NCBI GenBank assembly: GCA_048320885.1
Contig: JBLWFJ010000001.1
Span: 5,697,697 to 5,761,696 of the forward strand
Length of the DNA stretch: 64,000 nucleotides
Source of the DNA: Nannocystaceae bacterium ST9
GTDB taxonomy: Bacteria; Myxococcota_A; Polyangia; Nannocystales; Nannocystaceae
Direction of reading: 5' to 3'
Shown here piece by piece: positions 1 through 64,000 of the stretch. The translations under genes were made by a program, and so were the position numbers. A model generated the notes under the pieces. It worked only from the letters and a program-made list of their open reading frames with translations, ran no database searches and was not told where the DNA came from. How positions within the stretch are numbered: the first letter of the stretch is position 1; each line of letters starts with the position of its first letter.

Positions 1-713
1 GCCGCCAGCGAGACCCGAGCGTGGCGGTCGTCGATCGGGGTCAAGGTCAAGGTGTGCGGCGAGCGACCCGAGAGCTGGCGATCGTCGCCGGCCGGCTTGC
101 CGTCGATCGCCAGCTCGAACCCGGCGAGCGAAGGATCGCCGACATGCAGCGACGCGCCCTTGAACTCGAGCTGGAAGATCGGCAGCGCGGTCTGGTAGCG
201 ACCCTCGCCGTACTGGCTCGGCACCTGGATCCGATAGCGGACGCTTCGCTCGCGCAGCGGCGGGACCGGGAAGAGATCGAGTTCGGCACTGCACGCGCTC
301 GAGCGAGCCAGGACCGCGATCGTGTCGGCCTCGATCGCGTCACCGGGCTCGCCGAACCGGACCTCGTCGAAGCGCTCGCTCGCGCGGGTCGGATCGCCGA
401 GCTTGCCGCTCACCCAGGTCGGGCGGCCCTGGGCGTCGTCGGGTCCGCGCAGCTCGAGGCGATCGAGGATGCCCTCGCAGGGCATGTCGATCCGCAGGCC
501 GAGCTGCTGGGGATCGAAGGTCGGATTGAAGAAGGTGCGCGTGACCTCGAGCGTGGTCGTCTCGGGTCCCGGCACGACCTCGATCGAGTACGCGCGCTCG
601 CTCAGCGAACCCGCGAGCGAGTCCTCGGCGGCCGCCTGCGGGAGCGGTCCTGCGCCCTCGACGAGCAGGAGGGCGAGCGGGACCAGGGCCAGCAGGCGAA
701 GCGACGAGCGCAC
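1..713 (-). CDS. Secreted hypothetical protein, partial. The 5' part of the gene, with a GTG start at 713, lies in the window and the gene runs off the window start.
   Basis: Reverse-strand translation from the GTG at 711-713 gives VRSSLRLLALVPLALLLVEGAGPLPQAAAE, a clear signal peptide, followed by protein-like sequence of ordinary composition and high GC3 codon usage. The ORF track lists only Arg-rich ORFs on both strands here. Confidence 0.55.
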   Translation of the reverse strand, partial: MRSSLRLLALVPLALLLVEGAGPLPQAAAEDSLAGSLSERAYSIEVVPGPETTTLEVTRTFFNPTFDPQQLGLRIDMPCEGILDRLELRGPDDAQGRPTWVSGKLGDPTRASERFDEVRFGEPGDAIEADTIAVLARSSACSAELDLFPVPPLRERSVRYRIQVPSQYGEGRYQTALPIFQLEFKGASLHVGDPSLAGFELAIDGKPAGDDRQLSGRSPHTLTLTPIDDRHARVSLA

Positions 714-763
714 GAGGGCCGCAGACAGGGCTTCTCCGCGCGGGTTCCCGGCGCGGGCGTGAG

Positions 764-1573
764 TCAGGCGTGATCGGCCGGGGTCGGGGTCGCACCCTCG
801 ACGGCCAGCGAGATCCGCCACAGGCCGAGGCCGAGCGCGAGCAGCCCGGCGAGCCGGGCCACCCAAAGAGCGCCGCCGCCCATCGCCACGCCGGTCGGGC
901 TGATCACCAGCACCAGCGCCGCGATCCCGACCAGGATCTGCAAGGCATCGATCAGCGCCCCGGCGAAGAGCCACAGCGGTCGACGCAGCACGTGCAGCAG
1001 CGCGCACAGGTGGGTCTTCGGGTGCATCGGTCGGGCCTGCTCGAGCACGACCGCGACCCGTGCCCGATCGAGCGCCAGCGTGGGGATCGCCGCGAGCACG
1101 ATCGCCAGCGGCAGCCCGCTCGGACCGAAGCTGGCCAGCGCGGCCGCGGCCAGACCCCCGAAGATCGCGCGCGGGACCAGACCGTAGAGCGTCTGCACGA
1201 TCATCGCGGCGAGGTGCTGGCCGCTCGCGCGTCCGAGCTCGCCGGCGCGGGTCGGTCCGTGCAGGCGGGTGATCACGGCCGGGCCGACCACGATCGCGAA
1301 CACGACCGCCAGCATCGCGCTGCTCGCCAGCGAGGTCGCGATCGCGGCCGCGACCGCGGGGTCGTGGATCAGCAATTCGACGAGCGCCCGCAGCCGGTGG
1401 CCGTCGTCGAACCAGGTGAAGGGACCCATCGCCGCCTTGCCGACCGCGCGGACCGGGAGCGCGAGCAACCACGCGAACACCAGCTGACCGATCCACAGGG
1501 CGAGCAGCAGGCCGGGGGCTCGCAGCACGCGAACGAGCGCGCGCGCGGGTCGAGTGCGGGGCGTGGTCGTCAC
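764..1573 (-). CDS. Polytopic integral membrane protein of unknown function
   Basis: This is the C-terminal 269 codons of track ORF 764..1948. The 5' extension is Arg-rich nonsense. The GTG start at 1571-1573 overlaps the upstream gene's TGA as GTGA. The product has multiple hydrophobic helices, for example LLLALWIGQLVFAWLLALPV and IAALVLVISPTGVAMGGGALWVARLAGLLALGLGLW. Confidence 0.5.
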   Translation of the reverse strand: MTTTPRTRPARALVRVLRAPGLLLALWIGQLVFAWLLALPVRAVGKAAMGPFTWFDDGHRLRALVELLIHDPAVAAAIATSLASSAMLAVVFAIVVGPAVITRLHGPTRAGELGRASGQHLAAMIVQTLYGLVPRAIFGGLAAAALASFGPSGLPLAIVLAAIPTLALDRARVAVVLEQARPMHPKTHLCALLHVLRRPLWLFAGALIDALQILVGIAALVLVISPTGVAMGGGALWVARLAGLLALGLGLWRISLAVEGATPTPADHA

Positions 1574-3837
1574 AGGCCCAGCCCTCCGAGCGCGGCGAGA
1601 TCGGCCGCTTGTGCGACGTCGCCGAGCCAGCCGGTCAGCGCGTCGTCCTCGTCCTCGGCGCGCTCGCGCGACCACGCGGCGTCGTCGAGCCGGCGCGGCG
1701 CGACGTGGAGCTTGCGGCGAGGATCGAGCACGGCTCGAACCACGCGGCCGGCGAAGAGCAGGGGCTCGCTCGGCGCCCGGCCGTCCCACAGGCGCAGCTC
1801 GGTGCTGCCGTCGGCGAACTCGACCAGGACTTCGACCGGGACCACGAAGTCGCCGCGGCGCTGAACCACGACCACGCCCTCGACCTCGTCGTCGGCCAGC
1901 TCGGCGATCGGCTTGCCCCACGTGTCGCTGGTCGGGGCGCTCTGCCACTCGCTCGGGCCTTCGCTCGGGCTGCGGCCGAACACGCGATCGAGCGCGCGAC
2001 GGCCCTCGATCTCGAGCGGCGAGCGCTCGGGCGCTCCGGACTCGTCAGCGCGGCGATGCCAGCCGCCGTGCCCGAGCTTCGGACGATTGAGCACCTCGAT
2101 CAGCTGGACGTCGACCACGCTCGCGCCGCGCAGGCCCTCGTCGAGGAATTCGCGCAGGTCGAACCATACGCTGCCGGGCTCGCCCGCGCCGGCCAAGCGG
2201 ACCTCGCTGTCGCGCACCGACTCGGGATCGCCGGCCCGGTAGTGCTCGAGGATCGTCGCGATCAGGATCCGCTCGAGCTCGGCCCCGGTCGGGTGACTGA
2301 AGCGGGCATGCGCGGCGTAGGCCCGCATGCCGGCGTCGAAGGGCTCGGCGCCGACCAGCTCGCGCAGGGTCATGAACAGCGCCGCGGTCTTCTGGTAGGT
2401 GAGCACCCCGTAGGCGTCGTCTTGCAGCGGTGAGAAGCGATCGGCGGGGCGATCGATCGCGCCATGATCGGCGGCCATGCTCAGCGAGATCATGCCGATG
2501 TCGACCACGCTGAGCTCGTGGCCGAGCACGCGCACGACCCAAGGATCTCCGCCGTGGCCGTCCATGTAGGCCAGGTTGTTGGAGAGCGTGTTCATGCCCT
2601 CGTCGAGCCAGGGCTGGGCGTGCTCGTTGGACGCGAACAAGCCCTGGAAGTACTGGTGGCCGAATTCGTGGACCGTCGTGAACAGCCCGCTGAGGCGCTC
2701 GGTGATCAGCCAGCTCGGCATCCACTCGGGATCGGCGATGTCCGAGGTGGTGATGAAGGTCGGGTACTCCATGCCGCCGGCCCCCTCGGCGCCCTCGGGC
2801 GGATGGACCACGGTGATCGTCGACCAGGGGTAGGGGCCGAAGCGCTCCTGCATGCTGGTGATCGTCATGGCCAGCGCGTCGAGGTGGGCCTGGCCATCGC
2901 CGGCGTGCTCGGGCTGGAGCAGTTGGCGGACCCGGATGCCGTCGACCTCGCCCCAGTGCTCGACGAAGTCGGGATCGGCGGCCCAGGCGAAGTCGTGGAC
3001 CATCGCGGCCCGGTAGCGCAGGCGCGTGCGGGTCTCGTCGCCCTCGACCGCCGCTTCGCCGACGCGCACGCCGGTCGCCCCGACGACCATCTCGGCCGGC
3101 ACGTCGAGCTGGACCTCGTAGTTGCCGAAGTCGGCGTAGAACTCCGAGTAGAGCCCGAAGGTGTGGGCCTGCCAGCCGCCGGCCTCCTCGAGCACGGCGA
3201 TCTTCGGATACCACTGACCGGCCATGTGAAAGTCGTCGTAGTAGCCGGTCCGCGCGAACACTTGGGGCAGGCGGGTGACGAACTCGATCTCGAGCACGAT
3301 CGACTCGCCCGGCCCGAGCGGCCGCGCGAGCGCGACGCTCATGGTCGAGGGCTCGTCGTCCTCGGCGAACGCGAGCGGCGTGCCGGCCGGGGTCGGGTTC
3401 TCGAACCCGACGAAGAGCGCCTCGTCGATCGGCTGGGCGATCTGATCGACCCGGCGGACCTCGACGAAGCCCCAGCGCTCGCGGGCGAACTTCTGACCGC
3501 GGTGCCGGCCGCGGGCCTGGCTCATCCACGCGGTGTCCTCGGCCCGAAACCCGTTCATGTAGAGGTGGAAGGGCAGGCGATCGACGCTGCGCTTGGTCCG
3601 GTTGCGCCAGGCCAGGCGCAGCGTGCCGGTGATCTCGTGCCGCTCGGCGTCGAGGCGCGCGTCGATCCAATAGTCGGCGACCCGGGCGTGATCGGGGACC
3701 TCGCCGCGCACACCCGGAGCGCGCAGCGGATCCGTGGGCTCGGGCACCGGCTCGCTGGTCGCGCTCGGCGTGGCGTCGTCGCAGCCCGCGAGCGCGAGCA
3801 CGATGGCGAGCGAGCAAGCTCGAAGGGGGGCGAGCAC
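1570..3837 (-). CDS. M1-family zinc aminopeptidase (gluzincin) lipoprotein
   Basis: Signal peptide with lipobox (LALAGCDD). HEFGHQYF zinc-binding motif with a downstream E (WLDEGMNTL). GGMEYP exopeptidase-type motif. 755 aa. Confidence 0.85.
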   Translation of the reverse strand: MLAPLRACSLAIVLALAGCDDATPSATSEPVPEPTDPLRAPGVRGEVPDHARVADYWIDARLDAERHEITGTLRLAWRNRTKRSVDRLPFHLYMNGFRAEDTAWMSQARGRHRGQKFARERWGFVEVRRVDQIAQPIDEALFVGFENPTPAGTPLAFAEDDEPSTMSVALARPLGPGESIVLEIEFVTRLPQVFARTGYYDDFHMAGQWYPKIAVLEEAGGWQAHTFGLYSEFYADFGNYEVQLDVPAEMVVGATGVRVGEAAVEGDETRTRLRYRAAMVHDFAWAADPDFVEHWGEVDGIRVRQLLQPEHAGDGQAHLDALAMTITSMQERFGPYPWSTITVVHPPEGAEGAGGMEYPTFITTSDIADPEWMPSWLITERLSGLFTTVHEFGHQYFQGLFASNEHAQPWLDEGMNTLSNNLAYMDGHGGDPWVVRVLGHELSVVDIGMISLSMAADHGAIDRPADRFSPLQDDAYGVLTYQKTAALFMTLRELVGAEPFDAGMRAYAAHARFSHPTGAELERILIATILEHYRAGDPESVRDSEVRLAGAGEPGSVWFDLREFLDEGLRGASVVDVQLIEVLNRPKLGHGGWHRRADESGAPERSPLEIEGRRALDRVFGRSPSEGPSEWQSAPTSDTWGKPIAELADDEVEGVVVVQRRGDFVVPVEVLVEFADGSTELRLWDGRAPSEPLLFAGRVVRAVLDPRRKLHVAPRRLDDAAWSRERAEDEDDALTGWLGDVAQAADLAALGGLGL

Positions 3838-3842
3838 CCGGC

Positions 3843-4451
3843 ATGCCTACCATCGCGAGACTCGAGGGATCAAACGGTAGACTGGCGAAGATGAACGAAC
3901 GCCCCGCAACTCGCGAGCTCGCTCGCTTCGAGTTCGACGAGCACGGCTTGCAGGCGTGGGCGCGGCGGCTCGGCGCACGGCTTCGCGGCGGCGACGTGCT
4001 GCTCTTGGTCGGCCCGATGGGCGCGGGCAAGACCACCTTCGCGCGAGCGCTCGCCGAGGGCCTCGGCGTCGATCGACCCGATCGCGTGTCGAGCCCGACC
4101 TACACGGTCTGCATGGTTCATCGCGGCCCGATCGGCATGGTTCACGTCGACCTGTTTCGGCTGATCGAGGCCGAGTCGGCGGCGCGCGAGGGTGACGAAT
4201 CGGGGGCCCCGGGCGCCCGCGCGGTCCTGAGTTCGGCCTTCGAGGCGCTGGGCCTCGAACAGGGCGAGCTGCCTCCCCCGGGGCAGATCTTGCTCGTCGA
4301 GTGGGCCGATGCCTGGGCCGATCCCCCCGCCGAGCACCTCCTGATCACCCTCGAAGGGGTCCCCGACAGTGAGCATTCGCGTCGAATTGGGGTGCTGGGG
4401 GCCGGTTCTCGCTGGTCTACGGACGATCTGCTCGATCTCTGGAAAGTGTAG
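3843..4451 (+). CDS. tsaE: tRNA threonylcarbamoyladenosine (t6A) biosynthesis protein TsaE (YjeE-type P-loop ATPase). The start may be the ATG at 3891.
   Basis: Walker A GPMGAGKTTFARALAEGLGV, and the SSPTYTVCMVH...VHVDLFRL motifs typical of TsaE/YjeE. Confidence 0.8.
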   Translation: MPTIARLEGSNGRLAKMNERPATRELARFEFDEHGLQAWARRLGARLRGGDVLLLVGPMGAGKTTFARALAEGLGVDRPDRVSSPTYTVCMVHRGPIGMVHVDLFRLIEAESAAREGDESGAPGARAVLSSAFEALGLEQGELPPPGQILLVEWADAWADPPAEHLLITLEGVPDSEHSRRIGVLGAGSRWSTDDLLDLWKV

Positions 4452-4492
4452 TGATTTCAAAGGCTTAGATCACGTCGATCAAGGCGGTTCGA

Positions 4493-4518
4493 GGGGGCCG
4501 ATCGGCAGATCTGCCCCC
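4493..4518 (+). terminator. GC-rich hairpin 42 nt downstream of the tsaE stop. It has no U-tract. Candidate intrinsic terminator.
   Basis: GGGGGC(c)GATC-ggca-GATC(t)GCCCCC: an ~10-bp stem with one mismatch and a 4-nt loop, in an AT-richer intergenic stretch. Confidence 0.3.
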
Positions 4519-4718
4519 AGTGCCCGCCAAAGGCCCGCGGACGACGAATTTGCCTTTGCAAGCAGACACTCATGCGTTTATGGTCCCCGCAGGTCGCGGC
4601 GGCGGGCGAGGACCCAACCTCAGCGAAGCCGCCGAAATGGTCAGTCGACCCCTTCCGGGTCGAAATTTCACCAGTTCTCACACGAACGCGCAAAACGCAC
4701 ACGAGAGAGGTCCCCGTC

Positions 4719-4910
4719 ATGGCAGCCAACAAACCCAAGGAAATCGTCGTCGTCGGCTCGAAGATCAAGGAAGTCATCCGCGAGGCTGGGCTTCGCAGCG
4801 ATGGCGAGCTGGTCTCGGCGGTGTCGGAGAAGGTCCACGAGATGCTCCAGGCCGCGATCCACCGCTGCACGAGCAACGGCCGCAGCACCGTGCGCCCGCA
4901 CGATCTGTAG
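4719..4910 (+). CDS. 63-aa single histone-fold DNA-binding protein (DUF1931 / Bdellovibrio HBb-like bacterial histone)
   Basis: MAANKPKEIVVVGSKIKEVIREAGLRSDGELVSAVSEKVHEMLQAAIHRCTSNGRSTVRPHDL aligns along its whole length to archaeal HMfB-type histone-fold helices (KIKEVIREAGL vs GRIIKDAGAERVS; AAIHRCTSNGRSTVRPHDL vs EAIKLARHAGRKTIKAEDI). It is preceded by a lower-GC promoter-like region. The longer track ORF 4572..4910 has an N-terminal extension that is not protein-like. Confidence 0.6.
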   Translation: MAANKPKEIVVVGSKIKEVIREAGLRSDGELVSAVSEKVHEMLQAAIHRCTSNGRSTVRPHDL

Positions 4911-4944
4911 TACGCCCGGCCGCGAGAGCGGCCACCCACTTCAC

Positions 4945-4977
4945 CGACACGCGCGAGTCCATCGGACTCGCGCGTGT
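4945..4977 (+). terminator. Perfect 15-bp GC-rich inverted repeat with a 3-nt loop, 35 nt after the stop of the histone-fold gene
   Basis: GACACGCGCGAGTCC-atc-GGACTCGCGCGTGTC. No U-tract. It lies between the small gene and rlmKL. Confidence 0.45.
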
Positions 4978-5003
4978 CTCGCGATAGGCTTCACGACTCT
5001 GCG

Positions 5004-7205
5004 ATGAGCGAACCCCTCGAATTCTTCGTCACGGCCCCGCACGGCGCGGAAGACCTGCTGGTCGACGAGCTGCGGGCGCTCGGCATCGAGACCAAGCCGC
5101 GGGTCGGGGGGACGAGCTTTCGCGGCACCCTCGAAGACGGCATGCGGGCGGCGCTGTGGCTGCGCACCGCCAGCCGATTGTTGCTCGAGCTCGCCGAGCT
5201 GCCGGCCGAGGACGGCGATCGTCTCTACGCGGCCGCGCGCACGATCGATTGGACCGAGCAGCTCGAGCCCGGGGCGACCTTCGCCGTGCAGGCGTCCGGC
5301 ACCGGCCACATCGACAACAGCCACTTCGCCGCGCTGCGGGTGAAGGACGCGATCGTCGATCAGCTGCGCGAGCGCTGGGGCGAGCGGCCCGACGTCGACA
5401 TCGCCGAGCCCGACCTCGCGCTGCGCGTGCACCTGCGCGGCGATCGAGCCCGGCTCAGCCTCGATCTCGGCGGCGAGGGCCTGCATCGCCGGGGCTATCG
5501 CGTCGAGCAGGGCGCGGCGCCGCTGCGCGAGAACCTGGCGGCGGCCGTGCTGCTGCGGGCCGGTTGGACCGGCGAAGGCACGCTGCTCGATCCCTTCTGC
5601 GGCTCGGCGACCCTGCTGATCGAGGCGGCCTGGCTCGCGGCCGACGTCGCGCCCGGCCTGCAACGCCGGCGCTGGGGCTTCACGCGCTGGCCGGGCCGCG
5701 ACGAAGCGACCTGGAAGCGCTTGGTCGGCGAGGCCGAGCGGCGGCGCAGCGAAGGCCTCGCGCGGCTGGCCGGCCGCAGCCCCTTGCTCGGCTTCGACGC
5801 CGACAGCCGCACGATCCGGGCCGCGATCGCCTGCATCGAGGCCGCGGGTCTGCGTGGGCGCGTGCACGTCGAGCGGCGCGAGCTGGCCGACCTCGTCGCG
5901 CCCGCGGGCGAGCCCGGGCTGATCGTCTGCAATCCGCCTTGGGGCGAACGGATCGGCACGCGCCGCGAGCTCGAGCGGCTCTACGCCAGCTTCGGCGCGC
6001 TGCTGCGCGAGCGTTTCGTCGGCTGGGAGGTCGCGCTGCTGGCCGGCGATCCCGGGCTCGGCCGCTTCTTGGGCATGACCGCCCATCGCCGCAACGTGCT
6101 GCACGACGGCCCGATCGCCGCGCAGATCCTCCGCATTCACGTCGAGCCGGCCGGGCCTCCGCGTCCGCCTCCCGAGGCCAAGCCGCGCTCGGAGGGGGCT
6201 GCCGCGTTCGCCAACCGCCTGCACAAGAACCGCAAGAAGCTGGCGAGCTGGCTCGAGCGCGAGGGCGTCGGTTGCTACCGGCTCTACGACGCCGACATCC
6301 CCGAGTACAACCTCGCGCTCGATCTCTATCGCGTCGAGCCCGAGGGCTCCGGGCCCGGCGAGTCCGAGCCGCTCGTGCACGCGCACGTGCAGGAGTACGC
6401 CCCGCCGCGCCAGCTCGATCCCGAGAAGGCCCGCCTGCATCTGCGCGAGGCGCTGGCGGTGATCCGCGAGGACCTCGAGCTGCCGCGCGAGCGCGTGCAC
6501 CTCAAGCGACGCGAGCGGCAGCGCGGGCGCTCGCAGTACGAGAAGCTCGATCAGGCCGGCCAGGAGTTCGTCGTGCGCGAGGGCCCGGCCCGCTTCCTGG
6601 TCAACTTCGAGGACTACCTCGACTCCGGGCTCTTCCTCGATCACCGCCCGCTGCGTGCCCGCCTGCGCGAGCTCGCGGCCGACAAGCGGATGCTCAATCT
6701 GTTCTGCTACACCGCGACGGCCTCGATCCACGCCGCGCTCGGTGGGGCCCGCAGCACGACCAGCGTCGATCTCTCGCGCACCTACCTCGAGTGGGCCGAG
6801 CGAAACTTCGCGCTCAATCGCATGCCGGTCGCGCAGGCCGAGTCGTCGCATGGCCCGATGGCCCGGCATCGGCTGCTGCGCGCCGACGTGATCGACTGGC
6901 TGAGTCGGCCGAGCCACGAGCGCTGGGATCTGATCTTCTGTGATCCGCCGAGCTACTCGAACTCGAAGCGGATGCAGCACGACTTCGACGTCCAGCGCGA
7001 CCACCCCGACCTGATCGCGCGCTGCCTCGATCGCCTGGCCCCCGGCGGGCTCTTGGTGTTCTCGACCAACCTGCGCAGCTTCGAACTCGCGCCGCGCCGA
7101 CTGGCTTCGGACGTCGAGATCGAGGATTGGACCAAACCGAGCATCCCCAAGGACTTCGAGCGGTCCGAGCGGATCCATCGCTGCTTCTTGCTGCGCCGGC
7201 GCTGA
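5004..7205 (+). CDS. rlmKL: Bifunctional 23S rRNA (m2G2445 / m7G2069) methyltransferase RlmKL (RlmL/YcbY family)
   Basis: N-terminal THUMP-plus-methyltransferase region (DPFCGSATLLIEAA, VCNPPWGERIG) and C-terminal second methyltransferase region (LNLFCYTATASIHAALGG, IFCDPPSYSNSK). 734 aa from the ATG at 5004. The track ORF begins at the GTG at 4974, which sits inside the hairpin. Confidence 0.85.
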   Translation: MSEPLEFFVTAPHGAEDLLVDELRALGIETKPRVGGTSFRGTLEDGMRAALWLRTASRLLLELAELPAEDGDRLYAAARTIDWTEQLEPGATFAVQASGTGHIDNSHFAALRVKDAIVDQLRERWGERPDVDIAEPDLALRVHLRGDRARLSLDLGGEGLHRRGYRVEQGAAPLRENLAAAVLLRAGWTGEGTLLDPFCGSATLLIEAAWLAADVAPGLQRRRWGFTRWPGRDEATWKRLVGEAERRRSEGLARLAGRSPLLGFDADSRTIRAAIACIEAAGLRGRVHVERRELADLVAPAGEPGLIVCNPPWGERIGTRRELERLYASFGALLRERFVGWEVALLAGDPGLGRFLGMTAHRRNVLHDGPIAAQILRIHVEPAGPPRPPPEAKPRSEGAAAFANRLHKNRKKLASWLEREGVGCYRLYDADIPEYNLALDLYRVEPEGSGPGESEPLVHAHVQEYAPPRQLDPEKARLHLREALAVIREDLELPRERVHLKRRERQRGRSQYEKLDQAGQEFVVREGPARFLVNFEDYLDSGLFLDHRPLRARLRELAADKRMLNLFCYTATASIHAALGGARSTTSVDLSRTYLEWAERNFALNRMPVAQAESSHGPMARHRLLRADVIDWLSRPSHERWDLIFCDPPSYSNSKRMQHDFDVQRDHPDLIARCLDRLAPGGLLVFSTNLRSFELAPRRLASDVEIEDWTKPSIPKDFERSERIHRCFLLRRR

Positions 7206-7224
7206 GTCGGGCACGCGGGCTCGC

Positions 7225-8451
7225 TCAGCGATCGAACCATGCCTCGCCGTCGGCGGCTCCGCGGACCGGATCGCAGCGCAGACAGGGCTGGATCGCGGGG
7301 ACGGGGCGCAGCTCGTCGGCCGGCTCCGGCCGCAGGGGCAGGGCGAGCGCGCCGACCTGCCAGCGCCCACCGACGCGAGCGTGCAGCTCGAGCCGGACCG
7401 ACTCGGCCTCGACGATCAGGCGCGCGAAGCCGGTGTGGTCGCTCTCGAGCTCGTTGACCAGCGTGTTGCCGCGACTGACCGCGAGCGTCGGGCGAGCGCC
7501 CCCGGCCGCGCCCGAGACCAGCTGGAACACCGGCGCAGCCAGGAAGCTGCGATCGGATCGCATGATCGCGCCCGAGAGATCGCGGCTGGCCTGGAGGTCG
7601 CGCTCGAGCCCCGCGATCACCCCGACGAAGCGACCTTCGCCGATCGCTCGCCGCACGCTCTCGGGCTGCCAGCGCAGCGCGCTGCGAGCCCGTCCACCGC
7701 CGTAGCCGTGCAGGCCGGCCGACTCGATCGGGATCGGCGAGACCAGCACGCGCGGGACATCGTCGTCGCGCTCGGCCAGCGCGGCGAGCAGGGCGTCGAG
7801 CTCGGTCAGCGCGGCGTGGGCCGGCGAGTCGGGCCGGTCGAGCTCGGGGTAGACCCACGCGCTCGGATCGATGAACACGAGCTCGAGCCGGGCGGGCTCG
7901 GCCTCGTGGGTCGCGGCGATCGTGCAGCGCTCGGCGAGGCACTGCGAGGCCAGCTCGCTGCGGCCGTCCGCGTACACCCGGATCAGGTAGGCGGCGTCGG
8001 GCGGATCGATCGTCGGCGCGGCGGCGAGATCGATCGTCGGGCAGCGCCAGCCGTCGGGTCCGGGCAGGCCCCAGATCGCGCCGCCCGATCGCTGGTGCTC
8101 GCGCAGCGTGGTCGCGAGCTCGCGCATGCCGGGCGCGAGCCAGGGCGAGCGCGTCGGGCAGCCCTCGGCGCGCAGGCGATCGCTCCCGGGCGGACCGAAG
8201 TCGTGGCCCAGCCAGATCACCAGCGTCGTGCGTCCGGCCGCCCGCTCGCGCGCGAGCAGGGAGTCGAGCGCTCGCGCGACCTCGCGACTCGCGCGACCCG
8301 GCCGAGGTTGGGCGATCGCGACCACGCCGAACGCCGTCGCTTCGATCGCCTCGCCGGGTTCGCCGACCCAGCTCGCGCCCCGGTGCACGCATGCCGGCGA
8401 GCTCGCGGCCAGCAGCGCGAGCGCTGCGACACGGGCGAGCCGGGCGAGCAC
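7225..8451 (-). CDS. Secreted hypothetical protein or lipoprotein
   Basis: GTG start at 8449-8451 gives VLARLARVAALALLAASSPAC, a signal peptide with a possible lipobox. The remainder is protein-like. The alternate-frame 504-aa ORF (6953..8467) is Arg-rich and was rejected. Confidence 0.5.
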   Translation of the reverse strand: MLARLARVAALALLAASSPACVHRGASWVGEPGEAIEATAFGVVAIAQPRPGRASREVARALDSLLARERAAGRTTLVIWLGHDFGPPGSDRLRAEGCPTRSPWLAPGMRELATTLREHQRSGGAIWGLPGPDGWRCPTIDLAAAPTIDPPDAAYLIRVYADGRSELASQCLAERCTIAATHEAEPARLELVFIDPSAWVYPELDRPDSPAHAALTELDALLAALAERDDDVPRVLVSPIPIESAGLHGYGGGRARSALRWQPESVRRAIGEGRFVGVIAGLERDLQASRDLSGAIMRSDRSFLAAPVFQLVSGAAGGARPTLAVSRGNTLVNELESDHTGFARLIVEAESVRLELHARVGGRWQVGALALPLRPEPADELRPVPAIQPCLRCDPVRGAADGEAWFDR

Positions 8452-8498
8452 GCGTGGACGATAGCAAGACCGCCGGGGATCACGGGCATACTCCGCGC

Positions 8499-10121
8499 GT
8501 GGCCGAGCCCGACCGCCCAACCGCGCGCGCGCTCCCGTGGCTCGCGGCGCTGCTCGTGCTCGCCACGCTGACGCTGCTGCGGGTGATCGCGCTCGACCGC
8601 GATCCACCGACGATCGTGCTGCCGCACTACGCCGACGAGGCCCACTTTCGCGACGAGGTGGCCAAGGCCCACGAGGCCCGCAACATGGCCCGCTTCGATC
8701 GCTGGCAGCTCTCGGACGCCGACGAGTACGGGTTTTGGCGGCTGCAGAGCCCCTACTGGGTCTACGCCGAGGCGGCGTGGTTTCGCGTGTTCGGGGTCGA
8801 CCTGGTCTCGGCTCGCGCCTTCGTGCTGGTCCACGTGCTGCTCTCGCTGGCCTTGCTGTTCTGGCTGGCGCTGGTTCGGCACGGCTTGCCGGCCGCGATC
8901 GCGACCACGCTGCTGCTCGGGGCCAACTGGGCGTTCTTGGTGTTCTCGCGGCTGGCCTTGATGGAGGGCGTGGTGATCGCCTGGTTGTTGGTCGCGAGCG
9001 CCGGGCTGGCCCAGCTCGAGCGGCGGCCCGATCAGCCGGCGCGCTGGATCGCGGTCGCGGTGCTCGGCCTGCTGCTCGCGTGCACGACCAAGCAGACCGC
9101 GCTGCTGGTCATCCCCGCGTTCGTGCCGATCTTGATCGCGCTGAGCCTGCGCGCGGCCGGGCCGGGCTCGCTGGCAGGGCGGCTGCGTCGACCGGCGCCC
9201 GCGTGGGCGCTGCTCGGCGTGCTCGTGCTGCTCGGGGTGCTCGCGGCCTTGCTGCTCGATCCCGAGTACCAGCGCCGGCTGGCCTTCAACGCGCGCCACT
9301 TCACCAGCGCCGAGGAGCGCGGGTCGTCGGTGGTAGGCAACGCCGCGCTCTCGCTCGTCTACGGGCTCTTCGGTCGGCGCATGCAGCTGATGTTCATGGT
9401 CCTCGCCCCGCTGCCGCTGTGGCTGGCGACGGTCGAGCTGGGCCGCTGGTTGGTCGCCAGCTGGCAGCGACGAAGGCGAGGCGAGCGGTCGAGCACGCCG
9501 CTCGGGCTCGAGGGCGGCCTGACGATCTTCGACATCTGGATGCTGGCGTGGGCCTTGCTCGCCCTGCTCGCCAACCTGGCCAGCCCGCATCGCGCCGTCC
9601 GCTTTCAGCTGGTGCTGATCCCTCCCGCCGCGTGGTTGGGCGGGCTCCTGGTCGCGCGCGCCTGGCTGCACGCCTGGCCGAGCGTCCGCGCGACGCGAGC
9701 GGTGCGGGCCGGCCTGCTCGCGCTGCTGCTCGCCAGCGGCTCGGTGACGCTGGTTCGCTTCGGGCTGTGGCTGGCCGAGTCCGAGTCGAGCGCGGCCGAG
9801 CTGGGCGGCGAGCTCGAGGCGATGATCGGCGATCGCCACGCGGTCGTGGTCGGCGAGTTCGCGGCTCAGGCCGTGTTCGCGACCGACTATTGGCACTTCT
9901 ACGTGCGCCCCGGTCAGTTCAACGACACGCGCGAGATCATCGGGGCGCTCGCCATCACCCACCTGATCGAGGTCACCGACGAGGAAGACTTCGTCGCGCG
10001 CCTGCTCGCCCGCCGGGCGCCCAAGCTGCTCGCGGGCCGCGTGCAGATCGGGACCCTGCGATTTCGCGAGCACGAGCTGATCGTCTGGGAGCTTCAGCCG
10101 GCCGCGCGATCGCCCGAGTGA
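8499..10121 (+). CDS. GT39 / ArnT-like membrane glycosyltransferase (dolichyl-phosphate-mannose-protein mannosyltransferase family)
   Basis: ~10 predicted TM helices. Topology and loop pattern are typical of PMT_2/ArnT (TTKQTALLVIPAFVPILIAL etc.). A GTG start at 8499 gives the first TM segment, ALPWLAALLVLATLTLL. Divergent from the 7225..8451 gene. Confidence 0.6.
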   Translation: MAEPDRPTARALPWLAALLVLATLTLLRVIALDRDPPTIVLPHYADEAHFRDEVAKAHEARNMARFDRWQLSDADEYGFWRLQSPYWVYAEAAWFRVFGVDLVSARAFVLVHVLLSLALLFWLALVRHGLPAAIATTLLLGANWAFLVFSRLALMEGVVIAWLLVASAGLAQLERRPDQPARWIAVAVLGLLLACTTKQTALLVIPAFVPILIALSLRAAGPGSLAGRLRRPAPAWALLGVLVLLGVLAALLLDPEYQRRLAFNARHFTSAEERGSSVVGNAALSLVYGLFGRRMQLMFMVLAPLPLWLATVELGRWLVASWQRRRRGERSSTPLGLEGGLTIFDIWMLAWALLALLANLASPHRAVRFQLVLIPPAAWLGGLLVARAWLHAWPSVRATRAVRAGLLALLLASGSVTLVRFGLWLAESESSAAELGGELEAMIGDRHAVVVGEFAAQAVFATDYWHFYVRPGQFNDTREIIGALAITHLIEVTDEEDFVARLLARRAPKLLAGRVQIGTLRFREHELIVWELQPAARSPE

Positions 10122-11365
10122 TCTTCGGACTCGCGCGGCCGCAGCAGGATCAGCAAGGGCAAGAAGAGCAGCCCGAGCATGAGCCCGAACGCGAAGGTCC
10201 AGCCGAACCCGTACGCGTCGACCAGCATGCCCGAACTCAGGCCGCCCGGGACCTTGCCGAACACCTCGACGCCGGCGAGCAGCGTGTAGTGAGTGGCGCC
10301 GATCCGGCGATCGACCCGGCTCATCATGAACGCGAACATCGCCGTGGTCAGTCCGCCGCCCGCGATCTCTTCGAAGCCCTTGACGACCACGACCGCGCCG
10401 ACGAACGCGTCGTCGCCGAGCGGGCCGACCTGCCCGCTCAGCCAGACCACGCCGACCAGCGAGAGCGCGCGCAGGACCGCGAAGAGCACCAGCGCCCGCC
10501 CGACGCCGAGCCGCACGGCCAGCGCACCGCCCAGAAACGAGCCGGCGAGCGAGAACGCCATCCCCCAGGTCCCGACGATCAAGCCGATCTGCGGGGCGTC
10601 CCAGTGGGCCACGCGGACCAAGAAGGGCTCGAACATCGCGTCGCAGATCGACTCGCCGATCTTGTAGGTCGCGACGACCGCGAGCAGGGCCAGCCCGCCG
10701 GGTCGAGCGAGCGCCCGTCCGAGCGTGGCGATCAGGTCGGCCATCCGCGCGTGCACGGGCGGAGGCTCGTCGGACCCACGCTCGCGGACCGGCTCGCGCC
10801 AACCGAGCGCGATCACGAACGCGATCGCGATCAGGGCCGCGATGGTCAGGAAGAGCCCACGCCAGCCGATCCACTGGCTGGCCCAGACCAGCACGCCGCC
10901 GCCGAGCAGCATGCCGATCTTGTAGCCGACGACCTGCGCGACGTTGCCCCACCCGAGCTCGTCGGTGCCGAGCAGATCGACCGCGAGCCCGTCGACCGCG
11001 ATGTCCATGGTCGCCGCGAACAAGTTGGTCAGCGCGATCAACCCGAGCAGCAGCGCGAGCGACTCGGCGGGCACGAACGCGGCCGCGAAGCAGGTGCTGG
11101 CCAGCGCGGCTTGCAAGGGGACGATCCACGTGCGGCGTCGACCGAAGCGCTCGCTGCTCCAGCGATCGACCACCGGAGCCCAGAGCGGCTTGAGCAACCA
11201 CGGGGCCGAGAGCGCGCCCGCGAACCCGACCTTGGTCAGCGAGAGCCCGGCCGCCGTCAGGTAGGCCGGCAGCGCCGTGGCCTGAAAGCCGAAGGGCAGA
11301 CCCTGGACGACATAGAAGACCGCGAGGATCGCCAGTCGATTGGCAAGCGAAGCCGGTGCCGCCAC
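10094..11365 (-). CDS. MFS transporter, AmpG-like (muropeptide/PAT family permease)
   Basis: 12-TM MFS architecture with N-terminal YVVQGLPFGFQATALP, characteristic of AmpG-family permeases. Confidence 0.7.
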   Translation of the reverse strand: MAAPASLANRLAILAVFYVVQGLPFGFQATALPAYLTAAGLSLTKVGFAGALSAPWLLKPLWAPVVDRWSSERFGRRRTWIVPLQAALASTCFAAAFVPAESLALLLGLIALTNLFAATMDIAVDGLAVDLLGTDELGWGNVAQVVGYKIGMLLGGGVLVWASQWIGWRGLFLTIAALIAIAFVIALGWREPVRERGSDEPPPVHARMADLIATLGRALARPGGLALLAVVATYKIGESICDAMFEPFLVRVAHWDAPQIGLIVGTWGMAFSLAGSFLGGALAVRLGVGRALVLFAVLRALSLVGVVWLSGQVGPLGDDAFVGAVVVVKGFEEIAGGGLTTAMFAFMMSRVDRRIGATHYTLLAGVEVFGKVPGGLSSGMLVDAYGFGWTFAFGLMLGLLFLPLLILLRPRESEDHSGDRAAG

Positions 11366-11390
11366 GCGCTGGTTGTAGCGCGTTTTGTGG

Positions 11391-11648
11391 TCAGACTGCA
11401 GGCAACGCAGCGAGCTCGCGGGCGAGCTCGTTGTGCAGGCGCAGCTCGTAGAGCGCTCGATCTTCGGGATCCATCTCGAGCAGATCCATGACCTGCTCGG
11501 TCCTCTGGATCGCGCCGTGCTTATCGATCTTGACGTGGACCTCGCTCACCCAGCTCCGGCCGGTCCGCGGGTCGTGGTGCAGCGTCCGGCTGATGCCGGA
11601 GCGCCCGCGCTCGCGTCGATAGAGCTCGAATCGCTTCATGACCTTCAT
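11391..11648 (-). CDS. Small hypothetical protein (85 aa)
   Basis: ATG start, high GC3, balanced composition (MKVMKRFELYRRERGRSGISRTLHHDP...). No recognisable family. Confidence 0.4.
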   Translation of the reverse strand: MKVMKRFELYRRERGRSGISRTLHHDPRTGRSWVSEVHVKIDKHGAIQRTEQVMDLLEMDPEDRALYELRLHNELARELAALPAV

Positions 11649-12035
11649 CCAAACTAGAGGTTCGAAGCGGCTCGTGCAACTGGCCTTTGGTTCGGGTCGT
11701 GTCGAGAATTCGCGACGAAGTGCGAGGCAATTTTCGCGAGTGATCGCCGTGCATGATCGTGCGCGTGGACAATCGCCTCACGCGATCACGGCTTCGCTCG
11801 CGAGCGAACAGTCCGACTGCGAAATGCCGTCGTTCCTGTGACGCGCGCTCGGAATCTTCCTGGCTGCGTGTCGATCGATCGACCGAGGTCCGCGCTCGCG
11901 TCCGCTTTCCGGCGCGTCGATCACCGACGCCGGGGAGCTTTCACACGCGCTGCTCGTCCACGTCGGGGCCGAAACCCTCCTGCCACCCGGTGCCCCCGGG
12001 TTGCACGGCCCGCGAGCGGGGGCGAACCTACGGGC

Positions 12036-12563
12036 ATGGCGGAGACGCTCTTGTCCCTGCACATCAACGGCGAACTGGCCCACGTGGCCGCACCTCCTCA
12101 TTGGTCGCTGCTCGAAGTCCTCCGCTATCGACTCGATTTGATCGGTTCGAAGCAGGGCTGCGACAAGGGTGACTGTGGGGCCTGCACCGTGCAGATCGAT
12201 GGCGAGCCGGTGCTCGCCTGTCTCACCTTGGCCTGCACGGCGCAGGGGCGAGCGATTCGTACCGTCGAGGGGCTCGGCTGGGAGCCTGGCGTTCGCGCGG
12301 CTGGCTGCCATCCGCTGCAGGACGCCTTCGACCGCTACGACGCGGCACAGTGTGGGTTCTGTACGCCCGGCATCTTGATGAGCGCGGAGTCGCTGCTGCG
12401 CAAGCGTGGTCGTCCGGTCAGTCCGAGCGAGGTCCGCGAGGCGCTGGCCGGCAACCTCTGTCGTTGCACCGGCTACACCAAGATCGTCGACGCGGTGGTC
12501 GACGCGAGCATGCAGATGTTCGCGCGCGAGCCTGGTGAAGTCGAGGGCGTGACGAGCACCTGA
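12036..12563 (+). CDS. Xanthine-dehydrogenase-family molybdenum hydroxylase, (2Fe-2S)-binding small subunit (CoxS/XdhC-iron-sulfur type)
   Basis: Two [2Fe-2S] cysteine clusters: CDKGDCGACTV...C and QCGFCTPG...CRCTGY. The track ORF starts upstream, but the first in-frame ATG with protein-like sequence is at 12036. Confidence 0.85.
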   Translation: MAETLLSLHINGELAHVAAPPHWSLLEVLRYRLDLIGSKQGCDKGDCGACTVQIDGEPVLACLTLACTAQGRAIRTVEGLGWEPGVRAAGCHPLQDAFDRYDAAQCGFCTPGILMSAESLLRKRGRPVSPSEVREALAGNLCRCTGYTKIVDAVVDASMQMFAREPGEVEGVTST

Positions 12564-12578
12564 GGAGCACGACCGATC

Positions 12579-14954
12579 ATGGCCGACCAAGATCCCAAGC
12601 AAGGCGCGTGGCAGCTCGGCAAGTCGCACCGCAAGGTCGACGCGATGGAGCGGATGCGCGGCGTCACCCGCTACACCGACGACCTCAAGCTGCCCGGGCT
12701 GCTGCACTGCAAGATCCTCCGCAGCCCGCACCCGCACGCCAACATCCTGCGCATCGACACTAGCAAGGCGGCCGCGCTGCCCGGCGTGCACGGGGTCATC
12801 ACCGGCAAGGACCTGCCGATCCCCTACGGCATCATCCCGTGGACGCCCGACGAGACCGCGCTCGCGCTGACCAAGGTCTGCTACGTCGGCGACGGGCTGG
12901 CCGCGGTCGCGGCCGTCGACGAGGACACCGCCTTGCTGGCGCTCGCGCTGATCGAGGTCGAGTACGAGCTGCTGAAGGCCTACTACGATCCCGAGCAGGC
13001 GCTGGCCGGCGAGGTCGGCATCAACCCGTTCAACAAGCGCGGCAACCTGTCGAAGGACGTCGTGCTCGAGTTCGGCGACGTCGAGCAGTCGCTGTCCGAC
13101 GCCGCGCTGGTGATCGAGGGCGAGTACTTCTTCGAGGGCACGACCCACGGCGCGATCGAGCCCCACTGCGCGCTCGCCAAGCTCGAGCCCAACGGCCTGC
13201 TGACGGTCTGGTCGGCGACCCAGGTCTCGCACTACCTGCACCGCGAGCTGGCCAAGGTGCTCGAGCGGCCGGCCCACACGATCCGGGTGATCCAGCCGCC
13301 GCTCGGCGGCGCGTTCGGTGGCAAGAGCGAGCCCTTCGATCTCGAGTTCTGCGTGGCCAAGCTGGCGATGCTGACCGGGCGCCCGGTCAAGTGCCTCTAC
13401 ACCCGCGAAGAGGTGTTCTACGCCCACCGCGGTCGCCACCCGATGAAGATGCGCCACCGGACCGGGTTCACCCGCGAGGGCAAGATCACCGGCGTGAGCG
13501 CGCGGACCTTCATCGACGGCGGCGCCTACTCGAGCTTTGGCCTGGTCACCACCTACTACTCGGGCCAGCTGCTCTGCTCGCCCTACGTGTTCCCGGCCTA
13601 CCGCTTCCACAGCACGCGGGCCTACACCAACAAGCCGGCGTGCGGACCCAAGCGCGGGCACGGCTCGGTCCAGCCTCGCTTCGCGATCGAGGTCCAGCTC
13701 GACAAGGCCGCCGTCGCGCTCGGGCTCGATCCCTTCGAACTGCGTCGGCGCAACGACATGGGCCGCGACACCGCGACCATCAACGAGTTCAAGATCGGCA
13801 GCAACGGGTTCCTCGAGTGCCTTGAGCGGGTCGAGGGCGCGTCGCAGTGGCGCGAGCGTCGGGCCGAGCTGCCCTACGGGCGCGGGCTCGGACTGGCCGG
13901 CAGCACCTACATCTCGGGCACCAACTACCCGATCTATCCCAACGACATGCCGCAGGCGGCCGTCCAGATCGCGCTCGATCGCAGCGGTCGCGCGCGCGTG
14001 TTCTCGGGCGCCAACGACATCGGTCAGGGCAGCAACACCATGCTCGCGGTGATCGTCGCCGAGGAGCTCGGCCTGCACCTCGACGACGTCCGGGTGCTCA
14101 GCGCCGACACCGATCTGTGCCCGGTCGACATGGGCGCCTACAGCTCGCGGATCACCTTGATGGTCGGCAACGCGTGCATGCAGGCCGCCCAGAAGCTGCG
14201 CGGCAAGGTCCGGCAGTCGGTCGCCCAGCGCTGGGAGATCCCGGCCTCGCGCGTGACCCTGATCGATCGCAAGGCGATGGATCTCGAGGACCCCTCGCGC
14301 AGCGTGGCGATCGATCAGGCCTTCCAGTGGGCCGAGGTCGACCACGGTCTGCTCGGCGAGGTCGGCAGCTACAACACGCCCAAGGATCGCCACGGCAGCT
14401 ACCGCGGCGGGACGATCGGCGCGTCGCCGGCCTACTCGTTCACCGCCCACGTCGCCGAGGTCGAGGTCGATAGCGAGACCGGCGTGGTCGAGGTCAAGCA
14501 CATCTGGGTCGCGCACGACTGCGGCCGAGCGCTGTCCAAGCTGATCGTCGAGGGCCAGATGGAGGGCTCGGCCTACATGGGCTTCGGCGAGGCGATCATG
14601 GAGCGCCACGCCGTCGACCCGCGCCACAACGGCGTGCACATCGGACCGAGCCTGCTCGACTATCGCATGCCGACCTTCCTCGACACGCCCGACATCCACG
14701 CGCTGATCGTCGAAGCGCCAGACGAGCAAGGCCCCTACGGCGCCAAGGAGGCCGGCGAGGGCCCGCTGCACCCGAGCATTCCGGCGATCGCCAACGCGAT
14801 CCACGACGCCGTCGGCGTGCGGATCGATTCGCTGCCCTTCTCGGCGCCCAAGGTGCTCGCGGCGATCCAAGACCGCGCGAGGCTCGAGGCCGGCGGCGAG
14901 CTGCCACCTTTCAAGCCGGCCTCGCGTGGGCTCGGCGAGCGGAGGAGCGCCTGA
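12579..14954 (+). CDS. Xanthine-dehydrogenase-family molybdopterin-binding large subunit (aldehyde oxidase / xanthine dehydrogenase a/b hammerhead plus MoCo domains)
   Basis: 791 aa. Motifs: GKSHRKVDAMERMRG, GGAFGGKSE, the KDRHGSYRGGTIGASPAYSF region, and the C-terminal GAKEAGEG. Confidence 0.85.
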   Translation: MADQDPKQGAWQLGKSHRKVDAMERMRGVTRYTDDLKLPGLLHCKILRSPHPHANILRIDTSKAAALPGVHGVITGKDLPIPYGIIPWTPDETALALTKVCYVGDGLAAVAAVDEDTALLALALIEVEYELLKAYYDPEQALAGEVGINPFNKRGNLSKDVVLEFGDVEQSLSDAALVIEGEYFFEGTTHGAIEPHCALAKLEPNGLLTVWSATQVSHYLHRELAKVLERPAHTIRVIQPPLGGAFGGKSEPFDLEFCVAKLAMLTGRPVKCLYTREEVFYAHRGRHPMKMRHRTGFTREGKITGVSARTFIDGGAYSSFGLVTTYYSGQLLCSPYVFPAYRFHSTRAYTNKPACGPKRGHGSVQPRFAIEVQLDKAAVALGLDPFELRRRNDMGRDTATINEFKIGSNGFLECLERVEGASQWRERRAELPYGRGLGLAGSTYISGTNYPIYPNDMPQAAVQIALDRSGRARVFSGANDIGQGSNTMLAVIVAEELGLHLDDVRVLSADTDLCPVDMGAYSSRITLMVGNACMQAAQKLRGKVRQSVAQRWEIPASRVTLIDRKAMDLEDPSRSVAIDQAFQWAEVDHGLLGEVGSYNTPKDRHGSYRGGTIGASPAYSFTAHVAEVEVDSETGVVEVKHIWVAHDCGRALSKLIVEGQMEGSAYMGFGEAIMERHAVDPRHNGVHIGPSLLDYRMPTFLDTPDIHALIVEAPDEQGPYGAKEAGEGPLHPSIPAIANAIHDAVGVRIDSLPFSAPKVLAAIQDRARLEAGGELPPFKPASRGLGERRSA

Positions 14955-14955
14955 C

Positions 14956-15954
14956 ATGTTGCGACTGCCTCAATTCGGCGTGGTGATGCCCGAGACCGTC
15001 GCGGGCGTGGTCGAGGCCCTGAAGGCCAACCCCGGCGCACGGATCCTCGCCGGCGGCACCGACCTGCTGCCCAACCTCAAGCACTGGCTCGACGAGCCGC
15101 CGCTGCTGGTCAGCCTCGCCCAGGTCCGCGAGCTGCGGACGATCGCGATCCGCGAGCGCGCGCTCGAGCTCGGCGCGGGCATGACCCTGCGCGAGATCAG
15201 CGAGCACCCCGAGGTGACCTCGCGCTTCCCGAGCCTCGCCCACGCGGCCGGGATCGTCGCGAGCCCGCTGATCCGCAACATGGGCACGATCGGCGGCAAC
15301 GTGAACCTCGACACGCGCTGTCGCTACGTCAACCAGACCGCGTTCTGGCGGCAGGCGATCGGCGGCGGCTGCCTCAAGAGCGAGGGCGACGTCTGCCACG
15401 TCGTGCCCGGCGGGCAAAACTGCGTGGCCGCGATGAGCAGCGACTGCGTGCCCGTGCTGATCAGCCTGGGCGCGTCGATCGTGATGGTCGGCCCCGAGGG
15501 CACGCGCGAGCTGCCGCTCGACAAGTACTTCAAGGCCGACGGCATCGCCCACACCCACCGGGCCGAGGGCGAGCTGACCTGCACCCTGCGCGTGCCCCTG
15601 CCCGAAGGTCCGCGCCGCTCGGCCTACGCCAAGTGGACGGTCCGCAAGAGCATCGACTTCCCGCTGGTCTCGGTCGCGCTCTGCTTCGAACTCGAGCGCG
15701 ACGAGGTCCACGCGCCGGTCCGCGCGGCCACGGTCGTGGTCGGCGTGCTCGGAGCCAAGCCGCGGGTGATCAGCGGGCTCGAGGCCGCGGTCGGCAAGAA
15801 GCTCTCGGATCCCGCGCTGGCCCGGCTGGTCGCGGACGCGGTCCACAAGCAGTGCAAGCCGCTCGAGAACGTGCCTTACGAGGCGCCCTATCGCCGGCAG
15901 ATGCTCGGCGTGTACACGCGCCGGGCGATCGAGGGGCTGGTCGCGGCGGGCTGA
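14956..15954 (+). CDS. Xanthine-dehydrogenase-family FAD-binding subunit (CoxM-like)
   Basis: ILAGGTDLLPNLK FAD-binding motif. The ATG overlaps the large-subunit stop (TGACATG). The operon order is S-L-M. Confidence 0.8.
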   Translation: MLRLPQFGVVMPETVAGVVEALKANPGARILAGGTDLLPNLKHWLDEPPLLVSLAQVRELRTIAIRERALELGAGMTLREISEHPEVTSRFPSLAHAAGIVASPLIRNMGTIGGNVNLDTRCRYVNQTAFWRQAIGGGCLKSEGDVCHVVPGGQNCVAAMSSDCVPVLISLGASIVMVGPEGTRELPLDKYFKADGIAHTHRAEGELTCTLRVPLPEGPRRSAYAKWTVRKSIDFPLVSVALCFELERDEVHAPVRAATVVVGVLGAKPRVISGLEAAVGKKLSDPALARLVADAVHKQCKPLENVPYEAPYRRQMLGVYTRRAIEGLVAAG

Positions 15955-15968
15955 GCAAGAGGGCCGCC

Positions 15969-17336
15969 ATGCTTCGTCGCCTGCACATCGAGAACTTCAA
16001 GGCTTGGCGCGATACCGGAGACATCCGGCTCGCGCCGCTCACGGTGTTCTTCGGGACCAACAGCTCGGGCAAGACCAGCTTGCAGCAGATGTTGCTGCTG
16101 CTCCAGCAGACGGCGCAGTCGTCGGATCGCCAGCGAGTCCTGCACCTCGGCGACAGCCAGTCGACGATCGATCTCGGGACCTTCTCCGACGTCGTGCATG
16201 GGCACGGTGAAGACACCGCGCTGAAAGTCGCGCTCGCATGGGACAGCGCGCAACCATTGACGATCCACGACTCGCGCACCAACAAGAAGATCGAAGCGAA
16301 TGAGTTCGAGTTTCACGCGACCATTCGTCAACCGCCGCGGCAGCCGATTCAGCTCGAGTCCATGGGCTATCGAATCGGGCCCAAGCTGACCGTCGATTTC
16401 ACGCGTTCGTCCGACGTCTTCGAGCTGACCATGAAGGGGTACGAGCCGGTTCGCAACTCGGGGCGAAGGTGGCCGCTTCCGAGTCCGAGTCGGTTCTATG
16501 GGTTCCCCGACGAAGCGGTCAGCTATTTTCAGAACACCGGATTCCTCGCCGATCTCAACCTCGAGTTGGAGCGCTTGTTCGCTCGGCTCTTCTATGTCGG
16601 TCCTCTGCGCGAGTATCCCAAGCGCTTGTATCTGTGGTCGGGCGAGCATCCCGAGCACGTCGGCAAGACCGGCAGTCGCGCGATCGAGGCGTTGTTGGCA
16701 GGGAAGGATCGCTACTACAACTTCGCGGCTCGGCAGCGCAAGCAGACGTTGGAAGAGGTCGTCGCGCGATGGCTACAGCAGATGGGCCTGATCGCGGAGT
16801 TCGCGGTTCGTCCGATCGCCGAGAACCGCAAGGAGTACGAGGTCGTCGTCCACTCGGCCAAGGGCGGGTCCGAAGTCAAGCTGACGGACGTCGGGTTCGG
16901 CGTATCTCAGGTGCTGCCGGTCATCGTCGAGTGCTTCTATGTGCCCACGAATTCGATCGTGCTGTTCGAGCAGCCCGAGATCCATCTGCATCCCCGAGTC
17001 CAAGCCGACCTCGCCGACCTGTTCATCGAGGCGCTCGAGGCCCGCGAGGGCGGGCATCCAAGGAATCTCCAGTTGCTCGTCGAGAGTCACTCGGAGCACT
17101 TCTTGAGGCGCTTGCAGCGACGGATTGCCGAGCGCAGGATCGCTGCCGAATCCGTGGCGCTCTATTTCTGTGAGGAGGGCCCCGAGGGCTCGGTGATTCG
17201 TCACCTCGATCTCGACGACTTCGGTCGGATCACCAACTGGCCCAAGGACTTCTTCGGAGACATCGCCGGGGATACTGCGGCGCAGATTCGAGGCGGGTTG
17301 TTGCATGTGGGCAGGGACGGCGCGAAGGGTGGCTGA
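15969..17336 (+). CDS. ABC-type AAA_15/AAA_21-family ATPase with a DUF3696-like C-terminal region (OLD/PtuA/AriA-like soluble ATPase)
   Basis: Walker A FGTNSSGKTS. A Q-loop region. Walker B/D-loop IVLFEQPEIHLHP. H-loop LLVESHSEHF followed by LRRLQRRIAE...ALYFCE. No TM segments. Clearly lower GC (about 53-62% vs about 70% in the flanks). Starts 14 bp after the FAD-subunit stop, with an AAGAGGG ribosome-binding site. Confidence 0.75.
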   Translation: MLRRLHIENFKAWRDTGDIRLAPLTVFFGTNSSGKTSLQQMLLLLQQTAQSSDRQRVLHLGDSQSTIDLGTFSDVVHGHGEDTALKVALAWDSAQPLTIHDSRTNKKIEANEFEFHATIRQPPRQPIQLESMGYRIGPKLTVDFTRSSDVFELTMKGYEPVRNSGRRWPLPSPSRFYGFPDEAVSYFQNTGFLADLNLELERLFARLFYVGPLREYPKRLYLWSGEHPEHVGKTGSRAIEALLAGKDRYYNFAARQRKQTLEEVVARWLQQMGLIAEFAVRPIAENRKEYEVVVHSAKGGSEVKLTDVGFGVSQVLPVIVECFYVPTNSIVLFEQPEIHLHPRVQADLADLFIEALEAREGGHPRNLQLLVESHSEHFLRRLQRRIAERRIAAESVALYFCEEGPEGSVIRHLDLDDFGRITNWPKDFFGDIAGDTAAQIRGGLLHVGRDGAKGG

Positions 17337-17805
17337 CGCGATCATCGACACGAACGTCCTGCTCGTGGCGAGCGCGGCGGACCCGGGATCGCCCTTCGCC
17401 GACACTCACCTTACACCGGCCGAACAACTCGCCGTGCTCGACTGGGTGCTGTCGTTTCACAGGAGCGCGGAGCAGGTCGTCCTGGACAACGGGATGACGA
17501 TTCACGACGAGTACTACAACAAGATGACCGGCCAGGACTTCGGGATGATCGTGATCACCGAGAAGCTCCAGAGCGCCCGCCTCCACGTCATCGAGTACGA
17601 CGCGGACGGCCATGGCGTCGTCCCGGCGGCCTTCGCCGCGCTCGATCGGTCGGACCGCAAGTTCTTGGCGGTCGCGCTGGCGGATCTCGACGCCGGCGAT
17701 TCGAGCGAGATCGTCAACGCGACCGACACGCTGGATTGGAACGCGATCGCGGCGGCCTGCGAGGCCCATGGAATCACGATTCGTCACCTGCTCGGAGGAC
17801 GATGA
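17305..17805 (+). CDS. PIN-like domain protein (putative nuclease). The start is the ATG at 17305 or the GTG at 17329, overlapping the ATPase stop.
   Basis: The N-terminal AIIDTNVLLVA resembles the first PIN acidic motif. Further conserved acidic positions (DRSDRKFLAVAL, NATDTLDW) fall at spacings typical of PIN. Translationally coupled to both neighbouring genes. Lower GC. Confidence 0.5.
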   Translation: MWAGTARRVADAIIDTNVLLVASAADPGSPFADTHLTPAEQLAVLDWVLSFHRSAEQVVLDNGMTIHDEYYNKMTGQDFGMIVITEKLQSARLHVIEYDADGHGVVPAAFAALDRSDRKFLAVALADLDAGDSSEIVNATDTLDWNAIAAACEAHGITIRHLLGGR

Positions 17806-26034: not shown

Positions 26035-27639
26035 TCAGCTTCGGACGAGCCGATCGAAGAGCGCTCGCTCGATCGCCTCGTCGCTCGGCTGCTCGGCGAC
26101 CGCGTCGACCCGCACGCCCATGTCGACCAGCGCGGCCGCGGTGACCGGGCCGATCGTCACGACCTGACTCGCGCTCACCCAGGCGCGGACCTCGGCGTCG
26201 TCGAAGCGCTCGGCCAGCGTCGCGAAGAAGTGCTTGGCCGTGCGGCCGCTGGCGAACACGATCGCGTCGAAGCCCTCGCCGCCCTCGTCGCTCGGGCGCA
26301 GCGACTCGAGCAACAATTCGGGCACGCGCGGGCGCAGGGTCGAGTAGCCGACGATCACGTCGAGCCGGCCCCCGGCCGCGCGCAAGGCCGCGGCGAGCGA
26401 ATCTCGACCTTCGTCGGCGCGGACTTGCAGCCAGCGGCGGTCGAGCAGTCGGTGACTCGCGAGCAGCTCGACCAGCCCCTCGGAGGTCGCGAGCGTGGGC
26501 ACGAGATCGGGCCGCAGTCCGCCGGCCAGGCAGGCTTGGAACGTCGCCGCACCGATCGCGATCACCTGCCGACCGGCGAGCGCTCGCACGTCGCGACCGA
26601 CGCGTGCGAGGCCCTCGAGCAGGGCCTCGGCGCCGCGCGGGCTCGACACGATCACGCCGGCGTAGTCGGCCAGATCCGCGAGCGCTCGCTCGAGCGCCTC
26701 GCGCTGGTCGGCCGGCGCCGGGCCGAACTCGAGGCAGGGCACGACCGCCACGTCGGCCCCGGCGGCGGCGAGGCGACGCGCGAGATCGGCCGAGCTCTCG
26801 GCGGCCCGGGTCACGACGATCCTCCGACCATGCAGCGGCCGCTGTTCGAGCCAGGCGATCTGCTCGCGCACGCGCACGACGTCGCCGACGACCATGACCG
26901 CGGGCGGGCGCAGGCCGGCGGCGGCGATCCGCTCGGCGATGTCGGCCAGGGTTCCGACCAGGGTCTGCTGGATCCCGCGGGTGCCCCAGCGGATCACGGC
27001 GGTCGGCGTGCTCGGGTCGCGACCGGCGGCGATCAGCTTGGCGGCGTTGGTCGCCGCGTTGCGGATCGACATCATCAGGACCAAGGTGCCCGCGCTGAGG
27101 GCCAGGTGGGTCCAGGCGACCGAGAGACCGGTCTTGTCGTAGGCCTCCCAGCCCGACACGAAGCTGACCGAGGGCGTGTGATCGCGGTGCGTGATCGGGA
27201 TCCCGGCCGACTCCGGGGCGGCGATCGGCGACGACACGCCGGGCACGAATTCGAAGGGCACGCCATGTTCGCGCAAGACGCTGGCCTCCTCGGCACCGCG
27301 TCCGAACATCATCGGATCGCCGCCCTTGAGCCGGACCACGTGGCGACCGGCCAAGCCGTGCTCGATCAGCAGCTCGTTGATCCGGGCCTGGTCCAGACGG
27401 ACGCCCTCGTGCGGGCCCTCGAGCCGCTGGACGATCTGCGCGTCCGGCCGGCAGTGGAGCAGGAGTGCAGGATTGACCAGGTAGTCGACGACGACCACGT
27501 CCGCGCGGGCGAGTCGATCACGACCGGCGAGGGTCAGCAATTCGGGATCCCAGGGCCCGGCACCGACGAGCGAGACGAGTCCGACCCTGCTGCGCGGTGG
27601 GGCAGTGTGGTCGTGAGGGGGGTCGAGCTCGGCGGGCAC
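26035..27639 (-). CDS. Bifunctional uroporphyrinogen-III C-methyltransferase (CobA/SUMT) / uroporphyrinogen-III synthase (HemD) fusion
   Basis: N-terminal half VGLVSLVGAGPWDPELLTLAGRDRLARADVVVVD...GGDPMMFGRG is the SUMT tetrapyrrole methylase. C-terminal half RRIVVTRAAESSADLARRLAAAGADVAVVPCLEF is HemD. GTG start at 27637-27639. The longer track ORF carries an unsupported N-terminal extension. Confidence 0.8.
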   Translation of the reverse strand: MPAELDPPHDHTAPPRSRVGLVSLVGAGPWDPELLTLAGRDRLARADVVVVDYLVNPALLLHCRPDAQIVQRLEGPHEGVRLDQARINELLIEHGLAGRHVVRLKGGDPMMFGRGAEEASVLREHGVPFEFVPGVSSPIAAPESAGIPITHRDHTPSVSFVSGWEAYDKTGLSVAWTHLALSAGTLVLMMSIRNAATNAAKLIAAGRDPSTPTAVIRWGTRGIQQTLVGTLADIAERIAAAGLRPPAVMVVGDVVRVREQIAWLEQRPLHGRRIVVTRAAESSADLARRLAAAGADVAVVPCLEFGPAPADQREALERALADLADYAGVIVSSPRGAEALLEGLARVGRDVRALAGRQVIAIGAATFQACLAGGLRPDLVPTLATSEGLVELLASHRLLDRRWLQVRADEGRDSLAAALRAAGGRLDVIVGYSTLRPRVPELLLESLRPSDEGGEGFDAIVFASGRTAKHFFATLAERFDDAEVRAWVSASQVVTIGPVTAAALVDMGVRVDAVAEQPSDEAIERALFDRLVRS

Positions 27640-27768
27640 GGGCGAAACATAGCCGGTGATTCGCCGAGTTCGGGAGTGGGACTCCGCGACCTGCGCAAAT
27701 CGCCCTCGTCGTCGAGGCCCCCAGTTGGCGAGGCAGGACGTGTATCGTCGTCCCGGCGGGCGAGCTCG

Positions 27769-30700
27769 ATGACCTTGCAGATCACGCTCGACGGCTACCG
27801 AACGACGCGACTGCTGCGAGGCTCGGGGAGCGCCCAGGTGTTCGAGGCGATCCGCGAGTTCGATCAGCGCAAGGTCGTCGCCAAGGTCTACGACCTCGAA
27901 GCCAACGAGGGGCTCGAAGCCCGCGTTCAGCACGAGTTCCGGCTGATCCACGGGCTGGTCGTCGAGGGCGTGGTTCGGGCGCTGGCGCTCGAGCGGGCCG
28001 GCAGCCGCCTGGTGCTGGTGCTCGACTGGTGCGAGGGCGTCAACCTCGAGGAGTACTGTGCCGGCCAGCCGCTCGCGATCGACGAGTTCTTCGCGATCGC
28101 GCTGCAGGTCACGCGGGCGCTGACCGACGTGCACGCCCAGCGGGTCATCCATCGCGATCTCAAGCCGACCAACCTGCTGATCGATCCCGAGACCAAGCGG
28201 GTGGCGATCGCCGACTTCGGGATCTCGGTCCTGCTCGAGAGCGAGCGCGAGCGGATCAACGATCCGCGCGTCGTCGAGGGCACGCTGCCTTATGTCTCAC
28301 CCGAGCAGACCGGTCGAACCGGCCGCGAGGTCGACTTTCGCAGCGACCTCTACTCGCTCGGCGTCACCTTCTACGAGCTCTTGACCGGTCGCCGACCCTT
28401 CGAGGCCGACACGCCGCTCGAGCTGATCCATGCCCACCTCGCGCGCCGGCCCGAGTCGCCGCAGTGGCTGCGGCCCGAGCTGCCCACGCCGCTCTCGGCC
28501 CTGGTCATGAAGCTGCTGGAGAAGGCGCCCGAGCGCCGCTACCAGTCGGCGGCCGGGCTGCATCAGGATCTGCTCGCGCTGCGGGCCGCGATCGTGCGCG
28601 GGGAGCCGCTCGATGGCTTCGTGCTCGCGCGCCACGACGTACCGAGCACCCTGCAGCTGCCGCATCGGCTCTACGGTCGAGTCCGCGAGACCGATCACCT
28701 GATCCGCGAGTTTCGCAAGGCGGCGCAGGGCAGCACGCGGCTGGTGGTGATCAGCGGGCCCTCGGGCATCGGCAAGACCGCGCTGCTCGAGCAGCTGGTC
28801 GAGCCAGTGCTCGGTCGGCGCGGCTACTTCGCGCGCGGTCGCTTCGAACGCGACGGCGTCGAGCAGCCCTTTACCGCGATCGTCGGTGCGTTGACCGAGC
28901 TGGCCGATCAGCTGCTGACCGAGAGCGACGAGCGGCTGGCTCGCTGGCAGGGTCTGTTGCACGAGCAGCTCGGCTCGCTGACCGCGGTGCTCAGCCGACT
29001 GGTCCCGAAGTTCGAAGCGGTCCTCGGGGCCGAGCCGGCCGCGCCCGAGATCGGCGTGTCCGAGGTTCGTCATCGCGTGTTGCTGGCCTGCCTGCGCCTG
29101 CTCGGGGCGGTCGCTCGGCCCGAGCATCCCTTGGTCCTGGCGATCGACGATCTTCAGTGGGCCGATCCCGGCAGCTGCGAGCTGCTCGAGACCGTGCTGG
29201 CCGAGCGCAACCTCGCCTTGCTGGTCGTCGGCACGCTCGGCGTGACCGACCCCGAGCTGCCGATCGTCAACTTGTTCGCGCGCCTCGATCAAGCCGAGCG
29301 CGAGCACGAGCTGCTCGAGCTCGGTCCGCTGACTCGGGCCGACGTCGCGGCGCTGGTCGCCGACGTGACCGCGCGCGGCGATCGTGACGACGAGAGCTTG
29401 GTCGATCTGCTGGTTCGCCGCGCCGGCGGCTCGCCGATGCTGACCCGCCAGCTGCTGATCCACCTCGCCGATCTCGGCCTGCTCTGGCCGAGCGCCGAGG
29501 GCTGGTCGTGGGATCCGGCGATGATCGAGACCGCCGGGATCCCCGAGGACAGCCTCGAGATGATGACGGCCAAGCTCGCCCGCTTGACCGAGCGCCCGCG
29601 CGAGCTGCTGACCATGGCCGCGGTGCTCGGCGAGCGCTTCGAGATCCAGCTGCTCGAGGAGCTGGCCGGCGCCGACATGGTCGCCGAAGGGCTCGGCGTG
29701 CTGCTCGAAGAGGGCCTGCTGACCTCGATCAGTCCGCGCCAGTTCGCGTTCAGTCACTCGCGCATCCGCGAGGCCGCCTACGTCGAGCTCGACCACACCC
29801 AGCTCCGCGAGCTCCACCTCGCGGTCGGCCAGCTCCGGCTCTCGCACCTCGGATTCGGCGATCTCGGCGAGCACATCTTCGATCTCGTCGACCACCTCGA
29901 TCGCGGCTACGGCCTGCTCCCGCTCGGTCCGACCCCCGGAGCCCGGCCGGATCGCCGGGCCGCGGTCGCGCTCGCCGACGTCGGCGACCTCGCCTACGAG
30001 CTGGCCGAGCTCAACGGCTTGGCCGGCTACAAGGCGCTCGACTCGGCCGCGGCCCACCTCGCGGTCCAGTACCTCGAGGTCGGCGTGGCCCTGCGCGAGC
30101 TGGTCTTGCCCTTCCCGGGCGTCGACGAGGTCGGCTACTCGCTGGCGCTCTCGCTCGAGCTCGGCTTGGCCCAGGCGCTCGTGCTCAGCGGCGAGATCGC
30201 GCGTGGTGACGCCTGCTTCGTCGCGTTGATGGGGCGCTCGCTGACCGAGGTCGATCGCGGCCGCGTGATCATCAAGCGCTACGAGATGCTCGCGGCCGCG
30301 GGCCGCTACGACGAGGCGATCGCGTTCGGACTCGGAGCGCTGCGCGAGCTCGGCGTCGACATCCCGCGTTCGCCGAGCAAGTTCGAGATCGGCGTGGCCT
30401 TGGTTCGAATGGCCGCGGTCTTGCGCCGGCTCGAGCTGGCCAGCCTGCACGAGCGACCCTGGGCCAAGCAGGCGCGTGCCCGCGTGACCATGGAGCTGCT
30501 CGCGGCGCTCTCGGCCACGGTCTACACCGCCGACGGCGGGCTCTTCGTGATCCTGGTCGAGCGTCAGCTCGCGACCTTCCTCGCCCACGGTCGACATCCG
30601 GTCGTGCCGATGGTGCTGGTTCAGGCCGGGTTGCTGCTCTCGGCCGGGCTCGAGCTGCGCGAGTTCGGGCGCGCGGTCGGTCAAGTCGGCGAGCTGATGG

Positions 30701-33381
30701 CCGAGCGCGAGGGCCAGACCTGTCCGCGCCAGCGCGTGGCGGTCATCGCCGCGTTCGCGCGGGTCTGGCTCGAGCCGAACCGCGAGATCATCCCCTTGGT
30801 GCGTCGCGCGACCGCGCTGGCGCTCGAGGCCGGCGACCTCGAATTCGCCGGCTACTCGCTGTCCTTGCAGGTCTCGCTCGAGCTGCTCGCCGGCTCGCAC
30901 CTGCGCGTGGTCGAGCAACAGATCGAGGCCGGTCAGCGCTGGCTGCAACGCTGGCAAGGTCACGATCCGGTCGGCGGCCTGACTCTGGTTCAGCGCTTCT
31001 GCAACTGCCTGGCCCGCGAGCCGCCGAGCGAGCGCGAGCTCGATCCGCTCGAGTGCGCCGCGCTGCTCGGCAAGGCCAGCGAGGCCTCGCGGCAGCACGC
31101 CCACCTGCTCACCGCGCTGACCTTGTTCGTGTTCGATCGCCGACGCGAGGCGCTCTCGCTGCTGCGAGCCAACGTCGACGCGCTCGAGCGCAGCCTGCTC
31201 GGCTCGTGGCACATCCCGGTCGGCGTGACGCTCCACGGCATGGCCCTGGCCGTCGAGTACCCGCGGATGGGTCGACGCGAGCGCTGGCTCGCGCTCGAGC
31301 GGCTGCGCCACGACGAGCGGCGGCTGCGAGGCTGGGCCGAGCAGGGCCCGGCCAACTTCGAACATCGCGCCAACTTGCTGGCCGCCGAGATCGCGGTGAT
31401 CGAGGGCGACTTTCGCCGGGCGCTCGAGCTGCTCGGTCGCGCCCGCCGGCAGGCCGCGGTCCAGCGCTGCATCCTGTTCGAGGCGCTGGCGCTCGAGCGC
31501 TGCGCCGAGCTCTGCCGCGATCACGGGCTCGACGATCTCGCCCTCGGCCCGCTGCGCGAGGCTCACGAGCGTTGGCACTACTGGGGTGCGTTCGCCAAGG
31601 TCGACGCGCTCGAGCGGCGCTGGCCCGAGCTGCGCGAGCGGGTCCGAGGCTCGCGCGAGCCCGGCGACCCCAGCAGTCACGGCGGGACCAGCACCTCGAC
31701 CAGCAGCCGTGCGCTCGACACCGCGACCCTGCTCAAGACCTCGCAGGCGATCGCCGAGGACATCCGGCTCGAGGAGGTCGTCGATCGCGTGCTGGCCAGC
31801 GCGCTCGAGAACGCGGGCGCCGAGCGAGGCGCGTTGATCCTGCCGATCCGGCGTGGGCTCGGGCTCGCGGCCCTGGTCTCGGCCGACGGCGTCTCGCACA
31901 GCTTTCTGCACCAGCCGCTGGCGCTCGAGCAGGCCGGCGAGCGGGTCCCGGTCTCGCTCGTCCACTGGGTCGAGCGGACCCGCGAGGCGCTGGTCATCGA
32001 CGACGCGAGCGCCGACCTGCGCTTCACCGCCGACAGCTACGTGCGCGTCGGTCGGGTGCGATCGGTGCTCTGCCTGCCGATCGTCAAGCACAGCCGCCTG
32101 GTCGGCCTGCTCTACCTCGAGAACCGGCTGAGCACCGGCAGCTTCACCGGCGAGCGGCTCGAGATCCTGCGCGTGCTGATGGCTCAGGCCGCGAGCGCGA
32201 TCGAGAACGCCCAGCTCTACGAGGCGCTGCGGACCAGCGAGGTCCGCTGGCGCTCGCTGGTCGAGGGCCTGCCCGACATCGTCGCGCTGATCGATCGCAA
32301 GGGTCAGATCGAGTTCATCAACCACGTCGACGACGACACCGCTCGCTCGCGGACGATCGGGTTCGCGGCCAACGAGTTCATCGGCGCCGAGTTTCGCGAC
32401 GAAGCCCGCGCGGCGATGGCCCGAGTCCTGCGCTTGGGCACGCTGGCCGAGTTCGACATGCTCGCGACCCTGCCGGGCAGCGAGCCGCGCTGGTACTCGA
32501 CCCGGCTCGCGCCGATCGTCGTCGATGGCCGAGTCGAGCGCGTGATCGTGGTCGCTACCGACGTGACCGAGCGCCGGCAGGCCGAGCTCGACAAGCGCCA
32601 GCTCGAGACCCAGCTGCGCCAGCAGCAGCGGCTCGAGTCGATCGGCACCTTGGCCAGCGGCGTGGCCCACGAGATCAACAACCCGGTCCAGGGCATCATG
32701 AACTACGCCGAGCTGATCGCCGAGACGCCCGGCGCGAGCGTCGAGATCCGCGAGTACGCCGGCGAGATCGATCGCGAGTCGCAGCGGGTCGCGACGATCG
32801 TCCGCAATCTGCTGGCGTTCTCGCGGCAAGAGGGCGAGCGAGGGGCTCGCGCGACCACGATCAAGGCCATCGTCGACGGCGCGCTATCGCTGATCCGCAC
32901 CGTGCTGCGCAAGGATCAGATCGGGCTCGACATCGGGTTCGCCGAGGACCTGCCCGAGCTGATCTGTCGCCCCCAGCAGATCCAGCAGGTGCTGATGAAC
33001 TTGGTCACCAACGCCCGCGACGCGCTCAACGCCCGCTTCGTCGGGTTCGACGAGCGCAAGCGCATCGAGATCCGTGCGAGCTCGTTCGTGCGCTTCGACC
33101 GAACCTGGATCCGCCTGAGCGTGTGCGATCGGGGCGGGGGAGTGCCCGAGCACGCCGTGCCGCACATCTTCGATCCCTTCTTCACGACCAAGGGGCGCGA
33201 TCAGGGCACCGGGTTGGGGTTGGCGGTCAGCCACGGGATCGTCACCGAGCACGGCGGCGAGCTGCGACTCGACAATCGACCCGGCGTGGGCGCCTGCTTC
33301 GACGTCGATCTGCCGGCGGACGGCTCGGGCATCGAGGCTCGCCCGCTCGAACCCAAGCGCGAGGAGGGCGAGGAGGCATGA
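27769..33381 (+). CDS. Giant multidomain sensor, paralog 1: Ser/Thr protein kinase - STAND/AAA ATPase - TPR-like helical region - GAF - PAS - histidine kinase (HisKA plus HATPase_c)
   Basis: Kinase motifs HRDLKPTN, DFG, and APE (SPE). P-loop GPSGIGKTALL. GAF region (CLPIVKHSRLVGLLYLEN). PAS region (WRSLVEGLPDIVALIDRKGQIEFINH). H-box SGVAHEINNP. N, G1 and G2 boxes (LVTNARDAL, DRGGGVPE, GTGLGLAVSHGIV). 1870 aa. The upstream part of the 2383-aa track ORF is antisense to cobA-hemD and was rejected. Confidence 0.85.
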   Translation: MTLQITLDGYRTTRLLRGSGSAQVFEAIREFDQRKVVAKVYDLEANEGLEARVQHEFRLIHGLVVEGVVRALALERAGSRLVLVLDWCEGVNLEEYCAGQPLAIDEFFAIALQVTRALTDVHAQRVIHRDLKPTNLLIDPETKRVAIADFGISVLLESERERINDPRVVEGTLPYVSPEQTGRTGREVDFRSDLYSLGVTFYELLTGRRPFEADTPLELIHAHLARRPESPQWLRPELPTPLSALVMKLLEKAPERRYQSAAGLHQDLLALRAAIVRGEPLDGFVLARHDVPSTLQLPHRLYGRVRETDHLIREFRKAAQGSTRLVVISGPSGIGKTALLEQLVEPVLGRRGYFARGRFERDGVEQPFTAIVGALTELADQLLTESDERLARWQGLLHEQLGSLTAVLSRLVPKFEAVLGAEPAAPEIGVSEVRHRVLLACLRLLGAVARPEHPLVLAIDDLQWADPGSCELLETVLAERNLALLVVGTLGVTDPELPIVNLFARLDQAEREHELLELGPLTRADVAALVADVTARGDRDDESLVDLLVRRAGGSPMLTRQLLIHLADLGLLWPSAEGWSWDPAMIETAGIPEDSLEMMTAKLARLTERPRELLTMAAVLGERFEIQLLEELAGADMVAEGLGVLLEEGLLTSISPRQFAFSHSRIREAAYVELDHTQLRELHLAVGQLRLSHLGFGDLGEHIFDLVDHLDRGYGLLPLGPTPGARPDRRAAVALADVGDLAYELAELNGLAGYKALDSAAAHLAVQYLEVGVALRELVLPFPGVDEVGYSLALSLELGLAQALVLSGEIARGDACFVALMGRSLTEVDRGRVIIKRYEMLAAAGRYDEAIAFGLGALRELGVDIPRSPSKFEIGVALVRMAAVLRRLELASLHERPWAKQARARVTMELLAALSATVYTADGGLFVILVERQLATFLAHGRHPVVPMVLVQAGLLLSAGLELREFGRAVGQVGELMAEREGQTCPRQRVAVIAAFARVWLEPNREIIPLVRRATALALEAGDLEFAGYSLSLQVSLELLAGSHLRVVEQQIEAGQRWLQRWQGHDPVGGLTLVQRFCNCLAREPPSERELDPLECAALLGKASEASRQHAHLLTALTLFVFDRRREALSLLRANVDALERSLLGSWHIPVGVTLHGMALAVEYPRMGRRERWLALERLRHDERRLRGWAEQGPANFEHRANLLAAEIAVIEGDFRRALELLGRARRQAAVQRCILFEALALERCAELCRDHGLDDLALGPLREAHERWHYWGAFAKVDALERRWPELRERVRGSREPGDPSSHGGTSTSTSSRALDTATLLKTSQAIAEDIRLEEVVDRVLASALENAGAERGALILPIRRGLGLAALVSADGVSHSFLHQPLALEQAGERVPVSLVHWVERTREALVIDDASADLRFTADSYVRVGRVRSVLCLPIVKHSRLVGLLYLENRLSTGSFTGERLEILRVLMAQAASAIENAQLYEALRTSEVRWRSLVEGLPDIVALIDRKGQIEFINHVDDDTARSRTIGFAANEFIGAEFRDEARAAMARVLRLGTLAEFDMLATLPGSEPRWYSTRLAPIVVDGRVERVIVVATDVTERRQAELDKRQLETQLRQQQRLESIGTLASGVAHEINNPVQGIMNYAELIAETPGASVEIREYAGEIDRESQRVATIVRNLLAFSRQEGERGARATTIKAIVDGALSLIRTVLRKDQIGLDIGFAEDLPELICRPQQIQQVLMNLVTNARDALNARFVGFDERKRIEIRASSFVRFDRTWIRLSVCDRGGGVPEHAVPHIFDPFFTTKGRDQGTGLGLAVSHGIVTEHGGELRLDNRPGVGACFDVDLPADGSGIEARPLEPKREEGEEA

Positions 33382-33478
33382 CTCGATCGAGCCATCGCTC
33401 GCGTGCGAGTCGCGGCCGAGCGTTCGCGCGCGATGATCCGCCCGGCCCGCTCGGATAGGATGAGAGGGCGCCCGCCCG

Positions 33479-36400
33479 ATGCCTCTGACCCTCGATGGAT
33501 ATCGGCTCTTGCGGAGCTTGCGAGCCACTCGCAACGCGCAGGTGATGCTGGCCGAGCGCGAGTCCGACGGCTTGCCGGTCGTCGTCAAGGCCTACGTCAT
33601 CGAAGGCCACCGGGGCATCGAGGCCCGCGTCGAGCACGAGTTCGCGTTGATCCGAGCGCTCGACTGCAAGGGCGTGGTTCGGGCGCTCGCGCTCGAGCGA
33701 TCCGGTGATCGCATGGTGCTGATCCTCGAGCGCCACGCCGGGGTCGACCTCGCACGCCACACCGAGGGCCGGCCGATGGCGATCCCCGAGTTCCTGCGCG
33801 TCGCTCGGGCGATCGCCGAGATCCTCGCCGAGGTCCACGTCCACTGGGTGATCCATCGCGACATCAAGCCGTCGAACATCCTGATCGACCCGGCGACCGG
33901 CGAGGTCGCGCTGGCCGACTTCGGGATCTCGGTGCTGCTCGAGAGCGAGCGGGCTCATCTCCACGACCCCGCGTTGATCGAGGGCACGCTGCCCTACGTC
34001 GCACCCGAGCAGACCGGCCGGACCGGGCACGAGGTCGACTTTCGCAGCGACCTCTACTCGCTCGGCGTCACGTTCTACGAGCTGCTCACCGGTCGGCGGC
34101 CCTTCGTCGCGAGCTCGCCGCTCGAGCTGATCCACGCCCACCTCGCGCGCCGACCCGACCCACCGGTCTGGCTGCGCCCCGAGCTGCCCAAGCCGCTCTC
34201 GGATCTCGTGCTCGAGCTGCTCGAGAAGGCGCCCGAGCGGCGCTACCAATCGGCGCGCGGGCTCGCGGCCGACCTCGCCGCGATCGCCGAGATGCTCGCG
34301 CGCGGCGAGCCGCTCGACGACTTCGAACTCGGGCGCTTCGACGTACCCAGCTCGATCCACCTGCCGCATCAGCTCTATGGCCGCGAGCGCGAGCTCGAGC
34401 TGCTCGGCGACGAATTTCGGGCGGCCGCGCTCGGTGGCCCGCGCCTGGTCGTGCTGCGTGGTCCGGCCGGGATCGGCAAGACCGCGCTGCTCGGCGAGCT
34501 GATCGAGCCGGTGCTCGGTCGCCGCGGCCACCTGATCCGCGGCAAGTTCGACGAGGGCGCCAAGCAGCCGCTCGAGGCGATCGTGCAAGCGCTCTCGGGG
34601 CTCGCCGATCAGCTGCTGACCAGCAGCGACGCCGAGCTGGCCGGTTGGCGTGCGCGTCTGCTCGCCTCGCTCGGGACCCTCGCCGAGGTCGTCCGCGAGC
34701 TGGTCCCGAAGTTCGACACCCTGCTCGGCGAGCTCGAGCCGGTCGCCGTCGAGTCCGAGCTCGGCGCGGCCGGCCTGCGCAACCGCATGTGGCTGGCGAT
34801 CGCCCGCGTGCTGGCGGTCGTGGCCCGGCCCGAGCATCCGCTGGTGCTCGCGCTCGACGATCTGCAGTGGGCGGACGTCGCCAGCGGCGAGCTCTTGGCC
34901 GGGTTGCTCACCGAGCCGGCTGCGGCGCTGTTGATCGTCGGGACCGCCCGGGCCGCGAGCGAGGTCGGCATCGTCGAAGAAGAGGTGCTCGCCGAGCTGC
35001 TCGAGCTGTGTCGAATCAACGCGGTTCCGACCCGGACCATCGAGATCGGCCCGCTCGGCAGCGAGTCGATGGCCGCGATGCTCTCGGTCATGCTCGGGCG
35101 CGAGCCGGGCGAGGTTCGCTCGCTGGTCGAGGTGCTCGGCCGCAAGACCGGCAACAACCCCTTCTTCGTCCAGCAGTTCCTGCTTCACCTGGTCGAGCGC
35201 GGGCTGCTCTGGGTCGAGGCGCAGGGCTGGTCGTGGGATCCGGCCGAGATCGAGGCCGCCGAGCTGCCGGCCGACAGCCTGGCGATGATGAGCACCAAGC
35301 TCGACGCGCTGCCCGACGAGCTGCGCGAGCTGGCGATGAGCGCGAGCGTGCTCGGGGTTCGCTTCGACGCCGAGTTGCTCGAGGCGGTGCTCGGCCGACC
35401 GATCGGCGCTCAGCTCCAGAAGCTGGCCGACGAGGGCTTGATCGCGCCGCGTGGTCGCGACTGGGTGTTCGGCCACGATCGGATCCGCGAGGCCGCCTAC
35501 GCGCACCTGAACGGCAAGCGCCGTCGCGAGCTGCACCTCGCGATCGGCAAGACCCTGCTCGGGCGGCAGGCCGAGCGCCCCGGCGTCGAGCCGGCCTGGC
35601 TCGAGATCGCCGAGCAGCTCGATCGCGGCCACGGCCTGGTCCCGCTGGTCGGCGAGGTCGACTCGCTCGAGGTTCGCGAGGCCCTGGCCAGCGTGTCGGC
35701 GGTCGCGATGCGGATCGACCAGGCCGAGCTGCACGTGCTGGCCGAGCTCAACGGTCGGGCCGGACTGCGGGCGCTGGCGACCGGAGCCCCGCGCAGTGCG
35801 GTCGGCCTGCTGCGCTTGGCCTCGGCGTTGCGCGAGGTCCCGGCCGGCGAATCATTCCAGATGCAGGCCAAGCTCCTGCCCGAGCACGCGCTGGCCGTCG
35901 AGATCGAGATCGGCCTGGGCGAGGCGCTGAGCCTGGTCGGCGAGTATGCGCTCGCCGATCGCTGCTATCGCGACCTGCTCGGGCGCCAGGACTCGCTCAC
36001 GCCGTCCGAGCTCGCGACCGTGGCGATCAAGCGCAACTGGCTCTTGCTGCTCAGCGGCGAGGGCGAGCAAGCGCTGCGCTCGGGCTGCGAGGTCCTGCGT
36101 CGGCTCGGGCTGGCGATCCCGGCTCGGATCACGCCGATGGCCGCCGCTCGGGCGGTGCTCGGCCTGCTCGTCGAGCTGCGCGCGAGTGGGCGCGAGCGCA
36201 TGCGTGGGCTGGCGCCGGTCGAGGATCCACGCGCGAGCGCGGCGATGGACGCCGGCCTGATGTTCGCGACCTCGGCCTACATCCACAGCCCCGAGCTCTT
36301 CGTGATCCTGATCGAGCGCCAGGTCGATCACCTGCTGCGCTACGGCGGGCACACCAGCGCGCCGCTGGTCCTGGCCAACGCCGGGCTGATCCTCGCCCAC

Positions 36401-39088
36401 GGGCTCGGTCGGCGCGACCAGGGCCGCGCGTTGATCGAGCTCGCCCGCGAGCTCGCCGAGCGAGGCGGCTGCCGGCTCGATCATCGTCGCCAGCTCAGCG
36501 AGCAGGTGTTCTTGCAGTGGGAGCGGCCCTATCGCGAGTGCCTGGTCCCGCTGCGCCGGGCGGCCGAGGCCGCGCTCGAGGCCGGCGACATCGAGGGCGC
36601 CGACTACTGCGAGTCGCTCCGGATCGGGCTCTCGCTGATCTCGGGCGTGCACCTGCGCCAGCTCGAGCAGCAGGTCGAGGCGATGCTGCGCCAGCGCGAG
36701 CAGCGAGGCACCGCCGATCTCGGCGGCAGCGGCAAGTCGCAGCGCGATCTGTGTCGGCTCCTGCTCTACGGGCCGGTCCCCGAGCCCGACGAGCTCGACC
36801 CGCTCAATTCGTGGGCGCTCGGCGAGTTCGGGCTCGGCGAGATCAAGCAGCTCGACGCGCGCCTGCTCGGCGCGCTCGCGTTGGTCGTGTTCGGCCGCCA
36901 TCGCTCGGCCCTGCAGATCCTCGACGAGATCGCCGGGCCGATCGAGCGGACCCTGCGAGGGCTCTGGTACGTGCCGCTGGTCGCGATCCTGCGTGGACTC
37001 GCGTCGACGATCGTCGCTCACGATGCGCCCGCCCACGCGCGTCGTCGACTGCTCCGCCAGGCTCGCGGCGATCGGCGTCGGCTCCGGCGTTGGGCCCGAC
37101 AAGGCGGCAACTGTGCGATGCAGGCCGAGCTGCTGAACGCCGAGCTGCTCGCGGTCGCGGGCGAGAGTGCGCGCGCGACCGCGAGCTACGTGCGAGCGAG
37201 CGAGCTGGCCGAGGCTCAGCGCCTGCCGATGTTCGAAGCGCTGATCGCCGAGCGAATGGCCGCGCTGGCCATGCGCCACGGGTTCGGGACGTTCATGCAC
37301 GGACCGCTGCTGCGGGCGCGCGAGCGCTATCAGCATTGGGGCGCCTTCGCCAAGGTCGCCGAGCTCGATCGCCAGTGGCCGATGCTGGTCGAGGCGACGC
37401 GGACCCACGAGGGCGAGGACTCGGTCACCGGCGCCTCGTCGCCGAGCGAGGTCGACGCGAGCGGGCGGACCATCGACATGGACACGCTGTTCAAGACCTC
37501 GCAGGCGATCGCCGCCGACATTCGACTCGACGAGGTCGTCGCGCGCGTGTTGGCGATCGCGGTCGAGAACGCCGGCGCCGAGCGAGCGGTGCTGATCCTG
37601 CCCAGCGACGAAGGCCTGGTCGTGGCCGCCGAATCCGACGCCGAGGCGCTCGCCAGTCGGCGGACCAACCTGCCGCTGAGCGAGGCGGGCTCGCAGGTGC
37701 CGGCCTCGTTGCTGCACTGGGTCGAGCGGACCCGCGAGTCGGTGGTCTTGGCCGAGGCCAGCGCCGACCTCCGCTTCGCCGCCGATCCCTACATGCGCGC
37801 CCGCATGGTCCGCTCGGTGCTCTGCCTGCCGATCGTCAAGCACAGCCGGCTGGTCGGGCTGCTCTACCTCGAGAACAAGCTCAGCGCGGGGACCTTCACC
37901 GACAAACGGCTCAAGGTGCTCGGGCTGCTGATGAGCCAAGCCGCCAGCGCGCTGGAGAACGCCCGTCTCTACGAGGCGCTGCGAACCAGCGAGGTTCGCT
38001 GGCGATCGCTGGTCGAGCGGCTGCCCGACGTGGTCGCGGTCGTCGATCGAGTCGGGCGGATCGAGTTCATCAACCACATGCAGGGCGAGCGCCAGGAGGT
38101 GCTCGGGACCTCGCTGCTCGAGCTGCTCGGCGAGGCCCAGCGCGGGCGAGCGGGCGAGCGGCTGCGCGAGACCCTCGGTGGCCGGGTCGGCGAGCCGATC
38201 GAGGTCGAGGCCGCGTTCGCGGGCCGCTCGCGGCGTTGGTGGTCGACGCGCTTCGCTCCGATCGCCGTCGACGGCCGGGTCGAGCGCGTGATCGTGGTCG
38301 CGACCGACGTGACCGATCGCCGGCAGGCCGAGCGCGACAAGCAGCAGCTCGAGGCGCAACTGCGCCAACAGCAGAAGCTCGAGTCGATCGGTACGCTGGC
38401 GAGCGGCGTGGCCCACGAGATCAACAATCCGATCCAGGGCATCATGAACTACGCCGAGCTGATCGCGGCCTCGTCGGCCGCCGACGCCGAGATCCGCGAG
38501 TTCGCCGACGAGATCGAGCACGAGACCCGCCGGGTCGCGGCGATCGTCCGCAACCTGCTGGCCTTCTCCCGCCAGGAGAGCGAGAAGTCGACGGTTGCGA
38601 CCACGCTGAGCGAGATCGTCGAAGGCACGCTCTCGCTGGTCCGCGCGGTGTTGCGCAAGGATCAGATCGTGCTGCGCGTGGAGCTCGCTGACGATCTCCC
38701 CGAGCTCGAGTGTCGACCGCAGCAAATTCAGCAAGTCATCATGAACCTGGTCACCAACGCTCGCGACGCACTCAACGCCCGCTGGCCGAACTATCACGAC
38801 GACAAACGCATCGATGTCGTCGCTCACGCTTTCGAGCGCGCCGGCGTGCGGTGGGTTCGACTGAGTGTGGCGGATCGGGGCGGGGGCATTCCGAGCGAGG
38901 TGGTGCCGCGAATCTTCGATCCCTTCTTCACCACCAAAGGTCGCGATCAGGGCACCGGGCTGGGTCTGGCGGTCAGCCACGGCATCGTCAGCGATCACGG
39001 TGGAGACCTGCGGCTCGACAACGAGTACGGCGTGGGTGCGACGTTCCACGTCGAGTTGCCGTGCCGGCGCATTCGAGCTGCGGCATGA
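33479..39088 (+). CDS. Giant Ser/Thr kinase - STAND ATPase - TPR - GAF - PAS - histidine kinase sensor, paralog 2
   Basis: Same domain order and ~1869 aa. Colinear with paralog 1 throughout, with roughly 50-70% identity by eye and highest similarity in the kinase, GAF and HK regions. Confidence 0.85.
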   Translation: MPLTLDGYRLLRSLRATRNAQVMLAERESDGLPVVVKAYVIEGHRGIEARVEHEFALIRALDCKGVVRALALERSGDRMVLILERHAGVDLARHTEGRPMAIPEFLRVARAIAEILAEVHVHWVIHRDIKPSNILIDPATGEVALADFGISVLLESERAHLHDPALIEGTLPYVAPEQTGRTGHEVDFRSDLYSLGVTFYELLTGRRPFVASSPLELIHAHLARRPDPPVWLRPELPKPLSDLVLELLEKAPERRYQSARGLAADLAAIAEMLARGEPLDDFELGRFDVPSSIHLPHQLYGRERELELLGDEFRAAALGGPRLVVLRGPAGIGKTALLGELIEPVLGRRGHLIRGKFDEGAKQPLEAIVQALSGLADQLLTSSDAELAGWRARLLASLGTLAEVVRELVPKFDTLLGELEPVAVESELGAAGLRNRMWLAIARVLAVVARPEHPLVLALDDLQWADVASGELLAGLLTEPAAALLIVGTARAASEVGIVEEEVLAELLELCRINAVPTRTIEIGPLGSESMAAMLSVMLGREPGEVRSLVEVLGRKTGNNPFFVQQFLLHLVERGLLWVEAQGWSWDPAEIEAAELPADSLAMMSTKLDALPDELRELAMSASVLGVRFDAELLEAVLGRPIGAQLQKLADEGLIAPRGRDWVFGHDRIREAAYAHLNGKRRRELHLAIGKTLLGRQAERPGVEPAWLEIAEQLDRGHGLVPLVGEVDSLEVREALASVSAVAMRIDQAELHVLAELNGRAGLRALATGAPRSAVGLLRLASALREVPAGESFQMQAKLLPEHALAVEIEIGLGEALSLVGEYALADRCYRDLLGRQDSLTPSELATVAIKRNWLLLLSGEGEQALRSGCEVLRRLGLAIPARITPMAAARAVLGLLVELRASGRERMRGLAPVEDPRASAAMDAGLMFATSAYIHSPELFVILIERQVDHLLRYGGHTSAPLVLANAGLILAHGLGRRDQGRALIELARELAERGGCRLDHRRQLSEQVFLQWERPYRECLVPLRRAAEAALEAGDIEGADYCESLRIGLSLISGVHLRQLEQQVEAMLRQREQRGTADLGGSGKSQRDLCRLLLYGPVPEPDELDPLNSWALGEFGLGEIKQLDARLLGALALVVFGRHRSALQILDEIAGPIERTLRGLWYVPLVAILRGLASTIVAHDAPAHARRRLLRQARGDRRRLRRWARQGGNCAMQAELLNAELLAVAGESARATASYVRASELAEAQRLPMFEALIAERMAALAMRHGFGTFMHGPLLRARERYQHWGAFAKVAELDRQWPMLVEATRTHEGEDSVTGASSPSEVDASGRTIDMDTLFKTSQAIAADIRLDEVVARVLAIAVENAGAERAVLILPSDEGLVVAAESDAEALASRRTNLPLSEAGSQVPASLLHWVERTRESVVLAEASADLRFAADPYMRARMVRSVLCLPIVKHSRLVGLLYLENKLSAGTFTDKRLKVLGLLMSQAASALENARLYEALRTSEVRWRSLVERLPDVVAVVDRVGRIEFINHMQGERQEVLGTSLLELLGEAQRGRAGERLRETLGGRVGEPIEVEAAFAGRSRRWWSTRFAPIAVDGRVERVIVVATDVTDRRQAERDKQQLEAQLRQQQKLESIGTLASGVAHEINNPIQGIMNYAELIAASSAADAEIREFADEIEHETRRVAAIVRNLLAFSRQESEKSTVATTLSEIVEGTLSLVRAVLRKDQIVLRVELADDLPELECRPQQIQQVIMNLVTNARDALNARWPNYHDDKRIDVVAHAFERAGVRWVRLSVADRGGGIPSEVVPRIFDPFFTTKGRDQGTGLGLAVSHGIVSDHGGDLRLDNEYGVGATFHVELPCRRIRAAA

Positions 39089-39206
39089 CGCTACGCTCGC
39101 GCGTCGGCGCATGGTCGGATTCACGCTGCGGGGTCGGCTCAGCGGGTACTGGACGTCGTTTGTTGCGTGGCGGTGATCCAATTGCCGCTCTAGAATCGCC
39201 GAGCCG

Positions 39207-42200
39207 ATGTCGCTCACCCTCGATGGCTATCGCCTCGCACGGCTGCTGCAGCAGTCGTCGACCACGCGAGTGTACGTGGGCGAGCGCGAGAGCGACGGGC
39301 TGCCGATCGTGGCCAAGGCCTACGCGATCGCGTTGCGGCAGGGCCTCGAGGCCCGGGTCGAGCACGAGTTCTCGCTGATTCGTGCGCTCGAGGGTCGCGG
39401 CGTCGTTCGAGCGCTGGCGCTCGAGCGGGCCGGCGACCAGCTGGTCTTGGTGCTCGAGCGACACGCGGGGGTCGATCTCGCGGCCTACTGCGAAGGCCGA
39501 CCGATGGCGGTCGGCGAGTTCCTGCGCGTCGCTCGACGGGTGACCGAGACGCTCGCGCTGGTCCATGGGCAGTCGGTCATCCATCGCGACATCAAGCCCG
39601 CCAACATCCTGATCGATCCGAGCACCGGCGAGGTCGCGCTGGCCGACTTCGGGATCTCGGTCCTGCTGGAGAGCGAGCGCTCGCAGATCCACGATCCCGA
39701 GATCATCGAAGGCACGCTGCCCTACGTCGCGCCCGAGCAGACCGGTCGAACCGGGCGCGAGGTCGACTTTCGCAGCGATCTCTACTCGCTCGGGGTGACC
39801 TGCTACGAGCTGCTGACCGGGCGCCGGCCCTTCGTGGCCAGCTCGCCGCTCGAGCTGATCCACGCCCACCTCGCCCGGCTGCCCGAGCCGCCCGACCAGC
39901 TGCGACCCGAGCTGCCCAGGCCACTCTCGCGGCTGGTCCTCAAGCTGCTCGAGAAGGCGCCCGAGCGGCGCTACCAGTCCGCGCGTGGGCTCGCGGCCGA
40001 CCTCGCGACCATCGCCACCGCGCTCGAGCGCGGCGAGCCACTCGACGAGTTCGAACTCGGCGCGCAAGACGTGGCCAGCACGATCCGCCTGCCGCACCAG
40101 CTCTACGGTCGCGAGCGCGAGGTCGACGAGCTGATCGGCGAGTTTCGCCAGGCTTGCCTGGGCACCCCGCGGCTGGTCGTGCTGCGCGGGCCCGCTGGCA
40201 TCGGCAAGACCGCGCTGCTCGGCGAGCTGGTCGAGCCGGTGCTCGGACGGCGCGGTCACCTGATTCGCGGGCAGTTCGACGCCGCTCAGCAGCCGCTCGC
40301 CGCGATCGTGCACGCGCTCGAGGGTCTGGCCGATCAGCTGCTGACCGGCAGCGACGTCGAGCTTCGCCGATGGCGACGCGAGCTCGGCTCCGAGCTCGGC
40401 GCGCTCGCGGGCGTGCTCTGCAACCTGGTCGGCAAGTTCTCGGCGGTGCTCGGCGAGCAGCGGGTCCGCGAGCCCGAGCTCGGCGCGTCCGAGGGCCTCG
40501 GCGCCGCCGAGCACCGCAATCGACTCTGGCTGGCGATCTCGCGGCTGCTGGTCCGCATGGCCAAGCCCGAGCACCCGCTGGTGATCGCGCTCGACGATCT
40601 CCACTGGGCCGATCCGGCCAGCGGCGAGCTCCTGGCCAGCTTGTTGGGCGAGCGCGGCGCGGCGCTCCTGATCGTCGGGACCGCCCGCGACAGCGACCCC
40701 AGCTTGCCGGCGCCCGAGGGCCTCGGCGACGCGCTCGGCGAGCTGAGCGATCAGCTGCGCGCCGCCAACACGCCGGTCCGCGAGATCGTGCTCGCGCCGC
40801 TGACCGGCGCCGCGATGACCTCGATGCTGGCGGTCACGCTCGGGCGCGAGCCGAGCGAGGTCGCGTCGCTGGTCGAGGTGCTCGGTCGCAAGACCGGCAA
40901 CAACCCCTTCTTCGTCCGCCAGTTCCTGCTTCACCTGGTCGAGCGCGGGCTGCTCTGGGTCGAGCTCAGTGGCTGGCAGTGGGACAGCGCGAAGATCGAG
41001 GCCGCCGAGCTGCCGGCCGACAGCTTGGCGATGATGACCGCCAAGTTGGCCGGGCTGCCCGAGCAGCCGCGCGAGCTGGCCAAGGCCGCGAGCGTGCTGA
41101 GCAGTCGCTTCGACACCGACGTGCTCGAGCACGTGCTCGGCCGCAGCCCGATCACCACCGAGCTCCATCGCCTGGTCGACGAGGGGCTGATCGCCCCGCA
41201 GGGCGAGGGCTGGGTGTTCGGTCACGAGCGGATTCGCGAGGCCGCCTACGCGATGTCGAAGCCCGAGCGGCGCCGCGCCCTGCACCTCGCCGCCGGCCGA
41301 GCGCTGCTGGCCCGCCTGCGCGCCAACCCGGACGGGCAGTCGGGCGAGCTGCTGCTCGAGATCGCCGAGCAGCTCGATCGCGGTCACGGGCTCGCGCCGC
41401 TGCGTGGCGAGGTCGACAGCTTCGAAGTCCGCGAGGCGCTGGTCAGCCCTTCGATGGTCGCGACTCGGCTGGTCGGTTCGGAGCTCGACGACCTCGCCGA
41501 GCTCAACGGTCGAGCCGGGCTGCGGGCGCTGACGACCGGCGCTCCGCGGGCGGCCGTCCGTCTGCTCAAGCTCGCGTCGGCCCTGCGCGGCGATCTGCCT
41601 GCCGACGACGCGCCCGGCAACGCGCGCATGCTCGCGGTCGAGGTCGACATTCGGCTCGGCGAGGCGCTCGGGTTGATCGGCGAGTACGTCGAGGCCGACG
41701 AGGTGTTCTCGCGGCTCTTCATGTACGAGGCCGAGCTCGACGCGCGCGAGCTCGCGATGCTGGCGATCAAACGGCACTGGTTGCTGATGCTCAGCGGCGA
41801 GTCGCGGCGCGGGCTCGAGTTCGGCTGCCTGGTCCTGCGTCGGCTCGGGTTCGGCTTGCCCGAGGCGATCGGCAAGCTCGCCGCGCTGCGCTCGTTGGTC
41901 ACCCTGGTCGTCCGCCTGCGTCCGCGCGGGCTCGCACGGCTGCGCGAGCGGGCCCCGATGAACGATCGGCGCGCGGCCGCGGCGATGGACGTGTGCGTCT
42001 CGCTCGGGACCACGGCCTACCTGGTCAGCCCCGAGGTGTTCGTGGTCATGGTCGAGCGCCAGGTCGATCACATGCTGCGCAACGGCGACCACCCGGCCGC
42101 GGCGATGGTCATCTCGCAGGCCGCGTTGCTGATGGCCAGCGGGCTCGGTCGGCGCGCGCTGGCCGGCGAGCTGCTCGGGTTGGCCGAGGCCCTGAGCGAT

Positions 42201-44855
42201 CGAGCGGCCCGCGGCCCCTACGAACACCGCCGCCGGTTGATCGCGCAGATCGTCCAGCAGTGGTCGGTGCCCTACCGCGAGTGTCTGCCGCGTCTGCGCG
42301 AGGTCACCGAGCTCGCGCTCGAAGCCGGCGATCTCGAGAGCGCCGACTACTGCGAGTCGATCCGGATCTCGCTCTCGTTTCACTCGGGCACCCACCTGCG
42401 CCTGCTCGAGCAGCAAGTCGAGCTCTTGCTGCGTCGCCGCGAGCAGTGGGGGACCGGCGACCTCGCGCCCGGCGGAGGCTCGCTGCGCGACCTGTGTCGG
42501 CTCTTGATGTACGGGCCCGCCCCGGAGGTCGGCGAGGTCGATCCACTCAACTCGTGGGCAGTCGGCGACTACGGGCTCGCCGAGGTCAAGGTGCTCGACG
42601 CCAAGCAGCTCGGCGCGCTCTTGTTGGTGCTCTTCGAACGTCATCGTGAGGCGCTCGGCGTGATCGAAGAGATCCGTCGACCGATCGAGCAGGGCCTGCG
42701 CGGCATGTGGTACATCCCGCTGATCCTGACGCTGCATGGTCTGGCCGCCGCGGGCGTGCTAGCGAGTGCCGAGCCGAGCGAGCGTCGACGGCTGCGGCGC
42801 GTGCTCGAGCGCTGCCAGGCTCGGTTGGCGCGCTGGACCAAGCAGGGCGGCAACTTCGCCGTGCAGGCCGAGCTGCTGCGCGGCGAGCTGCTGGCGATCG
42901 ACGGCTCGCTCGAGCAGGCTGCCCAGGCCTACGGCAACGCGGCCGAGTACGCGTCGGCCCAGCGCGTGCCGATGTACGAGGCGCTGGCCAGCGAGCGGCT
43001 GGCCGAGCTGGCCGAGCGGCGCGGGTTCTCGAGCTTCGTCCGCGGCCCACTCGAGCGCGCGCGCGAGCGCTATCGGCATTGGGGGGCGTTCGCCAAGGTC
43101 ACCGAGCTCGAGCGTCGCTGGCCGCAGCTGCGCGAGGACTCGCCCCGACCGCGGCACGACAGCGAAGAGCTGACCGTCTCGGGCATCCGGGTCAACACCA
43201 ACAGCTCGAAGACCAGCGAGGCGATGGACGTCGCGTCGTTGCTGAAGACCTCGCAGGCGATCGCCGCCGACATTCGGCTCGAGGACGTCGTCGATCGTCT
43301 GATGGTCATCGCGCTCGAGAACGCCGGCGCCGAGCGAGCGGCGCTGGTCCTGCCCGGCGAGGCCGGGCTGACGCTGGCGGCCGAGTGCAGCGCCGACGCG
43401 CCGACCTCGACCTTCCTCGCCGACCCGCAGCCGCTCTCGGAGGTCTCCGATCGCGTGCCGGCCTCGTTGCTGCACTGGGTCGAGCGGACCCGCGAGTCGG
43501 TCGTGCTCGCCGAGCTCGGGGCCGACGTCCGCTTCGCCAACGATCCCTACGTTCGCCACAGCGGCGCGCGCTCGGTGATCAGCCTGCCGATCGTCAAGCA
43601 CAGCCGGCTGGTCGGCGTGCTCTACCTCGAGAACAAGCTGAGCGCGGGGGCGTTCACCGACGAGCGGCTCGAGGTGCTCGGTCTGCTGATGGGCCAGGCC
43701 GCCAGCGCGCTGGAGAACGCCCGGCTCTACGAGGCGCTGCGGACCAGCGAGGTCCGCTGGCGCTCGCTGGTCGAGCGGCTGCCCGACGTGGTCGCGCTGA
43801 TCGATCGCAGCGGCTTCGTCGAGTTCATCAACCACCTCGAGGACGGCCTGATCGGCCCGCAGATCCTCGGCGCCCGGCTGGTCGACGTGATCGCGGTCGA
43901 GCAGCGCGAGCTGGTCCGCGAGAGCCTCGAGAGCGCGCTCGCGGGCAAGCAGGCCGAGCTGGCCGAGATCGAGACCGCGCCGACCAGCACGCAGGGCTCG
44001 CGCTGGTGGTCGGCTCGCTTCGCGCCGATCGGCGTCGACGGGCGAGTCGAGCGGGTGATCCTGGTCGCGACCGAGGTCACCGAGCGGCGCGCGGCCGAGC
44101 GCGAGAAGCAGCACCTCGAGGCCAAGCTCCGCCAGCAGCAGCGGCTCGAGTCGATCGGCACGCTGGCCAGCGGCGTGGCCCACGAGATCAACAACCCGAT
44201 CCAGGGCATCATGAACTACGCCGAGCTGATCGCCGGCTCACCGGTCGCCGACGCCGAGATCCGCGAGTTCGCCGACGAGATCGAGCACGAGACCCGCCGG
44301 GTCGCGACGATCGTCCGCAACCTGCTGGCGTTCTCGCGGCAGGAGAGCGAGAAGTCGATGGTCGCGACCACGATCTCGTCGATCGTCGACGGCACGCTCT
44401 CGCTGATCCACGCCGTGCTGCGCAAGGATCAGATCCGCTTGCGCATCGAGCTGCCCGAGGGTCTGCCGGCCGTGCACTGTCGACCCCAGCAGATCCAGCA
44501 GGTGATCATGAACCTGGTCACCAACGCCCGCGACGCGCTCAACGCCCGCTGGCCCGGCTACCACGACGACAAGCGGATGGAGATCATCGGCCAGGCCTTC
44601 GAGCGCGGCGACGCGACCTGGGTGCGGATCAGCGTGGCCGACTTCGGCGGTGGGATCGCCAGCGAGGTCGTACCGCGGATCTTCGATCCCTTCTTCACGA
44701 CCAAGGGCCGCGATCAGGGCACCGGGCTGGGCCTCGCGGTCAGCCACGGCATCGTGGCCGAGCACGGCGGCGAGCTGCGGCTCGACAACCGGCTCGGCTC
44801 CGGCGCCGTGTTTCACGTCGAGCTGCCCTGCGAGCGCGCGTGGGCAGCCGCCTGA
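39207..44855 (+). CDS. Giant Ser/Thr kinase - STAND ATPase - TPR - GAF - PAS - histidine kinase sensor, paralog 3
   Basis: Same architecture, 1882 aa. Most similar to paralog 2. For example, both share the HK linker EIREFADEIEHETRRVA, which is absent from paralog 1. Confidence 0.85.
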   Translation: MSLTLDGYRLARLLQQSSTTRVYVGERESDGLPIVAKAYAIALRQGLEARVEHEFSLIRALEGRGVVRALALERAGDQLVLVLERHAGVDLAAYCEGRPMAVGEFLRVARRVTETLALVHGQSVIHRDIKPANILIDPSTGEVALADFGISVLLESERSQIHDPEIIEGTLPYVAPEQTGRTGREVDFRSDLYSLGVTCYELLTGRRPFVASSPLELIHAHLARLPEPPDQLRPELPRPLSRLVLKLLEKAPERRYQSARGLAADLATIATALERGEPLDEFELGAQDVASTIRLPHQLYGREREVDELIGEFRQACLGTPRLVVLRGPAGIGKTALLGELVEPVLGRRGHLIRGQFDAAQQPLAAIVHALEGLADQLLTGSDVELRRWRRELGSELGALAGVLCNLVGKFSAVLGEQRVREPELGASEGLGAAEHRNRLWLAISRLLVRMAKPEHPLVIALDDLHWADPASGELLASLLGERGAALLIVGTARDSDPSLPAPEGLGDALGELSDQLRAANTPVREIVLAPLTGAAMTSMLAVTLGREPSEVASLVEVLGRKTGNNPFFVRQFLLHLVERGLLWVELSGWQWDSAKIEAAELPADSLAMMTAKLAGLPEQPRELAKAASVLSSRFDTDVLEHVLGRSPITTELHRLVDEGLIAPQGEGWVFGHERIREAAYAMSKPERRRALHLAAGRALLARLRANPDGQSGELLLEIAEQLDRGHGLAPLRGEVDSFEVREALVSPSMVATRLVGSELDDLAELNGRAGLRALTTGAPRAAVRLLKLASALRGDLPADDAPGNARMLAVEVDIRLGEALGLIGEYVEADEVFSRLFMYEAELDARELAMLAIKRHWLLMLSGESRRGLEFGCLVLRRLGFGLPEAIGKLAALRSLVTLVVRLRPRGLARLRERAPMNDRRAAAAMDVCVSLGTTAYLVSPEVFVVMVERQVDHMLRNGDHPAAAMVISQAALLMASGLGRRALAGELLGLAEALSDRAARGPYEHRRRLIAQIVQQWSVPYRECLPRLREVTELALEAGDLESADYCESIRISLSFHSGTHLRLLEQQVELLLRRREQWGTGDLAPGGGSLRDLCRLLMYGPAPEVGEVDPLNSWAVGDYGLAEVKVLDAKQLGALLLVLFERHREALGVIEEIRRPIEQGLRGMWYIPLILTLHGLAAAGVLASAEPSERRRLRRVLERCQARLARWTKQGGNFAVQAELLRGELLAIDGSLEQAAQAYGNAAEYASAQRVPMYEALASERLAELAERRGFSSFVRGPLERARERYRHWGAFAKVTELERRWPQLREDSPRPRHDSEELTVSGIRVNTNSSKTSEAMDVASLLKTSQAIAADIRLEDVVDRLMVIALENAGAERAALVLPGEAGLTLAAECSADAPTSTFLADPQPLSEVSDRVPASLLHWVERTRESVVLAELGADVRFANDPYVRHSGARSVISLPIVKHSRLVGVLYLENKLSAGAFTDERLEVLGLLMGQAASALENARLYEALRTSEVRWRSLVERLPDVVALIDRSGFVEFINHLEDGLIGPQILGARLVDVIAVEQRELVRESLESALAGKQAELAEIETAPTSTQGSRWWSARFAPIGVDGRVERVILVATEVTERRAAEREKQHLEAKLRQQQRLESIGTLASGVAHEINNPIQGIMNYAELIAGSPVADAEIREFADEIEHETRRVATIVRNLLAFSRQESEKSMVATTISSIVDGTLSLIHAVLRKDQIRLRIELPEGLPAVHCRPQQIQQVIMNLVTNARDALNARWPGYHDDKRMEIIGQAFERGDATWVRISVADFGGGIASEVVPRIFDPFFTTKGRDQGTGLGLAVSHGIVAEHGGELRLDNRLGSGAVFHVELPCERAWAAA

Positions 44856-44906
44856 TCGCCGGCCGCAGGGTGGTTTGCACCGCGTCGCTCGTGGGATGCT
44901 CGAGCC

Positions 44907-45611
44907 ATGGCCATGATGGATCGACGCGGACTCTCGGCAGAACCCACGGCGATCGGGCTCGCGCTCGCGGCGATCGGCTGCACGCGCGAGCCCGGCTTCA
45001 CGCTCGACGACGAAGCCGGCAGCGAGACGATCGGGGCCGAGAGCGAGAGCACGAGCGAGAGCACGAGCGGCGAAGATGGGCCCAACGACATCCCCTTCGA
45101 ACTCGTGTCGGCGGGCCTGAACGCGACCGGCCAGTTCGTCGCGCTGCGCTTCAGCGAGCCGGTCGGTCCGGTCACCGCCCTCGATCCCCGCGACTTTCGG
45201 ATCAGCCACGCGCTGCCGACCTCGCTCTGCAACAACGAGGGCTGCGTCGATCAGACCACGTACTGGGATCCCAACTTCTACGTCGCGTACTACCTTGGCG
45301 GCTACCCGCCGCCCGACCCGGAGCTGCGCTTCGAGACCATGCTGATCACGGCGGGCAACCAAGCGACCGACGTGTTCCTGCGCTTCGGGTCGCCGCTCGA
45401 TCCGGCGCTCTGCCAATACGTCGACTACATGGGTGGGTACGAGAGCCTGTTCGTGCACTACTCGCCCGGCGAGATTCCGCTGACCAGCGCCGACGGCGAA
45501 GCGCTCGCGCCGATCGGATCACAGTGGGTCGAGCAGGACTCGCCGGTCGCGAGCGTCGACGGGCTCTTTCCCGAGCTCGATCCGAAGATTGCGATCCCTT
45601 GCAGCCTCTGA
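44907..45611 (+). CDS. Hypothetical lipoprotein
   Basis: Signal peptide with lipobox (LALAAIGC), an acidic Ser/Glu linker, then a ~170-aa domain. Confidence 0.55.
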   Translation: MAMMDRRGLSAEPTAIGLALAAIGCTREPGFTLDDEAGSETIGAESESTSESTSGEDGPNDIPFELVSAGLNATGQFVALRFSEPVGPVTALDPRDFRISHALPTSLCNNEGCVDQTTYWDPNFYVAYYLGGYPPPDPELRFETMLITAGNQATDVFLRFGSPLDPALCQYVDYMGGYESLFVHYSPGEIPLTSADGEALAPIGSQWVEQDSPVASVDGLFPELDPKIAIPCSL

Positions 45612-45617
45612 GCCGAA

Positions 45618-48503
<2,886 letters not shown>

Positions 48504-48732
48504 GGCGCGGGGCTACTCGGCTCGGGCTCGGGCGCCGAAGGGCTCGGCGGCTGGCATGCGGGCTCGTTCGCAGCCTCGGGTCGGCTGCAATCGGGCTCGG
48601 TCTGCGTGACCGGTCGGGCCATCGCGGGCGGCTGGGGATGTGGAAAGAGCGCCGGCGGTGCCTTGTCGGCACACGCCGCCGCCAGCAGCACGAAGGACAC
48701 GAGCAGGGCGCGGTCAGCCGGCCCGGGCACGA

Positions 48733-49276
48733 TCAGTCCTCTTCGTCTTCGACGACCGGCTCTTCGACTTCGTCGGTGGCCGCGATGTCCTCGTCGCCGT
48801 CGAGATCCTCGAGCACGGCCGGATCGACGTCCTCGTCGATCGCCTCTTCCTCGATGGTCTCTTCGACCTCTTCTTCCTCTTCCTCTTCGACGACGACCTC
48901 GTCCTCGGCCTCGTCGGCGAGCCGCTCGGGATCCGAGGGCAGCTCCTTGACGTCGTCGTCCTCTTCCTCTTCCTCGTCGTCGGCGGCCGTGAAGGTCGCC
49001 GCGTCGATGAAGGTGGCGTCGACCGCCGAGCCGGCCATCAGTTGAGCGCGCTGCTCTTCGATGAAGGCGAGCACGACCTCTTCGACGTCTTCCTCGAAGC
49101 GGACCATGCCCTTGGCGACCTCGCGCAGGGCGACAACGCCGACCTTGTTGTTGGCCGGGACCAGCGCGGTGCCCTTGCCTTCGCTCAGCGCCCGGGCGCG
49201 ACGCGAAGCCAGCACCGTCAGGGCAAAGCGGTTGGGGATCTTTTCCAGGCAGTCTTCGACTGTGACACGCGCCATG
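48733..49276 (-). CDS. rpoZ: DNA-directed RNA polymerase subunit omega with a ~110-aa polyacidic C-terminal extension
   Basis: MARVTVEDCLEKIPNRFALTVLASRRARALSEGKGTALVPANNKVGVVALREVAKG is canonical RpoZ. It is followed by a D/E-rich tail (EEEEEDDDVKELPSDPERLADEAEDEVVVEEEEEEEVEETIEEEAIDED...). The track ORF has an unsupported N-terminal extension. Confidence 0.8.
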
Positions 49277-49619
49277 GGAGCGCGGAGTATGGTCGGCGAC
49301 CCGGGCCTTGTCCACCACCCGCGAGGGTGGATAAACGGCGTTCTATCCGCGAAAACGCGGCGGGCGAGCGACGGGGCGGTCCGGGTTGCGATCCCGACCT
49401 CGTTTTCCCCCCTCGGAGGACCGCAGCACGGTCCGCCCTCGTCGCTTGCTCGTCGCACCGGTTCGCACCGGACTCCATCCGTCCATGCTCCGACGGCCCG
49501 CATCCTTCACGCAGAAAAACTTCGTGGATTCCCCCGGCCGTCGCGACGCCATCTCGTCGCCGCTGGGGTAGTCGCACGCGAGCCCGAGCCGATCACCGCC
49601 AGCGACGATTCCAGGCAAA

Positions 49620-50720
49620 TTACGCAGGCTTGCGTACGCGCGGACGCATCGCCCCGCCGATCAGCGCGAGCCAGGCCAGCGACCAGGCCGGTGGTGTCGT
49701 TCGTTGGTGGGAACACGCACAGTCGTCGATCGGCTCGCGAGCCTCGGGATCTTCGGGCTCGCCCGAATCTTCCGAGTCGTCGGGTGGGTCGCCGCCGCAG
49801 GGACCGAGGCAGCGTTCGAAGATCACCGACTCCGAGTGGTGGGCGACGAACTCCCGATCGAGCGCGTCGATCAGTCGCACCCGCAAGAGGCCCTCGACTT
49901 GGACGTTGGCACCCTCGGCCGCCGACAGGACGGCGCCCTTCGGGGTCGCGGTCAGGCGCCCGTCCTGCTCGATCGTCGCGCGGTCGAGCTCGGTCCACAC
50001 GAGCTCCGGCGAGAGCGGGGCCCACTCGAAGATCGCGGTCGCGGGCATCCGCGCGTCGACGCAGAGCTCGATCGGGTTGGCCTGGTCCGACCACCACCAC
50101 GCGCCCGTCTCGACGATCTGTGCGGCGGGTAGGTCCTGCGCGGGGTCGTCGGGATCGTCGACGATCTTCACGAAGCTCGGCTGCCCGCGCCAGAGGTTCA
50201 GCGCGGGTTCGAAGGTGTAGCCGGCGACCTGCCACACGCCGATCGGGACCTCGGCGAGCGCCCAGTCGACGCCCTGGTCGGCGGCCGCGAAGCTGATCGG
50301 CCGGCGCTGATCGTCGGCCGTGATCCGCACGAAGCAGCCGGCCCAGTCCGCGCTGGTGTCGAGCACGGCCGAGCTCGCCACGCTGCCCGTCGCGATCAGC
50401 CCGGCCTGCTCGGCGCGCGCGACATCGTCGAGGCTGATCCAGTTGGGCAGCAGATCGGTCATCGCTCGTTGCCGACACAGCGCGAAGAACTGGTGCGTGC
50501 GACTGTCGGCCAGCTCGTCGGGCCCGAGCTGCGTGTCTTCGAAGGGGATGGCGTACTCGACGTGCAAGCTGGTCTCGACCCCGCGATCGACGACCACGCC
50601 GCAGGGCGAGTCGGGCCAGAGCACGGGCGTGCGCGGGTGAGCCTCGTTGCCCGCACGCGCGTCGCTCGGCGCGAGCAGCCCGAGCGCGAGCAGTGGAGCC
50701 AGGCCTCGCAGCCTTCGCAC
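49620..50720 (-). CDS. Secreted protein with a MYXO-CTERM-like C-terminal sorting signal
   Basis: Signal peptide MRRLRGLAPLLALGLLAPSDARA. C-terminus DDCACSHQRTTPPAWSLAWLALIGGAMRPRVRKPA, a Cys motif followed by a hydrophobic helix and a basic tail, as in MYXO-CTERM. Confidence 0.65.
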   Translation of the reverse strand: MRRLRGLAPLLALGLLAPSDARAGNEAHPRTPVLWPDSPCGVVVDRGVETSLHVEYAIPFEDTQLGPDELADSRTHQFFALCRQRAMTDLLPNWISLDDVARAEQAGLIATGSVASSAVLDTSADWAGCFVRITADDQRRPISFAAADQGVDWALAEVPIGVWQVAGYTFEPALNLWRGQPSFVKIVDDPDDPAQDLPAAQIVETGAWWWSDQANPIELCVDARMPATAIFEWAPLSPELVWTELDRATIEQDGRLTATPKGAVLSAAEGANVQVEGLLRVRLIDALDREFVAHHSESVIFERCLGPCGGDPPDDSEDSGEPEDPEAREPIDDCACSHQRTTPPAWSLAWLALIGGAMRPRVRKPA

Positions 50721-50778
50721 ACCGCACTCTACCAGCCCCTGCGCGCCCGTCGACGCGCATTTGTGGCAGCCTGGGCTC

Positions 50779-52584
50779 GTGCGCCGCCCTCTCGTCGTTC
50801 TGCTCGCCCCGCTCGCGATCGCGTGCAGCGATCGCCCGGCCGCCGACGACGATGCGAGCGATGCCAGCGACGCGAGCGAGACGATCGGCGCGAGCGAGAC
50901 CGGCGAGACCGGCGAGAACCAGGCCCCGGCCGCGCCGGCCTTGCTCAGCCCGAGCGACGGGGCGCTCGAGATCCCGCTGGTCGCCGAGCTGTGCTGGTCG
51001 CCGGCCGACGATCCCGAGGGCGACGCGCTCGGCTATCGCGTATGGATCGACGACATCGAGCTCGCCAACGGCAAGACCGGCGAGTACGGGTTCACCGGCA
51101 CCTGCACCGGCCCGCTCGACCTCGTCGCCGACACCAGCTTCGCGTGGAAGGTGCGGGCCTTCGAGCTCGCCGCGCCCGAGCGCGAGTCGAACGACAGCGC
51201 GACTTGGACCTTCACGACGACCTGGAACGGCGAGAGCAAGCCCGTGTTCGTCGACGACTTCTCGCGCGAGCTCGGCTGGACCAGCTCGGGCGACGCCAGC
51301 TCGGGCGCGTGGATCCGCGGCAAACCTCGCCAGGTCCTCGACGCCGAGCAGGCGCTCGCCCAGCCCGGCGCCTGCTCGCTCGGCGACGCCTGCCTCTACA
51401 CCGGCGCCAACCCGGAGGGCACGCTCGGCGAGGCCGACGTCGACGGCGGCATCACCTACGCGATCAGCCCGGCCTTCGATCCGAGCGAGTTCTCGACCCT
51501 CGCGATCTCGCTCGATCGCTTCTTCTATCGCTCGACCCTGATCCCGACCGGCGTGCAATTCGAGCTCGCCTTGCTGGTCCCCGATCCCGAGGCGCCCGAG
51601 GGCGTGGCCGTGCACGTGCTCGAGCAGCTCGACGGCGGACCGACGGCCGAGCCGGCCAACCTCTGGTCGAAGGTCGCGTTCGCGGCCTGCGGGATCCCGA
51701 TGGTCGCCGGCACCCGCCTGCGCGTCGGCGCCCGCGATCCGATCGAGCCCGAGGCCGTGATCGTCGAAGCCGCGATCGATCAGGTCGAGATCGTCGGCCA
51801 CGTCGGCGACGAGCTATGCAATCCGGGACCCGGAGCGCTCTGCGATCCCGAGGCGCCCGAGGCCGCCTGCGGCCCCGATCTGCGCTGCTGCGCCGAGGGT
51901 CCGGTGTTCTCGGGCGTCTACCGCTGCCGATACGGCGCGCCCGCGATCGGCGACCAACCACCGCCCGCGCCCGGCGACCCCTTCACCGGCCCGCTCGGCT
52001 GCGACGCCCCCGACCTCGAGGTCCGCGACGACAACCTCTGGATCAGCGTCGACAACCTGTTCGTCCCGCCCGACTCCTGCACGATCTACGAGGGCTGCGT
52101 GGGTGGAACCGGTTGGCGCCGAGTCCTGCGCTTCGACGGCAAGACCGCCAACATCGGCAGCCGCGACCTCACCCTCGGCGTCCCCGCCAACCACCCCGAC
52201 CTCTTCACCTTCTCGCCCTGCCACGAACACCACCACTTCGACGACTACGCCCGCTACACCCTGCTCGACGGCGATCAGGTCGTCGCCGCCGGCCACAAGC
52301 AAGCCTTCTGCCTGGTCGACCTGCAGAACTGGGCCTGGCCCGAGCTCGGCAACGACGACAAGACCTACACCTGCTTCAACCAAGGCATCTCCGTCGGCTG
52401 GCTCGACGTCTACGACCGCTACCTCGACTGCCAATGGATCGACGTGACCAACGTGCCCTACGGCGATTATACGCTGCGGATCGAAGTCAACCTGCCGCCG
52501 GCGGGCAAGGCCAATCCGATGTTGGTCGAGCGGGATTATTCGAATAACGTGGTCGACATTCCTGTCACCGTCGACGGTGGGTGA
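50779..52584 (+). CDS. Lipoprotein with a C-terminal lysyl oxidase (LOX, copper/LTQ amine oxidase)-like catalytic domain
   Basis: GTG start gives VRRPLVVLLAPLAIACSD (lipobox). C-terminal FSPCHEHHHFDDYARYTLLD...AAGHKQAFCLVDL...CFNQGISVGWLDVYDRYLDCQWIDVTNVPYGDYTLRIEVN matches the LOX His-triad copper site, the LTQ lysine (GHKxxFC) and the conserved C-terminal block. Confidence 0.75.
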   Translation: MRRPLVVLLAPLAIACSDRPAADDDASDASDASETIGASETGETGENQAPAAPALLSPSDGALEIPLVAELCWSPADDPEGDALGYRVWIDDIELANGKTGEYGFTGTCTGPLDLVADTSFAWKVRAFELAAPERESNDSATWTFTTTWNGESKPVFVDDFSRELGWTSSGDASSGAWIRGKPRQVLDAEQALAQPGACSLGDACLYTGANPEGTLGEADVDGGITYAISPAFDPSEFSTLAISLDRFFYRSTLIPTGVQFELALLVPDPEAPEGVAVHVLEQLDGGPTAEPANLWSKVAFAACGIPMVAGTRLRVGARDPIEPEAVIVEAAIDQVEIVGHVGDELCNPGPGALCDPEAPEAACGPDLRCCAEGPVFSGVYRCRYGAPAIGDQPPPAPGDPFTGPLGCDAPDLEVRDDNLWISVDNLFVPPDSCTIYEGCVGGTGWRRVLRFDGKTANIGSRDLTLGVPANHPDLFTFSPCHEHHHFDDYARYTLLDGDQVVAAGHKQAFCLVDLQNWAWPELGNDDKTYTCFNQGISVGWLDVYDRYLDCQWIDVTNVPYGDYTLRIEVNLPPAGKANPMLVERDYSNNVVDIPVTVDGG

Positions 52585-52611
52585 TCGAAGACCGCGACGC
52601 TGCTCCGAGCC

Positions 52612-52646
52612 GATCTGCGATCTGCGATCTGCGATCTGCGATCTGC
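52612..52646. repeat. Five tandem copies of the heptamer GATCTGC
   Basis: Direct reading of ccGATCTGCGATCTGCGATCTGCGATCTGCGATCTGCgtgg. It lies 28 nt after the LOX-like gene stop, in a convergent intergenic region. Confidence 0.9.
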
Positions 52647-52685
52647 GTGGCGGAGTGAACCTTGGCGAATTCGAAGGCGCGCGGG

Positions 52686-52761
52686 CGGAATCAAGGGACC
52701 GGGAGGGCGAGCAGAGGCTCCCGAGGATCGAGACGAGCCCGGCAGCGGGCCCTTGATTCCG
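52686..52761. other. Nested inverted-repeat element: a 12-bp outer stem enclosing two short inner hairpins
   Basis: CGGAATCAAGGG (52686-52697) pairs with CCCTTGATTCCG (52750-52761). Inside are GGGAG/CTCCC and GCCCG/CGGGC stems. It sits in the convergent intergenic region, so it may be a bidirectional terminator or a small structured RNA. Confidence 0.4.
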
Positions 52762-52819
52762 ACCGTATAGCCCCTTGGTCGGGCAAGTGAACATCCGCGA
52801 AAGATCTCCGCGAAGAGGA

Positions 52820-53629
52820 TCAATCGACAGGAATCGGCAACCCCGCGAGCTCGAGCTCCTCGATCAACCCACCCGTCCCCGTCGTCCCATACCCCGTATC
52901 CCCAAACCCCGTCCCATAATACCCATAGCTGCAAAAATCCCAGCTCTCGTCCGGCACCGCCCACATCTGCACGGGAATCACCTGCTCGACCGGCTCGCCA
53001 CCGGTCGTCAACGTGACCGTCAAGGTCGCCGGCAGCTGATGCAGCACCTCGAGATCCGGGATCTGATCGGGCGGAAAGAGCGTGACCAGCAGCGGGTCGT
53101 AATAGCAGTAGTCCGGGCTGTTGTAGTCCTCCGAGCAGCAGCCCACGAACACCGTGTAGTCGAATTCCGCGAAGTGCCCGTTGGCCCCGAGGTTGAACCC
53201 CTCGACGTCGAGCACCACGTGGACCGGCACGTCGGGATCGGCCGGCATGAACCCGCCCATCGCCACGCCGAAGCGGATCATGAACGAGCCTTGGCCGCCG
53301 CATTCGAGCGAGACCGGGCTGTCTTGCACGATCGCCATGTCGGCCTGCGAGAGCGTGATCCAGGGCTCGGCCGGGCCCTCGCTCAGGCCACAGAGCTCCT
53401 CGGGCCCGGTGTCGGTGCTCGAATCGGTGGCGGCGTCGCTGCTCGAGTCGGTGCCGACGTCGTCGTCGGTCGAGCTCTCGCTGGTGCCCGCCGTCGAGCT
53501 CGTGCTCGACGAGTCGGCATCGCCGTCGCCGTCGCCGGCGATCTCGTCGTCACCCTCGCCGCCGATGGTCAAGATGCAGCCCGAGAGCAGGGGCAGGAGC
53601 GGGAGCAAGCCGGGGACCGACAACTTCAT
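52820..53629 (-). CDS. Hypothetical lipoprotein with a Ser/Thr/Asp-rich linker
   Basis: MKLSVPGLLPLLPLLSGC lipobox, a D/G/S/T-rich linker, then a Cys-containing ~190-aa domain. The track ORF start at 53686 adds an unlikely basic extension. Confidence 0.6.
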   Translation of the reverse strand: MKLSVPGLLPLLPLLSGCILTIGGEGDDEIAGDGDGDADSSSTSSTAGTSESSTDDDVGTDSSSDAATDSSTDTGPEELCGLSEGPAEPWITLSQADMAIVQDSPVSLECGGQGSFMIRFGVAMGGFMPADPDVPVHVVLDVEGFNLGANGHFAEFDYTVFVGCCSEDYNSPDYCYYDPLLVTLFPPDQIPDLEVLHQLPATLTVTLTTGGEPVEQVIPVQMWAVPDESWDFCSYGYYGTGFGDTGYGTTGTGGLIEELELAGLPIPVD

Positions 53630-53672
53630 GGACGCGACCTTGCCACGCTTCGCCGCGCGGCGACCAGCGACT

Positions 53673-54746
53673 ATGCTGGTGGTCATGACGCTTCGCTCTC
53701 GCGCGGTCTTGCTCCTGGTCGGTCTCGCGAGCTGTTCGCCCGAACCCTCGAGCGACGACGAGATTGCGTCCGACTCGGCCTCGTCCGATACGAGCGAGTC
53801 GGCGAGCGACTCGGACAGCGAGACCAGCGGCGACGAGGGCGGTTGGGAGCGGGTCTGGCAGGCCGACGAGAGCCAGGGCGCGCTGATGAGCGTGTGGGGC
53901 AGCTCGCCCGACGAGGTCTACGTGGTCGGGGGCCAGCCCGATCCGCAGCAGGGCACGGTGCTGCGCTTCGACGGGTCGCAGTGGATGCCCGAGCAATTGC
54001 CGGTCGACACGCCGATGCTGCACTGGGTCTACGGCGTCGACGATCGCGTGTGGGCGGTCGGTCGACTCGGGGCGATCCTCGTGCGCGAGGGCGAGGTCTG
54101 GACTGCCGAGGCCAGCCCGAGCGATCGGATCTTGTGGGGCATCTGGGGCGCGAGCGCGGACGAGCTGTGGGCGGTCGGTGGCGACGGGGTCAGCGATGCG
54201 CCGGTCTTGCTGCGCCGCGAGGGCGCGAGCGAGAGCTGGACGCAGGTCGATCTGCCCGCGCTCTCGGTCGACACGCACGGGCTGTTCAAGATCTGGGGCA
54301 GCGCCGCGGACGACGTGTGGATCGTCGGCGACGTCGGGGCCTCGCTGCACTGGGACGGCAGCGAATGGACCGATCACTCGACCAGCGACAACATCGATCT
54401 GATCAGCTTGTGGGGCACGCCGAGCGAGGGGATCGTCGCGGTCGGCGGGCGAGCGAGCGGGCGGATCGTCCGGCTCGGCGGCGCGAGCTGGTCGGGCGAG
54501 ACGCTCGAGTCGCCCGGGCTCAACGGCGTGTGGGTCGATCCGAGCGGGCCGATCACCGTGGTCGGCAACATGGGGACGATCTTCTCGCTCGCGCCGGGCG
54601 GCTTCGAGGTCACGCCCGAAGACAGCGGCACCGCGCTGGTCCTGCACGCGACCTTCGGGTTCGCGGGCGGGCCTCGCTATGCGGTCGGCGGCAGCCTGCT
54701 CGCGCCGCCGCCCTACACCGGCGTGGTGCTGGCGTCACCCGAGTAG
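53673..54746 (+). CDS. Hypothetical lipoprotein with repeated W-x-G/DxW-x-VG beta-propeller-like blades
   Basis: MLVVMTLRSRAVLLLVGLASCS lipobox, an acidic Ser-rich linker, then ~6 repeats of the pattern DEVYVVGG / DRVWAVG / DELWAVGG / DDVWIVGD / GIVAVGG / ITVVGN. Divergent from the previous gene, 43 bp apart. Confidence 0.6.
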   Translation: MLVVMTLRSRAVLLLVGLASCSPEPSSDDEIASDSASSDTSESASDSDSETSGDEGGWERVWQADESQGALMSVWGSSPDEVYVVGGQPDPQQGTVLRFDGSQWMPEQLPVDTPMLHWVYGVDDRVWAVGRLGAILVREGEVWTAEASPSDRILWGIWGASADELWAVGGDGVSDAPVLLRREGASESWTQVDLPALSVDTHGLFKIWGSAADDVWIVGDVGASLHWDGSEWTDHSTSDNIDLISLWGTPSEGIVAVGGRASGRIVRLGGASWSGETLESPGLNGVWVDPSGPITVVGNMGTIFSLAPGGFEVTPEDSGTALVLHATFGFAGGPRYAVGGSLLAPPPYTGVVLASPE

Positions 54747-54747
54747 C

Positions 54748-55431
54748 CTACTCGCCACGTGGAACGAAGAAGAGCGCGTCGGCGGCCTCGCGCCAGTGCT
54801 CGTCGACGACCAGCTCGTTGAAGTTGAGCTGGTGGGTGGCGACGTCGACCAGCTTCTGACTGGCGTAGGTCGGGCGGTGCTGGTTGCCGCGCGGGTCGAC
54901 CCAGGGATCGATGTGGAAGTAGGCGAGCAGGACCTGCTTGCCGAGCGCGGTCAGCTTGCGAACCAGCGGGACGAAGTCGGCGTCGCCGGTGATCAGCACG
55001 CAGATGTCGAAGCGATCGTGGTGGGCGAGGTCGAGCACGTCGAGCGCGAGCTCGACGTCGATGCCCTTTTGCGAGAGCTCGTAGCGGGGCGGCTCGTCGC
55101 CGATCCCTCGCCGCCGGGTCTCTCGCAGCGGCAGGTAGTGCGGGACGATGCCGGCGTCGATCAGCGACATCTCGAAGTCGCGATCCTTGCGGAGCTGGAA
55201 GTCGTCGGCGGCGCGGGTGGTCGCGCGGCCATCGTAGTAGTGGGCCTCGACGATCCGAACCGGGCTGACCTCGCCCGCGCCGCTCAGCCGATCGGCGAGG
55301 TAGCGCTCGAGCAGCCGATGGAGCTGGGTGAACGACATCCACCCGCGATCCTTGGCATAGCGAAAGTACAGGTTGCCCTGCTTGAAGTAGTTGCCGTCAT
55401 AGAACACGACCAGGCGGGTCAACGGGAGCAT
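54748..55431 (-). CDS. NYN-domain (LabA-like, PF01936) protein, a putative RNA-binding or RNase-fold protein
   Basis: N-terminal VVFYDGNYF and a DICVLITGDADFVPLVRKLTALGKQV block typical of NYN/LabA domains. Confidence 0.65.
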   Translation of the reverse strand: MLPLTRLVVFYDGNYFKQGNLYFRYAKDRGWMSFTQLHRLLERYLADRLSGAGEVSPVRIVEAHYYDGRATTRAADDFQLRKDRDFEMSLIDAGIVPHYLPLRETRRRGIGDEPPRYELSQKGIDVELALDVLDLAHHDRFDICVLITGDADFVPLVRKLTALGKQVLLAYFHIDPWVDPRGNQHRPTYASQKLVDVATHQLNFNELVVDEHWREAADALFFVPRGE

Positions 55432-55533
55432 CGAATTACTTCCTATCGGGGCACATGGCCCGAAAATCGACCGGGAATGGCCGCGGCCGGGCGAGCACCC
55501 GGCCGCCGGCGTGGCCCCGAGGGGCCCGAGGGA

Positions 55534-55965
55534 TCACAGCTCCATCAAGAGCTGCTGGCCGCGCTCGCGCAGCTCGATGCTGTCTTGCACCCAACGGACG
55601 AAGAGCCGGGCGACGTCGGCATCGAACTCGAACGCCTCGGCCAGCTCGAGCAGGGCATCGAGCTCGCCCTCGGCCAGCGTGTTGTCGGCCATCGCCGCGC
55701 ACACGGCCTGGTAGTACAGGAAGATCCGAGCCTCGCGGTGCTTCACGTCGCGAGCGACCTCGACCAGGCTGCCGGGCGAGTCGAACTCGTGGCGGACACG
55801 GTCGCGCTCCTCGGGCAGCAGCATCATCTGGCCCATCAGCTCCTCGACGAAGTGCCGCTCGCTGTCGGAGACCTGGTCGTCGCGCGACGCCATGATCGCG
55901 ACGCAGCGGGCGACGGCGACTTGTTCCTCGGGCGTGATGAGCTCGGAAATCGGAAAGTCGAACAT
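55534..55965 (-). CDS. TerB-like (tellurite-resistance TerB / DjlA N-terminal type) domain protein
   Basis: MFDFPISELITPEEQVAVARCVAIMASRDDQVSDSERHFVEELM...: a paired-helix acidic motif (D..SD.E), as in the TerB family. The 170-aa track ORF has an unsupported N-terminal extension. Confidence 0.5.
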   Translation of the reverse strand: MFDFPISELITPEEQVAVARCVAIMASRDDQVSDSERHFVEELMGQMMLLPEERDRVRHEFDSPGSLVEVARDVKHREARIFLYYQAVCAAMADNTLAEGELDALLELAEAFEFDADVARLFVRWVQDSIELRERGQQLLMEL

Positions 55966-56061
55966 GGCTCGGCCGGAGGGTACCAAAGCCGCGTGGTTTC
56001 TGACCAGCGAGTTGCGCCGTCGATGGGCGCTAGCGCACGTGCACACCCGCCGCGAGCGAGG

Positions 56062-57165
56062 CTAGAACAGCCAGCCCAGGCCCACGCCGACGTCGTAGAT
56101 CCCGGTCCCGCCGCCCGAGAGCCCGCGGATCACCGAGTAGGATGCGGTCGCGTCGAACTCGAGGAAGAGGTGCTTGGTCAGGGCGAACGCGACCCCTGGT
56201 CCGATCCCGAACACGCCACCGGCGATCCAGGTCTCGGGCGCGATCGCGAAGGTCTGGCCGTCGACTTCGTCGAGCAGCCGCTCGCGGTGCTGCACGACCA
56301 GTCCGCCGTTGAGTCGGATCCACGCCCAGAACACTTGGTTCGCGCCGCCGATCCGGACCTCGGGCACGAAGCGCAGCGCGCTGCGTTCGACGCGATCGCA
56401 AAACGGCGCGCAGCTGTCGGGCTGCGGGAACAAGAAGCCGACGTCGACGAGGTGATCGAAGCTCAGGCCCGCGGCGATTCGAAACTCCGAGTCCCAGCCC
56501 CACGAGTAGCCGCCGCCGACACCCCAGCGCACGTGCTGACGCAGGTACTCGGCCGAGGTCACGCCGTAGCCGATCATGCCCATCAGCCAAGGTCCGGTGA
56601 AGCTCTTGCGCGAAGGCGGTGGTGGTTTCGCGGGCGGTGGTTCGGCTTGGGCGAGCAGGGGCTCGGGCGTGGGCTCGGGGGCGGGCGCCGGGGGCAGGCG
56701 AGCCAGCTCGCAGGCCAGGAACTCGCCGTCGAAGCTCGGCTCGCACACGCGCGGGTAGAAGAAGCGCAGCTCGACTCGTCGGTTGCGGGCCTTGGCCTGC
56801 TCGTCGCTGCCGGGCGCGCTGGCATCGAGCTCGCCGCGAGCCTCGGTGTCGATCCGATCGGCCAGGCCGGGATCGCGAGCGATCAGCTGCTCGCGCAGGT
56901 GCTCGGCCCGACGGCGCGAGAGCTCGTCGTTGTACTCGTCGGTGTTGTCCTCGTCGGCGTTGCCGATCAGCCGCAGGTGCAGCTCGGGATCGGCTCGCAG
57001 CGCGGCGAGGGCCCGCTCGAGCTCGGCCTCGCCGACGCCGGGCTCGAGCACGTCGCGGTCGACCGTGAACCCGATCGGCTCGACCTTCGGCATGCTCGCG
57101 CAGCCGCCCGCCAGCGAGGTCGCCAGCGCGAGGACGAAGCCGCGGGGCAGGAGGGCGGACTGCAT
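56062..57165 (-). CDS. OmpA-family lipoprotein: an N-terminal OmpA/MotB peptidoglycan-binding domain, a Pro-rich linker, and a C-terminal beta-rich domain ending in Phe
   Basis: MQSALLPRGFVLALATSLAGGC lipobox. OmpA-like block NTDEYNDELSRRRAEHLREQL...NRRVELRF. A PAPAPEPTPEP linker. The C-terminal region has alternating hydrophobic residues and a terminal ...GWLF. Confidence 0.6.
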   Translation of the reverse strand: MQSALLPRGFVLALATSLAGGCASMPKVEPIGFTVDRDVLEPGVGEAELERALAALRADPELHLRLIGNADEDNTDEYNDELSRRRAEHLREQLIARDPGLADRIDTEARGELDASAPGSDEQAKARNRRVELRFFYPRVCEPSFDGEFLACELARLPPAPAPEPTPEPLLAQAEPPPAKPPPPSRKSFTGPWLMGMIGYGVTSAEYLRQHVRWGVGGGYSWGWDSEFRIAAGLSFDHLVDVGFLFPQPDSCAPFCDRVERSALRFVPEVRIGGANQVFWAWIRLNGGLVVQHRERLLDEVDGQTFAIAPETWIAGGVFGIGPGVAFALTKHLFLEFDATASYSVIRGLSGGGTGIYDVGVGLGWLF

Positions 57166-57205
57166 GGGGACGTCGTCGCGCCAACGGGCGCGCGCCGCAG
57201 CGCTT

Positions 57206-64000: not shown

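Follow-up and report, generated by a model that had tools for sequence, protein, structure and literature searches.

A small gene beside tsaE in a Nannocystaceae genome encodes a predicted face-to-face histone of the HLp type

The Nannocystaceae are marine-type, large-genome, sterol-making myxobacteria. To our knowledge, the experimental characterisation of bacterial histones is confined to two lineages, Bdellovibrio (HBb) and Leptospira (HLp), and the solved members of the face-to-face (FtF) histone class are HLp and HTkC. An open reading frame in a stretch of 64,000 nucleotides from Nannocystaceae bacterium ST9 (hereafter the window) had been interpreted in an earlier note, made from the letters alone, as a single histone-fold protein of the Bdellovibrio HBb type. 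The locus raises the question of whether this reading frame is a gene, whether its product is a histone and, if so, to which class of prokaryotic histones it belongs. The reading frame and its ribosome-binding site are located as follows.

4705..4710, + strand: Shine-Dalgarno sequence GAGAGG, 8 nt 5' of the ATG
4719..4910, + strand: histone CDS of 63 aa, from ATG 4719 to TAG 4908-4910; predicted alpha3-truncated face-to-face (HLp-type) histone

Translation of the ORF gives the 63-aa product MAANKPKEIVVVGSKIKEVIREAGLRSDGELVSAVSEKVHEMLQAAIHRCTSNGRSTVRPHDL, with a pI of 9.0 and a net charge of +2, against a pI of 9.05 and a net charge of +2 for HLp. A scan of one genome per species allowed us to confirm 29 loci, originating from MAGs of Nannocystaceae and Polyangia, two strains of Enhygromyxa salina, Paraliomyxa miuraensis and one MAG labelled as Planctomycetota. 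Orthologues are 75-100% identical across the Nannocystaceae, including the cultured E. salina and P. miuraensis. Among 5.8 billion proteins searched, 191 relatives were retrieved, almost all of them 62-64 aa long and 70-100% identical, and those carrying a name belong to the Nannocystaceae or to other Myxococcota, E. salina among them. The identical 63-aa product was called independently on at least 23 contigs.

Comparison with the closest locus (L001) revealed a protein 100% identical to that of the window, whereas the neighbouring proteins are only 75-80% identical. The two genes differ by nine nucleotides in their last 57 codons, all nine in third position and synonymous, and third codon positions were the most changed in 27/27 comparisons. 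Such a substitution pattern points clearly to a protein under strong purifying selection. The homologous ATG is preceded by a purine-rich Shine-Dalgarno sequence (GAGG or AGGA) in nearly all of 27 loci, and the window, L001 and both E. salina strains, four taxa in all, have the block GAGAGGTCCCCGTCATG unchanged. Because the changes are synonymous and biased toward third positions, the ATG and the Shine-Dalgarno sequence are conserved and the product is called on many contigs, the ORF at 4719-4910 is a real gene, far beyond what a chance ORF would be. The small ORF described in the earlier note is thereby confirmed.

A search with Pfam and NCBIfam on both the 63-aa frame and a longer, 112-aa frame that overlaps it gave sub-threshold matches only. 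The family CBFD_NFYB_HMF, which covers archaeal nucleosomal histones and NF-Y, matched residues 31-63 only, with 17.9 bits for a gathering cut-off of 21.4, and membership was rejected on that score. DUF1931 reached 13.7 bits for a cut-off of 21.8. This family has the Aq_328-type pseudodimeric, doublet architecture while the window protein is a single fold of 63 aa, and membership was rejected for the low score and the missing doublet; 'DUF1931 domain-containing protein' is also the name that the PDB depositors gave to HLp. DUF5805 was likewise sub-threshold, with 16.0 bits. The DUF1931 or histone-fold matches that had been anticipated from a Pfam search do appear, but only under the curated cut-offs. 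The whole-length alignment with HMfB-type histones described earlier holds only in a loose sense, the Pfam match being confined to residues 31-63 and under its cut-off.

An AlphaFold2 monomer built on 29 homologues (mean pLDDT 80.9) contains three helices, alpha1 at residues 13-22, alpha2 at 29-52 and alpha3 at 60-62. Helix alpha2 has 24 residues in this model and alpha3 only three, as in the truncated-alpha3 histones, and the chain ends one residue past alpha3. Foldseek against the PDB returned HLp first (TM 0.75/0.83, rmsd 1.9 A), followed by HBb (TM 0.74), HTkC (TM 0.74), eukaryotic core histones, TAFs and the archaeal HMfA and HPhA, and all top matches are histones. The window protein is a histone fold, single and of the bacterial alpha3-truncated kind. 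On this point the earlier note was right, and none of the outcomes that it had named as speaking against a histone (no histone match, a non-histone model, an unconserved ORF) was found.

Two groups of alpha3-truncated prokaryotic histones can be distinguished, those forming FtF tetramers and the HBb-like 'bacterial dimers' (PMC11390915). The FtF definition includes a truncated alpha3 of 3-4 residues and a shortened alpha2, and the bacterial dimers, a category defined by sequence clustering, are without the conserved Arg and Asn of the dimer-dimer contact, R48 and N52 in HMM numbering (PMC11390915). The window protein was compared with solved structures by a single-sequence search (phmmer against the PDB) and with a profile from 29 homologues, with the following results.

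HLp (9qt0): single-sequence E 7.9e-10, profile E 2.9e-14
HBb (8cmp/8fvx): single-sequence E about 3e-4, profile E 1.7e-5
HTkC (9f2c): single-sequence E 0.089, profile E 1.1e-5

The phmmer alignment with HLp, a comparison that the earlier note had proposed, covers residues 1-62 without gaps and with identical numbering, at 38% identity. Ten residues are invariant in the 29 family members (S14, K15, R49, N53, R55, T57, V58, R59, P60 and D62). R49 and N53 align to R49 and N53 of HLp, and R49 also to R45 of HTkC; in HBb, Ser and Asp take the places of R49 and N53. The RxTxxxxD motif known as the RD clamp is present as R55-S-T57-V-R-P-H-D62, its R55, T57 and D62 being among the invariant residues. 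All orthologues stop at D-L, precisely where HLp stops at D-F, an important point, since the FtF interface includes the terminal carboxylate. The match to HLp, R49 and N53, the RD clamp, the C-terminus, the DNA contacts described below and the charge together identify the gene, at the level of sequence comparison, as encoding an HLp-type FtF histone and not an HBb-type one.

In HLp, the tetramer interface sets R49, S52 and N53 against R55, T61 and F63, with the RD clamp formed by R55 and D62 (PMC12701072). The window protein keeps R49, S52, N53, R55 and D62, and two interface positions are changed, T61 to H and F63 to L. In HTkC, the R45A mutant loses the tetramer (bioRxiv 10.64898/2025.12.06.692711). 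The DNA contacts of HLp are A13, S14, K15, K17, K21, T27, G29, T56 and T57; at the same positions the window protein has G, S, K, K, R, S, G, S and T. These DNA-contact residues are conserved.

Comparison with the known histones places HLp of Leptospira perolatii (PDB 9QT0/9QT1/9QT2; Hu et al. 2025, PMC12701072) closest to the window protein. Both are 63 aa long and share the alpha3-truncated fold, R49, S52, N53, R55, the R55-D62 clamp, the DNA-contact positions 13-15, 17, 21, 27, 29, 56 and 57, a C-terminus at the same place and a pI of about 9. They differ in their hosts (Spirochaetota for HLp, Myxococcota here), in the interface residues at positions 61 and 63 and in Cys50, invariant in the window family, where HLp has Thr. 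Their gene neighbourhoods also differ, with tsaE and an M1 peptidase here and smc, map and DUF350 in Leptospira, as does gene number: many Nannocystaceae have a second, Lys-tailed paralogue, and the two Leptospira species named in Hu et al. have a single histone.

HTkC, the FtF histone of the archaeon Thermococcus kodakarensis (PDB 9F2C), shares the alpha3-truncated fold and the arginine R45, equivalent to R49 here, but its identity is only about 26%, at a profile E of 1.1e-5 and a TM of 0.74. It has E at the position of N53 and another clamp, E49-R57-H58, and its host also has nucleosomal histones. With the archaeal nucleosomal histones HMfA and HMfB the window protein has both the histone fold and the loop motif of the RD clamp in common. 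In Foldseek, HMfA (1b67) and HPhA (1ku5) reached a TM of about 0.5; alpha2 is shorter in the window protein than in HMfA and HMfB, and alpha3 has 3 residues for about 10. An HMf-like four-helix-bundle interface for hypernucleosome growth is not expected.

The spacer of 267 nt between tsaE and the ORF is relatively A+T-rich, the GC content being 0.57-0.65 at 4350-4725 and 0.68-0.77 in the genes on either side; the AT-richer upstream region of the earlier note is true in this relative sense. Two elements can be recognised in it.

4508..4515, + strand: AGATCTGC motif, 5' of the promoter-like element; part of an 11-bp imperfect hairpin (4493-4518) just after tsaE
4556..4584, + strand: promoter-like element, -35 TTGCAA (4556-4561), 17-nt spacer and -10 TATGGT (4579-4584); no better hexamer pair within 300 nt upstream

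A generic sigma-70 scan of 4300-5200 found no promoter; the element scores 8/12 against the sigma-70 consensus and the scan needs 9/12. It was recognised only through comparison of orthologous loci, an equivalent hexamer pair lying 85-149 nt 5' of the ATG in 21/24 of them. The conserved core has the consensus CTTTnCAAG-N12-GGGTTTATnGT, of which the strict form misses the window itself, where GCGTTTATGGT stands instead of GGGTTTATnGT. A transcript start is predicted near 4591, with a predicted 5' UTR of about 125 nt. The sequence AGATC(T), in its fuller form AGATCT(C/G)C, occurs 72-96 nt 5' of the -10 hexamer in the window and in 13/21 anchored orthologous loci, and the AGATCTGC motif may be the site of a regulator or the 3' end of tsaE. 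The conserved element at 4556-4584 is presumed to act as a promoter, in line with the promoter region that the gene had been said to possess.

Downstream of the gene, two stem-loops follow one another.

4918..4933, + strand: first 3' stem-loop, GGCCGC-GAGA-GCGGCC, 6 bp with a GNRA-type loop
4946..4978, + strand: second 3' stem-loop, G+C-rich, 15 bp without mismatch and a loop of 3 nt

The counterpart of the first stem in L001 is GACCGC-GAAA-GCGGTC, in which both sides of one pair are changed and pairing is kept. The arms of the second hairpin (4946-4960 and 4964-4978; 15 nt each) are 100% complementary, and the 3' region folds with a z of -5.35, none of 200 shuffles folding as well; the perfect GC hairpin reported earlier is therefore there. 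It occurs once in the 64-kb window, which led us to reject a dispersed repeat as its source. No T-run follows it, and it is missed by a scan for consensus terminators; over 4300-5200 the scan gave terminator-like matches only inside rlmKL and on the minus strand. Most orthologous loci have one or two long hairpins of other sequence at this place, and in several cases a T-run follows. The 15-bp hairpin is probably a transcription terminator or an mRNA-stabilising hairpin. As rlmKL begins 26 nt past it, some read-through into that gene is possible. No Rfam family reached its gathering score anywhere in the window, with a chance-level match to P17 (E 0.19) around the gene, so that the 5' UTR and the hairpins do not belong to a known RNA family. 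No tRNAs were found in the window.

Examination of the neighbourhood revealed the following genes.

1570-3837, - strand: M1-family peptidase gene, further upstream
3843..4451, + strand: tsaE (t6A tRNA-modification ATPase), upstream; Pfam TsaE 1.6e-22
5004..7205, + strand: rlmKL (bifunctional 23S rRNA methyltransferase), downstream, NCBIfam PRK11783 2.8e-256

The order M1 peptidase (-), tsaE (+), histone (+) is found in 22/24 orthologous loci, and tsaE adjoins the histone gene in 23/24, even where TsaE identity falls to 36-55%. Five out of five exact-match contigs examined carry the neighbourhood Peptidase_M1, TsaE, histone and RlmKL; rlmKL lies 3' of the histone gene in only a subset of relatives. 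We regard the synteny of tsaE and the histone gene as gene order inherited within one family and not as evidence of a functional link. A tblastn search found no second histone copy in the 64-kb window, and another, for HU with an approximate query, gave one unconvincing match of 49 aa (E 0.006) inside a kinase gene.

Taken together, these data make it probable that the ORF product is a small nucleoid-associated histone of the alpha3-truncated FtF class, acting as a closed tetramer that wraps roughly 60 bp of DNA and expressed from its own promoter ahead of two 3' hairpins. Two chains would form a classical histone-fold handshake dimer, and two dimers would then close into a toroidal tetramer through contacts of R49, S52 and N53 of one chain with R55, residue 61 and residue 63, the C-terminal one, of the chain opposite. 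Along its basic rim the tetramer would bind the DNA backbone without sequence specificity and wrap it, using the 'paired ends of helices' (G13-S14-K15), K17 and R21 of alpha1, and S27, G29, S56 and T57 at the L1-L2 bridge. Tetramer formation and DNA wrapping are what we infer from residue conservation, by residue-level homology to HLp and HTkC. Transcription would proceed from the element at about 4556-4584, through a 5' UTR of about 125 nt, and the transcript would be ended or stabilised at the hairpins 4918-4933 and 4946-4978. The promoter-like element and the hairpins support a separately transcribed small gene, as judged by comparison of loci. The description 'highly expressed, monocistronic' may be apt, and the abundance of the protein, like the activity of the promoter and of the terminator, is presumed.

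The explanation that competes most directly with an FtF tetramer is a 'bacterial dimer' of the HBb type, which would stay a dimer and either bend DNA sharply or coat it end-on, as reported for Bd0055, with no tetramer. HBb (Bd0055 of Bdellovibrio bacteriovorus; PDB 8CMP, 8FVX) is, like the window protein, a bacterial singlet histone of the same alpha3-truncated superfamily, its match is significant (E 3e-4; TM 0.74), and the AlphaFold2 monomer does not separate the two classes. Both proteins carry the N-terminal VVxSKxK motif and an R-x-T-V...D loop L2, and the motifs cited earlier are indeed present, with EIVVVGSKIKEVIREAG for EVLVVTSKVKKLIKEKG in HBb and NGRSTVRPHD for DGRKTVMARD. The N-terminal likeness to HBb is thus real, but it is common to the whole alpha3 superfamily and not specific to HBb. 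Against the dimer, HLp outscores HBb by 5 to 9 orders of magnitude, and HBb is only about 27-28% identical to the window protein. R49 and N53, absent from bacterial dimers, are invariant in the family, and the chain ends as in HLp and HTkC, whose terminal carboxylate belongs to the interface, while the HBb chains (64-66 residues) run 4-6 residues past the aligned Asp as a C-terminal extension. HBb itself is dimeric and bends DNA. Membership in the HBb type was rejected on the strength of the weaker match and of the invariant FtF residues; HBb is not the closest class, and the assignment made in the earlier note is not supported. An HBb-like dimer is accordingly an unlikely outcome.

The main role of the protein could lie outside chromatin, as an RNA- or ribosome-associated factor tied to tsaE (tRNA t6A) and rlmKL (23S rRNA methylation), or as a locus-specific regulator. 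The adjacency of tsaE and the histone gene in 23/24 orthologous loci is in keeping with such a role, fusions to RRM_1 RNA-recognition domains are found among relatives of the histone family, and some histone-fold families do not bind DNA (PMC11390915). Yet every DNA-contact position of HLp is conserved, the gene, with a promoter-like element and 3' hairpins of its own, lies across a 267-nt gap from tsaE, the linkage to rlmKL is not conserved, and synteny inside a single family is weak evidence for a functional link; we consider a role of this kind very unlikely. Still less credible is the possibility that there is no 63-aa protein, the true product being the 112-aa frame from ATG 4572 or the ORF a chance one in G+C-rich DNA. 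The longer frame is open, and some gene callers give 90-103-aa versions in relatives. The stretch 5' of the Shine-Dalgarno sequence, which would encode its 49 extra residues, is nevertheless unconserved, close relatives differing there by indels, the ORF has no start codon other than the homologous ATG in 10/27 loci examined, and ATG 4572 falls within the spacer of the conserved promoter-like element. These observations led us to reject the 112-aa frame, and the purifying-selection pattern of the 63-aa ORF argues against a chance ORF. The doubt expressed earlier about the longer frame is settled in favour of the 63-aa product.

FtF histones were listed in 2024-2025 in Spirochaetota, Planctomycetota, Bdellovibrionota and Myxococcota (PMC11390915, PMC12701072). 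The HLp-type histone gene described here is a new, uncharacterised member of a class already reported for Myxococcota, and current concepts are unchanged for that reason. We found no paper in the literature characterising a myxobacterial FtF histone, and neither Enhygromyxa nor Nannocystaceae is named in the supplementary tables of Schwab 2024. The survey of Hocher 2023, which used Pfam at gathering cut-offs and Jackhmmer, names a single HBb-like protein of a Myxococcales MAG, and the sub-threshold Pfam scores are a likely reason for the omission of the Nannocystaceae family from such a threshold-based survey. Culturable organisms account for few of the bacterial FtF histones (Hu et al., PMC12701072). 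E. salina and P. miuraensis extend this short list, and these cultured species could become a third experimental system for bacterial histones. The HLp-type class is a fixed, very strongly conserved feature of the Nannocystaceae, and a 'hypothetical protein' or 'DUF1931 protein' annotated beside tsaE in this family can be read as an FtF histone.

Outside the window, many Nannocystaceae have a second histone paralogue with a Lys/Ala-rich N-terminal tail, whose gene lies in the cell-division cluster with ftsZ on one side and ftsQ/ftsA on the other. The variant encoded in the window has no tail, is linked to tsaE and is extremely conserved, the identical protein being found in several species. 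Tailed and tail-less paralogues keep the same interface residues, so they could form homo- or heterotetramers. A Nannocystaceae histone-variant system may be imagined on this basis, in which such tetramers differ in compaction and histones rather than HU are the main chromatin proteins; the invariant Cys50 beside the interface could then add redox control. We hold this wider picture to be rather doubtful. The search of 1.84 billion representatives with the family profile retrieved 818 relatives at E <= 1e-3, of which 152 at E <= 1e-10. These relatives include doublets that look secreted, with two histone folds behind a signal peptide, together with fusions of a signal peptide, RRM_1 and a histone, and H1/HC2-like Lys-rich tails fused to the histone fold.

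A search of related genomes and representative proteins revealed a second class of histone paralogue, distinguished by an N-terminal tail rich in Lys and Ala (for example MAKSTKKKAAAAPKKAREIVVVGSK..., pI 10.2). Members were found at three of the related loci and among the protein relatives:

L027, 4953-5174: Lys-tailed paralogue of Paraliomyxa miuraensis
L026, 3731-3955: Lys-tailed paralogue
L025, 1630-1842: Lys-tailed paralogue
Proteins P0099, P0110, P0114 and P0119: further members

These paralogues retain R49, N53, R55 and D62. In all three loci examined the gene lies between ftsZ and either ftsQ or ftsA, on the opposite strand. No Lys-tailed paralogue is present in the 64-kb window, and at least four genomes carry both this form and the tail-less, tsaE-linked copy; the two may constitute a bacterial histone-variant pair.

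The two forms also differ at position 50 (codon at 4866-4868 in the window). All 24 tail-less family members aligned have Cys50, within the motif R-C-x-x-N, whereas the Lys-tailed paralogues have Ala or Thr instead, and HLp, the solved histone of Leptospira perolatii, has Thr. Cys50 is flanked by residues of the tetramer interface, R49 before it and S52/N53 after it, and it could conceivably serve a structural or redox function.

In other relatives, a predicted signal peptide at the N-terminus precedes two histone folds in tandem (or one and a half):

L029, 4716-5138: signal peptide and histone doublet, on contig CBDCWP010000021.1 of a MAG labelled Planctomycetota
Proteins P0121, P0123, P0124, P0126, P0127, P0130, P0140, P0150 and P0200: further members

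The folds of these doublets are clearly derived from the Nannocystaceae-type sequence, and Cys is frequent in the linker. Histone doublets would be unusual if secreted or periplasmic. We found no mention of signal peptides in Schwab 2024, whose 'transmembrane' category may overlap with these proteins.

Fusions to other domains were also observed. P0122, P0129, P0149 and P0153 combine a signal peptide, an RRM_1 RNA-recognition motif (Pfam E-values of 2.8e-5 to 1.6e-14) and a C-terminal FtF-like (face-to-face) histone fold; P0131, P0138, P0168 and P0236 were added to this architecture by eye. In P0234, P0235, P0257, P0258 and P0205, AKK-type repeats spanning 50-80 residues lead into an FtF-like fold; the repeats resemble H1/HC2-like nucleoproteins, with a sub-threshold match to Pfam HC2 (28.5 bits, cut-off 40).

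Upstream of the histone gene, both in the window (4508-4515) and at 13 of the 21 orthologous loci that were anchored, the motif AGATCT(C/G)C precedes the -10-like element by 72-96 nt. It may be the binding site of a regulator, and in the window it doubles as one arm of an 11-bp hairpin (4493-4518) lying 3' of tsaE. As for tsaE itself, its longest ORF starts at ATG 3843 (+), 5 nt from GTG 3837 (-), the start of the longest ORF of a divergent M1 peptidase. This ORF encodes 202 aa, compared with the 168-172 aa proposed by gene callers in relatives, and its Pfam TsaE match begins at residue 33; the true start is probably further downstream.

Among the other large ORFs of the window, two very long ones, 54679-59136 (+; 1485 aa) and 20794-25878 (-; 1694 aa), gave no Pfam match at E <= 1e-5; they may either encode uncharacterised proteins or, in DNA this rich in G+C, be spurious frames. 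Three tandem paralogues encode giant signalling proteins:

26230-33381 (+): giant signalling protein 1
33479-39088 (+): giant signalling protein 2
39207-44855 (+): giant signalling protein 3

Each is about 1870-2380 aa long and carries, in this order, Ser/Thr protein kinase, AAA_16 (STAND-type ATPase), GAF, PAS, HisKA and HATPase_c domains.

Follow-up and report, generated by a model that had tools for sequence, protein, structure and literature searches.

The window is a 64-kb (64,000-nucleotide) stretch of the genome of Nannocystaceae bacterium ST9, a marine-type myxobacterium. It holds three head-to-tail open reading frames on the plus strand (P1, P2 and P3), at the positions given by an earlier note made from the sequence alone, which described three paralogues with identical domain order, gaps of ~100–120 bp and no interposed gene. 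That description holds: the spacers measure 97 and 118 bp, GC3-based gene calling places no gene between P1, P2 and P3, and in all three proteins Pfam identifies one and the same series of domains, Pkinase, AAA_16, GAF, PAS_4, HisKA and HATPase_c, every domain exceeding its curated cut-off. The features are as follows (genes from reading frames, P1 also from its translation; domains from Pfam).

26035 to ~27570, minus strand: CobA/HemD gene, upstream of P1
27571..27768, no strand assigned: divergent intergenic region between CobA/HemD and P1, presumed array promoter region
27769..33381, plus strand: P1, 1870 aa; Ser/Thr kinase (STK), STAND NOD, helical solenoid, GAF, PAS, HisKA, HATPase_c
27826-28566, plus strand: P1 Pkinase, aa 20-266
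28666-29223, plus strand: P1 AAA_16, aa 300-485
31768-32202, plus strand: P1 GAF, aa 1334-1478
32263-32580, plus strand: P1 PAS_4, aa 1499-1604
32644-32835, plus strand: P1 HisKA, aa 1626-1689
32971-33318, plus strand: P1 HATPase_c, aa 1735-1850
33382..33478, plus strand: P1-P2 spacer, 97 bp, little conserved between species
33479..39088, plus strand: P2, 1869 aa, same architecture as P1
33536-34252, plus strand: P2 Pkinase, aa 20-258
34370-34933, plus strand: P2 AAA_16, aa 298-485
37526-37954, plus strand: P2 GAF, aa 1350-1492
38012-38326, plus strand: P2 PAS_4, aa 1512-1616
38390-38584, plus strand: P2 HisKA, aa 1638-1702
38717-39064, plus strand: P2 HATPase_c, aa 1747-1862
39089..39206, plus strand: P2-P3 spacer, 118 bp, with two conserved blocks at about 39115-39133 and 39165-39197
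39207..44855, plus strand: P3, 1882 aa, same architecture as P1
39258-39980, plus strand: P3 Pkinase, aa 18-258
40098-40670, plus strand: P3 AAA_16, aa 298-488
43278-43712, plus strand: P3 GAF, aa 1358-1502
43770-44093, plus strand: P3 PAS_4, aa 1522-1629
44157-44351, plus strand: P3 HisKA, aa 1651-1715
44484-44834, plus strand: P3 HATPase_c, aa 1760-1876

The upstream extension of the first reading frame (from 26230) is non-coding, and P1 is sensibly taken to start with the ATG at 27769 because CobA/HemD occupies the minus strand across this extension. An NCBI protein from Nannocystaceae bacterium ST9 matches P2 at 100% identity. Scans of the whole window for tRNA genes and Rfam families found nothing.

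The divergent CobA/HemD-P1 arrangement recurs at the related loci L002 and L003 and in Enhygromyxa salina (L007), and the region between the two genes is presumed to contain the promoter of the array. Aligned with L002 and L003, the P1-P2 spacer has a mean column identity of 55%, and a consensus scan detected no terminator-like site in it. In the P2-P3 spacer, the block GCGTGGCGGTGATCCAATTGCCGCTCTAGAATC is invariant but for one position in the three-species alignment, and the second conserved block includes TAGAAT ~13 nt upstream of the P3 ATG. This element, which lacks a match in a sigma-70 consensus scan, is a candidate internal promoter or operator for P3; a promoter/terminator consensus scan across the array likewise returned nothing. 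Its conservation suggests that P3 may be at least partly separately regulated.

Catalytic cores and the STAND-like middle region

The Pfam matches cover Pkinase (E 8e-39 to 8e-34 across P1–P3), AAA_16 (E 3e-31 to 3e-33, aa ~298-488) and the GAF domain between the two kinases (E 1e-15 to 1e-16). All three proteins carry a VAIK-type Lys, HRD, DFG, A/SPE, GRxRE, Walker A, Walker B and GxP motifs, together with complete histidine kinase H, N, G1, F and G2 boxes (HEINNP, NLVTNA, D(R/F)GGG, FDPF and GTGLGL, of the class I HisKA type), and the catalytic motifs are at least 90% conserved across 78 homologues. The closest solved structure is PknB for the kinase domain (E 1e-31) and LvrB for the transmitter (E 1e-50), followed by ZraS and FixL. 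Both kinase cores and the STAND-like ATPase proposed in the earlier note are borne out by the Pfam searches (Pkinase, HisKA and HATPase_c above curated cut-offs in each protein), by the intact catalytic motifs, the Gly-rich loop excepted, and by the AlphaFold fold described below.

No hydrophobic segment in P1–P3 suggests a membrane span (maximum KD19 1.75–1.84). There is no Response_reg match in P1–P3, which end 7–21 residues past HATPase_c, or in any scanned gene of the 64-kb window, and no response regulator is consistently adjacent to family members in relatives; the search for a cognate regulator advised by the earlier note thus came back empty at these places. P1–P3 are orphan kinases, and their partner response regulator must be encoded elsewhere, outside the window.

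The Ser/Thr kinase motifs (VVAK/VVVK/IVAK, HEF, HRD(L/I)KPxN, DFG and (S/A)PE) leave the catalytic Lys, the αC Glu and HRDxKxxN intact in P1–P3, the pattern expected of an active enzyme; a regular expression finds HRD in 88% and DFG in 90% of 120 close homologues, and residue by residue these motifs reach at least 90% conservation among the 78 aligned homologues. The Gly-rich loop, by contrast with these motifs, has degenerated: P2 (RATRNAQV) and P3 (QQSSTTRV) have no Gly at this position, P1 alone keeps a partial motif (GSGSAQ, two of three Gly), and canonical GxGxxG occurs in 0 of the 120 close homologues and in 2% of diverse representatives. Ser/Thr kinase activity of P1–P3 is therefore not assured. 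The N-lobe (aa 1-76), moreover, fails to align to PknB with phmmer and is less conserved than the C-lobe (50% versus 64%). On this evidence the domain could be a pseudokinase or a regulatory/docking module that would sense nucleotide or mediate dimerisation, leaving the histidine kinase as the sole enzymatic output. Given the otherwise intact catalytic residues we consider this unlikely; in fungal CHK1, too, deletion of the kinase domain has been examined, treating it as a functional module (PMC9069115).

About 850 aa in the middle of each protein have no Pfam match, and P2 aa 285-1335 was modelled with AlphaFold2 (pLDDT 90.8, pTM 0.88):

34331..37483, plus strand: P2 aa 285-1335, predicted STAND NOD (P-loop, helical and winged-helix parts) followed by a ~600-aa TPR-like alpha-solenoid (AlphaFold2, Foldseek)

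A PDB sequence search with the middle region gave no match. By structure, the best Foldseek match in the PDB is the STAND+TPR protein 6mfv_A (E 1.6e-9), with further matches to Apaf-1, MalT, Cdc6/ORC, plant NLRs and TPR subunits of the APC/C. As reportedly set out by Leipe, Koonin and Aravind in 2004, STAND NTPases are marked by an hhGRExE-type motif that precedes Walker A and by two acidic residues in Walker B. P2 contains GRERE, Walker A GPAGIGKT, Walker B VLALDD and GNNP, and across P1–P3 the signature reads LYGRERE or LYGRVRE at aa ~299-307, GPxGIGKT and hhhhDD; G47, G49 and K50 are invariant, and D176 and D177 are conserved in at least 90% of 79 sequences. GNNP/GGSP corresponds to the GxP motif, and the model has helical, β-hairpin winged-helix and solenoid parts. 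As modelled, the middle region is a STAND NTPase followed by a TPR-like solenoid. The latter term is the best one for the paired-helix solenoid of the model, which Foldseek matches to the APC/C, Ski3, Ctr9 and IFT-A TPR proteins at low TM-scores (0.15–0.33); Pfam finds no significant TPR family in aa ~600-1330 of P1–P3 even at E ≤ 10, the best being TPR_21 (E 0.05).

Family membership, age and copy number

P1–P3 are members of the HstK-type “dual protein kinase” family, already named by PGAP (NCBI's annotation pipeline). The best 120 database matches are full length, with 91–100% query coverage and the same Pfam set, and several homologues, among them P0032 and P0083, carry the PGAP dual-kinase product name. 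P2 is collinear with a cyanobacterial “trifunctional” kinase of Leptolyngbya (WP_096735611.1; 29% identity over 1575 columns, E 2e-179). The presence of at least one GAF domain between two kinases is the defining feature of HstK-type dual kinases (PMC2176072). The STAND-solenoid module is matched by 6,320 cluster representatives (50%-identity clusters, E ≤ 1e-30), many of them PknK-like proteins of ~1,260 aa that end after the solenoid, and one plasmid homologue is annotated PknK. The ST9 genome itself encodes at least 11 family paralogues, at least 8 of them beyond the array. The architecture, “unusual” according to the earlier note, is thus common as well as named; the array establishes no new class of system, and its practical value is modest. 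The GenBank label of the three proteins, only “protein kinase domain-containing protein”, can be improved to membership of a dual-kinase (STK-STAND-GAF-HK) family that is strongly expanded in Nannocystaceae. A literature search found no experimental work on P1–P3 or any myxobacterial family member, nor did it turn up a paper dealing with strain ST9 or the PGAP product name.

P2 and P3 share 67% amino acid and 75% nucleotide identity and are therefore the closer pair, in agreement with the earlier note; P1 shares 52% (P2) and 53% (P3) amino acid identity, and 66% nucleotide identity with each. In the tree, P2 and P3 are sisters that group with the dispersed paralogues P0011, P0009 and P0010, and P1 groups with ST9 paralogue P0060 and an Enhygromyxa group, i.e. 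in another subfamily. An exclusive P1+P2+P3 clade appears in 0 of 200 bootstraps, and each copy forms its own orthologue clade in 200 of 200. The 1:1 orthologues in other Nannocystaceae are 78–84% identical at the amino acid level, the order MmeI-like RM / CobA-HemD / array / double-kinase gene is conserved at L002 and L003/L004, and orthologue dN/dS values of 0.24–0.35 indicate purifying selection. P1–P3 are ancient, conserved paralogues, and the array is not a closed triplication produced by successive duplications, as the earlier note had proposed. The EIREFADEIEHETRRVA stretch, which was taken as evidence for these duplications, sits in the DHp (the HisKA helices for dimerisation and histidine phosphotransfer), is nearly invariant family-wide and recurs in every P2 and P3 orthologue, varying by single F/Y or A/T exchanges. 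The block is ancestral and says little about the order of duplications.

Synonymous codon identity is ~0.73 for paralogues and orthologues alike, at ~90% GC3, so dS is saturated and the paralogue dN/dS values (0.59–0.78) are inflated. The dN/dS of the three copies that the earlier note envisaged is therefore not informative, and the orthologue values alone were used. The check for gene-conversion tracts that it advised yielded two weak hints, neither convincing: P1/P3 aa ~1446-1524 in a maximal-segment permutation of synonymous codons (best p 0.0055 among 9 tests), and P2 aa 1631-1705 in a paralogue-versus-orthologue sliding comparison (P2/P3 93% versus 86–92% for orthologues).

The earlier note had also raised recombination-prone copy-number variation and assembly collapse or expansion. 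A young repeat or artefact whose copy number varies between strains would account for that slight local P2/P3 excess and for the metagenome scaffold L003, which has four genes through an exact 5,804-bp duplication with ends in the most conserved kinase C-lobe segment. However, the two L003 copies match at 100.0%, and another contig from this MAG (metagenome-assembled genome) breaks at the repeat, which points to an assembly loop; the duplicate has no counterpart in the sister assembly L004, from the same population, in which the third gene is intact. We accordingly do not read L003 as copy-number variation. Three-gene arrays occur in the same synteny in both L002 and L004, the ST9 copies share 66–75% nucleotide identity, with longest exact matches of 42–61 nt, and the separate orthologue clades and the permutation test also speak against such a repeat. 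A young or artefactual repeat is thus very improbable.

Inputs, outputs and proposed function

Sequence identity is distributed unevenly along the proteins (ranges are for array pairs; means over 11 ST9 paralogues in brackets). It is highest in the DHp at 78–92% (78%), the CA (the catalytic ATP-binding HATPase_c domain) at 71–82% (65%) and the STK C-lobe at 72–84% (64%), and lower in PAS at 45–52% (37%) and the solenoid at 36–56% (31%). With output modules near-identical and sensor modules diverged, the array is best read as a differently tuned sensor bank, and the sub-functionalised sensing suggested by the earlier note is a reasonable inference. On balance, P1–P3 are probably three ancient dual-kinase paralogues acting as differently tuned sensors that feed the same or very similar partners, as opposed to redundant copies or an unstable repeat.

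Each protein is predicted to be a soluble cytoplasmic signalling protein with a STAND nucleotide switch bearing a long TPR-like solenoid, a GAF and a PAS domain as input or regulatory modules, and with two catalytic outputs, an N-terminal Hanks-type Ser/Thr kinase and a C-terminal class-I histidine kinase transmitter without a receiver. When a ligand or protein binds at the solenoid, GAF or PAS, the STAND module would change over between an ADP-closed and an ATP-open/oligomeric state, and this state would determine how active the two kinases are; the histidine kinase would then phosphorylate a response regulator encoded outside the 64-kb window. We infer shared response-regulator specificity from the DHp conservation, although the high DHp identity could be explained by dimerisation constraints instead of partner sharing.

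It is conceivable, if improbable, that P1–P3, perhaps with the at least 8 other paralogues, co-assemble through DHp heterodimers and mixed STAND oligomers into a combinatorial “signalosome”. If so, Ser/Thr and His-Asp outputs would compute a joint function of several inputs, and the assembly would parallel, in a prokaryote, the paired or networked NLRs, with a connection to two phosphorylation systems at once.

STAND+TPR proteins often serve as sensors in defence, 1.7 kb upstream of the array there is an MmeI-like Type IIG RM gene (PADLOC E 3e-267) in the conserved RM-CobA/HemD-array synteny, and an AAA_15/AAA_21/DUF3696 ATPase occupies a low-GC patch at 15.6–17.3 kb, but an anti-phage module of Avs-like STAND sensors with a kinase effector in a defence island is very improbable: PADLOC matches P1–P3 only in the generic kinase domain (PD-T4-6, mad6 and MkoA, aa ~5-275) and with no defence NTPase or sensor model covering the NTPase or solenoid, the family numbers at least 11 paralogues in the genome and has GAF-PAS-HK transmitters of the kind usual in housekeeping signalling, the surroundings of other members are unrelated and non-defence, and the orthologues show stable inheritance and purifying selection.

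With its invariant output modules and diverged sensor modules, the conserved array offers a clean natural system for studying how STAND switches control two kinase chemistries, and allows one to ask whether a single response regulator receives the signals of many sensors.

Comparison with known systems

The transmitters of P1–P3 resemble those of Leptospira LvrB and of the NtrB-AtoS-ZraS type in their core (LvrB, E 1e-50) and HEINNP H-box. LvrB itself, at 382 aa, is a receiver-bearing hybrid kinase, and the likeness is limited to the last ~260 residues.

The middle region resembles STAND NTPases such as P. horikoshii PH0952 (6mfv), MalT, Apaf-1/NLRs and the PknK-type kinase-STAND fusions of M. 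tuberculosis, which likewise have a GRExE-like motif, Walker A, Walker B with DD and a GxP motif, with helical and winged-helix domains and then a long alpha-solenoid. In contrast to these, the STAND module of P1–P3 is sandwiched between two kinases, with GAF-PAS-HK following, and there is no DNA-binding or death-fold effector.

Fungal group X histidine kinases (S. pombe Mak2/Mak3, C. albicans Chk1) are likewise giant proteins in which a Ser/Thr kinase-like N-terminus is joined to GAF, PAS/PAC and the core of a histidine kinase (PMC5383687), and Mak2 and Mak3 are paralogues with partial redundancy. The Pfam family PF25503, named after the CHK1 TPR region, has no direct match in P1–P3, but matches the segment of a cyanobacterial homologue that aligns with the P2 solenoid. 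Homology with group X over the whole N-terminal half is a lead only. The group X proteins are hybrids with a C-terminal receiver that feeds an HPt relay; P1–P3 lack a receiver and are not members.

P1–P3 share the architecture of the cyanobacterial HstK “dual protein kinases”, known since 2001 (PMC2176072, PMC1262709), including cbSTKIII / HstK (Alr2258) and the Pkn pair Alr0709/Alr0710 of Anabaena PCC 7120. These are proteins of ~1,800 aa with an N-terminal Ser/Thr kinase, a central AAA_16 ATPase, a long helical region, GAF and a C-terminal HisKA and HATPase_c without a receiver, and they form multi-copy families per genome; Alr0709 and Alr0710 are recent duplicates, adjacent and co-transcribed (PMC2176072). 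Dual-kinase regulation in Anabaena involves iron and NtcA. The ST9 locus differs from the Anabaena pair in being myxobacterial (Nannocystaceae) and in having three genes instead of two. All copies of the ST9 array have PAS_4 between GAF and HisKA, as opposed to only some cyanobacterial members, and they are much older than the Alr0709/Alr0710 pair, with P1 in a different subfamily from P2 and P3.

Architecture, fold and catalytic motifs

The dual-kinase genes of the array (P1, P2 and P3, numbered in gene order), taken from ORF listing and translation, and the features needed to assess them are:

27769-33381, plus strand, P1, 1870 aa
33479-39088, plus strand, P2, 1869 aa
39207-44855, plus strand, P3, 1882 aa
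26035 to ~27570, minus strand, CobA/HemD fusion gene (Pfam TP_methylase and HEM4)
27800-27870, 33510-33580 and 39240-39310, kinase subdomain I of P1-P3, canonical GxGxxG loop missing

Since the GC content of the window is ~70%, long spurious ORFs are plentiful; a GC3-based filter of the array region retained the P1, P2 and P3 frames and none in between. The filter, the ORF listing and the translation thus confirm the three uninterrupted ORFs described in an earlier note, with spacers of 97 bp (P1-P2) and 118 bp (P2-P3). The P1 ORF is open 5′ as far as 26230, but the extra stretch is antisense to the minus-strand CobA/HemD gene, making ATG 27769, the start chosen in that note, the sensible one.

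P1, P2 and P3 share the domain order Pkinase, AAA_16, GAF, PAS_4, HisKA and HATPase_c, each Pfam match being well above its curated cut-off, in agreement with the identical order and the two kinase cores previously read from the sequence. No NCBIfam equivalog reached its cut-off for P1-P3, for which the matches were partial and domain-level. The ~850 residues separating AAA_16 from GAF gave no Pfam or PDB sequence match. A model of P2 residues 285-1335, built with an alignment of 78 homologues (pLDDT 90.8, pTM 0.88), comprises a P-loop α/β domain, a helical domain, β-hairpin winged-helix elements and ~600 residues of paired helices. The top Foldseek match to this model in the PDB is a STAND and TPR protein (6mfv_A, E 1.6e-9), followed by Apaf-1, MalT, Cdc6/ORC, plant NLRs and TPR subunits of APC/C. 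STAND signatures in the sequence (LYGRERE 5′ of Walker A, GPxGIGKT, hhhhDD and GNNP) agree with the fold. The earlier proposal of a STAND/NB-ARC-like ATPase plus helical/TPR region consequently stands at the level of fold, but not as sequence-level TPR repeats, none being detectable by Pfam in the middle region.

The Ser/Thr kinase motifs (Lys, Glu, HRDxKxxN, DFG and A/SPE) and the H, N, G1, F and G2 boxes of the transmitter are intact in P1-P3; in the alignment of 78 homologues, conservation of each is at least 90%. Among solved structures, the kinase comes closest to PknB, a match that starts only at residue 77, and the transmitter to LvrB, ZraS and FixL. The exception is the Gly-rich loop, which is degenerate (GSGSAQ in P1, without Gly in P2 and P3): none of the 120 close homologues has a canonical GxGxxG, and only 2% of the diverse representatives do, with Lys, HRD and DFG kept. 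On this ground a pseudokinase N-terminus is possible, though unlikely. The N-lobe of the dual-kinase family may bind nucleotide atypically. P1-P3 are cytoplasmic, with no membrane-span-like segment, and orphan, with no receiver domain of their own or in any scanned gene of the 64-kb window.

Ancestry and copy number of the array

P2 and P3 are 67% identical at the amino acid level (75% nt), P1 and P2 52% (66% nt), and P1 and P3 53% (66% nt); the longest exact matches among the copies are 42-61 nt. A bootstrapped NJ tree of 36 family members places each copy in a clade with its own orthologues (200/200 bootstraps, 78-84% aa identity). P2 and P3 are sisters in it (200/200), which matches the closer pair of the earlier note. 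Its tandem triplication by successive duplications is contradicted by the tree, an exclusive P1, P2 and P3 clade being recovered in 0/200 bootstraps. P2 and P3 group with P0011, an ST9 paralogue on a 2.24-Mb contig, and the homologues P0009 and P0010 (200/200), and P1 groups with a second ST9 paralogue (P0060) and an Enhygromyxa group (200/200). The phylogeny indicates that the array brings together members of two subfamilies in an old juxtaposition, with one local duplication that is also old, rather than being a recent triplication. P0009 and P0010, the closest outgroups of P2/P3, are themselves a tandem pair on a different Nannocystaceae metagenome contig (L006, 8001-19541), so the tandem arrangement recurs in the family. 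Orthologue dN/dS values of 0.24-0.35 for all three copies imply that each has been maintained; paralogue dS is saturated through GC3 bias.

The stretch EIREFADEIEHETRRVA, previously taken as a P2/P3 linker reflecting successive duplications, is located in the dimerisation/phosphotransfer helices (DHp) of HisKA. Every P2 and P3 orthologue carries it, apart from single F/Y or A/T substitutions, and P0009 and P0011 have a nearly identical stretch, a distribution which indicates that it is ancestral.

The related assemblies have in common an MmeI-like restriction-modification (RM) gene, minus-strand CobA/HemD and the three-gene array. In Enhygromyxa salina too, a divergent CobA/HemD precedes the P1-like gene, directly 3′ of which the contig ends. 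One scaffold (L003) apparently carries four genes, the third and fourth being chimeras from an exact 5,804-bp direct duplication (about 4825-10629 and 16285-22089). In L004, a sister assembly from the same population, the array has its usual three genes with the third intact, and the same-MAG contig JAMHUH010000098 breaks at a shared conserved kinase C-lobe segment. Most probably an assembly loop produced the four-gene version, which at best represents a rare unequal-crossover variant. For ST9, the recombination-prone copy number or assembly collapse or expansion raised earlier is implausible because the copies are only 66-75% identical in nucleotides. Gene-conversion scans of P1-P3, suggested as a check, gave only weak signals. 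We regard an unstable repeat or artefact as highly improbable.

Neighbouring genes and spacers

The following genes flank the array:

15633-17336, plus strand, ORF with AAA_15/AAA_21 (AbiEii-like) and DUF3696, inside a GC dip
22636-26028, plus strand, MmeI-like Type IIG/IIL RM enzyme (PADLOC REase_MTase_IIG, E 3e-267; Pfam MmeI_N/hel/Mtase/TRD)
44907-45611, plus strand, 234-aa ORF with coding-like GC3, immediately 3′ of P3
45618-48503, minus strand, double-kinase gene, 961 aa, two complete tandem Pkinase domains (Pfam E 3.6e-92, two stretches)

L002 and L003 also have the RM gene upstream of the array. A defence function for the array beside this gene is very unlikely, as the PADLOC hits are confined to the generic kinase domain and the dual-kinase family is a large housekeeping-type expansion. 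The 15633-17336 ORF, in a dip at 16-18 kb (GC 0.63 versus ~0.70), may be an OLD/Abi-like ATPase gained by horizontal transfer, i.e. a small defence islet. The double-kinase gene downstream of the array has a syntenic counterpart of 974 aa in L002 (the L003, L004 and L005 scaffolds end before its position), and its product may be functionally linked to P1-P3. The 234-aa ORF has no Pfam or PADLOC match, nor is it conserved at the corresponding position of L002. Two further plus-strand genes encode domains typical of eukaryotes, lysyl oxidase (50641-52584, E 1.8e-29) and thaumatin-family (61199-62359, E 1.8e-12).

No terminator-like sites were found between the array genes. The P1-P2 spacer is unconserved, whereas the P2-P3 spacer (39089-39206) contains two blocks that ST9, L002 and L003 conserve (about 39115-39133 and 39165-39197); the block GCGTGGCGGTGATCCAATTGCCGCTCTAGAATC, which includes TAGAAT, has a single variable base in the three species. 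P3 may thus have its own regulation, the block being a possible internal promoter or operator of near-leaderless geometry.

Module conservation and relation to known dual kinases

In a database search, P2 was 100% identical to a protein that Nannocystaceae bacterium ST9 encodes on a 6.98-Mb contig, and more than 6,487 proteins matched it at E≤1e-20. Each of the best 120 spans 91-100% of P2 and has its domain set; their sources are Nannocystaceae (Enhygromyxa, Plesiocystis, Pseudenhygromyxa) and metagenomes. ST9 itself accounts for at least 11 of these 120, and several bear PGAP's own product name for the family. Among plasmids, tblastn detected homologues along the full length (30-35% identity) in Rhizobium, Bradyrhizobium, Sinorhizobium, Microvirga, Paraburkholderia, Cupriavidus and Azospirillum, together with matches in Nostoc records; many of the plasmid matches bear the same product name. 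A 1,787-aa Leptolyngbya boryana plasmid member (Pkinase, AAA_16, TPR_CHK1, GAF, HATPase_c) is collinear with P2 (29% identity over 1,575 columns, E 2e-179). With the STAND-solenoid module alone, 6,320 representatives of clusters built at 50% identity matched (E≤1e-30). Most of the best of them are 1,250-2,300-aa proteins in which the module starts at residue ~285, directly behind a kinase domain.

Amino acid identity by module (range over array pairs; mean over 11 ST9 paralogues)
DHp: 78-92%; 78%
CA (catalytic ATP-binding HATPase_c domain): 71-82%; 65%
Kinase C-lobe: 72-84%; 64%
GAF: 62-69%; 53%
NOD (nucleotide-binding oligomerisation domain of the STAND unit): 43-67%; 42%
PAS: 45-52%; 37%
Solenoid: 36-56%; 31%

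Specificity-rewiring work has established that paralogous histidine kinases normally diverge in DHp, insulating their pathways. The almost invariant DHp observed here suggests that P1-P3 and their paralogues use shared or very similar response regulators and possibly heterodimerise, and the diverged solenoid and PAS modules suggest different inputs. In the mechanism we propose, solenoid, GAF and PAS inputs would govern a STAND nucleotide switch gating both kinases, such that P1-P3 would be differently tuned sensors converging on common outputs.

The domain calls and the observation in the earlier note were good, but P1-P3 belong, as ordinary members, to a large family that already has a name and a published description, in a lineage known for expanded kinomes, and such hybrids are not unusual. 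In the cyanobacterial "dual protein kinases" (cbSTKIII), known since HstK (Alr2258), a Ser/Thr kinase forms the N-terminus and a histidine kinase the C-terminus, with at least one GAF between them (PMC2176072). Anabaena has more than a dozen, of which the adjacent, co-transcribed, iron-responsive and NtcA-controlled Alr0709 and Alr0710 are regarded as a recent duplication (PMC2176072, PMC1262709, PMC3898017). Fungal Mak2/Mak3 and Chk1 likewise join GAF, PAS/PAC and histidine kinase modules to a Ser/Thr kinase domain, but, in contrast to P1-P3, carry a receiver (PMC5383687, PMC9069115).
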